From Candidatus Bathyarchaeota archaeon (GTDB lineage Archaea; Thermoproteota; Bathyarchaeia; 40CM-2-53-6; RBG-13-38-9): 64,000 nt of DNA. The position numbers were made by a program, and so were the translations under genes. Numbering within the stretch: position 1 is the stretch's first letter; each line of letters opens with the position of its first letter. This document shows, in pieces, positions 1 through 64,000 of this stretch. Where the stretch lies: positions 1 to 64,000 of the forward strand of contig CAWECG010000003.1 in NCBI GenBank assembly GCA_963807605.1, written 5' to 3'. The notes beneath the pieces were generated by a model. It was not told the DNA's origin. It was given only the letters and a program-made list of their open reading frames with translations, and searched no databases.

Positions 1-642
1 AAGCGCTCCTTGAGGCAGCAAGATATCCTTGTTCTACATCAGATAATTATGAAGGGAATTGAGCTAGATGCCGGCAGGTTCCGAACCACAGAGATTAGGG
101 TAGGTGGCGCAGATTTCACGCCTCCTCCGGCTTACGAGGTGCCGCATCTCATCACAGAACTGGTTGACTGGTACAGCAAAAACCCTGACGAGCTACGACC
201 AATAGAATTGGCTGCAATCTTGCATTACAGATTCGTTTACATTCATCCCTTCCATGATGGAAACGGCCGAGTCTCAAGATTACTTATGAACCTCGCACTG
301 ATACGAAACGGGTATCCAACAACCGCAATTCTGAACGTAGACCGAAAGAAGTACTACGATGTGTTAAAGAAGGCAGACAACGGGGACCTGGCTCCATTCG
401 TCAGTTTTGTAGCCTCAGCGGCAGAGAGGTCTTTCGATTTATACCTAAGGGCCCTGGAACCTACTAAGAAAGAAGACGAACTTTTGACACTGGCAGCAGC
501 CAGCAAAATCTCTCCCTACAGCCAAGAATACCTCAGCCTACTCGCAAGGAAAAGGAGAATTGCCGCAGTAAAGGTCGGGAGGGAATGGATGATAACAAAA
601 AAAGAACTGCAGCGATACTCAGAAGAAATACAAAAGGATTGA
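1..642 (+). CDS. Fic family protein with C-terminal HTH (5'-partial)
   Basis: Fic motif HPFHDGNGRVSR; C-terminal excisionase-like HTH (LLTLAAASKISPYSQEYLSLLARKRRIAAVKVGREW); frame is open from base 1. Confidence 0.9.
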   Translation, partial: KRSLRQQDILVLHQIIMKGIELDAGRFRTTEIRVGGADFTPPPAYEVPHLITELVDWYSKNPDELRPIELAAILHYRFVYIHPFHDGNGRVSRLLMNLALIRNGYPTTAILNVDRKKYYDVLKKADNGDLAPFVSFVASAAERSFDLYLRALEPTKKEDELLTLAAASKISPYSQEYLSLLARKRRIAAVKVGREWMITKKELQRYSEEIQKD

Positions 643-744
643 AGCGGATTCTCTCAACTCCCTAAGCGCGCTTGCCTACTAACGCGTACTATCCTCTTCA
701 GGGACAGCGCGTACTATCTAAGCGCAAGGCTTGAATTCTCCGAC

Positions 745-825
745 CGCCTAATCCATGAGAAGTGTTCTCACAGCATGGTCAGGAAAGCCCTGATATGCTC
801 CCACCCCCTAAAGGCGGGGAGTTCT
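745..825 (+). mobile_element. Probable IS200/IS605-type right-end remnant
   Basis: Subterminal hairpin gctcccaccccctaaaggcggggagt resembling IS605 ends; no associated ORF. Confidence 0.4.
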
Positions 826-932
826 GGTGTCTCTTGGATTCATAGAGTTGCACCTTCAGGGATATCAGTGTAGCGCGCGCATTGAAAAGAATATAAGTGG
901 CATTTTACCATAACTTTAAGATCGTGGCATTC

Positions 933-1199
933 ATGGCAGAAATAGTCAGATCCGACAGATCAGGCAGGATAGTCATACCAAAGAGCCTACGTCTTGAACT
1001 AGGAATTAAGAAAGACACCACATTAATTCTCACTAAAATAAGTCATAGTCAACTTCTACTACAGAAGCTCGATGTAGATGAGATCGCCCGCAAACTCGAA
1101 GAGGAATTAACAGGCAAAGACATAGACGCCATAGTACAAACAGTCAGGAAAGAGATTCATGAAAAGATCAGAGCCAAGTACCCGGACCTTCTTACTTGA
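933..1199 (+). CDS. AbrB/MazE/SpoVT family antitoxin
   Basis: DRSGRIVIPKSLRLELGI AbrB signature; overlaps the downstream PIN gene. Confidence 0.85.
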   Translation: MAEIVRSDRSGRIVIPKSLRLELGIKKDTTLILTKISHSQLLLQKLDVDEIARKLEEELTGKDIDAIVQTVRKEIHEKIRAKYPDLLT

Positions 1200-1608
1200 C
1201 AACAACGTTTTCATAGCAGCCATAAAATACCCAAAGAAACAAACGAAAACCCTCAAATTACTTATTAGAATCATCAAAGACCAAGAAATCAAATTAGTTG
1301 GAGACAAACTTCTCGCCGAGGAAATGCTTCGATACGCTGAACTTTTAAAATCCAGGACAGCTACGACGATAGTAGGAGGGCTTCTAACAAAGACAACAAT
1401 AGTGAACGTTTCAGAGAACTACAGAAAGATCTGCAAAGCATATCTTAGGACCCCAGACAAAGCAGACATACTACACGCAGCCGCATGCCTACAGACAAGC
1501 TCCATTCTAATAACAAATGACAAGCACTTTGACAAAATACGAAAAGAGGGCATAATTAAAGTCTGGAGCATCACCGAGGCCATAAGAAAGCTCCTCATTA
1601 CCTCTTAA
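1159..1608 (+). CDS. PIN domain (VapC-type) toxin
   Basis: FLLDNNVFIAA ... D(K)ADILHAAAC ... LITNDKHF PIN motifs. Confidence 0.88.
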   Translation: MKRSEPSTRTFLLDNNVFIAAIKYPKKQTKTLKLLIRIIKDQEIKLVGDKLLAEEMLRYAELLKSRTATTIVGGLLTKTTIVNVSENYRKICKAYLRTPDKADILHAAACLQTSSILITNDKHFDKIRKEGIIKVWSITEAIRKLLITS

Positions 1609-1795
1609 GAATATCTTCACGAAGAATATAGGCTGAAAGAATGAGCAAACACACGATCTACAAGAACTTCGAGGACCTGGCTAGCGCCACCCCACGTCGC
1701 TAGAGGCATGCGACTAAAGCATCCCGAAGTCAGATACATGTCAGCAGAGAGGTTCAAGGAACTTGTCGATTCTCTCAAATCAGCGATCTCAGATG

Positions 1796-1972
1796 TTGAC
1801 ACTCCCCTGCCTAAAGAAAGGGGATTCTAGCTTCTATCATGTTCATTGGTTGGTGGGTCACTGCCCTTCTAGGCTGCCACCTCATTCCATCCCACTTTAG
1901 AAGGTTAGGGCGTGTCATCGCCCTGTTAATGACTCCCGCAGGGAGCTTAACCCCTTGAGTGAGTCCTATAGG
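1796..1972 (-). mobile_element. Orphan TnpB 3' end / right end (putative omegaRNA scaffold), no nuclease
   Basis: 1796-1925 nearly identical to the right ends of both TnpB elements; reverse strand encodes IGLTQGVKLPAGVINRAMTRPNLLKWDGMRWQP...; ends in TCAA. Confidence 0.85.
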
Positions 1973-2178
1973 ATGTTTTGTGGATCTATTGCGTAGAAAT
2001 CCTCCATCCGGAACTTTGTTGGTTCTAAACGTGAATTGTCACTTAAACCCCCACACCCACCACTTCTAGGGAGTAACTCCATCGTAGTCAGAACCTAGCG
2101 TCAAGAGAGGCTCCAAAGAAAGATGAGCGCCCCTTGAGACATTATCCATTTAGTCATTGAATTCCTTAAAGTGGGGAC

Positions 2179-2226
2179 GTGACATCCTCCCACGGCTAAA
2201 GCCGCGGGTTTTCTTGCGCATTTTCT
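2179..2226 (-). mobile_element. 48-bp palindromic IS605-derived mini-element (PATE-like), copy 1
   Basis: TTAT|agaaaatgcgcaagaaaacccgcggctttagccgtgggaggatgTCAC; near-identical to 10003-10050 and 13989-14036. Confidence 0.85.
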
Positions 2227-2389
2227 ATAAATGATGTTGAGTGGAGCTGCCAGTTCCAGTCTTCTATCCACATACGCGTCCTTCAATTCAACAGCCTTGT
2301 CTGAGAGCTCTTCGATATTGAACCATCTGGCAACTACGTGTGCACATATTCACTGCAGGATGCTCGCCTTTTACGGCCCGACATCCAGC

Positions 2390-2689
2390 CTAGAAGATTT
2401 CTTTGAGAGCCTGCGCGGCGACGTAGACACTTGACGCCCCCGTAACGTATTGTGCAACTCGCAAAGCCTCCCCAACCTCTTCTTTTGTCGCGCCTGCCTG
2501 CATTGCTGCTTGAGCCAAGTTCTTTACACCTTGAACCGTGCCTAGTGATGCGTCTAGAGCCATTGCTATGAGCAACTTGAACTTCCTAGGCAGAGCACCA
2601 TCAGAAAGAGCGAACTTATTGTTGTTCTCAACTAGCTTGAGAAGTTCCGGATCGAGCCTCTCGAAGACCTTCAAAGGATTTTCGGACAT
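2390..2689 (-). CDS. Carboxymuconolactone decarboxylase/AhpD-like protein
   Basis: GALPRKFKLLIAMALDA...AMQAGATKEEVGEAL pattern. Confidence 0.85.
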   Translation of the reverse strand: MSENPLKVFERLDPELLKLVENNNKFALSDGALPRKFKLLIAMALDASLGTVQGVKNLAQAAMQAGATKEEVGEALRVAQYVTGASSVYVAAQALKEIF

Positions 2690-2869
2690 TTTATCACCCA
2701 GAGAAGTAGCAAGATCTTATGCTTAGAGTTATCGCACCAATCAAAGACCAGGCCCAAATAGACAACAGAATGGGTAGCGCTGGGTTCTGTAGGCTGGCCA
2801 CAGACCCGCGCGCCGTAGTCTATCCCTGATCCTTAAGGGTATTTTCCACCTTCTCTGAAACGTCTTTAC

Positions 2870-4241
2870 ATTGAACTGGCAAGAAAGCCCACCCCTTCAG
2901 GGGTGGGATGAATTGCCCTCCAGACAAAATGTTTGGGGCTTAAATGTCTGGTGTTTCAATATTAATATTGGTAGTTTCATGCGGAGAGCGAATACCTTCA
3001 TCCTTGATCCAACGGTGGAGCAAGAGAGGATACTGAGGGATAAAGCTACCAACTGTGCCAAACTTTGGAATAAGGCAACCTACCGCAAAAGACAGGCATA
3101 CATGAACTATCAACCCATAGATTGGAAGTGCAAAGACCTCTACCAGAAATACGCACCATTGATTGATTCAGCCACAGCACAGCAGATCATCAGGAAGAGC
3201 AACGAGTCATGGAGAAGCTTCTTTGCATTAAAGCAGCTAGAGCGAGAGGGTAAACTGCCTCCGAACATGGAGAAGGTGTGTATGCCTGGATTCTGGAAGA
3301 GGGATGGAAAATACAAGTTGATGTTGGTTCTGAGGAACGATTGCTACAGTGTAAAGGATGGAGTGATGAAGCTACCAAAGAAGTTGAAAATACCCATCCG
3401 AGGCAAACCCAGATGGAATGGTAAGCAGGGTAGGGCCGAGGTCATCTATGATGATTTGGCTGGAAAGTGGCGTGTCTTTCAGGCTGTTAAAATAAAGCCA
3501 ATCTTCAAGCCGCAAGGCTCCAAGACATGCTACATAGACCCCGGTGTAATCAACCTGTTCACCATCTGGCTTGAAGGATGGAGACAACCAATAGCATACA
3601 GTGGCAGAAATCTACTCTCTGATTGGTGGTACTGGAATAGGAGAATAGCAAATTGCCAGAGCACACTTGAAACAATCAACGGCAAGAAAAGTTCGAAGAG
3701 ACTCAGCGAACTCTACAGGATAAAGCAACGGAGATTCCGACAAGCAATCAACACCATGATAAGAAACATGGTAAGAGACCTCTATGATCTCGGTGTTTCA
3801 AAGATTATGATAGGAGACCTAACAGGCATAAGAGAGAACAATGATAATGGAAAGAAGAGCAACTCGATGATCCATAACTTCTGGAGCTTCAAATACATCA
3901 TTCAAAGACTAAAGTGTACGGCACAAGAATACGGCATAAGAGTGAAGGAAATCAGCGAATACAAGACTTCAAGCAGATGCATAAGATGTGGATCAGAGAA
4001 CATTGAGAGGAAAGGCAGACTCTTCAAGTGTCTAGAATGTGGATTGGAGGCTCATAGGGATGCTATTGGCGTCTTGAATATGGCAAACCTTCAGTATGAA
4101 GGAACAGCTATCAGGGTGATGACACACCCTAACCTTCTAAAATGGGATGGAATGAGGTGGCAGCCTAGAAGGGCAGTGACCCACCAACCAATGAACATGA
4201 TAGAAGCTAGAATCCCATGTCTTTAGGCAGGGGAGTGTCAA
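2870..4241 (+). mobile_element. IS200/IS605 family (IS1341-type, tnpB only) element, copy A
   Basis: Left hairpin cccaccccttcaggggtggg after TTTAC; right hairpin ending TCAA; boundaries shared with copy B. Confidence 0.9.
2979..4226 (+). CDS. tnpB: RNA-guided endonuclease TnpB
   Basis: RuvC-I YIDPG, IGDL, SEYKTSSRC, zinc finger CxxC...CxxC, HRDAIGVLN; ATG at 2979 matches the start of copy B. Confidence 0.93.
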   Translation: MRRANTFILDPTVEQERILRDKATNCAKLWNKATYRKRQAYMNYQPIDWKCKDLYQKYAPLIDSATAQQIIRKSNESWRSFFALKQLEREGKLPPNMEKVCMPGFWKRDGKYKLMLVLRNDCYSVKDGVMKLPKKLKIPIRGKPRWNGKQGRAEVIYDDLAGKWRVFQAVKIKPIFKPQGSKTCYIDPGVINLFTIWLEGWRQPIAYSGRNLLSDWWYWNRRIANCQSTLETINGKKSSKRLSELYRIKQRRFRQAINTMIRNMVRDLYDLGVSKIMIGDLTGIRENNDNGKKSNSMIHNFWSFKYIIQRLKCTAQEYGIRVKEISEYKTSSRCIRCGSENIERKGRLFKCLECGLEAHRDAIGVLNMANLQYEGTAIRVMTHPNLLKWDGMRWQPRRAVTHQPMNMIEARIPCL

Positions 4242-4261
4242 GTGCTGATAAATTGCCACTT

Positions 4262-5506
4262 ATGAGATACTTGGATAAGCTTGAAGCATATTTCAAAGTT
4301 CAGAATCCAGTGGTTCGGGCCTTCGTCCCTGAAGGAAAGCGGTTTGAACGGGTGCGTCGGCAGGCTGAAGAACTGCTAGCCCATTATCCCCAGCCGGATA
4401 GACGACCACCGCTTTTCGGCGTTCCTGTCGGTGTTAAAGACATTTTCCATGTCGAAGGAATTGATACCCAAGCCGGGAGCAAACTACCGCCTGAAGAATT
4501 GAGAGGCAAAGAAGCAGAATGCGTCACCACCCTAAAGAAAGCAGGGGCATTGATTCTTGGCAAGACTGTAACAACTGAGTTTGCCTACTTCGCACCGGGC
4601 ATGACTAGAAACCCACACAATTTGGATCATACACCTGGCGGTTCTAGCAGCGGTTCTGCCGCGGCCGTCTCATCCGAACTATGTCCCCTAGCTCTAGGAA
4701 CTCAAACCACCGGCTCCATCATTCGTCCAGCCTCATTCTGCGGTGTTATAGGTTACAAACCCAGTTATGATCGAATCTCACGAGCAGGAGTCATCCCTCT
4801 CTCACCGTCATTGGATCACGTAGGATTCTTTGTATCTGATCTCAAAGGAGCGAACTTAGTGGCCAGCCTTCTTTGTAGCGACTGGAAAGCGAAAGTACCC
4901 TATCATAAACCCGTTTTGGGCATCCCTAGGGGCCCCTACCTTACACACGCCTCAAAAGAAGGCCTGATTCACTATCGTACTATCTGCAAACACTTGACTG
5001 AAGCAGGATTTGAAGTCAAGTCTATAAACGTCATGTCTGACTTTGACGAGATATGCGCTCGCCATGAACTAATTACGGCAGCTGAGATAGCTCGGGTTCA
5101 CAAAGACTGGTTTTCCAAGTTCGGTGACCTGTATCACCCAATAACTCGGGAGATCATAAAGCGCGGCCAGTCGATCACCGAAGAGGCACTAAAACATGCC
5201 TTGCGTGGCCGTGAGAAACTGAGGACCGCACTGACCAAACTCATGAAAGAGAACAGTATCGACCTCTTACTCTCTCCAGCCGCGACGGGCCCAGCTCCAA
5301 AGGGTCTTGAGAGCACTGGCGATCCAATAATGAACCTGCCTTGGACTCACAGTGGTCTGCCGACTTTGAATCTGCCATCCGGCTTCAGCCAGAACGGCTT
5401 ACCCATGGGGTTACAGATAACTGCAGGCTGGTACAACGATGAAGAATTACTGGTTTGGTCCGCGGATATAGCGCCTCCCCTGAACACGCGTGCCTCGTTT
5501 TCCTAA
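4262..5506 (+). CDS. Amidase (amidase signature family)
   Basis: GVPVGVKD, PGGSSSGSAAAV, GTQTTGSIIRPASFCG; 5' end interrupted by the TnpB element, so the start is uncertain. Confidence 0.9.
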   Translation: MRYLDKLEAYFKVQNPVVRAFVPEGKRFERVRRQAEELLAHYPQPDRRPPLFGVPVGVKDIFHVEGIDTQAGSKLPPEELRGKEAECVTTLKKAGALILGKTVTTEFAYFAPGMTRNPHNLDHTPGGSSSGSAAAVSSELCPLALGTQTTGSIIRPASFCGVIGYKPSYDRISRAGVIPLSPSLDHVGFFVSDLKGANLVASLLCSDWKAKVPYHKPVLGIPRGPYLTHASKEGLIHYRTICKHLTEAGFEVKSINVMSDFDEICARHELITAAEIARVHKDWFSKFGDLYHPITREIIKRGQSITEEALKHALRGREKLRTALTKLMKENSIDLLLSPAATGPAPKGLESTGDPIMNLPWTHSGLPTLNLPSGFSQNGLPMGLQITAGWYNDEELLVWSADIAPPLNTRASFS

Positions 5507-5728
5507 TTGTAGTCACTCCATTGCTACACTATCTAGATCATGATGCAACCACGGCGTCGAAAGTCAGTATTGATCTACCATTCCACCCATTTCTCCACTG
5601 GACATCTTAGCGATCGAGCGTTCGCTCCCATGCACCAGACGACCACCACGGACGCGCTCTCTATACCAAGGTTGGGAAATTTTCTTTCTAAGACTACATA
5701 ACTGATCAGTCGCATGGATGTGAGGGCG

Positions 5729-6559
5729 ATGGTCTTTGTTACCGAGGTCAGAGGTATCACTGAAGAACATGATCACAGCAAAGTGGTTCAAACATGTCTG
5801 AGACTGCACTCAACAAGAGAAATGGCGGAAAAGCTGGCTGATAGAATTGAAGCCAAATTGTACGACAGCATATCAACAGAAGAAATCCTCAGAATGATCT
5901 ACAGCTATCTCGCAGAGAACAGACCCCAGGTAAAATATGAGGTTGATTTGAGAAAGGCCATCAGCCTGCTAAGGTCCAAGCCAGACTTTGAAATTTATGT
6001 TCGAAAGTTACTAAGCGAACATGGCTACAAAGTGGAAGGACCGCTTATTGTCAGAGGACGATGTGTGGAACATGAGATCGACACAATCGCGACGAAGAAT
6101 GGAGAAACGACGTATGTTGAAGTAAAACACCATCTTTGGCCCAATAGGTACACTGGTCTGGACATATTCTTGGAAGCCAATTCGACATTCGAGGACTTGG
6201 TCAGCGGTAACAAGATAGATTTGAACAAGATCCTATTCAACAAGGCTTTGGTGGTCTGCAATACCAAACTCTCAGACCACGCTCGAAGATACGCGGATTG
6301 TGCGCAGATCATGTATATCGCGTGGAAGTCACCTCCAGCTGCCTCACTGGAAAGAATGATTGAGGAGAAGAGGCTTTACCCGATTACATTGATCAGAACC
6401 CTGGACAGCAAGACCGAAGCAAAGCTGGCTGATGCGGGTGTTCTCCTCTTGCGCGAATTGTTAAATTCAGACTTGAAAGAATTGTCCGGCACAACAGGAA
6501 TCTTTAGAGATAGACTTGAGAAACTAGTTCAGAGAGCCGCAGAGATAACGAAGATTTGA
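5729..6559 (+). CDS. ATP-cone-like domain plus Mrr-like PD-(D/E)xK nuclease
   Basis: N-terminal ATP-cone-like helical region; EHEIDTIA...YVEVKHH nuclease motif. Confidence 0.7.
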   Translation: MVFVTEVRGITEEHDHSKVVQTCLRLHSTREMAEKLADRIEAKLYDSISTEEILRMIYSYLAENRPQVKYEVDLRKAISLLRSKPDFEIYVRKLLSEHGYKVEGPLIVRGRCVEHEIDTIATKNGETTYVEVKHHLWPNRYTGLDIFLEANSTFEDLVSGNKIDLNKILFNKALVVCNTKLSDHARRYADCAQIMYIAWKSPPAASLERMIEEKRLYPITLIRTLDSKTEAKLADAGVLLLRELLNSDLKELSGTTGIFRDRLEKLVQRAAEITKI

Positions 6560-6733
6560 GTGACGGACGCGCAGACGAGGCCTAAAGATTAGGCACTACA
6601 GGCACACATAGCGGACGAGGGGAAATGACGCATTTAAGGTTCTGGAAGCAGTTACAGAATTCCAGTGGGTTCATATGCCGACGCTACGAGGAGATTCATG
6701 ATCGAATCCGTGAATTCTTGAGTTGAAAGTCTC

Positions 6734-7573
6734 TTGGGCAGACTATCACGTAGAAAGTTCCTCTATACTGGCGCTGCCGCTACAATAGTAGGCGTAGGCT
6801 ATCTTTCAAAGGACTACTGGTATCCAGTCACACGAGAAAAATACAAGGGACTTTACAGACAATTGTTCCGTGAAGCCAGTCCTACCGTGGCATCAACTAC
6901 TAGCCCTACTACCGCGGAGTCACCTATACCAAGTCCTGCAATAACCCCAACGCCTAGCCCAACTGAGACCCAAACATTAACCACCCCTCAACCAACGAGT
7001 ACAGGATTGCCCCCCGGTCAACATGAGATAGACGCGATTCTGAGATGGAACATAGACCATCCAGGAATAGTATCACAGAATCCGAAGCTTGATCTAGAAA
7101 GTTGGAAGCTATCAATCAATGGGGAGATCGAGGATCCTCTTACTTTTAGCTGGAAGGATTTCCTTAACCTGCCATCTATCGAATCCATCAGTGATTTTCA
7201 CTGCGTAGAAGGCTGGAGTGTCAGAAACTGCAGATGGGACGGCGTTTCATTCAAGTCCTTGGTAGACTCAGCGAAGCCAACAGCAGACGCGAAGTACGTC
7301 TCTTTCAGCTGCGCCGACGGATACACAACATCTTCACTTCTTGCAGATCTACTCAAAGACAACGTCCTCTTGGCATACAGACTCAACGACTCACCCCTTG
7401 AAGAATCTCTCGGCGGACCGATGAGGTTAGTCGCCCCTGACAAATACGGCTACAAAAGCGCCATGTGGATCCAAGAGATTCGCTTTACAAAGATGACAGA
7501 ACATGGATTCTGGCAAAGTCAAGGATACAGCGACACAGCCGACGTCTGGAAAGACGATCGATTTTCAAAATAA
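6734..7573 (+). CDS. Tat-exported molybdopterin-dependent oxidoreductase (sulfite oxidase/MsrP-like)
   Basis: SRRKFL Tat motif; DFHCVEGWS, GGPMRLVAPDKYGYKSAMWI. Confidence 0.88.
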   Translation: MGRLSRRKFLYTGAAATIVGVGYLSKDYWYPVTREKYKGLYRQLFREASPTVASTTSPTTAESPIPSPAITPTPSPTETQTLTTPQPTSTGLPPGQHEIDAILRWNIDHPGIVSQNPKLDLESWKLSINGEIEDPLTFSWKDFLNLPSIESISDFHCVEGWSVRNCRWDGVSFKSLVDSAKPTADAKYVSFSCADGYTTSSLLADLLKDNVLLAYRLNDSPLEESLGGPMRLVAPDKYGYKSAMWIQEIRFTKMTEHGFWQSQGYSDTADVWKDDRFSK

Positions 7574-8067
7574 GAGACGAGAAAAAATTGGGTAATCCAC
7601 GGAAGATTATGCATCTAGTCTTAGGCCAAGCGTGGGCTATCCTCTTCTCTCTCACCAGCCTACTTGCTTTCAAATTAGCGCACGCGAATATGAGATAGAT
7701 CTTCGACAGAGTGTAAAAAGGTCGTTACTACCCTCGTCAAAGATCAATCAACAAAAAATTTCTTGCGGTATTGCGCTATATGATTTCTCGCGAGCAGATG
7801 GTGACGACCATGACGACGTTGACGAATTAGTTAACGCTGAAAGTGACGAAAACAACACAAACCATGCGAGAAGAATTCCACGTAATTGGTGGAGTATGCA
7901 GGTCTACTCAGGATAATCTACTCATGATAAATGGCGTCTCTTTCAAAATGCCTCTTGATGCAGGCTTATACGGTCCTTCGATAACACAAAGGTTGAACTA
8001 ATTATCTAACACGCGCTTAAACGCGAGGGATGGTTGAATTCCAGGATTATTGATTATATTTTGAGAT

Positions 8068-8607
8068 TTAGAGTTCTAGGGCCATGCATATCTCGTCTAC
8101 GTATCCATTCCCTTCCCGCACGACTTTCGGCCATCTCCCCACTTCTCTAAAACCAATCTTCTCATAGAGATATTTCGCCTGCTGGTTCGAGTCGAAGACG
8201 GTTAAATGCAGAAGTTCCAACCCAATCCTCCTTGACTCCTCAATGAGTATCTGCATCATCTCTGTTCCAATCCCGGCATTACGATAACCGTTCTTGACCG
8301 CAATATACAGTAATCCGACATGACTAGTCCTTTCTATTCCTCGGCGAACCCCAGAGTTTCCAATGATGCTCCCGTCAATCTCTGCTATCACCGAAATCAC
8401 AATGCCCTTCTCAATCTCTGCCAGTAAATTCCTTAGCCAGTCGGCCTCGTTCTCAAGCGTCAGCCTCTCTTCTAACAGTAAATCTGCCTGCTCATCAACA
8501 AGCGAGTTGATAAAGTCCAAGAAGTCGTGGAGATCACTCATTCTAGCGGTTCTAAGAGTGACCTTTCGATTGTTGATAGTATGAAGCTCCGCGTAAACCT
8601 TCTCCAT
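8068..8607 (-). CDS. GNAT family N-acetyltransferase
   Basis: YRNAGIGTEMM and NQQAKYLYEKIGF GNAT motifs. Confidence 0.9.
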   Translation of the reverse strand: MEKVYAELHTINNRKVTLRTARMSDLHDFLDFINSLVDEQADLLLEERLTLENEADWLRNLLAEIEKGIVISVIAEIDGSIIGNSGVRRGIERTSHVGLLYIAVKNGYRNAGIGTEMMQILIEESRRIGLELLHLTVFDSNQQAKYLYEKIGFREVGRWPKVVREGNGYVDEICMALEL

Positions 8608-8746
8608 TCACAATCGCCTCAACCAACGTTATGGAGTAGAGCAACAATCTCCAATATCACTAATAGAAATGAGCCTAAAACTCTCTTTAAGATAGCGCAC
8701 TCTGCTAGCTTTTCAAGGGATCAAGAGACCCGGCTAAGGAAGAATT

Positions 8747-8758
8747 TGGTGGACCGGG
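8747..8758 (-). repeat. Copy of the tRNA-Ala 3' end (att-like)
   Basis: tggtggaccggg identical to 27983-27994, same orientation. Confidence 0.5.
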
Positions 8759-9071
8759 ATAGCTTTAAACTATCGTTTAAAACTATCAACTAAGCAGACT
8801 TCCAGCTAAAAGAGAGCGGAATAATAGCCGAAAACAAGCTTAAGATCAGCTCGACATAACTGTAGTTGATAGACCGGGCAAAAGATTGGCACCATTTTCT
8901 ACTCTAGAATCAAGTGTAAAAATCGCGCAGGTTTGAATCCATAAAAGTCTGAACTCACGGGCCAGATAAGATGACTAATGAAACTCTTTCATCTTTTCTA
9001 TCGCGTGTTTGTGGCTTCGCTTACCTAAATGCCTTCGACTATTAATGAACGCTATCATGAGGTCCCACCCA

Positions 9072-9767
9072 CTATGTCTTGTATCCCTGTCCTGTGTATC
9101 CACACATCCCGACTCGCTGGGAATTAACCACTGGCAGAAGACTTTCTTCGCCGCATCTATGCTTGCGGGCGCACTCGTCGCAGAGCCAATCTTCGCATGA
9201 CGAGATGCATACACTGCATACCTGCGTGGCGATTTTCCCGCATGAACAGGTTATTGAAGGAGGATCATTTCTAGCCAGAACTTGAACGGACTTACCCCTA
9301 GTTTTTTCTTCTCGTTCAGATACAACTCTCAAGGTAAGCTCCGTGGTGGTGCCGAAGTCATACTTATGGTAAAACCTTATCTTGGACCTGAGAATCTCAC
9401 CCAGTTGCACATCCATGTCTTTTTCATCTTCAGCAGGCTTTGATAGATATGTTTTCCCCTCGATTGTAAACGCGCTCAGGTGCCCGCAACAATCCAGCCA
9501 AGTTCGCCTGAGGAAACTGTCCAAATATTTGAGTGTTGCATCGATAGGGGCTTCTATATGTATCCAATACCCGTGCAGGTAACGACCCTCGACCAAAAGG
9601 TGGAACACCGTTTTCTTCGATCCCTGATCGCCCGATAGCATCCTGAGGCGGCTTTTTCTCTGCTTGCACAACACCAAATGCCTCGTCATCATAGCCTTAA
9701 TGAAGCTAGCATTGCAAAAACTACACTTTCCTCGCGACATTCGCCTCTTCATTTCTCGCTTCCCCAT
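9072..9767 (-). CDS. pRiA4b ORF-3-like Cys-rich hypothetical protein
   Basis: LDSFLRRTWLDCCGHLSAF, YDFGTTTEL, VVNSQRVGMCGY. Confidence 0.65.
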   Translation of the reverse strand: MGKREMKRRMSRGKCSFCNASFIKAMMTRHLVLCKQRKSRLRMLSGDQGSKKTVFHLLVEGRYLHGYWIHIEAPIDATLKYLDSFLRRTWLDCCGHLSAFTIEGKTYLSKPAEDEKDMDVQLGEILRSKIRFYHKYDFGTTTELTLRVVSEREEKTRGKSVQVLARNDPPSITCSCGKIATQVCSVCISSCEDWLCDECARKHRCGEESLLPVVNSQRVGMCGYTGQGYKT

Positions 9768-9790
9768 TTTAAGAGCGCTTGCTGGCGCGC

Positions 9791-10367
9791 TTTAGACCTT
9801 CGATCAGGAAACCAAGGTAGAAAATCAAGTACTGCAGCGGTCCAGCATGCCCAACCGCACCACGCTCTGTTGAAAAGGAAAGATCCAAAGATCTTGGCTA
9901 TTGAATAATGAATAACCGACGCAGCAAATAGTCCGCCAAGCAGCCAGAAAAAAATCCCTCAATCTGCATATTCTCAGGAACGATTACACCAAAAACACAT
10001 AGGTGACATCCTCCCATGGCTAAAGCCGTGGGATGAATTGCGCATTTTCTATAAAACCGAAACCGAGTCCGAGAAACATATATCCGCCAACAAGAACTTG
10101 GCTTAGACGTCGAGCACGATCTCTCTTGTTCTTCGCTAGTACTGGCCAAAGCCCCATCCCTAGACCGATTGAAGTCCCTATTAGAATGAAATTCACCAGA
10201 TGGAATAGACTGCCAGTTGTGTACCATAATGTGAAAGCGATTGCGTAGAAGATGCAGAGGACAACTATCGTCATTGAATAATTCCTAATTCTCATGTTTC
10301 CAAGTGCTCGATCCATTTTCGTTTTAGCACTCTCAGGTAGCATGTTAGCACGCGTCGAATAAGTCAC
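9791..10367 (-). pseudogene. 4Fe-4S binding membrane protein (NapH/MauN-like), disrupted
   Basis: TM helices then FNRAWCGWACWTAAVLDFLP across frameshifts; interrupted by a 48-bp element and truncated near 9790. Confidence 0.75.
10003..10050 (-). mobile_element. 48-bp PATE-like mini-element, copy 2
   Basis: Inserted 3' of TTAT; removal restores GF-I-Y-V codons with no target duplication. Confidence 0.88.
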
Positions 10368-10423
10368 TCCATATTGACACGCTAACTTATACTTCAGTGA
10401 TAAGAAGGACGCGAATAAAGAAG

Positions 10424-10753
10424 CTACAGTTGATAGGCCTCACGAAGCTTGCGGTTAACCTCTCCCCGAAGAGCCTTCCCAATCTCACCGATTTCACCTA
10501 ACATGAGGCTCTTTGAGACTGTTGCAACCTTGTCTAATCTCACGACAGAGCTTCTCTTGAGCCCTGTGCCCGCGAACTCCTCATGATCTTGGCGGATCAA
10601 TACCTCAGTCGGTGACGGTTGCGCGGGTACCCTTGACGACATAAACGCGACGACGCAATCCTTCTCGCTTTCAATCAGAACCAGTGCCGGTCGTAGTTTA
10701 GTGCTTGTCAAATCGGTGAAAGGAAACGGTATGAGGACTATCTTGCCTTTCAC
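10424..10753 (-). CDS. PemK/MazF family toxin
   Basis: GKIVLIPFPFTDLTSTKLRPALVL, GLKRSSVVRLDKVATV. Confidence 0.9.
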   Translation of the reverse strand: MKGKIVLIPFPFTDLTSTKLRPALVLIESEKDCVVAFMSSRVPAQPSPTEVLIRQDHEEFAGTGLKRSSVVRLDKVATVSKSLMLGEIGEIGKALRGEVNRKLREAYQL

Positions 10754-10938
10754 GTGTACGCTACCTTCACGTCCTTCACAGAGTATATTTCTGGCTCACT
10801 TTCTAGGAAGTCCTTGAGAGATTGCTGTGACATAATCATCATTCCGAGTGTTTCGCGGTCATGAACGAGTGAATCAAGTTTCTTATTCAACTGCTCGAGC
10901 ATCTCTTTGATTTCCCTGATCTCAACCTCTATGGTCAT
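10750..10938 (-). CDS. Probable cognate antitoxin
   Basis: Small gene overlapping the toxin start by 4 bp; SQQSLKDFLESEPEIYS C-terminus. Confidence 0.7.
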   Translation of the reverse strand: MTIEVEIREIKEMLEQLNKKLDSLVHDRETLGMMIMSQQSLKDFLESEPEIYSVKDVKVAYT

Positions 10939-11181
10939 GCCTCACCACCCAAGCCAGATTCTCGTTCTCACCATTTATGAGTCCATCGGCCAGAGTACAA
11001 TGTCGAACTTGCCCGAATTTAGGTTTGTCGTGTGTAGAGATCAAGAAGAAACATAGAACTGAGACACCTCACATCTTACTCATTTTTCTTCTAGTGTGCA
11101 GCCGTGGCAGAACAAGTCATCAATGTGTAGGCAGAGCTGAATACATCCAAGATGATTTTTCCGACAGGCTAGCCGCACTCT

Positions 11182-11197
11182 TGGTGAACCGGGCGGG
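11182..11197 (-). repeat. Copy of the tRNA-Ala 3' end (att-like)
   Basis: tggtgaaccgggcggg matches 27983-27998 at 15/16. Confidence 0.65.
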
Positions 11198-11422
11198 GTC
11201 CAGACTCAACTGGGTTCGGAACCCCACTAAGATTGGGGTCCAAATCTATCACAAACCAACAATACTCAATGCTAACCAATTTGCTTTGCGCTTGTCGGTC
11301 ATAATTTAGACCTTACTCATGGCTGTAGAGAGCCATCTTCTGAATTCCAGACAGTCATAGAATAGCGGGCAGGGATCAAGCTACCATCTTACGGTGCTAC
11401 CCAAAAGCGAGCGAAACCGTCG

Positions 11423-11866
11423 TCAACCGGTCCGGAAAAAGCCACCCCAGGTCAGTACTAAAATGGCCATGTAAACGATCAAGAAAACTAGCAATATTGA
11501 AAGATTCATTAACTGAGGATGCATTCTGCTCTCTAGACCGAACATCGGAATGCCATCTTCTTCACCTCGAATTCCTTCTGAAGCCTTTCTACCACCTAGT
11601 CGAGACCCGAGCACTAAGAATGTCCTAACAGGAGGGAGATACTGCTCCTCCAATTTAGTGGACAAATAGTAGAAGGAAGACGCAGCATTAATGCCGCGTT
11701 GAGCAAGGAAATACCAAAATATGCTTAACGCAAATCCCGCAAGACATAGGACAGATATGAATGGCCGCATTAAACGTTGACTAGCAACAACAAGACCAAT
11801 TACACCTAGAATAATGCTGTTCGTCAGAATTATCGAGTTATGCCTACTCTCACCCAAAGCATGCAT
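11423..11866 (-). CDS. Hypothetical membrane protein (3 predicted TM segments)
   Basis: Hydrophobic segments; start uncertain. Confidence 0.5.
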   Translation of the reverse strand: MHALGESRHNSIILTNSIILGVIGLVVASQRLMRPFISVLCLAGFALSIFWYFLAQRGINAASSFYYLSTKLEEQYLPPVRTFLVLGSRLGGRKASEGIRGEEDGIPMFGLESRMHPQLMNLSILLVFLIVYMAILVLTWGGFFRTG

Positions 11867-12092
11867 CGAGCTATAGAGTGATGTCGCGACGGAATATCCA
11901 ACTCAAGCATTCTCCACTTCAACTCGATCCACATTGCTTCTTGACCGTTCGTTATCGCTCAATGAAACACCTTGGACAAATACTATCCAAGTGAGGATCT
12001 TAGGGTTAGACATTACCAAACTCTTTGAGAAGACGCGAGTGCTAAAATAATGTCCGCTAAGTAACTAAATAGGATGGAAAATCAGAGTCAGG

Positions 12093-12404
12093 TCACTCGT
12101 AAAGAGATGCAGGTGGCTTTCCTACCATTCTTGCTAACTCGGCTTTGACGCTATCTTGAAGTTTTGAAGCATCCTTGGACATTACTATGAACTTCGCCTC
12201 GATCGCCCTATTCACAGTCTTATCCTCATACCCAATTCCTCTTAGCATTTCATAACTAATGCAACCGACGAAACTGCCGACGTGAAGCAGCATCTGATAT
12301 ATCCTAGTCAAATCTGGAGGGACACATCTAGCTATGCCAAACCATTTCTTCACAAAAAGTAGCCCCTCCTCAGTTAGAATAACGAGACCCTTTGAATTGG
12401 TCAA
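12093..12404 (-). CDS. Hypothetical protein
   Basis: 103-aa ORF with protein-like composition. Confidence 0.5.
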   Translation of the reverse strand: MTNSKGLVILTEEGLLFVKKWFGIARCVPPDLTRIYQMLLHVGSFVGCISYEMLRGIGYEDKTVNRAIEAKFIVMSKDASKLQDSVKAELARMVGKPPASLYE

Positions 12405-12615
12405 TCACGTCTCAAATGAAGGATTGACGTCCCGAAGAATAAAAATCTAACTCAAATGCTCATACCACTTAATAGTTTCGAACCCTAATAGGCTGACAAA
12501 AACTTCTCGGTCACATTCCCGTCTTATTCAAAGCTTAGGCTTAGCTTGATATCGATTTATGCACTTAACTCGCTATCGATTCCACAAAATTCGGCGGACT
12601 TATTTGCCAGCCTAT

Positions 12616-13983
12616 TTGACACTCCCCTGCCTAAAGACAGGGGATTCTAGCTTCTATCATGTTCATTGGTTGGTGGGTCACTGCCCTTCTAGGCTGCCAC
12701 CTCATTCCATCCCATTTTAGAAGGTTAGGGTGTGTCATCACCCTGATAGCTGTTCCTCCGTAGAGGTTCGCCATATTCAAGACGCCAATAGCATCCCTGT
12801 GAGCTTCCAATCCACATTCTAGACACTTGAAGAGTCTGCCTTTTCTCTCAATGTTCTCTGAGCTGCATCTTATGCATCTACTTGAGGTCTTGTATTCACT
12901 AACCTCTTTGACTCGGATGCCATATTCCTGTGCTGTACACCTTAGCCTTTGAACAGTGTATTTGAAGCTCCAGAAGTTATGGATCATAGAGTTGCTCTTC
13001 TCTCCATTATCATTGTTCTCTCTTATGCCTGTTAGGTCTCCTATCATAATCTTTGAAACACCGAGATCATAGAGGTCTCTTACCATGCTTCTTATCATAG
13101 TGTTGATGGCCTGCCTGAATCTCCGTTGTCTCATCCTGTAGAGTCTGCTTAGTCTCTTCGAACTTTTCTTGCCGTTGATTGTTTCAAGTGTGCTCTGGCA
13201 ATTTGCTATTCTCCTATTCCAGTACCACCAGTCAGAGAGTAGATTTCTGCCACTGTATGCTATTGGTTGTCTCCATCCTTCAAGCCAGATGGTGAACAGG
13301 TTGATTATGCCAGGGTCGATGTAGCATGTCTTGGAGCCTTTCGGCTTGAATAATGGCCTAACCTTAACTGCCTGAAAGACACGCCACTTCCCATCAACCT
13401 CATCATAGATGACCTCGGCCTTCCCTGCTTCCCACTCCATCTCGGCTTGCCTCGGATGGTTATCTTCAACTTCTTTGGCAGTCTCATTACTTCATCCTTT
13501 ACACTGTAGCAGTCTTTTCTCAGAACCATCATTAGCCTGTATTTCCCATCTCTCTTCCAGTATCCTGGCATACACACCTTCTCCATGTTTGGCGGAAGTT
13601 TGCCTTCTCGCTCCATCTTCTTGAGGGCGAAGAAGCTTCTCCATGACTCGTTGCTCTTCCTGAGTATTTGTTGTGTTGTCGATGAATCAATCAGCGATGC
13701 ATATTTCTGGTAGAGGTCTTTGCACTCCCAGTTTATGGGTTGATAGTTCGTGTATGCCTGTCTTTTGTGGTAGGTTGCCTCATTCCAAAGTTTAGCGCAG
13801 TTGGTAGCTCTATCCCTCAGTATCCTCTCTTGCTCCACCGTTGAATCAAGGATGAAGGTGTTAGTTCTCCGCATGAAACTACCAGCATTATTATTGAAAC
13901 ACCAGACATTTAAGCCCCAAACGTCTCACTCTGGTCGCGATTCATCCCACCCCTGAAGGGGTGGGCTTTCTTGCTAGTTCAAT
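12616..13983 (-). mobile_element. IS1341-type tnpB element, copy B
   Basis: Same TTTAC left flank, same hairpins and TCAA right end as copy A. Confidence 0.9.
12631..13874 (-). pseudogene. tnpB: TnpB split by a single-base frameshift near 13420
   Basis: Two ORFs that together align with copy A; aggcc versus agggcc in copy A. Confidence 0.88.
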
Positions 13984-13988
13984 GTAAA

Positions 13989-14036
13989 GTGACATCCTCC
14001 CACGGCTAAAGCCGTGGGTTTTCTTGCGCATTTTCT
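13989..14036 (-). mobile_element. 48-bp PATE-like mini-element, copy 3
   Basis: TTAT flank and TCAC end; 5 bp from the left end of tnpB copy B. Confidence 0.88.
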
Positions 14037-14055
14037 ATAAGGTCTGTCATGATCC

Positions 14056-15426
14056 TTAGTCGGCTACATAGTCCAAAGCATGTTCCAGACTTTTGAAGCC
14101 ATACGCAATAGAATCGAATTGTTGTCTGAGCTCTATCACTTCCTTTCTTAAGGCCTGTCGTTTGTGCTCACTCAGGTTGTCGGTTTTGATGACTTCGGAT
14201 ATGATACTACAAATGTGTTTAATGTCGTCCTCTTTGAATCCTATCCTAGTCATATATTGAAGGCCAACCCTTAGCCCGCTTGGATCTTCTCTACTGTTGG
14301 GCTTATCGTATGGCAGGATTTGCTTGTTCACTATTATGTCTGCTTCCTCAAGTCTCTCTGCAACTTTCCTGCCACCGCCATGTTCTTTTACATCCAGAGC
14401 GATTTGATGGGATTTTGTGTAACCCTGCTTGTGGCCCAAGACATTCAATCCCTCATTGTAAAGGCATTTCCCTGCAGTCTGAGCATTCCTTATTGTCTGA
14501 GAGGCTAATGCTTTGCCGAATATCTTCATTTCCAGAGCGGCTACACCGAGAGCGGGAAACCTACGAGGATGAGTATTGGATGTCGATAGAGGGAAGATCG
14601 CGTGTTGAATTTTCTTTACTGCTCTTTCCATTCGCATGGTCATTTCCCCATCTTGTCGGATGTTTCCAAAGACCAAGCCTCCTTGTGGGCCTGGAAATGT
14701 TTTATGTGTTGAAGAGGTAACAAAATCTGATCCTTCTTTTATGGGATCTTGGAACTCCTTGCCAGCCATCAAACCCAGAACATGTGCTGCGTCATACACA
14801 ACGTATGATCCGATATCTCTTGCAGTCTTCGCCAGTTCACTAACGGGATTTGGGAAAAGGAATAGACTTCCACCAAAGGTTACGATGCCTGGCTTGACCA
14901 ACTTTATGATCTCTTCAGATCCTTCCACGTCAATGTTCAATGTCTCTAGATCATATTTTAGACTCATAACCTCCAGACCTATCACTTCGCCAGCGTTGCC
15001 GGTATAGCCGTGGGAAGAATGTGCTCCGGCTTCCAGTGGAATGCTTAACATTCTCTTGTTTCTACTGATCTCAGATAACCCCCAGAAAGTAACTTGGTTT
15101 GCCTGCAATCCGGAGATCGGTCTTATGTCGATCCAATCACACTCCAATAGGTCTTTCATCATGTCAGTTACAGAATCTTCGATCTTGCTGAGATATTTCT
15201 GTCCTTGATAGTGTCTGGCTGAGACATGTCCTGCATAATCGTTCTCTCCTTCAGAATATCTGCACTGTAAATCTCTGGAGAGGCTTAGCATTTGTTCTAC
15301 GGCAGGGGATATCATTCCCTCGCTGGCGATGAGGTTTATGCATTCCTTGCCTCGATAATTCTCGTTTGCTCTATTTACCTCATACAACTGCAGAAATCTA
15401 CTATGGAATTCCTTTATTCCGCTCAT
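14056..15426 (-). CDS. glyA: Serine hydroxymethyltransferase (archaeal type)
   Basis: INLIASE, YDAAHVLGL, SSTHKTFPGPQGG PLP-lysine motif, PSGLRVG. Confidence 0.92.
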   Translation of the reverse strand: MSGIKEFHSRFLQLYEVNRANENYRGKECINLIASEGMISPAVEQMLSLSRDLQCRYSEGENDYAGHVSARHYQGQKYLSKIEDSVTDMMKDLLECDWIDIRPISGLQANQVTFWGLSEISRNKRMLSIPLEAGAHSSHGYTGNAGEVIGLEVMSLKYDLETLNIDVEGSEEIIKLVKPGIVTFGGSLFLFPNPVSELAKTARDIGSYVVYDAAHVLGLMAGKEFQDPIKEGSDFVTSSTHKTFPGPQGGLVFGNIRQDGEMTMRMERAVKKIQHAIFPLSTSNTHPRRFPALGVAALEMKIFGKALASQTIRNAQTAGKCLYNEGLNVLGHKQGYTKSHQIALDVKEHGGGRKVAERLEEADIIVNKQILPYDKPNSREDPSGLRVGLQYMTRIGFKEDDIKHICSIISEVIKTDNLSEHKRQALRKEVIELRQQFDSIAYGFKSLEHALDYVAD

Positions 15427-15430
15427 TTTC

Positions 15431-16549
15431 TCAACCGACCAGATTAATTTTTGTTGTCTGCTTTCTCGTCGATGATGGCAACATACATGCTTCTTCGAGA
15501 AGTTGTGAAATGTCTCTGATCTTGACCGGCGTTTTTCTCTCCCTCGCTACTTTTCCAAGAGTCAGGTAGCAATGTGGGCAGGATGTAATAACTGTCTCTG
15601 CTGTGATGTCCAGAGCTTCGCCAACCCTGTTGCGTGCGACTTTGCTCGAAAGTTCAGGATAGGAGGTCTGACCCAGCCCCAAGCCGTTTCCGCAACACTT
15701 TGCATTCTTCCTATTCGATTCCATCTCAACGAGCTTGAATTTTCGAAGATGACTCATCACAGCTCTGGGTTCATCTACTATGTTTGAAAATCTTGCTAGA
15801 TAACAGGGGTCGAAGTATGTATAGGTTCCTTTGATCGGTTTGAGAGGGCGTAGTTTTCGTTTGTCCAATATTTCAGTGTAGGTCTGGGTCACATGTTGGA
15901 CCTGGATATGTCTGATCTTCTTCAGAAAGTAATAGCATTGAGGACAACTTGTAACCACGTTCTTATCTTCGAGCATAGCCTGGAGCTTTCCGCTTATCTT
16001 ATCGTATACTTCTGTGAATCCCGCTGCCCATGCTGGGGCTCCACAGCAAATCCCTTTGAGGACTGTGACTCCTAGACCTGCACTGCTCAGACAGCTTATC
16101 GTTGCGTTGACCAGTTCTGGATGTTTTATTGATGAAACACAACCAGGGAAGTACACCAGCTCGCCATCAGGAAGATCGTAGCCTTCGATTTCTTTTCCGT
16201 AGATGTTTCCGCTTAGGTTTATTTTGGATGCAATTGATATTAGTGTGTGAGGCGTCTTTCTGGCAGAGACTAGGATCGTCCTTGTTTTTTGGATGATTTC
16301 TTCAACTCTAATGCCTGCTGGACATGAACTGCTGCAGTGGCCACACATAAGACACTCATAGATTCTATCCACTAGTGTATCTGAGGCCTCGAGTTCTCCT
16401 CGTATGAAGCTTCGTGCCAACCTTATCTTTCCACGAGCCGTCGAAGACTCGAGTCTCTGGACCTCGAGTAATGGTGAGCACCCGTGGCAAAGCCCACATC
16501 TGTTGCAGTTTGCCAGTGAATCCTCCAGTTTGTGGATCTGCTTGGTCAT
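15431..16549 (-). CDS. Fe-S binding CCG-domain protein (GlcF/HdrD-like)
   Basis: Two CxxCxxCxxxC/S-P ferredoxin motifs; CCG and TSCP repeats. Confidence 0.88.
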   Translation of the reverse strand: MTKQIHKLEDSLANCNRCGLCHGCSPLLEVQRLESSTARGKIRLARSFIRGELEASDTLVDRIYECLMCGHCSSSCPAGIRVEEIIQKTRTILVSARKTPHTLISIASKINLSGNIYGKEIEGYDLPDGELVYFPGCVSSIKHPELVNATISCLSSAGLGVTVLKGICCGAPAWAAGFTEVYDKISGKLQAMLEDKNVVTSCPQCYYFLKKIRHIQVQHVTQTYTEILDKRKLRPLKPIKGTYTYFDPCYLARFSNIVDEPRAVMSHLRKFKLVEMESNRKNAKCCGNGLGLGQTSYPELSSKVARNRVGEALDITAETVITSCPHCYLTLGKVARERKTPVKIRDISQLLEEACMLPSSTRKQTTKINLVG

Positions 16550-16559
16550 TTGGAGTGCC

Positions 16560-18005
16560 TCATATCCATTTTCCAGGGTTCATTATGTTGTTTGGGTCGA
16601 ATACTGCTTTGGTTTCCTTCATTATGGCAATCACTTTGTCACTCCATTCGAGGTTGAAGTACTCGTGTTTCTCTGCGCCTATTCCGTGTTCGCCAGTTAG
16701 CGTTCCACCTAACTTGAGAGCGGATCGGTATATCTCTGCCAAAGCCATTCTTGCATTACTCATTTCTTTGGGATTTCTTTCGTCCACCATCACGGTGGGG
16801 TGGAGATTTCCGTCAGCCGCGTGTCCATATGAGACTATTCGAACAGAGTATTTCTTGGAGATGGAGTCCAGTCGAGCAAGATATTCTGGAAGTTTAGACA
16901 CTGGCACAACTGGGTCTCCTTGTATGGCCGTCGGTCGAATCCTGCTTATTGCTCCGTACGTAGCTTTCCTAGCATACCAGAGCTGGTCGGCTTCTTCACG
17001 ATTCCTAGATATCTTGACTTCGAAAGAACCTTCTGTCCGGAAGATCTTTACTAATTTGCCTAGGTTACTCTGAACTTCATTCTTGGAACCTAAACATTCT
17101 ATGAGAAGCAATGCGGCGGCGTGTGGTAACGGGAGACCAGTGAAAGATCTGACTACGTCTATGGCATGTTCATCCATAAACTCTAGAGCGGAGATCGGTA
17201 CTCCTTTCTTCACCACTGTGGAAATTGCTCTTCCAGCTTCAATGGTTGTTTTGAACGATGCTACTACTACAACGTAGCTGTCAGGTATCGGAGCAACTCT
17301 CAGCGTGGCCTTTGTGACTATACCGAGTGTACCCTCTGATCCGATAAAGAGTTCTTTGAGATTGTAGCCGCTCGCACATTTGAAGCATCTTGAACCTACT
17401 TGGATTATCTCTCCAGTAGGAAGGACCGCCTCGAGACTGAGCACTCTGTCTTGTGTGCGCCCATATTTGGGTGAATGCATTCCGGAGGTGTTCTCCCCCA
17501 TCATGCCCCCAAGTGTTGCTGCTTCGCCGCTGCCAGGATCTATGGGGAAGCAGAATCCTTTCTTCCTGAGAAACTTGTTCAGATCCCTTAGAGCTAGACC
17601 TGCCTCACAAGTTACGGTTAGGTTGTCTTCATCAAACTCCCATATTCTGTTCATTCTTGCAAGGACCACTACAATGCCGGCATTAGCCGGCACTGGTCCG
17701 CCACTCAGAGAAGTTCCCGCTCCTCTCGGGGTCACAGGTATACGTTTCTTATTTGCTAATTGCATTATCTTGGAGACTTCGCCTGAATTGCTTGGAAAGA
17801 CAACCACATCGGGAAGGCTTGAATAACATGTGGCATCATAAGAATAGCAAACGAGCTCTGCCTTATCCGTTAAGACATTCTCTTTCCTGACCAGCCTCTG
17901 AAGTTGGAATATGGCGTCTCGAATTTTTTTGGCCGGGAATTCTCTAGTTTGGGGAGATTTGTCAGAAACAATCTGTAGACTGTCGTCTGTTTTCAAGAAA
18001 GTCAC
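16560..18005 (-). CDS. FAD-linked oxidase, glycolate/D-lactate dehydrogenase GlcD-like
   Basis: PRGAGTSLSGG, IGSEGTLG, GHAADGNLH, GEHGIG, DPNNIMNPGK. Confidence 0.9.
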   Translation of the reverse strand: MTFLKTDDSLQIVSDKSPQTREFPAKKIRDAIFQLQRLVRKENVLTDKAELVCYSYDATCYSSLPDVVVFPSNSGEVSKIMQLANKKRIPVTPRGAGTSLSGGPVPANAGIVVVLARMNRIWEFDEDNLTVTCEAGLALRDLNKFLRKKGFCFPIDPGSGEAATLGGMMGENTSGMHSPKYGRTQDRVLSLEAVLPTGEIIQVGSRCFKCASGYNLKELFIGSEGTLGIVTKATLRVAPIPDSYVVVVASFKTTIEAGRAISTVVKKGVPISALEFMDEHAIDVVRSFTGLPLPHAAALLLIECLGSKNEVQSNLGKLVKIFRTEGSFEVKISRNREEADQLWYARKATYGAISRIRPTAIQGDPVVPVSKLPEYLARLDSISKKYSVRIVSYGHAADGNLHPTVMVDERNPKEMSNARMALAEIYRSALKLGGTLTGEHGIGAEKHEYFNLEWSDKVIAIMKETKAVFDPNNIMNPGKWI

Positions 18006-18199
18006 CGCGCAGAAAGGGAAGTTAAGGGTTCTCTTTCGTGGAGTGACCTACTGTCCTCCAGTTGAACCTGACGAACCAGAAGTAGAACACGTTAGCCTAT
18101 CACAAAACAAAAGTTCGTCGGGCATGTAGGCACTCACACTTAGAGCGAGTGCTATGTTGACATTGAATTATTAACGCTTTTGGTGTGCACACGCTAAAA

Positions 18200-18220
18200 T
18201 GGTGCGGGAAGTGGGATTCG
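18200..18220 (-). repeat. Isolated tRNA(Leu-like) 3'-end fragment
   Basis: Reverse complement CGAATCCCACTTCCCGCACCA = T-loop, T-stem, acceptor strand and CCA. Confidence 0.55.
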
Positions 18221-18377
18221 CGCACCAGTTTACCAGCAATCAAAATTTCGACCTGCAAACCATTTTAACTCTCAAGCAGAAAGGAGCATAATGATAGAGT
18301 CAGATAGTTTGTCATATCCTTGGCGGTCACATTTTCAGTAGCAAACCCCCTCAGACTTTGAATTACATAAGCGATTT

Positions 18378-19199
18378 ATGCAACCTCTGAAAATACTTGC
18401 TACGCTTAGGGGTGGTACTACGAAGGTCGTTGTCACTTCCGATCATCACTTGGGTTACGCAGAAGCTGACAAGGAGGCGTTCAACGCGTTCCTCGATTAC
18501 CTTAATGAAAAGAGCGATGTCACGCACATGGTTCTCCTTGGAGACGTAGTGGATATGTGGAGGAGAGACGCTTCAGGTGTCTTTCTGGAAAGCCACGACA
18601 CAGTTGCGAAGTTACTTTCCCTCAAATCCAAAGGAGTCCAGATATTTTACATTGCGGGAAATCATGATTATCATGTCTTGGATCTTGATAGTTCAAAATA
18701 CCCACTTGATTTTAGGAAGGAATTGAGTCTGACTGATGGACAGGTCACTTATCGCTTGGTTCACGGTTACGAGTTCGATCCAGATCAGAAAGCACCCTAT
18801 ATGGCATTCCTGTGTCGAATAATGTCTGACAAGGGCGGTGCTCTGGAGGATCACTTATGGACGGATTTCAATAGTCTGAACAATATTTTTGCGAAGATAG
18901 AGCCCTCTTTTGAAAAAGAGGATATAGCAGCGCTAGCTGGAAGGCTCCAACGGCGTCCCGAGGATAGACTCAAGGACTCCCTCGATAAAGTCAGTTTGAA
19001 TGCATGCAATGAAGTTAAGCCTGGAGAGGTTCTTGTATTTGGTCATACCCACGTTCCTTTCGTTAACAAAGCGGAAAACGTAGTGAACACCGGCTCATGG
19101 GTCAAGGATAGTGCCGTCTACGATACATATGTTGAACTGAGTGATGGTAAACCTCGACTCTTTGTATTCGGCCGACAAGAGATAACTGAACGCATATAA
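18378..19199 (+). CDS. Calcineurin-like metallophosphoesterase (LpxH-like)
   Basis: SDHHLG, LLGDVVD, GNHD, VHGY, FGHTH, NTGSW. Confidence 0.88.
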   Translation: MQPLKILATLRGGTTKVVVTSDHHLGYAEADKEAFNAFLDYLNEKSDVTHMVLLGDVVDMWRRDASGVFLESHDTVAKLLSLKSKGVQIFYIAGNHDYHVLDLDSSKYPLDFRKELSLTDGQVTYRLVHGYEFDPDQKAPYMAFLCRIMSDKGGALEDHLWTDFNSLNNIFAKIEPSFEKEDIAALAGRLQRRPEDRLKDSLDKVSLNACNEVKPGEVLVFGHTHVPFVNKAENVVNTGSWVKDSAVYDTYVELSDGKPRLFVFGRQEITERI

Positions 19200-19342
19200 A
19201 CGCGCGCTAAACCATTGTTGCTGTCTTGGTTGTTCCTAGCGGTAGACGTCTCTGAAATGCTCTGGACTCATCATGTTGAGGAAGAAACCGCAAGAAAGAT
19301 AACTGAAATGGTACGTTACCTCACTAATGAGGTGAATATTCT

Positions 19343-19531
19343 ATGCCCGCAGAACCAAAATTTGAGATTTACAAAGACCATGCAGATAAATTCAGGTGGA
19401 GACTGAGAGCTTCAAACGATCAAGAAATAGCATCTGGCCAAGGGTACGAGTCGAAAGAAGGCTGCATGAAAGGAGTCGAATCAGTCAAGAAGAACGCTCA
19501 TAAAGCCAAGATTGTTGATATGACGACATAG
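19343..19531 (+). CDS. YegP/DUF1508 family protein
   Basis: KFEIYKD..KFRWRLRASN...IASGQGYESK...GVESVKKNA. Confidence 0.88.
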   Translation: MPAEPKFEIYKDHADKFRWRLRASNDQEIASGQGYESKEGCMKGVESVKKNAHKAKIVDMTT

Positions 19532-19889
19532 AACCTCTGAACTTCAGAGGCCTTTCCACCATTTTTATCGTCGCCCTTGCTTCACCAATACTAGCGCGGA
19601 CCCCAAAGCGACGAATCAGTGGACGATATTAGTATAGCATCTAAAACCACTAGACTTTCATGACCGATTTTAAGAACTTATGAAGATGTCGTCGACAAGT
19701 CTGTGGAAGGCTTGTATGTGCCCACAAACGAGATAGATTCACATGCGTCATGATAAGCGCTCGCTACACCATTTCCCCATGTTCTCAGTTTTAAGAGACT
19801 GTTCTATTGAATCTTTTTCAGGATCTTGCCCTCGTGAAACTCTTTAATGTTCAATTGAAGCTTTCTTAGAGTTCAGGCAGGTGTGATAG

Positions 19890-20660
19890 TTGCCTCTTCC
19901 TTTAGTGGAACGTTCAGAGAAAGAGATCGCGCGTATGATCAAGAAGCGAGTTGATGCCATTAAGGATGTGAGGGGGTCCCATCAGATAAGCGTGCGAATG
20001 TCTGGTAAGCGATTTGATGTTGACATGCATTTGTTGCTTGATAGCAACTTAAGGTTTGAGGACGTTCACAAGATAGCATCAGATGTTGAACGAGAAGTGA
20101 AGAAAGTTCTGCCCAAGGCGAGAGTAACAGTGCATACTGAACCATTGGGAAGCGACAAACATGACTTGGGAACAATCGTGAAGGAAATCGCGGAAAAAGT
20201 CCCCGGCTCCAGAGGTGTCCATGACGTTCACATACAGAAAATTGGTGGAAGACTGTGTCTTGACCTCCATCTGGAGGTGAGTGCAAACTCAACTTTGAAG
20301 CAGGCGCATGATATCTCCGATGAGGTAGAGAGAATGCTGAAATTAGCTGACTTGAATCTTTCAGAGATCACGATTCATATCGAAACTGCTTCGGATATGA
20401 TTTCTAACGAATTGAAAGGGGATGGAAATGAATTGAAGTGGTACATTGAACATGCCGCAGAACACTTTCCGCATATTAAGGCCATAAGCGAAGTTGAAAT
20501 GCGTAAGATCGGCGACAAGATGCACGTAGTCATTCAATGCCTCTTTGAACGAAACATTTCTATGAAGGAGGCTCATGAGATTTCAAGCAATCTCGAAAAT
20601 ATGATCAGAAACGCGTTTCCAGAAGTCGACAGAATCGACATTCACGAAGAACCTGCCTGA
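19890..20660 (+). CDS. Soluble protein of three CDF C-terminal (ZT dimerisation) domains
   Basis: Three repeats ending VHTEP, IHIET, IHEEP with AH.I...VE motifs; no TM domain. Confidence 0.8.
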   Translation: MPLPLVERSEKEIARMIKKRVDAIKDVRGSHQISVRMSGKRFDVDMHLLLDSNLRFEDVHKIASDVEREVKKVLPKARVTVHTEPLGSDKHDLGTIVKEIAEKVPGSRGVHDVHIQKIGGRLCLDLHLEVSANSTLKQAHDISDEVERMLKLADLNLSEITIHIETASDMISNELKGDGNELKWYIEHAAEHFPHIKAISEVEMRKIGDKMHVVIQCLFERNISMKEAHEISSNLENMIRNAFPEVDRIDIHEEPA

Positions 20661-20782
20661 AAGTCTCGGTTTTTGTGACAGTGAAACAAAACTCCTATAT
20701 CTCTCTCACATGGCTAGGTGACGGAAAGTCTTGAGGCGGATGCGCTACCACGACGGAGACAAAGGAGAGAGGACCAGGCAAA

Positions 20783-23323
20783 GACTATTGGTCCATCCGC
20801 CCGACAGAAGTATACCGCTTACTCGAAAGTGGAGAACAGGGGTTAACTGAGAAAGAAGCCGAACGCCGATTAAAGACATATGGTCCTAACGAACTGCCCA
20901 GACAGGTGTTCAGCGGGACCAAAGTGCTTCTTAGGCAGTTCAGGAATCCTATATTTGCTATTCTAGTGGCATGCGCCGTTGTGTCAGGTTTCTTCCAGCA
21001 GCCAGAGCAGGCAGTAGTCATCCTCTTGATGATCGCCATCGCAGTTGTCTTAGGTTTCTTCAATGAGTACAAAGCAGAGAAAACTGTTGAAGACCTTCGG
21101 CGAAAAGTATCTATCAGAGCGGTGGTGACAAGAGACGGAAAGTCTAGGGAAATAGACTCAAGAGAAGTGGTTCCCGGAGACATACTTTCAGTCTATGTAG
21201 GTGACATCGTTCCTGCTGACATGAGAATTGTGGAATCTAAAGACCTACATGCCAATGAATCGACACTTACTGGCGAATCGTTTCCGGTTGAAAAATCTCC
21301 TAACAGTCTGGATCTTCAGCAACCCACCCCTATGCAACTGATGAACTATCTATTCACGGGTACAGTGATCGCACATGGAAGTGGCAAAGGCGTAGTGCTT
21401 TGCACTGGTCGAAACACGGAATTCGGGGCCATATCGAGAAGTCTGATTCGGCCTCATCCGGAGACGGAGTTCCAAAAAGGAGTGAAAAGCTATGGGACGA
21501 TGCTTCTCACTCTGACCATGGCGCTCTCGATCGGAATATTTGGGGTGAACGCAGCTCTCGGTCACCCAATAATTGATTCCCTACTGTTTTCTCTCGCGGT
21601 CGCGGTAGGATTAGTCCCAGAATTGATGCCTGCCATTGTGACGATCAGCCTCTCCCAAGGCGCCAGGAGAATGGCGAAAATAAAGACCGTTGTGAAACGT
21701 CTAGTATCGATCGAAGACTTCGGCAACATGAACATTCTCTGCGCAGATAAGACTGGAACTATGACCGAAGGAAAGATAGTTCTCAAAGAATATTGCTCGC
21801 TCAGCGACGAAAAAGATCCAAGGATCCTATCTTACTCACTCCTCTGCAACGCCGCTGTTGTTGGAGAGAGAATCACCGGCAACCCAATGGATGTTGCGAT
21901 ATGGGAGTATGCGAAAGAAAATGGAATCCAAGATGCTACTGAATCATATGTGCAGGTAGACGAGATTCCTTTCGATTATCAACGAAGAATCATGTCAACA
22001 GTGGTCAACAAAGAGCAGAAGTTGACACTAATCTCCAAGGGCGCTCCTGAATCGATTGTGGAAAAATGCAAACAGGTTGAGGTTGCGGGAAAAACAGAGT
22101 CGCTGGATTCCATTTTAGAATCGGTAAACAACAAGATGACCGATTTTGCCAGTGCAGGCTACCGCGCCCTTGCTGTTGCGTACCGAACGGTAGACAAGAA
22201 AGACTCGTATTCAGTTGAAGATGAGTCGAATCTGACACTCCTCGGCTTTCTAATATTCACCGATCCACCAAAGAAGGACGCTCACGAGGCGATCACCAAA
22301 CTCAGAGAGATGGGCGTTAATGTGAAGATATTGACAGGAGACAACGAGCTTGTGGCGGCAAAGATATGCAAGGACATTAAAGTTCCTATCAGGAAGGTTA
22401 TTCGTGGTTCAGAACTCTCCCAGATGAGTTCAGTTGAAATCAGAAAAGCAGTGGAAGAGGCGGATATTTTTGCACGTGTTACTCCGGAACAGAAACTTGA
22501 CATCATGAAAGCCCTTAGGGAAAACGGACATGTAGTCGGCTTCTTGGGCGATGGTGTCAATGATGCCCCTGCACTCTATGAGGCAGATGTGGGTATTTCG
22601 GTAGACTCAGCGGTGGACGTATCGAAGGACGCCGCAGATATCGTGCTTCTAGAGAAAGATTTGCTCGTCCTGGCTGATGGAATAGAGGAAGGGCGCAAGA
22701 TCTTTGGTAACACTACGAAGTACATTTTGATGGGAACAAGCTCAAACTTCGGAAATATGTTCAGCGCCGCCGCTGCATCGATCTTTCTACCGTTTCTACC
22801 GATGTTGCCGATGCAGATACTGTTCATGAATCTGCTTTATGACATATCGAATATGACATTACCAACTGACAATGTTGATGAGGAGTTCACTAAGTGGCCT
22901 CAACGCTGGGACATAGGGTTCATAAGAAAATTCACATTGTTCTTCGGTCCGTTTAGTTCTCTGTACGACTTTCTAACCTTCGGAATCATGTTGTTCATAT
23001 TCAATGCGTCCACTCTGGGGCGTGCGGCACTCTTTCAAACGGGATGGTTCGTAGAGTCATTCTGGACCGAAGTCTTGATAATGTTTGTAATTAGGACTAG
23101 GAGGATACCATTTGTAACGAGTCGTCCGGGAAAATGGCTGACTGTTCTTACTCTCTCCTGTGTCGCGTTTGGAACTATACTGCCCTTCACGATTTTCGGC
23201 GGCTTTATGGGGTTCACACCGTTGCCAACTGAATACTGGATCCTACTAATACTCATAGTTGCTACGTATCTGTTTCTGGTAGATGCAGGTAAGGTCTTCT
23301 ACTACAAGATTTGTGGACTTTGA
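20783..23323 (+). CDS. mgtA: Mg2+-transporting P-type ATPase
   Basis: LTGES, PELMP, DKTGT, GDGVND, SSNFGNMFS; the frame extends upstream (DYWS..GLTEKEAERRLKTYGPNEL) without a start codon, so a likely indel near 20780. Confidence 0.85.
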   Translation, partial: DYWSIRPTEVYRLLESGEQGLTEKEAERRLKTYGPNELPRQVFSGTKVLLRQFRNPIFAILVACAVVSGFFQQPEQAVVILLMIAIAVVLGFFNEYKAEKTVEDLRRKVSIRAVVTRDGKSREIDSREVVPGDILSVYVGDIVPADMRIVESKDLHANESTLTGESFPVEKSPNSLDLQQPTPMQLMNYLFTGTVIAHGSGKGVVLCTGRNTEFGAISRSLIRPHPETEFQKGVKSYGTMLLTLTMALSIGIFGVNAALGHPIIDSLLFSLAVAVGLVPELMPAIVTISLSQGARRMAKIKTVVKRLVSIEDFGNMNILCADKTGTMTEGKIVLKEYCSLSDEKDPRILSYSLLCNAAVVGERITGNPMDVAIWEYAKENGIQDATESYVQVDEIPFDYQRRIMSTVVNKEQKLTLISKGAPESIVEKCKQVEVAGKTESLDSILESVNNKMTDFASAGYRALAVAYRTVDKKDSYSVEDESNLTLLGFLIFTDPPKKDAHEAITKLREMGVNVKILTGDNELVAAKICKDIKVPIRKVIRGSELSQMSSVEIRKAVEEADIFARVTPEQKLDIMKALRENGHVVGFLGDGVNDAPALYEADVGISVDSAVDVSKDAADIVLLEKDLLVLADGIEEGRKIFGNTTKYILMGTSSNFGNMFSAAAASIFLPFLPMLPMQILFMNLLYDISNMTLPTDNVDEEFTKWPQRWDIGFIRKFTLFFGPFSSLYDFLTFGIMLFIFNASTLGRAALFQTGWFVESFWTEVLIMFVIRTRRIPFVTSRPGKWLTVLTLSCVAFGTILPFTIFGGFMGFTPLPTEYWILLILIVATYLFLVDAGKVFYYKICGL

Positions 23324-23338
23324 GGGTGAGAATCGTCT

Positions 23339-23692
23339 ATGACTGTGGATCTCAGATTATTCGATTGGTGGGTGATTAGTATCAGTTGGAGTATAGTATT
23401 CATGTCCTTGGCCGGTATCTACATTTACGCAGACAGCAAGAAGAAAATGGCTAAGATGAAAAACGGGCACCACGTGAGGACCCGTCCTCTCACTGTTGTA
23501 AAGGACTTCGTCTTTGTCTGGGTCCTTTTTGCTCTTCTCATTCTCTACATAGTCTCCATAAACAGAGGTTCTGCCATGCTCTTCGCTGTTGGAAACATCT
23601 TCACCGAAGCAGCACTAATCATCTACGCGGTGAAGAACAGAACTGGCAAACGACCGGCTGCGAATGCAAGCGATGTTAAGAATTACTCTTAG
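23339..23692 (+). CDS. Hypothetical membrane protein
   Basis: Three hydrophobic segments, 15 bp after mgtA. Confidence 0.6.
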   Translation: MTVDLRLFDWWVISISWSIVFMSLAGIYIYADSKKKMAKMKNGHHVRTRPLTVVKDFVFVWVLFALLILYIVSINRGSAMLFAVGNIFTEAALIIYAVKNRTGKRPAANASDVKNYS

Positions 23693-23837
23693 CCGTTGAA
23701 TGCTGCCCATATGTACGTACGTTAAGATGGGTGAAGGCCCTGCTAAATTAAGCAGATCCAGAGCACAACGCACGCTTCACTCTACGTCTTATTTCTGACC
23801 TCGCATTTGTATTCATTGGAAAATCAAAGAAGAAGAG

Positions 23838-24785
23838 TTGTGGTCACACTTGAAGGGAGACATCCCCTATCGGTCACTCGGGCGTACAGGCCAAGAAGTC
23901 TCTATCGTGGGGCTGGGTGGGTACCACATCGGGACCCAAGATTTGAGTGAGGAGGAGAGTATTCGGATCACGCGCACAGCCATCGACAATGGGATAAACT
24001 TCATGGATAATTGCTGGGACTACAACGAGGGCATCAGCGAAATTCGGATGGGCAAGGCCCTTCAGAATGGGTACAGGGACAAGATTTTCCTCATGACGAA
24101 GATTGACGGCCAGTATAAGATGGTGGCCGAGCAACAAATCCAAGAGTCTCTGCAGCGACTTCACACAGACCACATAGATCTGCTGCAATTCCATGAAATC
24201 ATCCGCATTGATGATTGTTATCGGATTTTTGGGCAGGGCGGCGCCATAGAGGCGGCCCTAGAGGCCAAGGAGGCTGGAAAGATCCGTTACATCGGCTTCA
24301 CTGGCCACAAGAGTCCTGAAGTCCACTTGAAGATGTTGGAGACTGCTTTCAAGCATCGATTTGTCTTCGACGCCGTTATGATGCCCCTCAACGTCATGGA
24401 TCCACACTTTGAGAGCTTCGAGACGAAGGTGCTACCAGTGCTGAAGGAACACAGCATCGGCGTCATTGCGATGAAGCCTTTCGGTTTCCGTCACATCTTG
24501 GAGAGTGAGACGGTCAGTCCCGTAGAGTGTTTGCACTACGTGATGAGCCTGCCGGTCGATGTCGTTGTGACCGGCTGCGACTCTCTCCCGATTCTTGAGC
24601 AAGCCCTGGAGGCCGCGCGCAGCTTCAGGCCGATGACAGAAGCAGAACGTTCGGCCCTCTTGGCCAGAACCGCCAAGGCTGCCGAAGGCGGCAAGTTCGA
24701 GCCCTACAAGACGACTAGGCAATTCGACATGACTGACTTCAATCCACATTGGCTGGGACTAAAGTCAGTGACTTTTCCCCGCTGA
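23838..24785 (+). CDS. Aldo/keto reductase
   Basis: YRSLGRTG.EVS..GLGG, GINFMDNCWDY, SLQRLHTDHIDLLQFH, GKIRYIG. Confidence 0.9.
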   Translation: MWSHLKGDIPYRSLGRTGQEVSIVGLGGYHIGTQDLSEEESIRITRTAIDNGINFMDNCWDYNEGISEIRMGKALQNGYRDKIFLMTKIDGQYKMVAEQQIQESLQRLHTDHIDLLQFHEIIRIDDCYRIFGQGGAIEAALEAKEAGKIRYIGFTGHKSPEVHLKMLETAFKHRFVFDAVMMPLNVMDPHFESFETKVLPVLKEHSIGVIAMKPFGFRHILESETVSPVECLHYVMSLPVDVVVTGCDSLPILEQALEAARSFRPMTEAERSALLARTAKAAEGGKFEPYKTTRQFDMTDFNPHWLGLKSVTFPR

Positions 24786-24981
24786 ACAGCGTATCATCTG
24801 GAATCATTATAAGCACCATGTAGATCGCTCCACACTAATTAGCGCGCGCCATAATGGCTACCTCATCATCCACATCGTCACAGTAGATTGGGGTTGCTGT
24901 TTCCCACCACTTAGCCACGTTCACATTCTGATGAGAATGCCACGGCACATGCTAAAATGAGCTGCTTCATAGCAAGATTTC

Positions 24982-25967
24982 TCATACTAGCGAGTACAAT
25001 ATTTTACCGTTCTGGCTATGGCGGCGTACCTTGCCCTTGTTTTCCAGAAATCTGATATGAGCTAGAGTCTCACTAAAGGCGAACCACTTCTGCGCGGGTG
25101 GGAAATCCTCCCAGGAGTTGAAGGCGATATTCCAGGTGATGCGGGGTGCGATCTGGAGGGCAGTCTTGGCACCATCGCGCAGAGCGGTGAGCACTTCATT
25201 CAACCGGTCGCGGTGGTGTTCCTGAAGTTCCCTGATTCTCTTGTGCAGGTCATGCACCAATCGGCGATGCCCCGGCAGAACAATTTTGACATCAAGAGCC
25301 TGGACTTTCTCCAGGTTCGTCAGATACTCGTTGAGAGGGATCATCCATCTCCAGCCAATAAGAAATGTTGGGCGTAATATCAGAACAGAACGTGGTCGCC
25401 AGCGACTAGGATCTTTTTGTTCGGCTCGTAGAGGCACATATGCCCTGGCGAGTGCCCTGGCGTGGAGATACATTTGAAGTGGAAATCACCGACTTTTATC
25501 ATGTCGCCATCTTTTACCAAAGAAAAGGCGACTTCTCTCTTTAGCCCGTACTTATGCGCCGGATGGCTCTCCATGGATAGACGGGCATCTTCTGCAGGAA
25601 AGCCGTTAGCCACGTAAACATCCATCAGTTTCTGCCAGTGGTCTGCCCAGTTGTTACGTAGGGTGTTAATCTGGCGAGCCTCTTTTTCATTGAAGTAGAC
25701 TTTGGAGTTGTCTGTCGCGAGGGTGCCGGCAAGCCCCATGTGGTCAACATGGAGGTGGGTGACAAAAATATCGGTCTTGTTCAGGTCGACGCCTAGCTCC
25801 TGTAAACTGGCGTTCATCTCATTTTGGCACTCCTCCCGATTGAACCCGGTGTCAATAATCAGGAATCTATCCCTGCCTCTGATAACATAGGAATTTAGCC
25901 ACTTCAGGGGGCTTTTGGGCAGGGGAATTTCCATTCGGTATAGGTTCGGTACAATTTCTTCAATCAT
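24982..25967 (-). pseudogene. MBL-fold metallo-hydrolase with frameshifts near 25340-25385
   Basis: THLHVDH, TPGHSPGH, AGDH then LPGH in another frame; DITPNI recoverable by indel correction. Confidence 0.8.
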
Positions 25968-26121
25968 GATGTGTGGGATCTCCCTCAAAAATCTCTGGCG
26001 TAGCGCTTCCAACAGTATTCGGCTGACTTATGTTCACTCTTTTTCGTAGCATACGTATTTTTTAATCGAGGTTCTAGCTGTAGAAAAGGAATCGGATAAG
26101 AATTTTGGTGGACGCGCGCGC

Positions 26122-26258
26122 GTGGAGAAAATACCGACGCCACTAATTTCGCTCTCATCTCTAACAGGACATACTACACGTAGTATTCCATCCCTACGGA
26201 GCTCGAAATTCCTCCGACCATGTTCCCAGACGATTTTATCGGCACCGGGCTCGTGCAT
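26122..26258 (-). pseudogene. Fragment of a YciI-like protein
   Basis: IVWEHGRRNFELRRDGILRVVCPVRDESEISGVGIF, cut at a (CG)n tract. Confidence 0.5.
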
Positions 26259-26571
26259 TCTAGGAGTCGTGCAAAATGACGATTGTATATGGTTTCGTCC
26301 TTTGGAGCATTTCTTGCATATAGGCATCGGTAATGACGGTCATGTTACAAAAATCTCCTGAAGATGAGTTAAATGGAAGAGCGAGCGATAAAAAGCATTG
26401 ACTCCAATACTGAGGTAGTGTTATTCATGAACTAACTCAGCCCCTTGTGAACTCGTGCGCGTCATTTTCACTGCACGCGATAGATTTTGGCCAGTCGCAA
26501 GCGCGCGCGTCGTGACTTACCACTCTTAATAGGTTAGGATGATGATTTCAAAGTGGCGAAGTGATGATTGT

Positions 26572-26970
26572 ATGAAAATGAATCCAGTGGTGCATTTCGA
26601 AATGCCTTATGAAGACCGTGAACGGCTCGTGAAGTTTTACACGCAGGCCTTTGGCTGGCAGATGCAGAAGCTCGGCGAAGATATGGGCGATTACGTTACT
26701 GCAGCTACGACAGAGACTGACGAGAACAGGATGGTGAAAAGACCGGGCGCGATCAACGGCGGGTTCTTTCCTAAGAAACCTGATTGGCCGGCTCAGTACC
26801 CATCCGTAGTTATTGCCGTGGATGATATCAAGGAAGCGATGAAGAAGGTCCCCGATGCGGGTGGAAAGGTTCTCGGCAAACCCGTGGAGATCCCCGGTAT
26901 CGGGCAATATGTTTCGTTCACCGACACAGAGGGCAATCGGGTAAGCATTCTGCAACCAGCTAAAAGGTAG
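26572..26970 (+). CDS. VOC/glyoxalase family protein
   Basis: NPVVHFE..FY..AFGW, GAINGG, AGGKVLG.P.EIPGIG...FTDTEGNR. Confidence 0.9.
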   Translation: MKMNPVVHFEMPYEDRERLVKFYTQAFGWQMQKLGEDMGDYVTAATTETDENRMVKRPGAINGGFFPKKPDWPAQYPSVVIAVDDIKEAMKKVPDAGGKVLGKPVEIPGIGQYVSFTDTEGNRVSILQPAKR

Positions 26971-27027
26971 AAATATAATCGCGCGCGTTGTGAAGAGTTC
27001 GATTGCCAATTTGAATGAGGATCGACT

Positions 27028-27780
27028 ATGAGCCTCTCTGGCAAAGTAGCGCTGGTAACTGGAGCAGGTAGCGGAATAGGAAGAGGTTGTGCGATTCAGC
27101 TAGCACAGAGCGGAGCAGACCTGATCCTCTGGGGACGAACTGAGAGCAAGCTGGCCGAGACCGGAGCTGAGATCTCTGCGGTGAGGCAAAAATGCAGCTG
27201 GTACTCCGCGGACATCACGAATATCCAGGAGATCCCGGAAGTTCTGCAGAAAACTCGTAGGGAATGCGGTGAGATAGATGTACTGGTTAACAGTGCAGGC
27301 GTCAACATTCCACAGAACGCTGAAGATGTTACTGCCCAAGCATGGAACACTATCATGGACACAAACGTCAAAGGGCTGTTCTTCTGTTGCCAGTCCGTGG
27401 CCAAGCAGTCCATGATACCACGAAAGAAAGGAGTGATAATCAACATCTCCTCCCAAGCTGGAAAGGTAGCGCTACCACTTCGAGCAGCATACTGCTCAAG
27501 TAAAGGAGCGGTAGACCAGTTGACTAGGGTATTGGCGCTTGAGTGGGCAAAACATGATATAAGAGTAAATGCGGTCGCGCCGACCTTCGTCGAAACCCCG
27601 TTCACGACCAAGATGCTGGCTGATCAGGAGTTCAAAGATTACGTTATGAACAAGATCCTTCTGAGACGGTTTGCCACACCTGAGGACGTGGCTAATGCTG
27701 TGTGTTTTCTAGCGTCAGACCAGTCCAGTATGATCACGGGCGCAGTCATACCTGTAGATGGTGGCTGGACGATTCACTAA
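27028..27780 (+). CDS. SDR family oxidoreductase
   Basis: TGAGSGIG, YCSSK, VNAVAPT, VDGG. Confidence 0.92.
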   Translation: MSLSGKVALVTGAGSGIGRGCAIQLAQSGADLILWGRTESKLAETGAEISAVRQKCSWYSADITNIQEIPEVLQKTRRECGEIDVLVNSAGVNIPQNAEDVTAQAWNTIMDTNVKGLFFCCQSVAKQSMIPRKKGVIINISSQAGKVALPLRAAYCSSKGAVDQLTRVLALEWAKHDIRVNAVAPTFVETPFTTKMLADQEFKDYVMNKILLRRFATPEDVANAVCFLASDQSSMITGAVIPVDGGWTIH

Positions 27781-27799
27781 TCAAGAGACGCGTGCGCGT

Positions 27800-27927
27800 C
27801 TTTTGGAGAAAGCTGAACTGAGCGATGAAGAAGAAAGAAAGCTGGAACGCGAGTTCTCCAGACAATATCACATAATCACATTTGATGAACGTCTCGAAAA
27901 GATCGCAGAAGATATTGTTTCGCATTT
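27800..27927 (+). pseudogene. Internal fragment of type I restriction subunit R (HsdR)
   Basis: LLEKAELSDEEERKLEREFSRQYHIITFDERLEKIAEDIVSHL, recognised as a conserved HsdR segment. Confidence 0.6.
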
Positions 27928-27982
27928 ACGCGCGCGCTTGAGCAGAATTCCAGCAGGCAGAAAAGGATTCGGATAATTTTTG

Positions 27983-28092
27983 TGGTGGACCGGGCGGGAT
28001 TTGAACCCGCGACCTCCCACATTTCGGAACAGTTGCTATGCCAAGCGGGCGTTCGTTGGCCTCCAGAGCATACCAAACTGAACTACCGGCCC
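27983..28092 (-). tRNA. tRNA-Ala(GGC) with two introns (D-loop about 15 nt; 37/38, 17 nt), CCA encoded
   Basis: GGGCCGG/CCGGTCC acceptor with G3:U70, TTCAAAT T-loop, BHB motifs at both introns. Confidence 0.92.
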
Positions 28093-28295
28093 AACCCATT
28101 CCAAACCTGTCTAATGTAAGCTTCGTCTTGGCGGCGGTTAGAACATGTCTATTGCTGTTAATATCGATTTAGGTCTGAAAACGGCGACTTGCATATTTGC
28201 ATTTCAACTTCGAACAATACTTCTGTCTTTTAGAGAGAAATGCTCCTCTTGAACATTCAGTTAAAACCAGGTCGTCACTGAGAGAGAACGCGCTT

Positions 28296-29711
28296 CTAGA
28301 GCCTTCCGCCCTCTGTCATCTTCCTTAGATCTAGTTTCTCTTTTAGCTGATTCGCTGTCAGGATCCCTTTCTCTAGTACAATCTCAGGTATGCTCTTTTC
28401 CGCTTCGAGCGCTTCCTTGAAGACCTCAGCAGCCTTATCATAGCCTATGGTCGGTGCAAGAGCAGTTATGAGGCTCAAGCTTCGTTCGCCATAGAATCTG
28501 CAGCGCTCCCTATCAGCTTGGATCCCATCGACACACTTCTCAGCCAGGATCCTGCACATATTAGCTTCGCATCCAATTGATTCCAACAAGGCGTAGGCTA
28601 TTATCGGCATCATCATGTTCAGCTCAAGCTCACCATTCTGGGCGGCAACTGTTACTGTTAGATCATTTCCGAATACCCTGGCTGCTACAAGTGCGGTTGC
28701 CTCTGGAACGACAGGATTAACCTTACCTGGCATTATGCTTGAGCCCGGTTCGATAGCAGGCAGATGTATTTCAGACAGACCGGTATTCGGGCCTGAGTTC
28801 AGCAGTCTGAGGTCTCGTGAGATCCTCATGAGGCTGGCCGCGAGAGTCCTTGTTGCCCCGCTCAGCTCCAGAGCCCCGTTTCGGCTTTGAAGTGCTTCAA
28901 ACCGGTTCTCGGCGTTTCGAAATTTCAAACCTGTAATCTTATTGATGTATCCTATAGCGATCTGGGCAAACTTCGGGTGGGTGTTTAAACCTGTGCCAAC
29001 AGCTGTTCCTCCGAGGGCTAGATCCCAGAGGGATGATTCTGCTCGGGTAATTCTTTCGAGATCATGTTTGATAGCGCCTGCATAGCCGCTGAATTCCTGC
29101 CCCAAGGTTATTGGGACGGCATCTTGAAGGTGAGTTCTTCCAGACTTGATTATATCCGCAAACTCCTTGGCTTTGTTTGAAAGGCTGGAGTAGAGTCTCT
29201 GCACCTGTGGTTTAAGCTCCTTCTCAACAGCCTCTACCGCCGCAATGTGTATCGTTGTTGGAAAGACGTCATTTGTCGACTGACCCATGTTGACGTGATC
29301 ATTAGGATGTACGAGGCTCTTGTCTCCCCTCTTTCCTCCTAGCAGCTCTGCGGCCCTGTTAGCTATCACCTCGTTGGCATTCATGTTTGTTGATGTTCCC
29401 GAGCCCGTCTGGAAGATGTCGAGTGGGAAATGTAAGTCCAGCCTGCCTTCGATGACTTCTTTCGCCGCGTCTGCTATCGCCTTGCCTTTTCGGCCGTCGA
29501 GAAGCTGAAGATCCATATTGGCCTGAGCTGCTGCAAGCTTGACGATTCCCAGGGCCCTGATCAATGGTCGGAGGAACCTGAGACCCGAGATCTCGAAGAC
29601 ATCTAGGGCTCTTTGCGTCTGAGCCCCCCAATATGCATCCTTCGAGACTCTGACCTCGCCCATCGTATCTGTCTCGATTCTAAATTCTTGATCATCCCTA
29701 CCCGATACCAA
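28296..29711 (-). CDS. fumC: Class II fumarate hydratase
   Basis: FRIETDTMG, QTGSGTSTNMN, GRTHLQDA, GSSIMPGKVNP. Confidence 0.9.
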   Translation of the reverse strand: MVSGRDDQEFRIETDTMGEVRVSKDAYWGAQTQRALDVFEISGLRFLRPLIRALGIVKLAAAQANMDLQLLDGRKGKAIADAAKEVIEGRLDLHFPLDIFQTGSGTSTNMNANEVIANRAAELLGGKRGDKSLVHPNDHVNMGQSTNDVFPTTIHIAAVEAVEKELKPQVQRLYSSLSNKAKEFADIIKSGRTHLQDAVPITLGQEFSGYAGAIKHDLERITRAESSLWDLALGGTAVGTGLNTHPKFAQIAIGYINKITGLKFRNAENRFEALQSRNGALELSGATRTLAASLMRISRDLRLLNSGPNTGLSEIHLPAIEPGSSIMPGKVNPVVPEATALVAARVFGNDLTVTVAAQNGELELNMMMPIIAYALLESIGCEANMCRILAEKCVDGIQADRERCRFYGERSLSLITALAPTIGYDKAAEVFKEALEAEKSIPEIVLEKGILTANQLKEKLDLRKMTEGGRL

Positions 29712-29941
29712 GTGCCTTATCGCTCCGAGTTTCTTGATCTTAGATCTCTGGATCCTCTCTTAGGCCTATCTGGGCGGCTGATGGTTGCGTGGCCAGTAAG
29801 GCTTCGGCCGCCTTGAGAAGTAACGTATTGTCGGCACGACTTGAGAAATTCGCTCAAAAGCATGCAGCTACGGGAGCATTTGTTGATTACAGAATCTTTA
29901 AGAAAATCTTAAGTCAGTCTTCACATCTGCTGTAGAGGTGT

Positions 29942-30079
29942 GCCGAGGTAGCTCAGCCTGATCCATCCCCATGGAGACTAGGGAGAGCACCCGACGCCTA
30001 AAGTGGGTGAAGCTGAAGACCGGGCTGTCGCTGGTTCAAAACAGACTAGTGATCTGTGAAATTCCGGCCCTCGGCACCA
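29942..30079 (+). tRNA. tRNA-Phe(GAA) with three non-canonical introns (29961-29981, 29994-30011, 30041-30062)
   Basis: GCCGAGG/CCTCGGC-ACCA acceptor; removing three BHB-flanked inserts gives a canonical cloverleaf. Confidence 0.92.
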
Positions 30080-30338
30080 ATTCTTACAAACTACATGGAA
30101 ACGTATCCTCAACTCAGCCACTGGAAACTCAGCATTAACACTCCTATCACGGACGCGTCTGCTGGGGTCTACTAAATTACCTTTAGTCTCATGATAACAA
30201 AGGTGTTGACGAACGCGGCCTGAGTTCAGGGCTCTTCATTGCTGTGAATAATAGAGCGGTGTGTAGGAGCCTTATGGCCGCGTAGCTAATGCGTGCGCTC
30301 AAAAAATAAGCATGGGCTAGGAATCCCGACCCGCACTG

Positions 30339-30740
30339 TTAGTTCTTAGGAGTTGACAGTGCGAGTGCGCCGCCAACGATTCCTAGTATAGCGCCGATGA
30401 GGAAACCTCCCATAAATGCTCCCAAGACGCTTATTATTGAGAAGAGCAGTATCAGCGTTCCCCATATCGTAGTTTGTGCAGGGCGGCTCTTGAGCAGGAT
30501 AGCAGAGATCAACACGATTATTCCTGATGCTAGCCCAAGAATCCAGGTTGCTCCCATTGCAGCAAGCGCGCGCGGCTGTCCCATAATTCCGCTTGCTCCA
30601 CCCATCATACCCCGCATTCCGGTGGCCCCTCCACCTATCATGCCAATTCCCCACAGTGTCATATACACACTCCCCAGCAGAATGAAAATACCCGCAATCA
30701 GTGATATGATGAACGCCGCTGTCGGCTTAGTCTCTGGCAT
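30339..30740 (-). CDS. DUF6114-like membrane protein
   Basis: PTAAFIISLIAGIFILLG ... GGFLIGAILGIVGGALAL. Confidence 0.75.
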   Translation of the reverse strand: MPETKPTAAFIISLIAGIFILLGSVYMTLWGIGMIGGGATGMRGMMGGASGIMGQPRALAAMGATWILGLASGIIVLISAILLKSRPAQTTIWGTLILLFSIISVLGAFMGGFLIGAILGIVGGALALSTPKN

Positions 30741-30972
30741 TTTCTTCACCTCCATAAAGACTTCAACGCAGAGAATATAAAAGCTCATGTTGTTTCAAAG
30801 CGCTAACGCAAGACCTTAGAAAGCATCTACAATTCACATTGCGTAACCCCCTGAGGAATAGCGGTTGTTTATCGGTCGCGCGTGTAAGAGCCTCGACAGA
30901 CCTTCCAAGCAACCAACAACCCTTCTTAATCTTATTATACTCTTGATCGCATCCTTATGCCTGTGCGTCTAA

Positions 30973-31084
30973 GCGGCCGTAGTCCAGCTTGGTCTAAGAC
31001 ATCGGCCTGCCATAAAGTTGCAGACCGCCGGTGACCCGGGAGATCGTCTCAAACGATCCGGGAGTTCAAATCCCGGCGGCCGCA
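30973..31084 (+). tRNA. tRNA-Gly(GCC) with two introns (31013-31025 at 37/38; 31041-31064 in the T-arm)
   Basis: GCGGCCG/CGGCCGC-A acceptor; both inserts form BHB motifs. Confidence 0.92.
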
Positions 31085-31365
31085 CATCACCCTTCAGAAT
31101 GGTTGAGGAAAATTTGGACCCTTTCTAGGGATTCTGCCTCGTTTTGGCGTTAACACGGTTTTGACTATTCGGACTCTGCTTTCTACGTTTGCACTCCCGA
31201 TATCTCTCTCATGGGTGAACAGGAGGTTGTCCGAAGTTACAGCTTGATCCTGCAATGGACATGTTTTATCCTCTACCCATGGTAGCACTCAGCGGTTCAG
31301 GGAGCATTGTTCCCTAATAGGTGGTTTCATACTCCTTGGTGATGGGTTTATGTCCGTACTAGAGT

Positions 31366-31402
31366 CTGAACTACCGCAGACTGAAGCCTGCGAAGCTTCT
31401 TG
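31366..31402 (-). mobile_element. IS605-type hairpin end, second family
   Basis: caagaagcttcgcaggcttcagtctgcggtagttcag, similar to 50797-50831. Confidence 0.6.
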
Positions 31403-31704
31403 AAATGCCTCCCGTTCCAGATAGAGATAGTTTCACTGATTTTTTGTTCTGATGCAATTCATTTCCAACTTGAAAGATGGAGCGTTCTTGCTCTATCCTC
31501 AGTAAATCTCTATCCGAATTCTACCATACACATCAGATGGTACACTCAAGAATCTATAGTTCAAATCTGGATACTCTCACCAAAATACCCGCACACATAA
31601 AATCAATACCTAACGATAGAAGGCGGAAACCCGAGGTTTGCGGTTGTTCAGGCTTCCCCGCGGCGTGACGGTCTCGGTTAAATGGTATCGGAATGAGTTA
31701 ACAA

Positions 31705-32868
31705 GTGGTTTATACGTGTTACAAGGAGAGCTTGCCGGTACTTCTGATGTCGATTACGACTGGTAAGCTTCCACTAACCCTGCTATTGATGATGGTGATT
31801 GTCTCAGCAGGCTCCCTTATCCAATTGCAGCCTGCCTCCGCAACCTTTCCAGGAGCCAACGGCAAGATAGTATTCTCAAGAATCGTCGGAACCATTGTAA
31901 TTCAAACCCCTCCAACTATTTTCGCTCCAACCCTTCCAACTCTGCTCCCTCAATATGAGATCTTCACTGTGAACCCTGACGGCTCAGGCTTGACTCAGCT
32001 TACCTCGACCGGGTCAGGCACGGCTAATGTATACCCACGTTGGTCTGCGGACGGTACAAAAATAGTATTCGCAAGCTTCAGGACTGGCGTATCCGCGATC
32101 TGGGTGATGAATGCTGACGGATCAGGACAGAATCAAATAACCCATCCACCAGCTTCTACAAGTAACTATGAACCGGCCTTTTCTCCTGACGGATCAAAGA
32201 TTGTATTCACAAACGAATCATCAACTACTACTAACATTTGGGTGACTAATGTTGACGGCTCAAACCAGAAGCAACTGACTATAGGATCTGAGCAAGACAA
32301 TTTTCCTGTCTGGTCTCCTGACGGGTCGAAGATAGCATTTATGAGATATCCAGTATCCGGCAACGAACACATCTTTATAATGAATCCTGACGGCTCAAGC
32401 CAGACCGACATAAGCAAGGATCCTAGCGCACAAGACTACTACCCTGAATGGTCCCCTGACGGACGGATGATTGCATTCAGTAGCTTCCCCAGTTTTGCGA
32501 TCTGGGTTATGAATGCTGACGGTTCAGGCAGGAAGCAACTGAGCACTCCTGCTAATGGATTAACAGATGTCTTTCCCGCTTGGTCTCCTGACGGAACAAA
32601 GATCGCATTCACCAGAGGCGGACTCGCTAGCATAATTGTGATGAATGCAGACGGCTCAAATCCAACTGACATAACCCAATCACAGCCAAACTCAATCACC
32701 GACACTACTCCAAACTGGCAGCCTCTGTTCCTGCCTCCGCCCGCAAGACCTGTAGGCGGAGTCACCCTACCAACCAACAAGCTTGAGATTCTAACACCCT
32801 CCCTAACCTTAGTAGGACTAGCCGCTGCAGTATCCGCAGTTGTAGTAGTTAAGAGAAGAAGAGACTAA
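31705..32868 (+). CDS. Secreted TolB-like (PD40) beta-propeller protein with PVGG C-terminal anchor
   Basis: Signal peptide, ATFPGANGKI, repeated P.WSPDG.KI.F, C-terminal PVGG + TM helix + KRRRD; start may be 31747. Confidence 0.88.
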   Translation: MVYTCYKESLPVLLMSITTGKLPLTLLLMMVIVSAGSLIQLQPASATFPGANGKIVFSRIVGTIVIQTPPTIFAPTLPTLLPQYEIFTVNPDGSGLTQLTSTGSGTANVYPRWSADGTKIVFASFRTGVSAIWVMNADGSGQNQITHPPASTSNYEPAFSPDGSKIVFTNESSTTTNIWVTNVDGSNQKQLTIGSEQDNFPVWSPDGSKIAFMRYPVSGNEHIFIMNPDGSSQTDISKDPSAQDYYPEWSPDGRMIAFSSFPSFAIWVMNADGSGRKQLSTPANGLTDVFPAWSPDGTKIAFTRGGLASIIVMNADGSNPTDITQSQPNSITDTTPNWQPLFLPPPARPVGGVTLPTNKLEILTPSLTLVGLAAAVSAVVVVKRRRD

Positions 32869-32982
32869 CCAAAACATCCTTCCTCTTTTTTCGTAACTTC
32901 CTAGCATACTTTCTTTTTCACAATCTGCCGGGCGAAGCGAGGCATATCTTTTTTCGTCGTCGTATCCCTTGGTGAGCACACC

Positions 32983-33414
32983 TATGAGAATGGAGAGTCT
33001 GTACCAGTTAAATGGTCTTCCCATGGACTGGGGCATCTGCTCCATGAAAACGAGCAAGAATGGGAGAAAGCTCTGTGGACTAACATTCTACGATACGCAT
33101 TAGGCAAAATTTCCAAAGAGGAATTGCTAGCACCGTATGCAACTGAGTATGCCGTGGCAAAACTAAGTTTGACTAAACCTCACCTTCTCAAGAGAGTCAA
33201 GGCCATAAACAAAGTAACATCAATGACCAAGCGGATCAGGCCCTACAATTTCGTTCTAGCTGGGTCTCCCGCCAGAGTAGACCAAAGAGGCAAACCCATC
33301 ATTCCGCTGACAAATTTCACCAGAGAATATGATCTAGCTCCACATCAAACGTTCGTTGATGCCAGGAGTGGCAAACACTAGACAGAATACACCGAATCAT
33401 ACTGGAGAAGATGA
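32983..33414 (+). pseudogene. Fragment of a casposon-type family B DNA polymerase
   Basis: KWSSHGLGHLL...W...IRPYNFVLAG...PIIP...FVDARSG..*..SYW, a motif set recalled from casposon PolB C-termini. Confidence 0.6.
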
Positions 33415-34248
33415 ATAAGGGGTAGGAGGGTGGACAATACGCCTATCCAGAGGTCTTCATCAGGCTCCTAGGCTACATGCGCATGTTCTTCCACCTGCCC
33501 TACCGGCAGACAGAAGGACTCCTGAAAGCACTGAGAAGATTCGACTCAAGGATCAAAGTGCCTGACTAAACTATCGACAGGCGTGTGAACAAGTTGGATG
33601 AAAAAATCTTTGGAGATGACATAGTCCTGGCGGTGGATGCTTCAGGCATCAAGGTAGCTAACCGCGGCGAATGGATGCGCGACAAATGGAAGATCAGACG
33701 CGGATACCTAAAGATCCACATCGCGGTGGATGTGAAGCAGAAGAAGATCCTGGCGCTAGAGGTGACCGATGAAAAAGTGGGAGATGGACAAATGCTCAAG
33801 CCGCTGGTTGAGGAAGCCTCCAAGAAGAGTAAGGTCGCTAAAACAATTGGCGACGGAGCATACGATATGGAAAGCAACTTTCACTACCTCGACGCAAAAG
33901 GGATTGAGTCACGCATCAAGGTGCGGAAGAACACATCCAGCAGAGCCGGAGGATGCACGCCCCGCAAACTCGCAGCCCAAAAATACCTGCAGGACCCGTA
34001 AGCCTGGAAACGCAAGCATGGCTACGGCCAGCGCTGGATGGCTGAAACCGCCTTCTCGTCCTTCAAGCGAACCTTTGGAGAATATGTCTCAGCCAAAACG
34101 ATGCAAAACATGGCGAAGGAAATGATGATCAAAGCCTCACTATACAACATGCTGATAGAAACGACCACAGCAACACAAGGCTAGACGAAACCTGAAGACA
34201 GCCAACAAAAGCGAAAAGCATCACCGAAACCTAGTCGCGCAACACAGC
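33410..34248 (+). pseudogene. IS5-family transposase, degraded, with right TIR
   Basis: FHLPYRQTEG, VDASGIK, YLKIHIAVD, GDGAYD, YGQRWMAETAFSSFKR with internal stops; ends in gcaacacagc. Confidence 0.85.
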
Positions 34249-34306
34249 ACACACGACCAAAGTTTTAAATCAATCAATCTGAAATTTCTAGATAGGTGCA
34301 TCTGGT

Positions 34307-34645
34307 TTGGTAAGTCGTTCCATAATAGCGATAGTGGTTGTCATAGTGATAATTGCTGTGGCTGGAGTCTACTATATCTCTAGATCTCCTGCCCCGACTC
34401 CGCAATACTCACCTCCTCAGTCTACGACGCCAACCGTCGCTGCAGACGGTGCAGCATTGTACAAAGACAACTGTGAAGCGTGCCATGGTGCAAAGGGTGT
34501 TGGAGGGAAAGGCCCCGTGCTCACTGCCAGCAATGTAAACAGAAATACAATAGAGAAAGGTAATATCGATAAAGGTATGCCAGCATTTGGGACTACACTC
34601 ACTCCGGATCAGATTACAGCGATACTACAGTACTTGACATCCTGA
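34307..34645 (+). CDS. Membrane-anchored monoheme cytochrome c
   Basis: N-terminal TM helix, GAALYKDNCEACHG, GMPAFG. Confidence 0.88.
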   Translation: MVSRSIIAIVVVIVIIAVAGVYYISRSPAPTPQYSPPQSTTPTVAADGAALYKDNCEACHGAKGVGGKGPVLTASNVNRNTIEKGNIDKGMPAFGTTLTPDQITAILQYLTS

Positions 34646-35143
34646 GTAGAAATGGTAAAATCTCAACTCCTGTAGTGTAGGCGTTTTTCCCGGCCTGCGT
34701 CATTATGGCTCGATGATAGGTGATGGTCCAAGGAGCATTCAGTAGAGCCTACGCTGGCTTATGCAGAGCTTGAAGACGTTTCAGAATGTTCCGGTGCCTT
34801 GAAAGTAACTCAAGAACTCCGTCAAGGGCCCTCATCCAGCGAGCGCATCCCTCCAAACTTATCGAATCAAAGTATGTTGCCATTGAGAGGTAAAGGTAGG
34901 CCGAATGAAACTAAATGTTCAACTGTTCATTCAAGGCATCTAAGATTTTCTTGCCAATCATTTTTCTCACACTTTTGTATGTAGACTTCAAGGGGCTGAT
35001 AGCTACTTAATGCTATAGCGTCGACGTTGTGAATAGGTATCCCCTTTTAACAAGAGTCAAAGAATACGGCTTGGAATGTTGTGAACGTCTTCGATCGAAC
35101 TTAATAGGTGCCAGTTCCTAATTGAAATTTAAGTAGGTTTTGT

Positions 35144-35458
35144 ATGCCAATAGATCCAGATTTTGCAAAGAAACTCAAGAAGCATGGCCAGCACAATGGA
35201 CATGATGTTTGGGGCGAAGTGCAACCTCCAGAAAAGCTGGGAATTCACGGCACCAGCGTAGCCGTGGATCATGAAGTTTGTGACGGGGACGCCATCTGCG
35301 TACAGGTCTGCCCGGTTAACGTATACGAAATGATCGATAGCCCAGGACACCCGAAGTCGGACAAGAAATCAGATCCCGTCAGAGAGTCCGACTGCATCTT
35401 TTGCATGGCCTGCGAGATCTCGTGTCCACCCAAGGCAATCAAAATAACCCAGAAATAG
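35144..35458 (+). CDS. zfx: Zinc-containing ferredoxin
   Basis: IDP..H.GH.VWG.V.PPEKLGIHGT.VAVD N-terminal extension; CDGDAIC...CP and CIFCMAC...CP, as in Sulfolobales Zfx. Confidence 0.88.
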   Translation: MPIDPDFAKKLKKHGQHNGHDVWGEVQPPEKLGIHGTSVAVDHEVCDGDAICVQVCPVNVYEMIDSPGHPKSDKKSDPVRESDCIFCMACEISCPPKAIKITQK

Positions 35459-35696
35459 AAAACCAGAAATCAACTTCAATCCCCTCGAAAATCTGACAGA
35501 ACCCTCTTCTAACTCACCTTTTTCAACCATTTTTTTATTATTCTTCTTATCGTATACTCAGGGATATTTGTTATAATCTGTTGTATGCTCCGAAGGTTGG
35601 CAACCAATTCAGTTCTAAGATATTCTTTAATTTTGATCCCAATTTCTTCATTTGAGATAGGAGATGATGTTTGAGAATATTGAATATAGGTTCTCC

Positions 35697-35969
35697 TCAT
35701 TGCCTTCCACCACCATAACTATTATAGAAAAATAAGGCGAATTGTGAGCCGAACTCTCCCACGGTATAGATTTTCACTCCTTCATGTTCACCTACGGCGT
35801 CTCTAATTCTATCTGCAACCTTTCTATCCGCTAAAATCACAAGATATTGTAACCCCTCTGCTGTTGCTTTTTGGACCTGTTCCTCTACCATATTCCTTAA
35901 TTCTTCTAAAGTTGCTTTTTCACTAATGCTGAGACTAATCCCTCCGTCTATTGCTCCCCACCCAGCCAA
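35697..35969 (-). CDS. Hypothetical protein
   Basis: 90-aa ORF in an AT-rich patch, overlapping 35509-35700; possibly a fragment. Confidence 0.4.
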   Translation of the reverse strand: MAGWGAIDGGISLSISEKATLEELRNMVEEQVQKATAEGLQYLVILADRKVADRIRDAVGEHEGVKIYTVGEFGSQFALFFYNSYGGGRQ

Positions 35970-36008
35970 AACTACGTTGGACTTTGTATTGTGTTCAAAA
36001 TTGGTTGT

Positions 36009-36161
36009 AACCTCAACTCATCCATATCGCCAGTGACAAACCCTTTATTCTGGAAACCACGAACTAGGCAAGAGAAACACCACAAGACTGCATAGAGTCG
36101 GGAATGAAAAGGGAAATGAAAATGTAGGCGGTCGCACCACTCCAGCAATGAATAGATACAA
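36009..36161 (+). repeat. About 153-bp dispersed repeat, copy 1
   Basis: Near-identical to 53043-53195; partial copy near 59912-59942. Confidence 0.9.
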
Positions 36162-36383
36162 CTGATGGAATCTTTGCGCCACACACAAGAACTAGACAGT
36201 TATTCAGAATCCGCAAAGAGTCGGGTCATATGATGAGGCTAGTTATTAGTACCGTAACCTTTTTCTATGCAGCATAGCGCGCGCGTTTTGGGATACTAGC
36301 ACAATTACATTGTGTAATGGTCGCGCCTAACTTCTGGGAGAAAATAAGGATAAAGAAGGTTGGAAAGCAGGCTAGTGTTGGCT

Positions 36384-36992
36384 TCACATCTCATTGTGGC
36401 TACGCGCGTGTACGAGATATGTCGCAACAGCTAGAATCGCAATCATTACTCCAATAAGCGTAACTAGGCTATTCGTATCCAGAAGCGGTTGAGCAACCAG
36501 TGCTGCTTGAGTAGATGCAGGTGATACAGTCGTTGATGGAACAGTCTGGGTAGTACTCGACGTAGGCGATGAAGAAGGGGCAGTTTGTGGTGGACTAGGT
36601 GAGGCTACGTTTGGAATCCGAGGGCATCCGGAACAGTCCGCGATGATTTTGAAACTATCAAAGCCTACGATGGTATTGCCGGAGAGAACAGGATTAACTA
36701 GGATCACGCAGGTATGAGGTGTGCGAATCACGGACTTAGCGTCATACCAGCTATACACCTTCTCTGTTGAACATTGGTGCAGATATTCAGGAAGACCGTC
36801 GTGATCATCGTCCTCGACGAATCCGCATATCACTGTTGGAGGCGATGATCCTAATGGTGGTTGACCATTTGCTATTCTAATGTGCGCAACAGGAATGATG
36901 CTAGCGATTATCAGGAGGACTATTGGTAGAATCGAACCTTTGCGAGGCATGACCAGTGTCCTTGCTCTTTGCATCGTTATTGAGCTCTTCAT
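36384..36992 (-). CDS. Secreted Cys-containing protein with S/T/P linker and C-terminal TM anchor
   Basis: Signal-like segment, low-complexity stalk, terminal hydrophobic helix; start uncertain. Confidence 0.6.
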   Translation of the reverse strand: MKSSITMQRARTLVMPRKGSILPIVLLIIASIIPVAHIRIANGQPPLGSSPPTVICGFVEDDDHDGLPEYLHQCSTEKVYSWYDAKSVIRTPHTCVILVNPVLSGNTIVGFDSFKIIADCSGCPRIPNVASPSPPQTAPSSSPTSSTTQTVPSTTVSPASTQAALVAQPLLDTNSLVTLIGVMIAILAVATYLVHARSHNEM

Positions 36993-37124
36993 AAGCATTT
37001 CCGCCCGCTTGGCATAGGTGCAAATCTGAGGATCATGCGAAAATGCGCTCCTGCGGTAGCTAGAGCAAGCAGAATTCCTAGGGATGATGGCCATGCTCGA
37101 TGCTTTTGGCTAGCTTGCTAGCCA

Positions 37125-37586
37125 TCAGCACGCGCGGCTCGATTGAGGTGATGTTGGCGGGTTCTCGCGTCTCCATGAGATGTTTATCGGACCGGCTTGG
37201 CCAGCATGAGTTATTGCTGTGTCACCTGTTACGTTGTCCGCTACGCAGATGTAGAGGAAGAAGTCACCGACCGTGTCAGTGAGTATGGCACCGTCAGGGG
37301 AGTAGTAGTTTCTTTGATCACTTGGCGGAACGTAGAGGCTTCCAGGCAGCAGAAATGCTATGTGGCCCGGAGCATGTCCGCCAAAGTCTTTCGGAGTATG
37401 GAATCTTGGTTGGCCGTTGCCAGCTACATTAGTTGGACTGACTGGAAGGCCGCCTGCGGTCGTCTCTCCAATCTTTCCTGGCAGTTGGTCACCCAATGTG
37501 TAGTGGGCTGCGACCTGCTGTACAGTAGCTAAGGCAGCTAATACAAACATAGTTACGCAGAGCGTTGCGAGTATTTTTGTAATCAT
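37125..37586 (-). pseudogene. N-terminal fragment of a large secreted/surface protein
   Basis: Signal peptide + HYTLG...NYYSPDGAIL; ends abruptly at a cgcgcg tract. Confidence 0.5.
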
Positions 37587-37821
37587 GTTCTACTTCTCTA
37601 GGCCACTTCAATTCAGTTGTTGAAGGGAATTGGATAGCTGACGTGAGCGCTAACATTAGATGCAAAACTGGTATTTTTAAGATTTAATTCAATCTAGTCG
37701 TATCCAGATTTTTTATGTCTGGCAACGGCCTTGTTTGACCTAGGCAAGGCCAGCGAATCTTTAGGGAGATAGGGAAAAACTAGTTTGACGGCGTCTATGG
37801 CCTGAGAGATCCGGTAGAATT

Positions 37822-39465
37822 CTATGTGGCTACTATCTTGTAAGGTCGCATCATTGAGTTGTCTTCGTGTTCGAGGATGTGGCAGTGCCAGACGTAGTTC
37901 CCACCTGTAGTAGTGGGATTGAAGGTATTATAGGGACCGAATTTTACGATGATGCGTGTTATCGTCTCTGTGTTCGCTCTGACGGTGTCCTTCCAGCCTG
38001 CCTCATTGGGGTCAGGTGGCCCGGCAGGGCCCTCAAAATCAATCTCCTTTTTTCCTTTGTATGTTTCAACATCGTATGGTTGTCTATCGAGAATCTGAAA
38101 TTGTACGGCGTGTAGGTGAATGGGATGTGTGTCTTCTGTGGTGGTTATCAGGCGCCAGATCTCGGTTGCGCCGAGTTTGGGGTTCTCAGTTATCGGATCA
38201 TCCCACATTGAGCCATTGAGTTTCAGTATTACGGAGTTGCCCTGCTTGGATTTATTCTCGTCTAGAGTCAAATCCCTGACTGGCGTTGTTGGGGTCTGAA
38301 CTAAGGGCACGAATGGCATGGTGGCTGGGATAGTGCTGTTGTCTGGTTGTGTAAGCGGTACCACTCTGAACTGCATGACCTCAGGAATCACAAGCTCGAC
38401 TCCATTTGGAAACGGCGCCTTAGCGTCATTTGTCAGGAGTATCTGAGTTCCTGGTGAAACACCTGTAAAGTCGACAATTACGTCAGCCCGTTCTGCTGGA
38501 GAAATCAAGAGCTTCTTCACTTGCACAGACGAGGGCAAGAAACCGCCGTCAGTCCCGATCTGATGGAAGATTTGGCCCGAGTCAAGACTTAACCTGTAGA
38601 AGCGAGAGTTCGAGCCGTTCAAAAAGTGGAATCGGTACTTTCGCGGCTCCACCTCAAGAAACGGCCAAACCTTGCCGTTCACTAGTATGGTATCACCGAA
38701 GAATTCAGGAACCCAGACAGGAGGGGTTTCAGGATCCCCCTGACCTTTAGTCGGGTAGAACAGCGAACCGTCGGTGTTGAAGGTCCGGTCTTGGATAACA
38801 AGCGGGATCTCATACTTCTCTTTTGGAAGGTTAAGCCCATCCTCAACCGCGTCACGGATCAAATAGAAGCCTGCCAGCCCCGAGATAACGTTGAGGCGCG
38901 TTATTCCAATAGCGTGGTCATGATACCAAAGGGTAGAAGCTGGGTTCTCGTTGGGATAGTAATAGGTGCTGGATCCTCCAGGAGGAAACCACGCCTCAGG
39001 ATACCCGTCGCTTGCCGGAGGCGTGAACCCACCGTGCAAGTGGACAACATTGCGGACCTCATGGCCAGTAGTTTCTGCGCCGTGAATCGTATGGTCTATT
39101 GAACTTGCGAGTAAATGTGTGGTGGGCAGGTGACTTATCCATTTCACCTGTATTGGGCTGCCTGTTCGAACTTCGAATGTGGGACCGGGATACGTACCGT
39201 TGTATCCCCACAGTGTTGTTGGTGGAAGCTGACTGTGAAGTTTCTGTGTGAACTGAGTCATTTCCACTTCGTAGTTGGTGCCTCCTGGCTCGGTAGGCTG
39301 CACGACCTTTGGAATAGGCAAGGGATCCACATACTTGGTGAGGGTGCTTGGTTCAAGCGGAGCCGGTGGGTGGAAAGCGTACTTTGATAAGGCCGCACCT
39401 ATGGCGACCGCACCTGCTAGGCCTCCTAGAGCCTTTAAGAATGTTCTTCTCTTCATTCGAAGCAT
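37822..39465 (-). CDS. Tat-exported multicopper oxidase (CotA/bilirubin oxidase-like)
   Basis: KRRTFLK; HLHG, WYHDH, HPIHLH, WHCHILEHEDNSMM copper motifs. Confidence 0.93.
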   Translation of the reverse strand: MLRMKRRTFLKALGGLAGAVAIGAALSKYAFHPPAPLEPSTLTKYVDPLPIPKVVQPTEPGGTNYEVEMTQFTQKLHSQLPPTTLWGYNGTYPGPTFEVRTGSPIQVKWISHLPTTHLLASSIDHTIHGAETTGHEVRNVVHLHGGFTPPASDGYPEAWFPPGGSSTYYYPNENPASTLWYHDHAIGITRLNVISGLAGFYLIRDAVEDGLNLPKEKYEIPLVIQDRTFNTDGSLFYPTKGQGDPETPPVWVPEFFGDTILVNGKVWPFLEVEPRKYRFHFLNGSNSRFYRLSLDSGQIFHQIGTDGGFLPSSVQVKKLLISPAERADVIVDFTGVSPGTQILLTNDAKAPFPNGVELVIPEVMQFRVVPLTQPDNSTIPATMPFVPLVQTPTTPVRDLTLDENKSKQGNSVILKLNGSMWDDPITENPKLGATEIWRLITTTEDTHPIHLHAVQFQILDRQPYDVETYKGKKEIDFEGPAGPPDPNEAGWKDTVRANTETITRIIVKFGPYNTFNPTTTGGNYVWHCHILEHEDNSMMRPYKIVAT

Positions 39466-39611
39466 CTTGACGACCTTCGGTTAAACATGCCAAATGCTGG
39501 AAAGTCAGGATTCATATTAAATACACGCGTTGTTAAGCAAATCGCTTCCTACAAGGGCTCGTACGAGCGTGCTTGACCGTGTTCCGTGAGATAAGCGCGC
39601 GCTGGCCTGAC

Positions 39612-39685
39612 TTACACGTGTAATTTACACGTCGATTTCCAGACTTACACGATCCAGCTATAACGCCGTTATTCCCTATATCCCC
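39612..39685 (+). repeat. Casposon-TIR-like arm
   Basis: About 75-bp repeat with CACGT boxes ending ccctatatcccc directly at a 14-bp core. Confidence 0.75.
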
Positions 39686-39704
39686 TGTCCCTTGGTGAGC
39701 ACAC

Positions 39705-39824
<120 letters not shown>

Positions 39825-39865
39825 ACCTGCTTAGCGCCCTTGTGGTAAAGAAGGTGTGGCGCTCT

Positions 39866-40633
39866 TTAGGTCAGAACTTTCTCTTGTATGAAGGCGCCGT
39901 GCCAGGTGTGGTACCATACCTGACCGGTGTAGCCGTTGACGCTTAACATTCCGTATATCTTGCCATCCTTGAGGACGTGCAGGGTATAGTATCCGTAGAA
40001 GGTTTCTGGTTCTTCTAGTGAGGCGCCTGGAAGGTTCGAGTCTAGGTAGGTTTGGGCTAGCTGCTTTGCATCTGTCTTTGTAACCGACATATTAGCTGTA
40101 GGCACTCCACTGTATGGTTGGTAGCCCCATCCACGGCCCATCATTCCTCCGCCTTGACTCCAGCCACCACCCATAGGGCCCCAACCGGCCATCTGTCCGT
40201 ACTTGGTGTTCCACATCATGCTTGGCCCTTGCTCTAGATGGATTATTCCCATCATCCCGCCCATTCCGCTTAGGCCGACTGCTTTCTCGATGATTCCTTC
40301 GAAGGCGTCGATCCCTGTGCTCTTCTCGTAGGCAATGAAGTAGTAGTTATACTGGAACTCCATGATCTCTTTGACGGCTAAGTCAGGGTATCCTAAGGAT
40401 GCTACCCAGATCTTCGCCACCTGTGCTGCCTCATTGATATTCCTTGGAATTGCCGGGTAGGGTTGGTAGGATCCTGTAGTTGGAGTTGGAAATGTTGGGA
40501 AGGGAGTCGTTTGCGCTGGAAATGTAGTTATCTGGCCTGTGTATGTTGGTGCCCATTGTACTGTTGAGAATGCGGCTAACCCTACGATGCCTATTATGAT
40601 TAGGACTACTCCAAGCAGGATCCTTCTGTTCAT
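39866..40633 (-). CDS. Exported PepSY-like, Gly/Met-rich conserved protein
   Basis: EIMEFQYNYY, MMWNTKYG, FYGYYTLH, MLSVNGYTGQVWYHTWHGAFI. Confidence 0.7.
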   Translation of the reverse strand: MNRRILLGVVLIIIGIVGLAAFSTVQWAPTYTGQITTFPAQTTPFPTFPTPTTGSYQPYPAIPRNINEAAQVAKIWVASLGYPDLAVKEIMEFQYNYYFIAYEKSTGIDAFEGIIEKAVGLSGMGGMMGIIHLEQGPSMMWNTKYGQMAGWGPMGGGWSQGGGMMGRGWGYQPYSGVPTANMSVTKTDAKQLAQTYLDSNLPGASLEEPETFYGYYTLHVLKDGKIYGMLSVNGYTGQVWYHTWHGAFIQEKVLT

Positions 40634-40646
40634 TCTGTTGCTCCTC

Positions 40647-41039
40647 TTAGGAGAGTTCCTGCTTCATTCGTTCGTAGTCTTCTTTTGTTATCTCGCCCTT
40701 GGCATATCGTTCCTTTAGGATCTCAAGTGGTCTGTTGCTTGGTGCTGGACTCGCGGGTGCTGGTCTGCCTCCGCCTACGAGGTAGTAGATTCCAAACGCT
40801 ATCAGACCGATGAAGATCAGGAATACGATTATTCGGACGATTGCGCCGAGCCAGTTGAAGCCGTAACCATAGCCATATCCTCCATAGCCCATCATGCCAC
40901 CGTACCCACCGTTCGGGCCGTAGCCACCCATCATGCCTGGGCCCATAAAACCTCCTCCCATGAACATCAAGGGCCCTGCGAAGACTATTATCAAGATAAT
41001 GACTAGGAGGATGATCCAACCGCTGCTTCTATCGCTCAT
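40647..41039 (-). CDS. SHOCT domain membrane protein
   Basis: GMMG repeats; PLEILKERYAKGEITKEDYERMKQEL. Confidence 0.9.
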   Translation of the reverse strand: MSDRSSGWIILLVIILIIVFAGPLMFMGGGFMGPGMMGGYGPNGGYGGMMGYGGYGYGYGFNWLGAIVRIIVFLIFIGLIAFGIYYLVGGGRPAPASPAPSNRPLEILKERYAKGEITKEDYERMKQELS

Positions 41040-41295
41040 ATGTTCATCTCAGTTTATTTTGTGTTCAAAGCTCGATAAAACCATGTTGTTCCTCATCGAG
41101 AAGGTTATTCCAAAGAACCCTTTTCTTACACACTATTTAGCAACATCCTGTATTTGTTGGACGCAGGGTATCACAGACTATTTAGGGAGTTTTCAGAATT
41201 TAGCCCACTTCGCCACCAAATCTAACCCAAATAGTGGCCCCGGAAGTCAAGCTGAATCATATTTCTTTCCAAGAAAACAGACTAACATGCATTTG

Positions 41296-41383
41296 GGATA
41301 CTAGCACAATTACACGTGATATTTACACGTCGAATTTCAGACTTCCACGATCCAGCCATAACCCCGTTATTACCTATATCCCC
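41296..41383 (+). repeat. Casposon-TIR-like arm
   Basis: Ends ttacctatatcccc at the core at 41384; begins gggatact. Confidence 0.75.
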
Positions 41384-41437
41384 ATCACCGAGGGGCACAC
41401 AACTGTAATGGCTAGCTAAGGTTAAGGACGTTCGTAA

Positions 41438-41959
41438 CTATGGCAGTCCTGGCTGACTCGGTGGTAAGGCGAATTTTATGAATGGAAAGCCTGTAGCCAC
41501 ATGACAGTTATTGCATCCTTCTATTCCATTGTTGTATGCTGTCTCGAACTGATTCCAATCCTTCGCGTCTATAGCCTTGTCCAGAGGGTCGAGGTAGGCA
41601 CTTTCGAAAGCCTTGAGTAAAGGCGCTCTCCCCGGCCTCGTAGTCTCCCCCACCTCCTGTATCTCCCTAGCTTCTGTCAACTGGTATTTTGCAAGATCCC
41701 AATTACCAGCCTTAGCTGCATAGTAGATTTCATAATATCTCTGGCCGTACTCGATCATTACAGTGCCCAACCCAGGCTGAAGTTCAGCAATCTGGCCCAA
41801 TGTCAGATTACCATGCGAAGTTTTCAACGTAACGTTTTCAGCTCCACTGTAGGGTAGCTGCGAAACTTGAGCAGCTCGAAAGTTCAAGACCAAAGATGTG
41901 GTTGCAACTCCGAGAGCCACAAACGCAATGATTATTGCAACGGCAATACTACGTTCCAT
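41438..41959 (-). CDS. Membrane-anchored helical c-type cytochrome-like protein
   Basis: N-terminal TM helix; PGLGTVM...AGNWDLA.Y; C-terminal CNNCH. Confidence 0.7.
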   Translation of the reverse strand: MERSIAVAIIIAFVALGVATTSLVLNFRAAQVSQLPYSGAENVTLKTSHGNLTLGQIAELQPGLGTVMIEYGQRYYEIYYAAKAGNWDLAKYQLTEAREIQEVGETTRPGRAPLLKAFESAYLDPLDKAIDAKDWNQFETAYNNGIEGCNNCHVATGFPFIKFALPPSQPGLP

Positions 41960-42417
41960 ATTAAATGACTGTTTTCAATCACAAATTTAAGCTTGGTGTG
42001 CACTTAACACAGCGTGTGCGCTAGAAACCATACGCGCGCGCACTACAATAACGGCTCGCTACGCTCGCCGAGTCCGAAGAACGGATGAATTGCGATTCTA
42101 CTGTCTCTCGATTCAGTTGGAGCGTTCAAAGTACTTTCTAAAATCACTTTCAGGCGTGAGCGATCAAGCGACGCATCGCCTGGCGGAAACGTTCCTCGCT
42201 CTCACGCAGGACTTGCTCCGCGTTCTTTTGCCGGGTAATGTCTCGCGCAATTGTTGAAGCACCAACTATCTTGTCGGCAGAATTTGAACTCTAGTTTTGT
42301 GTGTGCTCACCAGCTATGGCGACGACGACCAAAAGCGCGCTCTTCCGTTTTGGAGTATAGGTGGATAGCAAAGAGATTTAAAATATTCTAATAATAATTT
42401 CAGTCTGGGGATTAAGA

Positions 42418-43026
42418 ATGGCAAACCCAACAGACGGAAAATTGAACTTGCTGACTGATAAGAACAGCGTTTTGATATTAGTTGACTATCAACCTTCGAT
42501 GTTCAAGAGCGTTAGTTCGGGGGACAAAACAATAATTAAGAAGGCGACAATTTGTGCAGCAAAAGCCGCAAGCATCCTAGGAGTTCCTGTCGTTTTGTCG
42601 TCAATTAATCCTAAATCTCTAGGGGAGTTTATTCCAGAAATCACTAAATTGTTTCCAGAGCAGGAAGTATTTGCACGAAAGATACCGAGTTTTGATGCTT
42701 TTGAAGATGAGAGAACCTGGAGTGCTGTCAAGAAATCAGGGAGAAAGAAATTAGTTATTTCAGGATTGTGGACAAGTATGTGCTTTGCGTACACCGCTCT
42801 TCATGCTTTGAAAGAAGGGTACGAAGTTTATGGATTAATTGATGCTGCTGGTGATTCTACACTTGATGCGCATAGATACGGCGTCGAGAGAATGTTACAG
42901 GCTGGAGTAATTCCAATTACTGTAGAGTCATTGGTGTCGGAATGGATGCACGACTGGGGAAATCCAAAAGCAGGCGAGCTTGTTAAAGAAGTTTATTCGA
43001 AGTATGGCGCAATGATTGGACTGTAA
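42418..43026 (+). CDS. Isochorismatase family hydrolase (YcaC-like)
   Basis: LILVDYQP, GRKKLVISGLWTSMC, DAAGD, RMLQAG. Confidence 0.9.
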   Translation: MANPTDGKLNLLTDKNSVLILVDYQPSMFKSVSSGDKTIIKKATICAAKAASILGVPVVLSSINPKSLGEFIPEITKLFPEQEVFARKIPSFDAFEDERTWSAVKKSGRKKLVISGLWTSMCFAYTALHALKEGYEVYGLIDAAGDSTLDAHRYGVERMLQAGVIPITVESLVSEWMHDWGNPKAGELVKEVYSKYGAMIGL

Positions 43027-43104
43027 CTCCAGTTGAAATGAATTGTTGCTAAACCTACTCCCTATTTTTTTACCTAGTAATTGATCAAAAACATCTTCTC
43101 TAAT

Positions 43105-43340
43105 GTTGTGTGTGCGCACGATCTCTTGGTGCGAGCATCCAAATTTGGACTAGTATGTGTGTGTGCCATAGTTGGTGAGGAGCATCTGAAATTGAACTGT
43201 TAGAGCAGGATTTTTGTGTGTGTGCTCACCAAGGGATGCACACACACACAAAATCAATACCAAGCGGTTCAATTCTAGATGCTCTCACCAGCTAAGGCAC
43301 ACACACAAATCATAATCTAATGGCTCGCTACCCTCGCCAA
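43105..43340. repeat. Mini-array of four 14-bp cores separated by 32/45/45-bp units
   Basis: Cores at 43120, 43166, 43225, 43284; units are related (AGCATC...TGTGTG) and the third is inverted. Confidence 0.88.
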
Positions 43341-43747
43341 AGCATCAAGAGCTTGATAACCTCCGGCTTCAGCAGTTTTATTTCGATACGAGTTGGCGCG
43401 AATCAGTCGCAGAAAGTTCCTGGCTTCAGGAGCCGTATGTGCGGCAGCTTTCGGTTCAGGTTACACATGGAGGGACAAGCTGTCCTCGCTGACAGAGATG
43501 TTTCATGACCATACTGATAATGTGGATGAATCACCGTAATCTATTCAATTACATCAGGCGAATTGACAGGAGGTTCATACTCTTCAATGGCCTCTTGCTT
43601 TTGTTCGTCACTGTGATTCCATTTCCACATCCCTCGTGGCAGAGCATATACTGAGCAATGATGCCAATATTCTTCACCCTAACGATCAAAGAATCATAAG
43701 AACAGCGGTAACTTCTTGCGTATTCTTCAGTAATACATCAAAGGGTA

Positions 43748-44356
43748 CTAGTCATCATCCAGAGTATGCTTGTGTCTATGATGAGTATCTGACCAATGAA
43801 CATGACTGTGAGTCACTTCAAGGTGCGTATGGTCGTGAATGTTCGACTCAGAAACTGTTTCAGAATGTTTGTGTAGATGATGCATTTCACCATGATCGTG
43901 CAGATGAATATGGGTCATCGTGTCATGATAATGAAGATGTAAATGCTCTTCACTCACTATCAACCAAACTCCAATTATCATAAATCCTGTCGCTGGAAAC
44001 ATCACCCATCCTATCCATTCCCTGAGTATGAATAGAGAGGTCACAGCGGCGATGAATGGTGCGAGACTAAAGAATGCTCCAGTCCTGGATGAGCCTAATC
44101 CTTCAAGAGCTTTGATGAAGAATACCAAACTCGCACCATAACTAAAAGCGCCCACCAGAAGGGCAAACACAATCGTGGCATCCAGCGGTATCCTCGTTCC
44201 AAGCATTAAAGCAAATGAAAGAGACACGGCTCCAGCGATTCGGCCTTTGATTTCAGCGAGCTGTACCGGATCTTTGTCGGATAGGTTGCGAGTCAAATTA
44301 TTGTCTACACCCCAACATACCATTGCAAAGACAAGCAATAATGGACCTAGTGGCAT
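43748..44356 (-). pseudogene. DMT/EamA transporter C-terminal half with His-rich tail
   Basis: WGVDNNLTR, GAFFSLAPF, HxH-rich tail; first EamA repeat missing. Confidence 0.75.
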
Positions 44357-44643
44357 GAACCTGCCTTGGCAAGGATCCCGCGTCTTCAGTTTGGAATTAG
44401 GTGCGTTATCCGTAATCTACCTGAAGTCTTACGTAATTTGGTTTTACGAATTCCAGTTTTCAAAACGAAGAGAGATGTACTTGAGTTTCCTTTGGTCGGA
44501 TTCTGCCTTGGGAAAGAATCCTAATTATCAATTTCACGCTTCAATAAACCAATATGAACCGATGAAACTTCAGAGATCTCTTGAAGAGGCCAGATACCCC
44601 CCTTCTGATAAGCTAATTAAGATCACTACAAAAATGATGATAT

Positions 44644-45540
44644 ATGAAGCTCACAGAGGATATTAATGCACTAAAGAAAAAGAAGAACGCAATTATCCTC
44701 GTGCACAATTATCAGGCACCTGAGATATATGAAATCGCAGATTTCATAGGTGATTCCTTAGAACTCAGTAGAAAAAGTACTGGTACAGATGCAGATTACA
44801 TCATATTCTGTGGAGTAGACTTCATGGCGGAGACCGCCTCCATACTAAACCCGACCAAGACTATTTTGCTCCCTGTTCTGCAAGCACAGTGCCCTATGGC
44901 GGCAATGGCTGATGCTGAAGGAGTCAGGATGCTGAAAAAACAGTATCCCGATGCAGCCGTAGTAAGCTATGTAAACACATCAGCAGAGGTTAAAGCTGAA
45001 TCCGACATCTGTTGCACCAGCGCAAACGCTGTTCAAGTCGTGAACTCACTGAGCCAAGAGAAAGTGATCTTCGTCCCTGATGAAAACCTTGCACTATACG
45101 TTGCAGAGCATACCAAGAAACGCATAATTTCTTGGAAAGGCTGGTGCTATGTTCACACAAAATTCTCGGTAGAAGGGTTAAAGGGAGCCCGAAGACTGCG
45201 TCCGAATGCTGAAGTTATTGTGCATCCTGAATGCAGAACTGAGATCATCGATCTCGCCGACTATGTCTGCAGCACAAGCCAGATGATGAGACGGGTAGGA
45301 GAAAGCAATAAGGATGAATTCATAATTGGAACAGAGGTGGGGATGATAGAACGGTTGAAAATGGAATACCCGACCAAAACCTTCTACGCCGTGCCGCCTG
45401 GAGCTACTTGCATTCAAATGAAGAAGAACAGACTTGAATCAGTTCTAGAAGCATTAGAAAAAGAACAATATGTGATAAATGTCCCTGAGGAAGTGAGATT
45501 GAAAGCTAAGAAAGCCTTGGATATGATGCTAGCACTTTGA
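44644..45540 (+). CDS. nadA: Quinolinate synthase
   Basis: HNYQ, GDSLELS, FCGVDFMAE, YVNTSA, CCTSANA, HPEC. Confidence 0.95.
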   Translation: MKLTEDINALKKKKNAIILVHNYQAPEIYEIADFIGDSLELSRKSTGTDADYIIFCGVDFMAETASILNPTKTILLPVLQAQCPMAAMADAEGVRMLKKQYPDAAVVSYVNTSAEVKAESDICCTSANAVQVVNSLSQEKVIFVPDENLALYVAEHTKKRIISWKGWCYVHTKFSVEGLKGARRLRPNAEVIVHPECRTEIIDLADYVCSTSQMMRRVGESNKDEFIIGTEVGMIERLKMEYPTKTFYAVPPGATCIQMKKNRLESVLEALEKEQYVINVPEEVRLKAKKALDMMLAL

Positions 45541-47021
45541 AGACGGACATCCTGATAATCGGCAGTGGAATAGCAGGCCTTTGCTTTGCATTCAAGGCAA
45601 TGGATTATGGCAAGATAATAGTCCTCACGAAGAAGAGCGCTGCAGAGTCTAATACCAACTATGCTCAAGGAGGAATCGCTGCAGCCATAGGCGAGGATGA
45701 CTCCCCCCAGCTTCACTTCCAAGACACAGTAAGAACTGGTTGTGGCCTGTGCGATGAGAATGCTGTGAAGACTCTGGTAGAGAACGGACCCGATGTTGTA
45801 AGAGAGCTCGTATCACTCGGAGTCAAAATTGACCAGGATGATAAAGGCGGACTTTCGCTAAGTAGGGAAGCAGGTCATAGCAGGAACAGGATTGTCCATG
45901 TTGGGGATAGAACAGGAAGAGCAATTGAAAGGGCATTAGTAGCTAAGGTCAGAAGAGGAAAATCGATAGAGATCTATGAAGACTGTCTCACCATTGACTT
46001 GATCGTTGACAACAGACGGTGCTATGGCGCTAAAGTGTTAGATGTTATGACTCGAAAGATTTTCAATATCTATTCTAAGGTTACAGTTCTGGCGACTGGT
46101 GGAATAGGACAGGTATACCAGAGGACATCGAATCCGAAGGTTGCGACGGGGGACGGGATCGCTATGGCCTATAGGGCAGGAGCAACTATCAAAGATATGG
46201 AGTTCATACAGTTTCACCCAACCACCTTCCACAAAGATTGTAAAGTGGCCTTTCTAATTTCCGAGACTCTCCGTGGCGAGGGAGCCATTTTAAGAAACGA
46301 GTCTGGACAGGCGTTTATGGCATCATATGATGAGAGGGGGGATTTGACACCCCGTGACATCGTTTCCAGAGCTGTATTCAACGAAATGAAGAAAGGCTCT
46401 GTATACGTTGACATCAGGCATAGGGGAGAGAAATTCATCAAAGAACGTTTCCCCTATCTCTATCGCAGATGCCTACATTACGGCGTGAATATCACCAAAG
46501 ACCTCATACCAGTGACTCCAGCAGCCCACTACCTTTGCGGAGGCATCAAGACAAACATCTATGGCGAAACAGATGTTGAAAGGTTACTCGCCTTCGGCGA
46601 GTGTGCTTGTACATGTGTGCATGGAGCGAATCGTTTAGCTAGCAACTCTTTACTGGAATCAATTGTCTTCAGCTTCATGGCCGCGAAGAGAATCAAGAAT
46701 TATCTTGACACTAGTGTGCATGAAGTTGAGGCTAAACCTTCTAGAATTAGGATCATCAGAGGATCTCGAAAGACTCAGAAGATTAAGAGAGAGTTGCAGA
46801 AGTTGATGTGGACCCATGTTGGCATAGTGAGAGAGGAGAGAGGGCTTGAATATGCCTTAAAGAACCTTGGTGAACTTGAGGCCGAGACTTACAAGATTGC
46901 CGAAGAGGGATTGAGCCCAGACCTGATAGAATTAAAGAACATGATAACAGTTTCCAGACTAATCACCCAAGCAGCATTGGATAGGCGGGAGAGTGTAGGC
47001 ACCCACTATATTCTCCGGTAA
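45537..47021 (+). CDS. nadB: L-aspartate oxidase
   Basis: IGSGIAG, AQGGIAA, QFHPT, SETLRGEG, HGANRLASNSLLE. Confidence 0.95.
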   Translation: MKTDILIIGSGIAGLCFAFKAMDYGKIIVLTKKSAAESNTNYAQGGIAAAIGEDDSPQLHFQDTVRTGCGLCDENAVKTLVENGPDVVRELVSLGVKIDQDDKGGLSLSREAGHSRNRIVHVGDRTGRAIERALVAKVRRGKSIEIYEDCLTIDLIVDNRRCYGAKVLDVMTRKIFNIYSKVTVLATGGIGQVYQRTSNPKVATGDGIAMAYRAGATIKDMEFIQFHPTTFHKDCKVAFLISETLRGEGAILRNESGQAFMASYDERGDLTPRDIVSRAVFNEMKKGSVYVDIRHRGEKFIKERFPYLYRRCLHYGVNITKDLIPVTPAAHYLCGGIKTNIYGETDVERLLAFGECACTCVHGANRLASNSLLESIVFSFMAAKRIKNYLDTSVHEVEAKPSRIRIIRGSRKTQKIKRELQKLMWTHVGIVREERGLEYALKNLGELEAETYKIAEEGLSPDLIELKNMITVSRLITQAALDRRESVGTHYILR

Positions 47022-47101
47022 TCTTTTTTCGAGTATACCAAGACAATCACTACTGCAAGGGATTTCATAAGATATTGTAAACAACTCATTGGGAGTTATA
47101 G

Positions 47102-47938
47102 ATGAGAGCAAATGAAATAATTGAAATGGCTCTGAATGAAGATCGTTGCGATGAAGATATTACTACTAACGCTCTAATCCCTGAAGGTTCTAAGACGAAA
47201 GGAGCTATTTATGCAGAAGAAAGCGGTGTAATTGCAGGTTTAGAGGCAGCACGAGACGTCTTCCGCTATGATGACTCAGACGTGACCTTCACGCCTCTGG
47301 TAAGAGACGGTGACTATGTTCGCTCTGGTCAAAGACTTGCTGAAGTTGAAGGTGATGCTAGAGTAATTTTGTCACGCGAAAGAGTTGCGCTAAACTTTCT
47401 CCAGCATCTCTCTGGCATAGCTACTGCTACAAACAGATATGTGAAGAAAGCTGGGAAAACCATAATCTTAGACACTAGAAAAACAACCCCAGGGTTGCGT
47501 GAATTGGAGAAGTATGCGGTGAGAATAGGGGGCGGATATAACCATCGATTGAGTCTAGCTGAGATGGGTATGATCAAGGATAACCATATTGCATTTATTG
47601 GAAGTATCAAAAAAGCGGTGAAGCTTGTCAGAGGGTACTCACACAAGAAGATTGTGGTAGAAACTAAAACGATTAATGAAGTACTGGAGGCAGTAGAAGC
47701 CAAACCTGACAGGATAATGTTAGATAATATGTCCCTTAAAGAAATGAAAAAGGCCATAGAGATCATACGCTCAGCCAATACCAGGATAGAGATAGAGGTC
47801 TCCGGAGGCGTTACATTAGAGAATATTGCGGAGATCGCAAAGCTCGAACCCGACTATGCCTCCTGTGGAGCGTTGACCCATTCAGTTAAGGCATTAGAAA
47901 TGAGTTTAGAGCTAGACCAAACTATTGCCAACCGTTAA
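47102..47938 (+). CDS. nadC: Nicotinate-nucleotide diphosphorylase (carboxylating)
   Basis: LDTRKTTPGLR, NHR, IKDNH, IMLDNM, SGG, GALTHS. Confidence 0.95.
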   Translation: MRANEIIEMALNEDRCDEDITTNALIPEGSKTKGAIYAEESGVIAGLEAARDVFRYDDSDVTFTPLVRDGDYVRSGQRLAEVEGDARVILSRERVALNFLQHLSGIATATNRYVKKAGKTIILDTRKTTPGLRELEKYAVRIGGGYNHRLSLAEMGMIKDNHIAFIGSIKKAVKLVRGYSHKKIVVETKTINEVLEAVEAKPDRIMLDNMSLKEMKKAIEIIRSANTRIEIEVSGGVTLENIAEIAKLEPDYASCGALTHSVKALEMSLELDQTIANR

Positions 47939-48689
47939 AACATTCTGACGAACCTAAATTCTGTCTTCAGAAGAATCACAATGATACGTAGGTTGTGACC
48001 CCTGAGCCGCCCACCAGAACTGATTGGACGGGAGTTACATCTCTCCATAGCGCGATGGTATGGGAAGTGTTTTTGCAGAGGAGGCGCTCATGCTATCCTA
48101 TTGGCGCCTGCGTTTATGGGTTGGATCTGAATGACTCAATTCATGCAACAATCTTGAGGTAGTTGATAGAAAGAAGATTATTGACGAATGGATAATTATG
48201 TTATTGTCAGGCCTAGACCAGCGATCCTTCTTATGCAAAAGCGTTCCGGCCATACTAAAGAGGTGACTAAATTGAAAAAACCGACTCCAATTCGAATGAG
48301 AAAAATCCTGACAATGACCTCTCTCAGGACCAACTTAGACTTCTTGATCAAGCAATCGATGATCAAAACGACAAATGCACTTCTCGATCGTCAATCATTC
48401 GGAGTCTAATTGATGAGTACCTTCCAAAGCCCAGGAGCAAATAAAATTGAGTATCTCAACTCCGGAGCTATCTAAAACCCAGATAGGGATCATCGGCGAA
48501 TACTCTCTGGACCAAGCAATCAAAGAACTGTTCGAGCAATATCCAGGACTCGAATATCAAAGCCACTTAGACGGATCCCTGCAGGATAAAAGAATCGACG
48601 GACTAGTCCTTTTAGACAACAAATCCGTTGAACTTGAAATTGCAAATTGCTCTACTCACTACGCGATCTTTCTTCCATGCGCGGCCCCC

Positions 48690-49068
48690 AGTACTCCAGC
48701 GAAGCCTTCAGGAACGAGGCAAGACGCCTAGGCGTAGAACCAGTTCATACCATACCCTAGAAACCAGATGAAGGGCAAACAGGTTCTACGAATCGACCGG
48801 AAGTTCCGCTCACACGGACCTGCCCGTCTGGAGCAAATGATCCGACACAGAACTGCAGTAGAGAGTCACATCTCGACTCAAAGAACACTATGGACTACGA
48901 CAGCTTCGAACACGCGGCCTAAGAAACGTCTACACACACGTAATCCTATGCTTGAATGCTATGCTGGCCACCGCTCTATCTGCGATCAAACATGGAAGCA
49001 TCCATAAGATGCGGTCACCAATCCAGTTCACAAAATTGACAGGTAAGACATAATATTGCAAGAGGCTA
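48690..49068 (+). pseudogene. DDE transposase 3' remnant (IS5/IS1182-like) with terminal repeat
   Basis: Frameshifted RTAVESHISRLK..LRTRGLRNV..HV.LC; ends ttgcaagaggct. Confidence 0.6.
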
Positions 49069-49154
49069 GCGCGTTCTATCAGTAGACTTTTTCTACGACA
49101 GCTGATAAAATGCAGAGACCTGCACCCAGGATGATAATTCTGAACAGAAAATTC

Positions 49155-49592
49155 TCAACTGCCAACAGCAATCCGACCCAAGCAAGAAAGAAACCAGCCC
49201 ACCCAATTACATGAAATATCCACTTTCCCAACTGTATGATTACCCCACCACTTTTCTATCGGTGCAAGTTTGACTCCCAGGTCTTCCCTTAAGGCTCTGA
49301 TCAATCTCTCCCTCCGCGCCTTATCCTTTATGATCTGATCAATAACAGCATCCACATCCTTCGAGGATGCAGAGTTAAGAATCATCCCGCAGCTGCTGCA
49401 GTAGACCGCTACAGGCGCATTCTCAGTCTGGCAGCCTGGACACATCTGAATCATGACTATAGGCCTAAGAACCTCCTCCTCCTTCCTCTTGAGGCCGTGA
49501 AGAACCAAGTCCTTATCATCAACATTCTGCATCGTCAAGTGGGTGTAGACCCTGACGATATCCGGTCTACGCCAGCCGAATAACTTCATCAA
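49155..49592 (-). pseudogene. C-terminal remnant of a tyrosine integrase with zinc ribbon
   Basis: LMKLFGW...VYTHL catalytic Tyr motif followed by CPGC..N....YCSSCG. Confidence 0.75.
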
Positions 49593-49709
49593 TTCTCGAC
49601 ATATGTGATGCCACTGCGTACTCGAGATTGATTATAGACGAAGCGCCTGAGGCATTAGAAGCTTTGCATTTTACGAAAGCTGGGAGAGCGTTAGTGTGCG
49701 CTAGGGCAG

Positions 49710-49786
49710 ATTTCCACGTGGCAATTTACACGTCGATTTTCAGACTTCCACGATCCAGCCATAACACCGTTATTACCTATATCCCC
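49710..49786 (+). repeat. Casposon-TIR-like arm
   Basis: Ends ccgttattacctatatcccc at the core at 49787. Confidence 0.78.
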
Positions 49787-50033
49787 CTCACCAAGGGATA
49801 CGACGACGATATCCCTTGGTGAGCACACACAATATTTAATCCTTTTAGGGGAAGAATCCCCTAAAACCCTCTTGCTTGAAGTATTGGTGTATCACCAAGG
49901 ATGATTCACTTGGACTGGCGGCGCACACTAGATGGGATAAAGTCTTGGCGAGGTAACTTTAAGATTCTAGTCTCCGCTTCAATAAGTGTATTACTCTAGC
50001 GATTGCCTCAGCTTTTGTTGGAAGTGAGATTGA

Positions 50034-50363
50034 ATGGAGAAAGAAAACATGAATGGAATACTCAGGCTTAAAGAGGAAATTGATCAAACCTCAGATGAGC
50101 TTAGAAGAGAAGCAAGCCGCATAAAGGGAGACGTAATTGCTGTAAGAAATGATCCTAAGGTACAGAAGATTTGGAATAAGCTATGTCGGCTTCACATGAA
50201 AGCAATGGTAATTTGTGAATTTGATTCTAAGAATGTAAGTGGGCTGGAGAAAGTCTGTGAGGGAATTTTGCATCCCACTGCATGCATAGAAACGCTTCAT
50301 CTATCAGAAGAAGAAACTTGCTGCGGAAGATTCTTGAAAAGAATTGAAGCAGAAAAAGGGTAG
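50034..50363 (+). CDS. Hypothetical protein
   Basis: 109-aa ORF, sole gene between the cores at 49810 and 50496. Confidence 0.55.
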   Translation: MEKENMNGILRLKEEIDQTSDELRREASRIKGDVIAVRNDPKVQKIWNKLCRLHMKAMVICEFDSKNVSGLEKVCEGILHPTACIETLHLSEEETCCGRFLKRIEAEKG

Positions 50364-50796
50364 CTGAATGCCCTGAGCCAAGGGATTCCTAGCGAAAGGA
50401 CATTTTCAGTCAATTTTCTTGCGCTGGAGCGGTTGTTAGAGGGCTCCTCTCCTAATAAATAGGAGCAGGGGGGCGTAGGAGACTCTTCTTGTGTGTGTCC
50501 CTTGGTGAGAGCACTCTAATTTGAACCCATGAAGGTCTCCACCACAGGAAGTGAGTCCCATGCCAGAAATGATGTGTTAAACCTCAAGCTTCCCTCACTT
50601 ATTCAGTCACTGTCTCACATGGTTCTCGCTATTATAAGCAGTGGTGGCGAAATCTGAAGTCGACATGGACGGATGCTACGCTTGGATTTGTTAAATCCCG
50701 AAAATGTTACAAAGACAAGAATCCCTACTGTAACGTTACAGCACCCAAGCATGCAAAGAACTGATACAAAAGACACTAACCCACTAGAATTGAAGG

Positions 50797-50831
50797 CAAG
50801 ACCCCGCAGGCTTCAGCCTGCGGTAATTCAG
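50797..50831 (+). mobile_element. IS605-type hairpin end, second family
   Basis: caagaccccgcaggcttcagcctgcggtaattcag. Confidence 0.6.
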
Positions 50832-51056
50832 GTTGCGGCTTTGAGTCCATGATAATTCAACTAGAATTGCATTTCACTTGATCAGATTTTTCAGCAGCTC
50901 GAGGGTTGCTCGGACCTACTCAGTCTCCCCCGAAAAGAAACTGAAGGCTCTGAACTTAACTCTTTCCAGTTTCCAGGTCAGGTTTAACTTGGGCGTAATT
51001 GTGCTGGACAAACACAACTTGATTTCTTTGGCGGTCAACGGAATCTTTGAAGGACC

Positions 51057-51431
51057 CTATACTAGCCTGTTATATTGTTCTCTCCATCTAACAAATTCAG
51101 GATCATATAGCTCTTCATAACATTTTTTCATCTGCATGAGTTCATCGTTACTGGGTTCACCATTGAACAAAAGGAAAACCCACCGATTTCCAGAAAAATC
51201 CTCATAAACTACCTCCACCTTCGGACAATATTCTCTTGCTTTCAACTCCATCTCCTCCATCACCCTTTTCGCAGCCTCAAGTTCCTTGCTCTCACAATAG
51301 CCACTTCCCAAAGTAAACGAGGTAACATTTTCAGAGACAACCTCGCCTTTGCCATCTACATACAAATTCTTGTAATGATAGCCATCAATTACTATTTCTT
51401 TCTTAGGGTATTTACACCTGTATTCGCGCAT
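51057..51431 (-). CDS. Hypothetical protein
   Basis: 124-aa ORF. Confidence 0.5.
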   Translation of the reverse strand: MREYRCKYPKKEIVIDGYHYKNLYVDGKGEVVSENVTSFTLGSGYCESKELEAAKRVMEEMELKAREYCPKVEVVYEDFSGNRWVFLLFNGEPSNDELMQMKKCYEELYDPEFVRWREQYNRLV

Positions 51432-51814
51432 CCAGCAGTATCTCCTAGCCTTTGATTGTTGAAGAGTTTAGGTAGATATGTCGCATAGGTTTTGAAACAA
51501 GCTTTCTACTAGCTCAAGAAGGTTGTACTTTGCACTTTCGCGCTTAGAAATCCTGATCATGAGTACTTCTTCCCGAAATAGGTTTCCCTGATCGTCAAAT
51601 TTTTCCAGTTTACTTTAGTCGGAGTGCGCTAGCGATGTTGATGGTTAAAGATGTGATACATGTCTTCTTATGGCCTAAAAAAATCAGCATTTAAACAATC
51701 CGGGACAACACGACTGCACTGGGTCCCAGCTCCTCGCGGGGGGCCGGTTTTGATAACGTATGTAACGCTGTTTTCGATCTCTGCGACGCGCCCTAGAATC
51801 ACTTCATTCTAGAA

Positions 51815-51990
51815 ATGTCCATGTGGATGTCCACGTCGGAAAACCAGCATCCACGTGACCACACCAAACAGCCAGTTATCTATATCCCCCTCACCAGCTA
51901 ATGCACACACACAAAAATTAACCTGCTCTAACGGTGCAAATTACGATGCTCACCAACTGGAGCACAGACAAGTTGTCTCGCTCCTGCGCC
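51815..51990 (+). repeat. Divergent TIR-like arm plus two cores 59 bp apart
   Basis: ...gttatctatatcccc|core 51890|45-bp unit|core 51949. Confidence 0.8.
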
Positions 51991-52069
51991 TCTAAAAACT
52001 CAATCTGGCTTGAAATGATCAGATGATTTTAAGCAACGTAGGAGGATCTTTTTGTATTCAACCTCATAG

Positions 52070-52507
52070 GTGGAGTTTATGGTAGGACTGATGGAGGAAA
52101 GGTTTGGAGTCTCTCATTTCTACTTTTCAGGTGTTCCTTTTCCCTTTGAAAGGTATGAGTTCGATTCCAAAATATGTCTCAGGAAAGGGGACAAGGAAAT
52201 GTGCATAGCATGCATCGCTGTCGAAGGAAAAGACCCCTCAGACTTTGAGAAAGCGCAACAAACGATACTAGAAATTGCAACTATATACGCCCTGATGACC
52301 AATTTCAGCTTTCATATCGAAAATCGTGGCGGTTCTTCCATAGCCTCTTTGGGAGAACTCGGAAGTCCTAAACACCCTCACATAAAGGCTAGTCTAAAGG
52401 TTTTGTATCCACAGGAAAAGTTTAGAGAATACTCTGCCAAACTCTCTGCAAATTGGGAAAGAACAAAAGACGTCTGGAAGATAGCACAAAACAGGTATTT
52501 CGGGTGA
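52070..52507 (+). CDS. Hypothetical protein, probably truncated
   Basis: 145-aa ORF. Confidence 0.45.
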   Translation: MEFMVGLMEERFGVSHFYFSGVPFPFERYEFDSKICLRKGDKEMCIACIAVEGKDPSDFEKAQQTILEIATIYALMTNFSFHIENRGGSSIASLGELGSPKHPHIKASLKVLYPQEKFREYSAKLSANWERTKDVWKIAQNRYFG

Positions 52508-52774
52508 AAATAATCCTGCATTCGGCTGTGCACCAAGAAAATAGAGTTCACCAAATTTCACGCTGTAGTCATGGGGCGTTCTAGAAACTGTTATTTTCTT
52601 AAAAGGTTCTATTGCTGTTTCCTTGATGTCAGTGTATGTACCCAGTAGGGCCTCAAGGAACTGATGCAGCTCTGAATCGCTCAGAACGGACAGGATAGAA
52701 CCTACGTGAGAGCATATTGCCTTTATGATACCTGTTTTCCTGCTCTGGGCAGGGAGCTTTGCTTGCTCTGTCAG

Positions 52775-52990
52775 TTGCTCCTCATGACGTGCAAGATGTC
52801 CTTCGTTCTAGGATATTCTATGGTGGCTTTGAAGTGTCTTAGACTCTTGAAGCTGATCTTTTGTATTCTAGGGTTTTGCATCTTCTCTGCTATCTTCTCT
52901 GACCAAGTCCGGAACAGGTTTGTCAAAATCGATTTGTTTTGTTTTTCCGAGAATGAAAATCGCCAGTTCCTGAGTTTTCAACATTATCAT
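52775..52990 (-). pseudogene. Tyrosine integrase internal fragment
   Basis: IAEKMQNPRIQKISFKSLRHFKATIEYPRTKDILHVM (H/K-x-L-R-H box); not in the ORF track. Confidence 0.75.
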
Positions 52991-53042
52991 GCTATCCCAC
53001 CGATAGTATTTGTTTCGGTGTAATACAGGAGAATTGAAGGAA

Positions 53043-53195
53043 AACCTCAGCTAATCCATATCGCCAGTGACAAACCCTTTATTCTGGAAACCACGAACTA
53101 GGCTAGAGAAACACCACAAGACTGCATAGAGTCGGGAATGAAAAGGGAAATGGAAATGTAGGCGGCCGCACCACTCTAGCAATGAATAGATACAA
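53043..53195 (+). repeat. About 153-bp dispersed repeat, copy 2
   Basis: Near-identical to 36009-36161. Confidence 0.9.
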
Positions 53196-53360
53196 TTAAC
53201 GCGCGCGTACATGTATGAAGGGGAGCAGGGTCATGTATCCATTGCACAAAGCCGCGGGCGTCTCGATAGCTAAGGCGGATCTGCCAGCGCGCGCTGGTGA
53301 GCACACACATATCCATTATGCAGGATAAACCCTGAACAGTGCTCAGGTGCGTACAAACAA

Positions 53361-53708
53361 TCACTCTTTCGGATTTTGTGGTTTTTGAGCTTTCAGTAGG
53401 GGTCCCAATATGAACTTAGTAGCCATAATTGAAAATGCAGCGAATGCTAGACAGGTAACTCCAGCTAGGAGATACAAACGCCAAACAACGAAAATCAGAG
53501 GTACAACCAGACCAAACAACTCGAAAAGAGCGAACATTCCATATTCGAAGACTTTGTAGACGCCGTCAAATGGCGGACGCTTCTTGACGTAATAGGTATT
53601 CATAGCTAAGGAGTGTCCGAGTAAGTACAAAGACAAATAGAATAACATGCTTAGGAAAAAAAGAATAACTTGTATATTGAAAGCGCTAGCATCTAGCGAT
53701 CTCTGCAA
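53361..53708 (-). CDS. Hypothetical membrane protein
   Basis: Three hydrophobic segments; true start may be upstream. Confidence 0.5.
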   Translation of the reverse strand: MQRSLDASAFNIQVILFFLSMLFYLSLYLLGHSLAMNTYYVKKRPPFDGVYKVFEYGMFALFELFGLVVPLIFVVWRLYLLAGVTCLAFAAFSIMATKFILGPLLKAQKPQNPKE

Positions 53709-54105
53709 GTATCAGAGTGATCAACGTGAAAGTAAAAGCGCTAAAAAGGCCCAACACACCCATCGCATATCCTTGATGATGAATAAAATCAGAATAACCT
53801 TCATCGTCGGCGCCCAATCAAATCACCCTACCGATAGCGAGTTTGCTTGATTCTCCCCCACCTCCCGTTTCAAAGGATATAAGATTTGTCAATGTTTTAC
53901 AACACTTCTTCATTGCTAAACGCAGTCTCCCATAGCAAGTCTCGTGTGCATAGGGCGGCGTGATTTCAAGGCGCGCGCTATTGATTGTGTGTGTGCCTTG
54001 CTGGTGAGCGACGACGACGAAAAAAGATGTGCCTCGCTTCGCTTGGCAGATAATGAAAAGGAAAGTATGCAAGGAAGTTATGAAGAAAGGGAAAGACTGT
54101 TTTGG

Positions 54106-54606
54106 TTAGTCTCTTCTTCTCTTAACCACTACAACCGCGGATAATGCAGCGACTAGTCCTGCTAAGGTTAGGTAGGGTGTTAGAATCTCAAGCTTGTTAG
54201 TTGGTAGGGTGACTCCGCCCACAGGAAAAGTGACTGCATGGAGAATAATGTAATAGTTTTCTCCATTCAGATTGATGCCAAATGGACCCGGAGGGCCGAC
54301 CTGGCCGTAAACTTCGACTAGGTCTCCAACCTGAACATCAGCATAGCCCTGTTGTGGAAATGGAGGACTTACAACAAAGCCAACCTGAACGGTGCTGCCG
54401 ACCGTGAGGCTTCCTGAGCTATCAGAGATTATCTCAAGAATCTGGACATCCCACCAATGTGAACCGATGAGAATCCCCTGATTGGTGACCAAACCTCTGA
54501 TCTTAGCCTCTGTACCGTTAGCGGTAACTACAGGAATTATCGTACTCATAGCGGAGAGAACTAGCAGCATCATTACCGGTGCAAGAACTGAATAATTCTT
54601 ATTCAA
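54106..54606 (-). CDS. Secreted beta-rich protein with PVGG C-terminal anchor
   Basis: Signal peptide; C-terminal 39 aa almost identical to those of 31705-32868. Confidence 0.8.
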   Translation of the reverse strand: MNKNYSVLAPVMMLLVLSAMSTIIPVVTANGTEAKIRGLVTNQGILIGSHWWDVQILEIISDSSGSLTVGSTVQVGFVVSPPFPQQGYADVQVGDLVEVYGQVGPPGPFGINLNGENYYIILHAVTFPVGGVTLPTNKLEILTPYLTLAGLVAALSAVVVVKRRRD

Positions 54607-54684
54607 ACGTGTGCCTCTCTTAATATCATTCTCCGGTCCGCTATTAGTATTAAAACTTTCTAGGGGTATAGTACAAGCGCGCTA

Positions 54685-54865
54685 CCATAGGCAAGATAGA
54701 AGCCTTCCAAAGCCTACAAATACGAAGCCTGGATGTTCCCTAACCATCAACAATTCGTGAACTACTGGAACTATGAGAGACCACACCAAGGAATAAGCTA
54801 TCTATATCCAGCACACGTCTATTTCAGAGACCTAAAGAAAGGAACACATGAGAGTAGCTAGAACA
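54685..54865 (+). pseudogene. IS481-like transposase 3' remnant
   Basis: GKIEAF...FVNYWNYERPHQGISYLYPA; ends ...ACA. Confidence 0.7.
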
Positions 54866-54893
54866 GATGATGTAGATGTCTTCGAGGTGACCT

Positions 54894-55736
54894 TTGTTAA
54901 GCAGGGATTCGCACTCGACTTCGGCAAAGACTGGTAATCCAGCTGAATCCAATCCCTCTAGGCCGATTACCTGGATGCACCTTGTGTCGTTTGCTCTTGC
55001 GACCGCGTTATCGTATGTCTTGGGCGTAGTCTCTTCCCTGTTCTTCCCCGTCTTGGGAGCCCCAGGTGTCACAGCGCTCTACGTTGCAGCCGCGATATAT
55101 GTTCCATTGGCAATTTGGATGGGTATGTGGGGGGTCCTCGCAGGCTATGTCAGCTGCTTTTTCTTGGGCTTGTGGCCAAGTGGATACTCTCCACTTCTAT
55201 CCTCGGTCTGGTCAGTAGCAGATTTCTTGGAAGCCTTGGTGCCACTGCTGTTCTTCAGGTTGCTCAGAGTAGACCCCGACTTTACGGTCAGGCGTCCCAC
55301 TGCAGCAAAATTATTCAGACCACTGGTAAGCATCGGGGTGGCGCTACTCGTCATCGGGATAATTGTGCAGATCTGCTTTGGCTCAATTTATGGTGAACCC
55401 TTTGTCTCAGTATACACGTACACCTTGTACACCGGCTTAGCGCTCTCAATAATTGGAATCTTAGTAGGCGCCTTCAAAGGCGACAAGAAAACATGGGCTA
55501 CGTATATCTTTTCAGGAATAATATCGGCCTCGGTTGTAAGTGGTATATGGGGTGGCTGGGCTTTGACTCTGATACCTGGCCTATCACCACTTCCAGCGGG
55601 CCTATTCCCCGTAGTCCTCACAGGATGGGTTGTCGGCGACATAATAGTACTGGCAGTAATAGCGACAGCACTACTGACCGCACTGACACCTATGATCAAA
55701 CGTTCACCCATATTTGTCAGACGCTGGTGGACTTAG
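54894..55736 (+). CDS. Polytopic membrane protein (ECF S-component/MASE1-like)
   Basis: About 8 TM segments; YVPLAIWMGMWG, GWVVGD. Confidence 0.65.
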   Translation: MLSRDSHSTSAKTGNPAESNPSRPITWMHLVSFALATALSYVLGVVSSLFFPVLGAPGVTALYVAAAIYVPLAIWMGMWGVLAGYVSCFFLGLWPSGYSPLLSSVWSVADFLEALVPLLFFRLLRVDPDFTVRRPTAAKLFRPLVSIGVALLVIGIIVQICFGSIYGEPFVSVYTYTLYTGLALSIIGILVGAFKGDKKTWATYIFSGIISASVVSGIWGGWALTLIPGLSPLPAGLFPVVLTGWVVGDIIVLAVIATALLTALTPMIKRSPIFVRRWWT

Positions 55737-55932
55737 TTTCAGGTAAACCCCTTTTTTTCTTAAGATAGGAAAATACGAGCATAGTGTGTGTGCTCACCAG
55801 CTAGGGCAAACACACTAAACGAATGTCTCGCTCTCGGCTCGCCCTGAAGATTCAGGGGATTCTTCCCCTGACATGAACAGGAGGGATTCATGAACAGGAT
55901 AGGGATGGATTGTGTGTGGGTCTTTTGGTGAG

Positions 55933-56005
55933 GGGGATATAACATAACGCAGAGTTTTTGGTGTCCACGTGGCTATGCCTGATTGGACGTGGAAGTCCAC
56001 GTGAT
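55933..56005 (-). repeat. Casposon-TIR-like arm in the opposite orientation
   Basis: Core 55919-55932 then ggggatataac... with three CACGTG/GACGTG boxes. Confidence 0.7.
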
Positions 56006-56197
56006 ACTGGCTGATGTGTTGTTTCTGATGTTGTGTTTTTTTTGTTTCTGTTTATGTCTTCTTGTTTTGTTTATTGTTTTTTGTTTCACAAAACGTTTTT
56101 CATTATGAAAAAAAGAGTAGGCAGATAAAAACACAAAAAAGTTCTATAATCTGGCCTAGTAAAGACGGAGAAGTCTTGTCCTGCAAGACGATGCTCT

Positions 56198-56779
56198 TCA
56201 CGAATGCAAACGCTTCAACACCGTTGGAAATCTCTTCTGGAGGATTATGAGGGCGACGACGGAGACGAGGAGGTTTGCGGGAACGGACAGAGTGAGTATG
56301 GGATAGGTCCATGCGCTGAACGCTACCGCAAAGTAGCTAAGGAAACCAGCATTCCTACCCAGACTCTGCAGCGCCGCCAATTGGACTGTTGGCATTCCTA
56401 ACGTGAGCTGTGTCGCCACGAAAAGCGCGACCATAGCGGAGCTGAATATGAAGCGTGAAAGCTGGCCTCCAATCACAGCATACACGGCCTTCATCTGCTT
56501 GGAGAGGCGATATGCGAACACCGCCATTATCGCATCACCAAGGCCAGATGGAAACTCAACGTACCATGCACCCGTCCAGGCTGAGGCGGCGATCCCCTTG
56601 ATGATCCCCACTATCGGACCGACCGGCCATGGGCAGAGCACCGCAGCTAATACTACAGCTGTCGATCCAAGGTTTGGGTTTCCGAAAGGTGTCAGAAATA
56701 GCACGCGAGTCAAGCCTATGGCGATGAGACCGAAGATCACAGAACATGTTAACACATTGTAGGTTCGCAATCTGGTCAA
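56198..56779 (-). CDS. ECF transporter S-component-like protein
   Basis: PNLG...VLAAVL..PVGPIVG pattern; 5-6 TM segments. Confidence 0.6.
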   Translation of the reverse strand: MTRLRTYNVLTCSVIFGLIAIGLTRVLFLTPFGNPNLGSTAVVLAAVLCPWPVGPIVGIIKGIAASAWTGAWYVEFPSGLGDAIMAVFAYRLSKQMKAVYAVIGGQLSRFIFSSAMVALFVATQLTLGMPTVQLAALQSLGRNAGFLSYFAVAFSAWTYPILTLSVPANLLVSVVALIILQKRFPTVLKRLHS

Positions 56780-56952
56780 CCTACGTGCATAACCGTTTCG
56801 ACCTTATTCTTTAGCTTTACGATTAGAGTGGGGAATCGATGCAATGATTATGTTGTAGCTTGGCGTTTCGAAGAGCGCCAAAAAAGGGGTAATTCAAAGA
56901 ACAATAGCTACATCAGATGGTTTTGCTTCAGGTTATTCGGGTAAGTAAGCCT

Positions 56953-57543
56953 TCAGATGGTGGGCTTTTGGGATTGTGCAAGGAAAAGGAAGATCACAAG
57001 TCCAATGGTGATTGCGGTGATCATTGGAACTGCAATTTGCTCAACAGCGTTCAGGGCCTGAGAGAATGGTTGTGCTAAGAGAAGAATCAAAGCCATGGCC
57101 CCAGATTCAAAGCAAAAAGCAAGAACGGCTCCTTTAAGCAAGTATGCTTTTCCCGCAATCTTGTTTGAAACTAATCCCGCTATGACACCTGCAAGAATGG
57201 TAGAAATTGAGCAGGGAAGAGCAGTGAAGCCGCCTACTGAGTATCTGTGAATACCCCCAATTAAGCCTGCCAATAATCCAGAAACCGGCCCCCCAATGAG
57301 TCCAGCCATAAGAGGCGCCAGCTCTCTAACGTTCAATATTGCGCCACCTACCACAGAACCCATCAACGTTGCATAGATAGCTAGTATTCCGAAAACAACG
57401 GAGATCAATATCTCTTCTTTCATCCAGTTCTCCCCTCTTATGGGCTTGATGATGCCCATCTTAAAGAGAAGAAGTGCAACAACAATCACAAAAGACGCAG
57501 TTCCCAAAAGAGATAAGATGCCCCAAATAATACTTTCAAACAC
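56953..57543 (-). CDS. Stand-alone 5TM-5TMR LytS/YhcK receptor domain protein
   Basis: GAILNVREL...AGLIGGPVSG..AGLIGGIHRY..GG.TA.PC. Confidence 0.85.
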   Translation of the reverse strand: MFESIIWGILSLLGTASFVIVVALLLFKMGIIKPIRGENWMKEEILISVVFGILAIYATLMGSVVGGAILNVRELAPLMAGLIGGPVSGLLAGLIGGIHRYSVGGFTALPCSISTILAGVIAGLVSNKIAGKAYLLKGAVLAFCFESGAMALILLLAQPFSQALNAVEQIAVPMITAITIGLVIFLFLAQSQKPTI

Positions 57544-57785
57544 TTAGAACCACTCCTCATAGCGTAATCTCAAGATCTTCGCCAGTCTAACTACTTAACA
57601 TTATATAAAGACAATACAATTAACTCGTGGCCCGAAAGATCCAATGTGCCTCCAAGGCTTGTTTCAATTCAGCGCGCACGCGACAGAGCCCTCGGGGTCC
57701 TAATAGCACTCATTATATCTTGGCTTGATCATCTACTTACCTGTCTACGTCCACGAATCTTCAGAGGCAACCGGGTAAGGAACCA

Positions 57786-58130
57786 GTGAGTACATCACAC
57801 CCGCTCCTATTGCCAGAAAAGAGCGAGATTCACTGTCCAAGCTGCGGGGCAGTCAACCAAGAAACATGGACCTTCTGCCACGTTTGCGGTAAGAACCTCA
57901 AATCTGCCCAGCTGACCAAAGAAGAACTCCTACGAAGCGCAGTGAAAGCACTAGACCAAGGAGAGAAGGAACTCGCAAAGAGATTCATGGACCAAGCAGA
58001 ATCCCTGCTGGAACCACCTAAGCCTAAGCCATCAGAAAAAGAAACCAAAACGCCGACCTGTATTTCTTGTGGAGCCCAAATGCCTGCCCTTGCGACATTC
58101 TGCCCTGTCTGTGGAACTAAACAGCCCTAG
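57786..58130 (+). CDS. Double zinc-ribbon protein
   Basis: CPSCG..FCHVCG and CISCG..FCPVCG. Confidence 0.75.
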   Translation: MSTSHPLLLPEKSEIHCPSCGAVNQETWTFCHVCGKNLKSAQLTKEELLRSAVKALDQGEKELAKRFMDQAESLLEPPKPKPSEKETKTPTCISCGAQMPALATFCPVCGTKQP

Positions 58131-58542
58131 CCAATCATAGACAGCTAGCTGGAGATATTTGCATGCAATCTCGATTGATGGGCGGTTATGATCGAAACCC
58201 AACAATAGCTCAACGATGCTTATCCGGAAGATCTATTCCCTTGGTAACAAACTCCATTTGGATCATGACAGTATCAATTCACTTCTAGCGCGCGCGTTCT
58301 AGCGCGCTAGTGAGGACACCCAAAATCCCATTATTAGATTCTGTATGTGTGCGTCGTCGTGTCCTTGGTGAGCACACACACCAGGCTTTGACCTATGCTG
58401 ATAAGCCCAGATTGACTCGATAGGATTTCGATAGTCAACTTTGCATTTTTCCCTACAACATCTTAACACTTGTCTCACTTTGCCTTATTGAACGCGCGTG
58501 CGTATACTATGGCCGACTTGTGCGATAGGTCTTCGTTAGATT

Positions 58543-59640
58543 CTAAAACAATGTTCTAGGAGTCTTGGTAAGATATTCGCCTCCTCCGGAGCTCAGTACT
58601 ACAGTGTCTTCGATCTTAATTCCTCCGACAGGTCTGACTGCCAAAAGTGAATGACCTACGGCCAAGGTCCAATTCTCCTTCATTCTTAATTCTGAGTGAT
58701 TCGGATAGTGGCTTGGATGAGGCCATTCTTCAAATTCCAATCCAACTCCGTGTATTGGCCCAGAGATCCAGTATGGCCCATATCCTTTTTCGACAAAGAT
58801 TTTTGAAAACATTTCTGCGACTTGGCCAACCCTCCATTCGGGTCGCATCGCCTTCAGCACGGTTTCTTGGACTTCCGTATAGAGCTGGATCAGCGCCTTC
58901 TGTTTGCTGCTGGGGGATCCGCAGGTAACAGTTCGCGCCGCATCACAAGCGTACATGTCCACCACCGGATGAACATCTACAACAACCAAGTCCCCAAGCT
59001 CTATCTTTCGGCGGAGGGTGCCGCCATGTAGGTGGAGTGAGTGAGGTCCGCTGTCAACAAATGTGCTGGACGAGTAGCGCATCGCTCCCGCCTTTCGCAT
59101 GGCGTATTCGGCCTCGGCGGCTATCTCGATTTCAGTCTTTTCAGGAGAGATTGCTGAAATACCTGCTTCAAGACCCTTGTCTGCCACCGCCGCGGCCTGA
59201 CGCATCGAATCAATTTCCATGGCGTCCTTCACGTAGCGGAGCGGCATCAGTATCTCTTCGTTCTCGACGACTGTCATTCTTAGGTTTGATTTCAGAAATT
59301 TGTACACAAGGAAACCTGGGGTGCTGTGCATGCAGAAACCAACCTTCTTATCGCGTATATCATGCTCATCTACAATCGAGAAGTAGGTTCGCATCAACTC
59401 CTGTGGGCTACGCCAGCCTCGAACATCCTCAATTCCAGTAGCTGTTCTAGCGCTTTCAACCTCTTCAGCGAAGACGATGATCGTCGGCTCCCCATTCTGG
59501 GGGAGGAAGATTCGAGCGACACTTCGCATATCGCCTGTCAGGTAGAAGTAATTCTCTCTGCTTGTGACCTGAAGAGCCGCAACATCATGTTGCGCCATGA
59601 GGTCTTGCGCGTTTTTTCTTCGTTTTTCGAAGACACTCAT
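58543..59640 (-). CDS. M24 (Xaa-Pro peptidase/creatinase) family protein
   Basis: ENYFYLTG, LRYVKD..EI, D..D, HGVGL, GIKIEDTV. Confidence 0.88.
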   Translation of the reverse strand: MSVFEKRRKNAQDLMAQHDVAALQVTSRENYFYLTGDMRSVARIFLPQNGEPTIIVFAEEVESARTATGIEDVRGWRSPQELMRTYFSIVDEHDIRDKKVGFCMHSTPGFLVYKFLKSNLRMTVVENEEILMPLRYVKDAMEIDSMRQAAAVADKGLEAGISAISPEKTEIEIAAEAEYAMRKAGAMRYSSSTFVDSGPHSLHLHGGTLRRKIELGDLVVVDVHPVVDMYACDAARTVTCGSPSSKQKALIQLYTEVQETVLKAMRPEWRVGQVAEMFSKIFVEKGYGPYWISGPIHGVGLEFEEWPHPSHYPNHSELRMKENWTLAVGHSLLAVRPVGGIKIEDTVVLSSGGGEYLTKTPRTLF

Positions 59641-60142
59641 CCCAAACACCAGAATCAATAATCGTCTTTGAAGAAAGAAATATTAGCGTTTCTGCAAACT
59701 GCATGCCTGGATCGAATCTGCACCAGAACCTATCACTGCGTCTATGGAATAGTTAATTCAGCATCGTCCCTGCCTCTGACAGCCGCATACCTCACAGACG
59801 CACAGCTTTAGCGAAGCCACGTGATAGTCCCCCGCAGGCTCAAACCCTCCGAGGCCCGAACCTGCGTGAATTTTGAGCCTTCTTTTGGACTCAATAACGC
59901 ATCGAGCCCCGGCGGCCACACCACTCTAAAATGAATAGATACGCATCCATTTACTCACCACCAGTGATGGCGTTCGCCTCATTCTAATACGTAATTCACC
60001 TCACGTGGTTGAGATTGGGAGGACATTCAAAGACAAGATAAGGATGATGTGGCTGCGGATGTATCAATCACTTCGAATGAATTTTGACCAACAGGAATTA
60101 ATGCACTTACCTATCAAGTTGACAAATTCATAATAAACACAT

Positions 60143-60729
60143 GTGTACTCCATTACGATGAGCATGTCAATTCTAGAAGTCCCAGAATTCTGTCTTATTC
60201 TGGCAAATTTACTGCTAGTTGCCGTGACCGCATATTATGCAATACAGACCAGATGGACTGTACTTGAGATGAGAAGGGCTACTGAGCCACAGTTCTTCCC
60301 CATCTCAGGGCATCTCTGCATCTTTTCACGCTTACACACATCCAACTGCTAGTCGAAAACGTCGGTAAGGGCCCTGCTTTAGACGTAAAAATCGACTTTG
60401 ATCTTCGTGAATTCAGCGATAGTCTACGATCCTACAAAACGTCTATGATAGCATCGAATGGCAAAGTTCGTCTGTGGATTCCAGTAGGAAAAGACAAAGA
60501 GAAATCCTCCATGGATTTCTTTGGTGGACATCAATCGACACTCGACTTTCAGGCTAAATCTCTTGATATTTTTGGCCGACCTTATGTTGTCTCTGAATCC
60601 ATAGACATCACTGCACTTGTTGAGCAGTTCAAAAAGATTGGAGTTGCATGGGAACCGAATTATCTAGTCGAAATCAAGAGGGTGCTCGAGAATATCGAGA
60701 AAGAAGTCAGAAACCTAAGAACTCATTGA
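60143..60729 (+). pseudogene. Hypothetical membrane-anchored protein, frameshifted
   Basis: LVAVTAYYAIQT TM helix, then V.NVGKGPA.DV in another frame. Confidence 0.5.
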
Positions 60730-60803
60730 GAATCTCTTATGTTCGTGAAGGGGCGTATATCACGTAGAGCGCGCGCCTACACTATGTCACTTCATTCGAT
60801 CGG

Positions 60804-61241
60804 ATGTCCATAGAAGACATCGAAGTGGCACTGGAAATTGAGAACGAGTGTTTTTCGCCGAAGGAGGCGTTCAGTAGGTATGAATACGAACGTCTTCTCA
60901 AATCGCCTGACGTAATCATGTTCAAGGCGATATCTGAAGGCACGATCGCTGGTTTCGTGGTCGGTCTAGTACACCATCGAGAAGCAGAAGTCCATACCAT
61001 AAATGTCCGTATGGAGTCTAGGCGGAGGGGAGTCGCGACAGGGGTGATCCAGATTCTTGAGACGCAGTTCCTGGAGCTCGGCTGCAAAACCGCTGTCGCC
61101 GAAATCTCTCCCGACAATGTAGCGTCGAAGCGACTTTTCGAGAAGCTCGGATATCGTAACGTGCGATATCTTCCGGGCTTCTACAGCAGGGGAAGAAGCG
61201 CCATATTGGTTGAGAAACTGCTTACACAAAATAGCAATTGA
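60804..61241 (+). CDS. RimI-like GNAT acetyltransferase
   Basis: IENECF, RRRGVA, NVASKRLFEKLGY, FYS.GRSA. Confidence 0.85.
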   Translation: MSIEDIEVALEIENECFSPKEAFSRYEYERLLKSPDVIMFKAISEGTIAGFVVGLVHHREAEVHTINVRMESRRRGVATGVIQILETQFLELGCKTAVAEISPDNVASKRLFEKLGYRNVRYLPGFYSRGRSAILVEKLLTQNSN

Positions 61242-61257
61242 CAACAGGACGATAACC

Positions 61258-62019
61258 CTATCTTCTTTCTAGCAGCGGCCATGGCTGATCTATGACTCTA
61301 GCGATCCAACCTGATGCAGCTAGGGCGATCGCGGCCACCTGCAGATAGATTTGGTGCAAATACAACACAGAACCAAGCGCGAGGAGCCCGAGGGACACCG
61401 ACCACTTCACCTGCACAATGAGCGGGGGTCTTTTTACCCATTTCAAGATATTCTCTATCGCATCCATTTGCTCATCAGGAACATGCTTCATGCTCTTGAG
61501 GAAATCAACGCAGCTTTCGCATATCCTACATTCTTTCAAGCCGAGAACATGGTTCGCCCTAGGTGAATAGCAGCTATCGAAGAGACACCCCACGTCCTCT
61601 TCGCCGTCCTCATGTTCCGCGTCGTACTGAAGCCACATGACTACTTCCATTATGTTGTATGCAAAGTATTTTTCTAGGTTCTTTCCAGATTCTTTCCGAA
61701 TGAGTTCAGTGTCTGCATTCGTGACCACTCCTAATCTACCTTCAGTTTTCGTGAAAAAACCGCCCTCGATCTTCTTCTTCGTCAGAACAATATCATAGGC
61801 GTACTCTCTAGATTGCGGGTAGAGACTGCAGAAGGTTTCGCCTAGGAGCTTGAGGCTGTATTGGTTAAACTGCATGTCTGGAGGCGGACAGGTCTCAGAG
61901 CTTCCGACATAGTCAAATCCGTAGAACTGCTGCAGCGAGTTCAATTTCGAACACAGCTTCTGTATACCGAGCTTCTGCGTAGGAGCAAGTCCTGCTATGC
62001 GGACTTTGGCAACAGTCAT
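61258..62019 (-). CDS. Hypothetical Cys-rich protein with C-terminal TM pair
   Basis: GCLFDSC...CRICESC; two terminal hydrophobic helices. Confidence 0.6.
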   Translation of the reverse strand: MTVAKVRIAGLAPTQKLGIQKLCSKLNSLQQFYGFDYVGSSETCPPPDMQFNQYSLKLLGETFCSLYPQSREYAYDIVLTKKKIEGGFFTKTEGRLGVVTNADTELIRKESGKNLEKYFAYNIMEVVMWLQYDAEHEDGEEDVGCLFDSCYSPRANHVLGLKECRICESCVDFLKSMKHVPDEQMDAIENILKWVKRPPLIVQVKWSVSLGLLALGSVLYLHQIYLQVAAIALAASGWIARVIDQPWPLLERR

Positions 62020-62370
62020 AGCAATTCACATCATAATTTTTGGGTGAAACGTGCTTATCAGGTCTTCTACGAAATCACTGAGAGAAGTAACCGCATCCCG
62101 CGTCGCAACACCAGCTTACCCAAACACGGCCAAGTGTCTATAAGCAGCCGCGGATGACCCTATTAGCGCGCGCTCATCAAAAAAAAGAAGATCTGGACTG
62201 CGCAATTGCAGCATCTGAGAGAGTAGGAAGGAGCATAAGGATCATATAGTCCTTTCTCACGGTCTACCCCCGAGTGAATATTTTGATTCTTTCTAGCGCG
62301 CGCTAGCTGCCGCGTCCACAGTTCACATACTCGATGAACTCTTTTATTCTAGACTCCAAACTATAAAATT

Positions 62371-64000
62371 ATGCAGATAAGAAGCTACGATCTCTTCCTT
62401 GACGTAGACTTTCAAGGCCTCAACTTCGAAGGAAAAGTCCGTATAGAATTAGAATCTGAAGGAGACGTGGTCCTAGACTCCGTAGGCCTTAAGATCCTCA
62501 GCGTGGATGGCGTCGGAGGATCCCTCAATTTTGAGCAGCAGGGCGAGAATCTTGTTATCAAGACCGGCCAATTCAGCGGCACTCTCGAAGTGAAATATGC
62601 GGGGACTGTTCCCGACAATCTTGTTGGGATCTACAGGGCCCCGTACAACAATACACACATCATAACCACTCAGTTCGAAGCCGCACATGCGAGGAGAATG
62701 TTTCCGTGCGTCGACCGCCCAGACTGCAAAGCCACATTCAAACTGGCTGTTAGAGTCAACACGGACCTAGACGTAATATCCAATATGCCTATCGAATCCC
62801 ATAGGATGGTCGGTAATAAGAAGACAGTTACATTCCAGAAAACGCCAAGAATGTCGACTTACCTTCTCTACTTAGGCATAGGTAAATTCGAGGAGGCCTT
62901 CGAGAGGTTCGGAAACATCGATGTGATAGTAGCCACGACACCGGGGAAGACGGGCAAAGGAAGATTTGCCTCAGACGTGGCCAAACAATCAATGAAGTTC
63001 TATCAGGACTATTTCGGCATCCCCTACATGCTCCCGAAGATTCACTTGATAATGGTGCCAGAGTTTGCGGCGGTCGCTATGGAAAACTGGGGGGCCATCA
63101 CTTTCAGGGAGACAGCCCTCCTTGTCGACGAGAATAGCAGCGTGATGACAAGGAAGAGAGTCGCTGAGGTCGTAGCACATGAACTCGCACACCTATGGTT
63201 CGGCGACCTCGTCACGCTAAAATGGTGGAACGACCTCTGGCTGAACGAGAGTTTCGCTACCCTAATGGCGTACAAGGTGCTGGATGCGTTATATCCGCAA
63301 TGGAAGGCGTTTAGTGACTTCCTTCTGAATGAGAACTCAGGAGCTATGGCTAGGGACTCGCTGAAGAGTACCCACCCAATAGAGGTTGATGTCACCTCTC
63401 CAAATGAGATAGCTCAGATATTCGACGACATAAGCTACGGTAAAGGAGCATCCATACTAAATATGATCGAAACCTATGTGGGAGCTGATGACTTTAGAAA
63501 GGCCGTCTACAGGTACCTTACCATACATAAATTTTCGAATGCAACTGGAAAGGATTTTTGGAGCTCCCTGGACACGATCTCTGGAAAGCAATTGACATTG
63601 ATCATGAGTGGATGGATAAGAAAACCAGGATATCCGGTAATCACCGCCACAATAATAGGAGATAGACTGAGACTCAAACAGGAAAGATTCCTCCTCTCAG
63701 GCACTTATGAGAAAGACGTATGGCCGATACCAGTCACCATGAGCGTGAATGGCGAGTCGAGAAGACTGCTCTTCGACACGGAAGAGACCTGGATTGATGT
63801 CAAAGAATACAAGTCCCTTAACTTAAACGTCGATCACTCTGGTTTCTATAGAGTTTACTATGAAGGGCTTTATGACAAGATTTGGAATAGTGAATTATCG
63901 CCGTTAGATCGATGGCAGATAATATTCGACGCTCGTGCCTTTCTCGTTGCCGGCAAAATGAGATTCAACGAGTATCTAAGCCTCATCAGGAAGTACGACG
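62371..64000 (+). CDS. M1 family aminopeptidase (tricorn-interacting factor F2/F3-like), 3'-partial
   Basis: TTQFEAAHARRMFPCVD, AMENWG, HELAHLWFG...WLNESFA; runs off the window, so absent from the ORF track. Confidence 0.93.
   Translation, partial: MQIRSYDLFLDVDFQGLNFEGKVRIELESEGDVVLDSVGLKILSVDGVGGSLNFEQQGENLVIKTGQFSGTLEVKYAGTVPDNLVGIYRAPYNNTHIITTQFEAAHARRMFPCVDRPDCKATFKLAVRVNTDLDVISNMPIESHRMVGNKKTVTFQKTPRMSTYLLYLGIGKFEEAFERFGNIDVIVATTPGKTGKGRFASDVAKQSMKFYQDYFGIPYMLPKIHLIMVPEFAAVAMENWGAITFRETALLVDENSSVMTRKRVAEVVAHELAHLWFGDLVTLKWWNDLWLNESFATLMAYKVLDALYPQWKAFSDFLLNENSGAMARDSLKSTHPIEVDVTSPNEIAQIFDDISYGKGASILNMIETYVGADDFRKAVYRYLTIHKFSNATGKDFWSSLDTISGKQLTLIMSGWIRKPGYPVITATIIGDRLRLKQERFLLSGTYEKDVWPIPVTMSVNGESRRLLFDTEETWIDVKEYKSLNLNVDHSGFYRVYYEGLYDKIWNSELSPLDRWQIIFDARAFLVAGKMRFNEYLSLIRKYD

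Follow-up and report, generated by a model that had tools for sequence, protein, structure and literature searches.

Here, we present evidence that a gene island in the genome of a Candidatus Bathyarchaeota archaeon was probably built around the 14-bp target-site duplications (TSDs) of a casposase, a Cas1-solo enzyme with a C-terminal HTH, from a Bathyarchaeia casposon lineage lacking Family B DNA polymerase (PolB). The window, i.e. the whole stretch of 64,000 nucleotides that was analysed, would thereby hold an aged, nested island, where genes stack as cassettes because the elements bear spare copies of their landing site. The hosts are abundant uncultured sediment archaea, and the mechanism is offered for large accessory-gene islands amounting to approximately 7% of the genome, including a nadABC block missing from close relatives. 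At its centre is a compact site-specific integrase whose cargo rebuilds its own landing pad. The lineage bears on two questions, how an end-specific transposase became a Cas1 inserting any DNA at a single leader in the origin of CRISPR, and how casposon ends are made; its relaxed and remade ends, strict leader targeting, short chains of repeats and inserts, and lack of PolB open both to experiment with a small set of enzymes on defined substrates. No prior description of such casposon islands was found in a literature search with few subscription journals in its scope. Below, G000 is the genome of the window, and other G- and L-numbers are genomes and loci in the comparison set.

Anatomy of the window and its core repeats

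The features are listed by coordinates and strand (a dot where no strand is given).

30973-31085 (+), tRNA-Gly(GCC) with an intron, 490 bp before the first core
31559-31589 (+), leader (T-loop-like GTTCAAAT-N9) and core 31576-31589, then a CA-type end
31590-32962 (+), cassette: CA end, TolB-like PD40 repeat gene 31705-32868, CGA end
32963-32976 (-), core; CA end 5', CGA end 3'
32977-39685 (.), 6.7-kb interval: IS5-like copy 33402-34250, multicopper oxidase 37822-39465, GGG-type end 39599-39685
39686-39699 (-), core; long CA tract 39707-39822 5', GGGGATATA end 3'
39700-41383 (.), cassette: CA end, ORFs 39866-40633 and 40647-41039, GGG end
41384-41397 (+), degenerate core
41438-41959 (-), cargo ORF of 173 aa with membrane anchor and CxxCH motif, no family match
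42306-42319 (+), core; CA end 5', CGA end 3'
42418-43026 (+), isochorismatase cargo
43120-43297 (.), chain of four cores: 43120 (-, CGCACCA type), 43166 (-), 43225 (+), 43284 (+)
43298-49786 (+), 6.5-kb block: CA end with CTCGCT box, EamA, nadA-nadB-nadC 44644-47938, IS remnant, GGG end
49787-49823 (.), two identical convergent cores around a 9-nt (CGA)3 insert
49824-50509 (.), cassette holding ORF 50034-50363 between minus-strand cores 49810 and 50496, which differ at one position; a leader lies 5' of the latter
51890-51962 (+), core 51890 (GGG end 5'), 45-nt portable-target unit, degenerate core 51949
52877-53050 (-), casposase remnant, approximately residues 300-357 of the intact gene, 45-47%
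53288-53301 (-), core, 3' side cut off by a (GC)n run
53995-54008 (-), core
55793-55932 (.), convergent cores 55793 (+) and 55919 (-) flanking a 112-nt end-only unit
56953-57543 (-), 5TM-5TMR_LYT membrane protein cargo
58359-58372 (-), last core; CA end 5', CGA end 3'

The sequence-only reading had counted about 19 intergenic cores, nearly absent from the first 31 kb, and both observations hold: 19 arm-bearing cores lie between 31576 and 58372, in both orientations and all intergenic, and the first 31 kb contains five bare CTCACCA matches, all without arms. The scan proposed for the genome and its relatives gave 159 sites in G000 and sites in 43 of 105 genomes of the order. An array unique to this locus was ruled out, as the window array is one of 31 clusters in G000; clusters span 178 kb and include 118 of the 159 sites, and 155 sites are intergenic. 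Identical scoring of the reversed genome yielded 0 sites, and a looser rule yielded 1 in the reversed window. The core consensus is C(T/G)CACCA followed by seven variable nucleotides, and the 14-bp length is borne out by right-hand ends that begin exactly 14 nt after the core start (78 of 102 cases). The CTCGCT box noticed near the cores was recovered as CTCGCT.CGCTCG; all 14 occurrences lie no more than 1.5 kb from a site. MAGs assembled from short reads show the same anatomy, as do 63 metagenome contigs. Sites are also present on two viral contigs, without a casposase module.

Several intervals hold a single gene, as had been noted, but the shortest interval is 9 nt and the longest 6.7 kb, and several carry many genes or IS copies; end to end in G000, 23 have same-orientation, 19 convergent and 8 divergent cores. 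The ORF at 41438, previously called a cytochrome, carries a CxxCH motif but has no Pfam or NCBIfam match.

A target derived from tRNA ends, and its copies

Four arm types had been taken as interchangeable on either side of the core. One of them, the AGCATC..AATTGAAC arm, is instead a leader, found 63 times 5' of the core and once 3'. It carries a T-loop-like motif at positions -15 to -9 relative to the core, at the A. boonei casposase spacing in 60 of 64 sites, and this geometry equals what that enzyme requires, with TCAAATC preceding the 14-bp TSD by 8 bp (PMC6614799). Positions -4 to -1, which lay outside the detection criteria, are also conserved (49-58 of 63 sites) and are needed by the M. 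mazei casposase, too (PMC6977970). Because 60 of 64 leaders have no paired T-stem, the leader is best read as a DNA motif rather than a tRNA. The target is the leader plus C(T/G)CACCA and 7 nt, and derives from tRNA 3' ends. Most targets are portable tRNA mimics, not tRNA genes; many tens of these portable sites, belonging to several families, still have the leader motif.

One casposase element (L068) sits inside tRNA-Met(CAT), and similar tRNA ends are occupied in relatives, e.g. in G077 (L209), where the intron-rich gene is assigned as tRNA-Gly-like by manual reading because Rfam gave no call. None of the real tRNA genes of G000 is occupied by an element. The tRNA-Gly reported ahead of the window array is present, but its 3' end lacks a CACCA core, which speaks against a single array nucleated there; it may possibly be the ancestral nucleation site. 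An ARAGORN tRNA-Ala call at 31349-31428 was dropped, having no Rfam support.

The arms other than the leader are element ends, of (CA)n, (CGA)n and GGG-type GGGGATATA in the window, with a further (CCA)n type elsewhere in G000. Tips are mostly simple repeats of 6-20 nt and variable type, and ends are inverted only across short CA/CGA/CCA tips; mixed-end units are common, and a longer GGGGATATA end family is also present. Family 2 casposons have element-specific terminal inverted repeats of about 25 bp or more. The GGG end equals the TCCCC terminus of the A. boonei casposase (PMC6614799), from which the TG-ended tips differ, so that relaxed end specificity must be assumed. Tips end in G in 363 of 388 cases, a partly circular measure because they were classed by those repeats. 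The longest CA tracts reach 58 units, and tip-core-tip junctions can pair trivially via inverted tips.

Many ends bear a spare leader and core 40-55 nt inside, and this portable target serves nested insertion. At 43120-43297 in the window and at G000:C1:351909-352087, a few 14-bp repeats follow one another, spaced by inserts of 40-55 nt; the inserts (tip, linker and leader) are homologous to one another, and each adds a new leader. In the window chain, the cores are linked by three units of 32-45 nt, each a portable target site with a CA tip, a linker and a leader.

Casposase and autonomous elements

As had been noted, the window has no intact recombinase; it holds the casposase remnant. The Cas1-solo casposase that had been suggested as a partner was found (Cas1 plus HTH), encoded on the same contig, 740 kb away. 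Its best PDB match is 6opm (E 5.7e-72) over residues 1-397, the full length including the C-terminal part. Identical 14-bp cores flank the casposase here and at six other loci (L041, L064, L068, L089, L140 and L215); this supports the proposal of a re-used TSD, made by an enzyme that would act in trans. These elements span 8.6-11.3 kb. L089 forms a three-core tandem array, and in L140 a casposon is inserted in a spare leader and core, giving nested duplications in which the outer element has its own. No other cas family was found among the called genes of six loci.

The autonomous elements encode the casposase, a wHTH protein, a 120-aa protein, an AEP-like protein, an MCM-like ATPase and variable defence-type cargo. 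No PolB lies within the duplication-bounded elements of relatives, and G000 has two PolB genes, both far from its element, and no pPolB. Searches of PHROGs and PDB sequences identified none of the module proteins. In the 157-aa AEP-like protein, D17, D19, H59 and D82 are invariant in 119 homologues and are candidates for the DxD, H and D catalytic motifs of AEP proteins; its fold gave LigD polymerase as top Foldseek match (E 6e-3), weak AEP Pfam leads, and VIA Z of 5.4-6.0 to HP0184 and PrimPol. The model of the 275-aa protein (pLDDT 85) has only MCM proteins among its top 50 Foldseek matches (E 7.6e-8, query TM 0.53-0.70), which identifies an MCM ATPase fold in a putative helicase. At L214, the ATPase stands beside a Cas1 fragment without cores.

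The sole full-length casposase of G000 has Pro at the conserved catalytic His, which relatives retain, and its present activity is therefore doubtful. Many casposase fragments lie near sites, and 16 of 34 site-rich genomes, from incomplete MAGs, have no casposase match at E<=1e-25.

Cassettes and the age of the island

Relatives also have casposase-free cassettes, 0.7-4.3 kb long and flanked by perfect duplications (L072, L073, L076, L078, L165 and L182), which share ends with autonomous elements and carry no replication genes. Identical cores pair in 12 of 47 cases against 1.6 expected, in 6 of 29 (1.0 expected) at loci not picked for casposase and in 4 of 29 (1.1 expected) at metagenome loci. 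In G000 such pairing is not above chance (3 of 54 against 3.8 expected), and neither a nearest-site nor a best-of-12-kb rule gave a significant result, so the window appears to be an aged, reshuffled island. Adjacent same-orientation cores in G000 agree within 1 mismatch in 8 of 23 cases (3.6 expected, p=0.02), and 20 of 680 duplicate-segment ends fall at cores (6 expected) and 89 at (GC)n runs. The suggested excision and shuffling of single cassettes finds little footing in the window, as its cores do not pair as identical duplications above chance and most duplicate breakpoints lie away from them.

Window cargo is present in G000 both naked and end-capped. The TolB-like cargo (31630-32918) recurs without ends at G000:C4:87969-89253 (93.5%), and that of the 39700-41383 cassette has two further end-less copies (91-92%). 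Homology of 41385-42032 with G000:C1:518464-519110 (98.3% identical) has its boundary precisely at the core, whose 5' arm is a GGG end in the window and a CA end at the duplicate. The CGA end of core 53995 (54011-54225) is 90% identical to that at 32749-32963. The outer cores of the nad block, 43225 and 49787, match at all but 1 of their 14 nt and are likely a duplication. Its nadA was not found in 15 family relatives and has a counterpart of 73-81% identity in another family; of the 104 other genomes in the order, one has a match to the isochorismatase (E<=1e-40). The cargo is, as proposed, accessory.

The predicted empty sites between strains were seen in no orthologous locus; close orthologues of the window's flanking genes are missing from 15 family genomes, and for two G082 cassettes the genus offered no region syntenic with their flanks. 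Circular junctions, also predicted, were not seen in four low-share peat contig sets from one study with patchy coverage, in which no contig spans the island. One contig of depth 4 has an alternative arm at core 49810, joining 49584-49831 to the 43216 arm via a shared tip and core; this is weak evidence, since repeats can mimic such a join.

Proposed mechanism and alternatives

We propose that the casposase would integrate, in trans and regardless of orientation, any DNA carrying a pair of such ends, and that repeated insertion into portable targets would build nested islands of mixed orientation. Cargo would first acquire its end modules through illegitimate end joining, in many cases at (GC)n runs, and later deletion, end re-pairing and core-core recombination would scramble the pairs. 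Against this picture stand the chance-level pairing of identical cores in G000, the His-to-Pro change, the missing empty sites, the duplicate ends at (GC)n runs rather than cores, the TG-ended tips and the site-rich genomes without a casposase match. The G/T-rich 3' tips could be re-synthesised, perhaps, speculatively, by the AEP-like protein. A bolder version, which we hold as tentative, is active Cas1-driven gene capture and shuffling, in which an AEP-like or host enzyme makes simple-repeat tips de novo, turning arbitrary fragments into substrates, and portable tRNA mimics are selected as expandable docking bays. If true, this would be a natural intermediate from casposons to CRISPR adaptation, with end specificity lost and leader specificity kept, and integron-like in its working.

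It is unlikely that the islands reflect decay only, with autonomous casposons alone integrating, cassettes as their deletion remnants that host genes entered by illegitimate recombination and IS activity, the variety of arms arising from homologous recombination between repeats, and no mobilisation in trans. The abundant casposase fragments, the missing TSD excess in G000, the duplicate breakpoints at (GC)n and the solo-TIR decay known from M. mazei (PMC4779613) fit this account; perfect, cassette-specific duplications around casposase-free units without replication genes, the separate duplication of the outer L140 element and the retention of the leader in portable sites of several families do not. 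In M. mazei, mini-casposons are mobilised in trans in vivo (PMC10359463). Far less probable, and largely refuted, is that the cores are att sites (tRNA 3' fragments) at which a tyrosine integrase or integron-type recombinase crosses over: G000 has six tyrosine recombinase matches, two within 1.5 kb of sites, and both the depth-4 peat contig and the one duplicate breakpoint exactly at a core would suit it, but complete elements bounded by duplications encode casposase and lack a tyrosine recombinase, no IntI exceeds the cut-off, conserved inverted binding boxes do not flank the core, and the spacing agrees exactly with casposase biochemistry. A REP-like or regulatory repeat, or an assembly artefact, has hardly any probability left. 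Sites are indeed nearly all intergenic and long-read assembly could inflate the longest CA tracts, but the cores cluster instead of spreading evenly, the genes they flank are accessory, short-read data repeat the anatomy, and sites have polarity and paired duplications; the duplications around casposase elements refute it.

Comparison with known systems

The elements resemble Family 2 casposons (AciBoo-C1, MetMaz-C1) in the Cas1 homologue with C-terminal HTH and the 14-bp TSD (PMC6614799, PMC6977970, PMC4779613), as well as in the tRNA 3' end target with T-loop leader motif, the CGCA-type core in relatives, the GGGGATA-type end and tandem arrays from re-use of a single site; for the casposase itself, the likeness rests on the nearest solved structure (6opm). 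Unlike them, they have AEP-like and MCM-like genes in place of PolB or HNH, ends that are mostly 6-20 nt simple repeats and carry portable target copies, approximately 100 sites per genome against 1-3, and casposase-free cassettes with host-type cargo.

As in integrons, accessory genes, often single, lie between recurrent recombination sites, and one recombinase serves many cassettes. The array, previously described as integron-like, is by definition not an integron, given its mixed orientation and missing IntI: the best TIGR02249 match in G000 scores 34 bits against a cut-off of 265, a score that a divergent archaeal IntI might undercut, with none at the window. The sites appear to be duplications with inverted tips rather than attC hairpins, nested, mixed in orientation instead of co-oriented downstream of one attI, and dispersed over many clusters, and no adjacent recombinase and promoter platform was found.

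Tn7-type, MITE and composite transposon islands show site-specific pile-up at one attachment site and non-autonomous derivatives moved in trans, and our islands share the first feature and probably the second. Here, however, the enzyme is Cas1, not DDE, and the elements themselves carry the attachment site, so that islands seed new islands. Casposons have been compared with Tn7-type elements before (PMC4779613). With a CRISPR array and its Cas1 adaptation module the islands share a Cas1-fold enzyme, leader-polarised insertion and a duplicated repeat, but their inserts are interrelated rather than unique spacers, the repeat is 14 bp with its last 7 nt variable against identical repeats of 23-47 bp, the elements carry no cas2 or effector genes, and each insert supplies a new leader. 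The Bathyarchaeia elements are a new casposon variant that builds cassette islands, standing between transposon, integron and CRISPR array.

Target sites in the genome

The 14-bp core, C(T/G)CACCA followed by 7 nt, is read here as a casposase target-site duplication, and a site is a core with its arm or arms. In the window, 19 arm-bearing cores in both orientations span 31576-58372 and none occurs in the first 31 kb, as the sequence-only reading had described; its core length of 14 bp was likewise borne out, with 78 of 102 3' arms starting 14 nt past the start of the core. Core bases 1-7 are conserved and bases 8-14 variable, grouping around two types. A combined score gives 159 sites in the genome (G000) vs 0 in its reversed sequence; 155 lie outside long ORFs and 118 are clustered, with 31 clusters spanning 178 kb, of which that in the window is the second largest.

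Arms and element ends

Two kinds of arm meet at the cores, a T-loop-like leader and repeats resembling element ends. The leader, GTTCAAAT plus 9 nt, precedes the core in 63 copies and follows it in one, and 60 of 64 copies have an unpaired stem, making it a DNA motif rather than a piece of tRNA. The other arms (CA, CGA and CCA repeats, plus the longer GGGGATATA family) run outward from the core on either side, oriented as element ends would be; the earlier picture of four arms interchangeable on either side is not supported, given the 5' placement of the leader. CA, CGA or CCA tips are found on identical subterminal sequence, which suggests that tips are remade. Additionally, 31 ends carry a second leader and core (a portable target) inside about 75 nt of the end.

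Chained and closely paired cores (C1, C3 and C4, contigs of G000; L081 and L082, further loci)
43120-43297 (window): four chained cores of leader-bearing ends
49787-49823 (window): convergent close core pair
C3:386181, C1:408533, C1:426322 and C4:721491: convergent close core pairs
L081:7084 and L082:3841: convergent close core pairs

The convergent pairs have just 5-10 nt of simple repeat between cores that are sometimes of unlike types, and could be what deletions left behind or the product of an oligonucleotide integrating at two targets. The most CRISPR-like mini-array of G000 is a four-core chain (C1:351909-352087; spacing 52-59 nt) of CGCACCA with three different 7-nt tails. A (CA)58 tract at 39707-39822 of the window, far above the usual 3-5 units, may reflect slippage or a long-read artefact.

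Casposase and autonomous element

The co-occurring Cas1-solo casposase suggested by the sequence-only reading was found: the one full-length Cas1 of G000 (C3:803495-804703) has the M. mazei casposase 6opm as its nearest structure, matched from end to end (E 5.7e-72), and one of several casposase fragments lies in the window (52877-53050). Relatives of the host are Candidatus Bathyarchaeia MAGs. In the G000 casposase the conserved active-site His is replaced by Pro, whereas its relatives retain it. The casposase unit (8980 bp, CGA ends) sits between two identical cores and is adjoined by a 4051-bp unit, with a third core, one mismatch away, beyond. The A. boonei casposase requires a TCCCC end and, 8 bp upstream of its 14-bp duplication, TCAAATC (PMC6614799); that of M. 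mazei depends on CGCA, on the preceding 4 bp and on a stretch 12-17 bp upstream (PMC6977970). These required positions are kept exactly in the leaders here, among them -4 to -1, which played no part in detection.

Recurring with the casposase, in varying order, are genes for a 120-aa protein, a 150-aa protein in which DxD, H and D are invariant and whose structure weakly resembles AEP primase-polymerases, and usually an ATPase with a predicted MCM fold. No PolB was found in any duplication-bounded element. The cargo of the G000 casposon (L011:10423-14354) is defence-like (DUF5677, SIR2-like, AAA ATPase), and other elements carry DarT, AIPR, DndB and methylase.

Distribution and target-site duplications in relatives

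Of the 105 genomes of the order, 43 show the strict tip-core-tip pattern and 48 the leader-core-tip pattern; the strict one also turns up in 2 of 296 genomes from elsewhere in the class, with controls at 0, and sites lie on 63 metagenome contigs too. Casposases (E<=1e-25) occur in 18/34 site-rich genomes vs 9/71 others, counts that are non-independent as the genomes are related. Six loci (L041, L064, L068, L089, L140, L215) have casposase elements between identical 14-bp cores. The L068 element sits in the 3' end of tRNA-Met(CAT), a leader and three identical cores enclose two tandem elements at L089, and the 10.2-kb outer unit of L140 has its portable target occupied by a 9.0-kb casposon, each of the two bounded by a different duplication. 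Among loci with more varied core tails, identical pairing reached 12/47 vs 1.6 expected (one pair double-counted, some loci picked for casposase), 6/29 vs 1.0 for loci not so picked, and 4/29 vs 1.1 for metagenome loci (p=0.017).

The casposase module is missing from six duplication-bounded units of 0.67-4.3 kb, one of which is a single gene flanked by CA tips (L182). An 873-bp cassette with a perfect duplication (L165:171-1043, also in L054) holds an ORF whose translation reads as TATA-binding-protein-like. Two IMG/VR viral contigs carry leader and core sites (L195:13755, L196:881-957), a possible route of horizontal spread.

The window as a proposed cassette island

The cargo of the window is accessory: the isochorismatase is present in 1/104 relatives, and nadA in 0/15 family genomes, with 73-81% identity in another family. 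The TolB-like and 39866-41039 cargoes, capped in the window by ends that lie 15-45 nt from where homology stops, have further G000 copies without ends, and a 98% identical C1 copy of 41385-42032 starts exactly at the core with a different 5' arm. Core pairs 43225/49787 and 49810/50496, each differing by one base, may be true duplication pairs; genome-wide, core pairing in G000 is at chance level. Empty sites and circular junctions, proposed as checks, were absent from the reads (peat contig sets of one study, patchy coverage). Intervals with ends on both sides number 23 same, 19 convergent and 8 divergent in G000. Elements that carry a subterminal target and insert flipped would yield the convergent ones, while the others would require decay and recombination between cores.

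Ends of duplicate segments (680) fall at cores in 20 cases vs 6 expected and at (GC)n runs in 89 vs about 10; because they favour (GC)n runs far more than cores, cargo is probably captured in a step other than casposase action.

(GC)n runs in the window
42032, 49070, 53195, 53288, 54684, 57679, 58290, 58492

Such runs, often in only one copy of a duplicate and flanking two 1.1-kb IS families, are at >=8 nt far commoner genome-wide than GA or AT runs, pointing to a possible distinct process of end joining or IS targeting. Partial copies of multicopy IS5-like elements lie inside cassettes (33402-34250 and 48689-49073; 8 and 7 other copies). A 153-nt direct repeat (36009-36161 and 53043-53195, 96%) with a tRNA-Gly-like 3' end, GGCGGCCGCACCA, and no leader is a possible att remnant of another integrase; its second copy adjoins the casposase remnant. 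An ARAGORN tRNA-Ala at 31349-31428 was rejected, having no Rfam support; this stretch and 50805-50831 have a common 27-nt inverted repeat. Elsewhere, 1796-4241 and 12616-14040 are the two inverted copies of a large duplication (88-98%), and short palindromic repeats typical of IS200/IS605-type ends lie at 2179, 10003 and 13989.

Comparison with known systems

The sequence-only reading proposed an integron-like cassette array; by defining features, the system is neither an integron nor a CRISPR array. Published work already describes casposons in tandem, solo-TIRs and engineered mini-casposons moving in trans (PMC4779613, PMC5137440, PMC10359463). In the literature searched, which lay mostly outside subscription journals, we found no description of PolB-less elements that have AEP/MCM genes, simple-repeat ends, portable targets and natural cassettes lacking a casposase, on the scale of about 100 sites per genome. 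Having no PolB, the bounded elements here depart from the casposon definition, which calls for that gene, and differ in this from family 2 casposons, which, judging from sequence, they would resemble in how they work at the integration step.

Follow-up and report, generated by a model that had tools for sequence, protein, structure and literature searches.

The stretch at positions 32984-33406 (+) of the window analysed here, a DNA of 64,000 nucleotides (G000:C3:1-64000) from a 2.65-Mb Bathyarchaeota assembly that is 94% complete, is dead: it is a non-functional stump of the DNA polymerase gene, polB, of a family-2 casposon. Casposons are jumping elements that use a Cas1 integrase. Taken alone, the stump is ordinary casposon debris, left by a known type of element in a lineage, Bathyarchaeia, for which we found no description of casposons in the literature searched. 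The unusual part is its left junction, in which a 14-bp casposon target site (the core) is joined through a short CA tip to the middle of polB, and which occurs three times in one genome. What is new here is that three of the four polB stumps of the host genome have a CA tip between them and a core and begin 8-9 nt from that core, all of them reading away from it.

Table 1. Features of the window around the polB stump
Feature	Position	Strand	Evidence or remark
Neighbouring cassette, cargo gene: TolB-like WD40-like/PD40 repeat protein	31705-32868	+	Pfam PF07676, E 1.5e-34
Inherited cassette end: subterminal GCGAAGCGAGGC motif, T-run, (GTC)n tip	32932-32962	+	Conserved in relatives
14-bp core TATCCCTTGGTGAG (CTCACCAAGGGATA on the minus strand), copy of casposon target site	32963-32976	-	13/14 identical to L011 duplication
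CA tip CACACCT, in place of a GGGGATATAG terminal repeat	32977-32983	+	Absent from native polB in 9 homologues
polB pseudogene fragment	32984-33406	+	Residues ~645-784 of ~850-aa casposon PolB
CTGGA microhomology, common to polB and IS5 transposase gene: deletion junction	33402-33406	+	
IS5-family remnant, frameshifted, left end (~216 bp) missing, right terminal repeat intact	33402-34249	+	DDE_Tnp_1, E 3.8e-16
Casposon terminal repeat (GGGGATATAG...), ending early at GCGCGCGC tract (39595)	39603-39685	-	Aligns with L011 and L006 repeats
Next core, same orientation	39686-39699	-	13/14 identical to core at 32963-32976

Identity and coding state of the stump

A sequence-only reading had described an in-frame stretch at 32983-33414 (+) with the motifs of a casposon family B polymerase and an internal stop. 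Frame, motifs and stop all read as it described; the stop, a TAG at 33379-33381 (+), is a nonsense change from TAC, which the closest homologue retains. The extent needs correction at one end, since polB sequence runs only up to about 33406 and the final residues, RR*, are IS5 sequence. The frame has 54 protein homologues, all of them longer, and the best matches (E 2e-63, about 81-83% identity) bear out the assignment, being family-B polymerases of ~850 aa with CDTDS as motif C. DNA identity to the closest homologue is 84% over 437 nt. A resemblance of this degree does not arise by chance. Full-length homologues carry the exonuclease motifs together with motifs A, B and C of the polymerase, and match PF03175 and PF00136 weakly in Pfam. 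The CDTDS motif names the PolB group that contains the PolB of the Aciduliprofundum boonei casposon (PMC7544198), and it is by homology to these proteins that the fragment belongs to this group; queried by itself, the 132-aa fragment had no significant match in Pfam or PDB. An origin from a viral or plasmid PolB is not supported: with the polB queries used, no homologues were found among the viral contigs of IMG/VR or the plasmids of PLSDB.

The fragment starts just past the KxY motif and has neither the exonuclease nor the polymerase catalytic motifs; with the stop in addition, no intact catalytic domain is present in the window copy. It retains 24 of 24 family-invariant residues, and its branch is short and lies next to P0001 and to a Bathyarchaeota copy of the same genus, implying that it is a young pseudogene.

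Casposon parentage

Neighbourhoods of the homologues are those predicted for a casposon polymerase. A cas1-solo gene and one neighbouring gene are divergent from polB in all four of the full-length or near-full-length contexts opened, and cas1-solo is linked to polB in 74 of 80 more distant loci, Methanosarcinaceae among them; locus scans with single sequences gave one locus each. The pattern that would contradict casposon identity, intact homologues lying mostly away from cas1, was looked for in these neighbourhoods and was not seen. The HTH match beside cas1 is faint or weak in L004 and L011, and the small genes before polB have no Pfam match.

Two intact elements carry the argument further. 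L011, in a related assembly, is a casposon of 17,758 bp with ~150-bp repeats starting GGGGATATAG. The identical 14-mer TGTCCCTTGGTGAG flanks it on both sides; beyond one end lies a tRNA-like arm, beyond the other a (CA)n run. L006 has the same architecture, so that both elements show the terminal inverted repeats and exact 14-bp target duplication of family 2. The stump had been offered as independent support for the involvement of casposons in the core/arm system; that involvement is real, and these two elements show it more directly than the stump, which alone is the weaker support. No autonomous casposon remains at the locus of the stump, where cas1-solo is absent and a polB stump, one shortened repeat (39603-39685) and cargo are what is left.

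The host assembly contains no intact polB that we could find. Its sole full-length cas1 (G000 C3:803495-804700, equivalent to L012:17496-18704) encodes a protein whose best structure match is the Methanosarcina mazei casposase 6OPM (residues 4-397, E 6e-72), in an alignment that includes the C-terminal HTH extension. It has Pro at the position of the catalytic His (H232 of M. mazei), so that the only full-length casposase of the genome is probably dead. The 9-kb unit that holds this gene (G000 C3:796434-805413) also carries SIR2-like and ATPase genes beside the casposase, and has only (CGA)n ends, yet is flanked by a perfect 14-bp duplication and a leader arm. Within the window, a casposase fragment (residues ~292-350) lies at 52883-53059 (-), and the 153-bp piece adjoining it is duplicated at 36009-36161.

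Target sites and the surrounding cassette

A rule-based scan found 120 cores in the genome and none in a reversed-genome control. The L011 14-mer is identical to the window core at 39686 and one base off the core at 32963. The motif TCAA[AT]T begins 15 nt ahead of the core in 39 of 42 leader-type sites. A TCAAAT leader motif was mapped for the A. boonei casposase 8 bp upstream of the target duplication (PMC6614799), and the spacing in our leader-type sites is that same position. Casposons of M. mazei also make 14-base duplications and insert in tandem (PMC4779613, PMC10359463). We conclude that the cores are 14-bp casposon target duplications with a tRNA-like leader, which confirms that casposons made the repeats surrounding the polB stump. 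No predicted tRNA ends in the core (CTCACCA), in a prediction that may miss multi-intron tRNAs, and a natural tRNA target was thus not found. Neighbouring cores are inverted in 53 of 90 cases, and those in the same orientation are identical in only 2 of 37. The junction types present in the genome include tip-core-repeat (4) and repeat-core-tip (5).

The core's other side is an inherited cassette end. The end of the TolB-like gene, with tip and core, is found also in relatives G001, G002 and G008, and the cassette end recurs inverted, at 90% identity, at window 54011-54225. In relatives this same cassette end is followed by the core and usually then by the tRNA-like leader arm, implying that the polB piece sits where later insertions are expected. 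On the far side, the stump's own element may have left its right end as the terminal repeat at 39603-39685. The pairing of the two is weak, however, because 24 of the 120 cores lie within one mismatch, and for this reason the 13/14 match between the cores at 32963 and 39686 was rejected as proof of a single element. The segment between the stump and this repeat is a mosaic, and no orthologous, undeleted (parental) locus was found in 20 relatives. A long (CA)n tract at window 39700-39822 has grown from the tip beside the core at 39686.

The two junctions of the stump

At the left junction, six bases (CACACC) separate the core from position 32983, exactly the distance first claimed. Knowledge of the parent gene allows an exact reading of the junction: polB DNA homology begins at 32984, 7 nt past the core, and the join can be placed only to 32977-32984. 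The CA tip shares the nine bases CACCTATGA, ending in an ATGA that overlaps polB, with a tip at G000 C4:715294.

The four polB stumps of the host genome belong to three or more alleles, with an identity of about 80% in the overlap of two of them, and all come from the last quarter of polB, a region that adjoins cargo in intact elements. The fourth stump starts not at a core but at a GCGCGCGC scar (TAGCGCGCGCTA). The chance that at least three of the eight stump ends would lie so near a core is 7e-6 (binomial P, island-only background), or 2e-4 when cas1 fragment ends are also counted; among the seven cas1 fragments checked, no end lies within 800 bp of a core. In other genomes, none of about six 5'-truncated polB relics (L020, L021, L026, L027, L108 and L112) starts at a core plus tip, and four start at or near GC-rich tracts, so that the core-tip-polB pattern did not generalise. 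Three polB breakpoints (window 33400-33406; G000 C2:55926; C3:796411) lie about 12 nt or less from the same YW codons, as was noticed post hoc.

The right edge had been attributed to an IS5 remnant. Such a remnant does adjoin the stump, but the junction is no insertion end: the left terminal repeat and ~216 bp are gone, polB and IS5 share the five bases CTGGA, and the combination of terminal repeat and target duplication that marks an IS5 boundary is absent. IS5 insertion as the cause of this edge is therefore rejected. Eight longer IS5 copies in the genome, 84-85% identical to the window remnant, keep the left terminal repeat. The right edge is instead that of a deletion which reached into an IS5 body and closed at 5 nt of microhomology. 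In one small-share DNA sequencing run, coverage fell on IS5 sequence only. Window 34259-34836, right after the IS5 end, is an about 95% copy of G000 C3:1022164-1022688, a cytochrome c gene region.

Tips and a second joint across the genome

Tips are joined directly to diverse, unrelated sequence in 67 of 142 cases and are part of structured ends in 66; the tip beside the core at 32963-32976 is conserved across genomes. The sequence GCGCGCGC occurs at 269 loci, against 17.5 expected under a Markov model (about a 15-fold excess), and at 63 of 768 ends defined by homology boundaries, against a control mean of 8. In the window it is found at 36277, 39595, 42034, 53287 and 53971; some cases are ends of IS elements. 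GCGCGCGC is a second low-complexity joint and marks many rearrangement joints. The sequence AGCGCGCGCT is common in most genomes of the host's family but rare elsewhere in the order. Two reading frames run into tips without a stop (G000 C1:522438-523592, 385 aa; C3:796425-797894, 490 aa); searches of 60 relatives found no homologues of either, and they are possibly genes cut at tips.

Origin of the core-tip-polB junction

How did the middle of polB come to lie beside a target site? The explanation that we prefer, and hold to be probable, is that a casposon sat at this core and that its left part was deleted in place, leaving the stump beside the element's own landing site. The casposon would have gone into the core that adjoins the TolB-like cassette, its polB pointing away from that core. 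Its left part, comprising the terminal repeat, cas1, the HTH gene and the first three quarters of polB, would then have been lost, a break at or just beside the core being rejoined to mid-polB through a few CA bases while the downstream cargo was kept. A separate deletion would have taken the end of polB together with the start of an IS5 earlier inserted downstream. The right edge shows joining through microhomology, and the left edge (ATGA) may do so too. The CA bases most likely came from a small tipped unit, of the kind often found between a core and the end of a casposon, because such junction types exist and another tip shares nine bases with this one. New writing of the tip at the break is somewhat less favoured; it is conceivable because half of the tips join unrelated DNA and GCGCGCGC marks rearrangement joints. 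Against a plain deletion, an endpoint within about 12 nt of a core on three occasions is unexplained unless the tip is a hotspot for breaks. The starts of the relics in other genomes, the weak pairing with the repeat at 39685 and the lack of a parental allele also count against deletion in place.

A rival explanation, which we think unlikely, is that the fragment was captured in the manner of a spacer. An excised casposon, broken within polB, would have had a (GT)n 3' tip written on it, and the hybrid-ended fragment would have been integrated by the casposase; the cores would then be the repeats of an array that takes arbitrary cut DNA, the element's own genes included. The direct joining of nearly half of the tips to unrelated sequence fits this, as does the 9-kb cas1 unit, with its perfect duplication and leader arm around (CGA)n ends. 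So does the presence of a second low-complexity joint, GCGCGCGC, at homology boundaries, the fourth polB stump included. Casposases, moreover, need only about five terminal residues (PMC6614799) and accept single-stranded ends (PMC6977970). Characterised casposases, however, want TCCCC ends, and changes at C-3 or C-4 impair integration (PMC6614799), whereas the tips end in G. The tips that belong to structured ends, the conservation across genomes of the tip beside the core at 32963-32976, the rarity of identical neighbouring cores in the same orientation and the polB relics of other genomes that have no core-tip junction all argue the same way, and no tip-writing enzyme has been identified. 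Extended to Bathyarchaeia at large, the idea would be that broken ends receive a (GT)n or (GTC)n tip and that tipped fragments, whatever their origin, are inserted by the casposase at 14-bp sites marked by a leader, a proposal to which we give equally little credence. Were it true, the polB stumps, which are cut in mid-gene where we know the parent sequence, would directly document the uptake by a stand-alone Cas1 of parts of its own element, and so a natural step between transposition and the acquisition of CRISPR spacers.

The remaining explanations are far less probable. Insertion of a tipped unit by the casposase into a cryptic target inside polB would make the junction a true insertion boundary, and the 14 nt at the start of homology (32984-32997) do end in TGGAGAG; in the homologue from the same genus, that codon position reads TGGTGAG. 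The anatomy of the junction largely refutes this, and we reject it: the real core, 7 nt upstream, is not derived from polB, the cryptic site has no adjoining leader motif and no inward-facing tip before it, and the other two stumps have different starts, close to the YW codons. Chance adjacency of an unrelated polB scrap and a core is a shade less probable still. Cores are dense in islands, and this heavily rearranged region is a mosaic of deletions, but three independent polB alleles show the same junction type in the same orientation, with the low P values given above. Least probable of all is a retained and expressed mini-protein, a C-terminal PolB subdomain. The intact invariant residues, a dN/dS of about 0.2 against homologues and an 85-codon frame starting at TTG would suit it; however, there is no in-frame start at the 5' end, the nonsense change and the truncation at both ends speak against it, and the low dN/dS reflects the working past of the gene, whose branch here is short. 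Nor are there conserved orthologues of equal length, all homologues being longer or differently cut. Deletion in place thus remains the explanation that we favour.

Comparison with known systems

Compared with the family 2 casposons MetMaz-C1 of M. mazei (casposase PDB 6OPM) and that of A. boonei (PMC4046053, PMC4779613, PMC10359463), the elements described here share a PolB of the CDTDS group beside a cas1-solo with a C-terminal HTH region, terminal repeats ending TCCCC, and a 14-bp duplication with a conserved 5' part. They also share the TCAAAT leader motif 8 bp upstream, tandem insertion at a shared duplication and decayed copies with stops in polB. They differ in their host, Bathyarchaeia, in having about 120 tRNA-end mimics as targets rather than one to three sites, in that (CA)n or (CGA)n tips, instead of terminal repeats, make up most of the core flanks, and in the fusion of a tip to the middle of polB. 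The solo-TIR remnants of M. mazei (PMC4779613) are likewise casposon debris left beside a target site after decay. In those, however, the repeat is kept and the genes are lost, whereas the junction described here has lost the repeat and kept a piece of an internal gene.

The junction of landing site, CA and mid-polB, present three times, ties the 120 landing sites to casposons. It also raises the question of whether ends other than TCCCC are integrated by a family-2 casposase; if they are, this would bear on the shift of Cas1 from moving transposon ends to capturing spacers. As in spacer acquisition by Cas1-Cas2, a short repeat is duplicated next to a leader, and pieces of mobile elements lie between repeats. 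In contrast to CRISPR, insert length is not fixed, neighbouring cores are often inverted, and cas2 was not seen beside cas1 in the contexts opened. From its anatomy, the core array is compatible with CRISPR-like uptake at a leader-repeat junction, and the stump junction hints at an integrase that may take up arbitrary cut DNA. The same leader-core-tip system is present in related assemblies (L006, L008, L112 and L113), where the core reads CGCACCA, resembling the CGCA found in targets of M. mazei.

Follow-up and report, generated by a model that had tools for sequence, protein, structure and literature searches.

The repeat patch at positions 43107-43345 of the window, the 64-kb stretch of archaeal DNA analysed here, is probably a scar field of casposon-type integration, in which three and a half copies of a module of ~50-60 bp each are joined into a chain. 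The patch is no CRISPR-like array, nor does it consist of mini-elements inserted one after another, and it forms one small piece of a genome-wide field; the window takes up the initial 64 kb of contig C3 in the genome (G000; 2.65 Mb, five contigs) of an uncultured Bathyarchaeia archaeon. A module consists of a 14-bp core, a unit of ~33 nt at the GGTGAG end of that core, and a T-rich stretch with (TG)n at its end. The CRISPR adaptation machinery is proposed to descend from casposons, and to our knowledge there are few natural cases that lie between a big transposon with one site and short inserts in an array. Three things are unusual in this genome and those related to it: the target occurs at more than 100 copies, inserts are short as well as long, and gene cassettes are bracketed. 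If a casposase makes these joints, they would offer a natural test bed for the choice of leader-like sites by Cas1 and for the DNA that it accepts.

Geometry and parts of the patch

A preliminary description of this DNA placed cores at 43120, 43166, 43225 and 43284, separated by 32, 45 and 45 bp, and the sequence bears these out. The same is true of the 59-bp spacing described at a second site, where a core at 51890-51903 is followed by a 45-bp stretch and then by a core at 51949-51962, and of the kinship of the three inter-core stretches of the patch, which match the unit family with nhmmer E values of 1e-3, 1e-13 and 1e-14. One unit had been described as inverted, and the two full unit copies indeed form an inverted pair with 77% identity. 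The unit length, which had been taken as fixed at 45 bp, is not: core-to-core gaps that hold a unit span 34-60 bp genome-wide, varying with the lengths of the T run and of the (TG)n run, and 45 bp is near the median. The parts are listed in Table 1.

Table 1 Parts of the patch and of the second site with 59-bp spacing (window positions)
Feature	Position	Strand	Relation or evidence
(TG)4 tail	43107-43114	+	3' end of the isochorismatase-carrying segment; adjoins degenerate module 1
Degenerate core GATCTCTTGGTGCG	43120-43133	+	Type B-related; within a weak nhmmer match at 43109-43152 (E 9.5e-4)
Truncated unit, 22 nt, AGCATCC..TTTGGAC..	43134-43155	+	nhmmer, sequence
(TG)5 tail of module 1	43156-43165	+	Joined to the CC end of core 43166-43179
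Core type A, CCATAGTTGGTGAG	43166-43179	+	Core pattern scan
Unit, full copy	43180-43214	+	nhmmer E 1.2e-13; GAGAGCA-like block and AATTGAAC..GTTAGAG block (conservation profile)
(TG)5 tail of module 2	43215-43224	+	Joined to the GGTGAG end of the lone core 43225-43238
Lone core type B, CATCCCTTGGTGAG on the - strand	43225-43238	-	Both ends adjoin a tail
(CA)6 on the + strand = (TG)6 tail of module 3 on the - strand	43239-43250	-	Sequence
Unit, full copy, inverted	43251-43283	-	nhmmer E 1.2e-14
Core type A, CCTTAGCTGGTGAG on the - strand	43284-43297	-	Core pattern scan
(TG)5 tail and GCGAG-GTAGCGAGC arm, a third kind of DNA end	43298-43345	-	Meets the CC end of core 43284-43297
Casposon terminal-repeat arm, 85 nt, ending TATATCCCC	51803-51889	+	Adjoins a core; nhmmer E 1.9e-26
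Second site: core A, (CA)5, unit, degenerate core	51890-51962	-	Sequence, nhmmer

The conserved blocks of the unit at 43180-43214 may represent the recognition part of a casposase target, and the lone core at 43225-43238, judged from its sequence, has the geometry of a junction between two neighbouring inserts, as does every inner core of an array in a related genome (L068, described below). The inverted unit at 43251-43283 shares 93-96% identity with copies at C3:457438, C1:396976 and C4:721448 (blastn). At the right-hand end of the patch, (CA)5 on the + strand precedes the repeated GCGAG-type arm (43308-43345). Tail and arm together (43298-43345) have 98% identity to C3:455353-455399 and C1:400168-400213, and the arm has ~28 copies in the genome, against 2-9 for shuffled words. 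The two cores of the second site differ from each other at 5 of 14 positions.

Repeats of several kinds lie in and around the patch. The repeated arm GCGAGCGTAGCGAGC, with ~28 copies genome-wide, is found in the window at 42054-42068 and, inside the interval 43308-43345, at 43323-43337; 10-15 nt, or ~60 nt in a longer variant, come after it, ahead of a simple-repeat tail that is joined to a core. Read inwards, this arm begins ATGGCTCGCTAC.., so that it may contain a gene start. A perfect (CA)58 run of 116 bp, in the window interval 39686-39822, begins 8 bases past a type-B core that is itself adjoined by an arm ending ..TATATCCCC; the tail is of the same kind as those in the patch and far longer. 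A short palindrome, A-GCGCGC(GC)-T, recurs at units or arms that are cut short, at 42336-42346 in the window and elsewhere, for example at C1:358441 and C4:723090.

The genes around the patch encode an isochorismatase, a fragment of an EamA protein and NadABC. The isochorismatase piece, 42306-43114, is bounded on one side by a core (42306-42319) with (CGA)3 and on the other by the (TG)4 at 43107; both of its 3' tails meet the CC end of a core, and a single two-ended insertion therefore cannot yield it. For the isochorismatase gene with its short flanks (42376-43068), the closest counterpart, at 93% identity, is found in an unrelated context on a metagenome contig (L108), where the modules are absent. 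No orthologous empty site was found in five relatives, in which the DNA of 41400-45600 matches repeats only; counterparts of the genes around the patch are missing from the relatives searched. The genes nadA, nadB and nadC (window 44644-47938) lie inside the core-rich island. A search of five genomes from the same family yielded no nadA, and genes for NAD synthesis may therefore have arrived with the island.

The genome-wide module and the polarity of its junctions

An iterated nhmmer search gives 83 matches to the unit, spread over all four large contigs and mostly single, with some in tandem or inverted. Cores of two types, CC-TAGCTGGTGAG and TGTCCCTTGGTGAG, number 109 under a strict pattern, 50-70 times the frequency expected by chance. 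The corresponding core 11-mers occur 69 and 29 times in the 2.65-Mb genome, against about one occurrence for shuffled words (maximum 4), and a search that allows up to 2 mismatches returns ~176 matches, with ~30 expected by chance. The cores are strongly clustered: 88 of the 109 lie in 15 clusters that make up 6.4% of the genome, and the cluster in the window (32963-55793; 11 cores) is the second in size. They also avoid long open frames, with 11 of the 109 falling within frames of at least 150 aa, though such frames cover 76% of the genome. In the same family, the unit is multicopy in four of eight genera, and it was not found in 25 genomes taken from the nine other searched families of the order.

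Within the module, the conservation profile highlights CTGGTGAGAGCA and then, about five variable bases further on, AATTTGAACCGTTAG; the two conserved blocks of the unit itself are AATTTGAACC and GAGAGCA. No consensus RNA fold was obtained on either strand (alifold -1.3 and 0 kcal; mean z-scores 0.2 and -0.75). Two conserved DNA blocks without a consensus fold would fit a two-part protein-binding site in the DNA. A Mantel test gives no significant co-inheritance of the unit with the variable half of its core (r 0.08, p 0.12).

These properties bear on the possibility that the modules are host repeats unrelated to transposition, either REP/BIME-like sequences or small RNA genes, of which casposons merely make use. 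The modules are indeed multicopy, intergenic and frequently arranged as inverted pairs, but they form neither a hairpin nor a conserved fold on either strand, and their copies are concentrated in the 15 clusters, alongside casposon ends. ARAGORN and Rfam searches of the patch return no family at the gathering score, and the weak matches to long-hairpin microRNA models involve the whole inverted pair only. We give this explanation very little credence. A REP/BIME repeat or structured small RNA had also been tried as a candidate identity for the unit and was rejected on the missing hairpin or fold (alifold, z-scores near zero).

The joints between simple repeats and cores follow a strict grammar throughout the genome. 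To the left of + cores, (TG)n is found 51 times and (CA)n once, and (CGT)n 12 times against 3 for (CGA)n; to the right, (CA)n is found 38 times and (TG)n once, and (CGA)n 10 times against none for (CGT)n. At both ends of the core, the 3' end that meets it belongs to the G/T-rich strand, a polarity that 3'-OH strand transfer at both edges of a site would predict. The unit does not behave alike at its two ends. The AGCATC end adjoins the GGTGAG end of a core in 31 cases and the CC end in none, whereas the (TG)n end adjoins the CC end in 16 cases and the GGTGAG end in 13. Since one end is fixed and the other free, the unit and its core constitute one native module, and the joint lies at the tail end only.

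A second recognisable core lies past the tail in 34 of the 55 fairly complete units, in direct orientation in 20 cases and inverted in 14. The core types differ in 12 of the 20 direct cases, and point mutation offers no explanation for this, as, of the seven distal positions, six or seven are not the same in types A and B. Genome-wide, neighbouring cores share their orientation 38 times and are opposed 40 times; adjacent cores of the same orientation are identical in 2 of 38 cases, where 3.2 are expected, and are no more alike than random pairs. The lack of any excess of identical or co-oriented neighbours indicates that most of the field is rearranged, old, or made otherwise.

It is against these counts that the insertion mechanism put forward in the preliminary description has to be set, namely that a mini-element of ~45 bp, made of (CA)n and the unit, was inserted repeatedly into the core with core duplication, giving rise to a proto-CRISPR array. 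The presence of a core at both sides of roughly 34 of 55 units and the three gaps of exactly 45 bp in the window are what such a process would leave, short inserts between direct cores do exist (for example those of 60 and 85 bp in L068), and in vitro the M. mazei casposase can integrate short DNA and even single strands (PMC6977970). However, true joined ends use both core ends, and the AGCATC end of the unit never meets the CC end. Moreover, the flanking cores are of different type in most of the direct cases and inverted in the 14 others, neighbouring cores show no added likeness, the two cores of the second site are themselves dissimilar, and the gap lengths vary. Repeated insertion of a mini-element is therefore improbable, and we retain the native module, joined at its tail, as the preferred reading.

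Facing pairs of cores, head to head with 8-11 nt of (CGA)n or (CGT)n between them, are found at 49787-49823 in the window and at five other places in the genome, for example C3:386181-386217 and C4:721491-721526. Simple target duplication is no explanation for these pairs.

Two other candidates, a tRNA-derived MITE and a REP-like repeat, were abandoned when the casposase element described below and the junction polarity were found. A MITE does not fit a unit whose two ends are dissimilar and of which one is fused to a constant core end; in 26 of 34 cases the cores on either side disagree in type or orientation.

On the opposite strand, the unit resembles the 3' end of a tRNA: GGTTCAAAT is followed by exactly 16 nt ending in CACCA, and the core begins 7 nt before the CCA end. 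The 16-nt spacing equals that between T loop and CCA in the real tRNA genes of this genome, which encode their CCA and include genes with introns. No real tRNA gene (31 ARAGORN and 22 Infernal candidates) ends with the unit or precedes a core, the Rfam tRNA model has no match in the patch even at E 10, and the would-be T stem of the unit is not conserved. The resemblance accordingly rests on the motif, the spacing and the CCA, and we read unit and core as a possible mimic or relic of a tRNA 3' end.

The same resemblance could be taken to mean that the cores are attachment sites of elements whose tyrosine integrase targets tRNA-like sequences, with the units as tRNA 3' fragments left behind by integration and excision; tRNA genes are frequent targets of archaeal integrative elements (excerpts of PMC6563490). 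This is very improbable. The element found between identical cores encodes a casposase and lacks an integrase domain, no real tRNA gene ends with the unit, and neither the strict 3' polarity nor the variable simple-repeat tails are expected from conservative site-specific recombination.

Casposase elements and an array in a related genome

The genome contains one intact Cas1-family gene (C3:803495-804700, 402 aa) and three fragments. The protein matches Pfam Cas_Cas1 with E 2.7e-49 and aligns over its full length with the M. mazei casposase 6OPM (E 5.7e-72), whereas its best match to a CRISPR Cas1 has E 4e-25. Its nearest public relatives come from MAGs that bear the label uncultured Candidatus Bathyarchaeia. 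An element of 8,980 bp (C3:796434-805413; L035:4935-13914) contains the gene and is enclosed by identical 14-mers at C3:796420 and C3:805414. The core variant in question, CTTTAGCTGGTGAG, is rare, with 3 copies among the 109 cores, and the chance that the second flanking copy would match it is ~0.02. This element is the sole clear duplicated-core pair in the genome and the only one for which duplication is demonstrated. Its tips are inverted (CGA)4/(TCG)4, with terminal repeats of only 12 nt. A unit lies directly outside one of the flanking cores and none lies inside the duplicated cores. The core is thus very probably the target site duplicated by the casposase. The earlier proposal of casposon-type insertion with target duplication stands as far as the core is concerned, which acts as a 14-bp target duplication at an intact casposase element, and falls with respect to the unit, which is no inserted mini-element.

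The other genes of the 8,980-bp element encode a SIR2-like protein, an AAA-ATPase with an HTH domain and a DUF5677 protein, and look like defence cargo. A PolB domain is absent from the element, and no casposon-type PolB was found elsewhere in the genome: PF03175 has no match, and the two matches to PF00136 lie elsewhere (C4:414041 and C3:239508). The 85-nt terminal-repeat arm seen next to the second site of the window (Table 1) has 14 copies in the genome (nhmmer), every one of which adjoins a core, on either side; none of the 14 is paired with another within reach into a whole element, and they are solo. G013, a genome from a different genus, has a casposase gene and, ~1 kb past it, an end of this same kind, then a core and then a unit. 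Across the family, units and casposase genes co-occur by genus, with both present in g1, g2, g3 and g8 and neither in g4, g5 and g6.

The preliminary description had called for a search for longer, polarised arrays in related genomes, and one of these holds a true polarised array. In the Bathyarchaeia MAG L068 (CAYXJU010000050.1, 42-9114), six direct cores share one orientation and a unit follows the last of them. The inserts between the cores measure 450, 85, 1328, 7025 and 60 bp, the 7025-bp insert containing a casposase gene, and each insert has a left tip of CA/CGA type and a right tip of TG/TCG/CCC type. This array is the most CRISPR-like arrangement seen in the system.

These elements also allow us to weigh the view that core, unit and (TG)n together constitute the terminal repeat of a non-autonomous, casposon-derived family, with the unit bound by the casposase as an element end. 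The patch would then consist of abutting solo ends of nested or tandem elements, and its inner cores would be new targets. Such an arrangement is conceivable in that the (TG)n end of the unit shows the behaviour of all other joined DNA ends, solo terminal repeats have been described for casposons (PMC4779613), and nested insertion into an inner core would account for direct tandem modules. There is also an 11.5-kb candidate element, C1:409654-421124, with inverted modules at both ends within matching type-B cores; these cores, however, are of the commonest B variant (17 copies), so that their match could be due to chance. The casposase elements here, in G013 and in L068 have the unit outside the duplicated cores and on one side only, and what lies inside the modules' own cores varies from copy to copy. 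We consider it rather unlikely that the module is an element end, and continue to treat it as a landing site.

Proposed mechanism and comparison with known systems

We propose that unit and core together form a two-part target of the casposase, a reading drawn from the tRNA-like end and from the needs of known casposases. The core would be cut with a 14-bp stagger and duplicated, and the adjoining unit would serve as the recognition region, by analogy the counterpart of the ~30 bp of tRNA-Leu gene needed by the casposase of Methanosarcina mazei. The latter enzyme requires the 14-bp duplicated site together with 30 bp from the tRNA-Leu gene lying upstream (PMC6977970), and the casposase of A. 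boonei needs a leader-like stretch beside its target (excerpts of PMC6614799). The (TG)n, (TCG)n and (GGT)n tracts and the ..CCCC runs would represent the 3' ends of DNA pieces joined to cores by the casposase, and some of these pieces would themselves have ended in a module. Joining of tail to core, in either orientation, could then chain modules to give a direct pair, a lone core with two tails or an inverted copy. Several findings weigh against this scheme: core duplication is demonstrated for a single element, neighbouring cores elsewhere do not pair as duplicates, the intact element lacks PolB and has short terminal repeats, no real tRNA gene ends with the unit, unit similarity does not follow the core's variable half, and no orthologous empty site was found.

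For the patch, this scheme would involve four steps. The tail of the isochorismatase piece would have been joined to the degenerate module 1, whose own tail would have gone to the core of module 2. The tails of module 2 and of the inverted module 3 would have been joined to the two ends of the lone core B, and the tail of the GCGAG-type arm to the core of module 3. Modules may have come to lie at the ends of mobile pieces by the carry-over of flanking target during element movement; single-end joining, or later recombination between cores and simple repeats, are other possible routes.

A broader scheme, which we advance tentatively, is that a casposase without Cas2 captures DNA in these Bathyarchaeia. 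Pieces of any origin, gene cassettes among them, with sizes between a few bases and 7 kb, would receive G/T-rich 3' tails and would be joined to a 14-bp site beside a leader-like module that resembles a tRNA end. Copying of this module to new places would multiply the landing site, and the array of L068 and the chains of the patch would be living cases of the intermediate that has been postulated between casposons and CRISPR arrays.

The family-2 casposons of M. mazei (tRNA-Leu, IR1 sites; 6OPM) resemble this system in their 14-bp duplication, one end of which is invariant while the rest varies, and in the flanking sequence resembling a tRNA 3' end that is found beside the duplicated site in both. 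They also form tandem insertions that share the duplicated site, and leave solo terminal repeats (PMC4779613). In contrast to their one or few chromosomal sites, the target described here is scattered over the genome as a module, of which there are ~83 units and 110-150 cores; it involves no real tRNA gene, and tails of (TG)n, (TCG)n or (GGT)n are found on the joined ends. Further differences are the short inserts, the intact element without PolB and with 12-nt terminal repeats, and the fact that most cores cannot be paired as duplicates. Aciduliprofundum boonei offers a second comparison, with a duplicated site of 14-15 bp and an upstream recognition stretch in the 3' end of tRNA-Pro (excerpts of PMC6614799); of the incoming end, no more than a few 3'-terminal nucleotides are important (PMC6977970 and the same excerpts). 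That system, unlike the present one, uses a single genomic site in a real tRNA gene, and neither multicopy targets nor simple-repeat tails are reported for it.

Among other mobile elements, Tn7 at attTn7 and IS elements at REP sequences likewise build stacked and decayed islands by repeated use of one site (PMC4779613). The enzymes belong to another family, and here it is the landing site that has become multiplied, occupying the ends of the pieces in the stack. A literature search found no paper that has casposons in Bathyarchaeia as its subject; the two words occur together in passing only.

With a CRISPR array, the wider system, as seen in L068, shares an alternation of inserted DNA with short direct sites cut by a Cas1-family enzyme, and a recognition region at one end. 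The CRISPR-like micro-array that had been claimed for the patch is nevertheless not supported. Its cores are 14 bp long, of two types and in both orientations, rather than three or more near-identical direct repeats of ~23-50 bp, and they show no conserved repeat fold. There are no unique spacers of near-constant length, and the supposed spacers are units homologous to one another, members of a family of 83, which means that they are not spacer-like and carry no spacer-like information. Cas2 (PF09827) has no match in the genome, and the sole intact Cas1 is casposase-like. A crude scan found no CRISPR array in the genome, its one match being a perfect tandem repeat with a period of 63 bp. This repeat, at C5:36000-36260, has four copies; it is not a CRISPR and is probably a 21-aa protein repeat.
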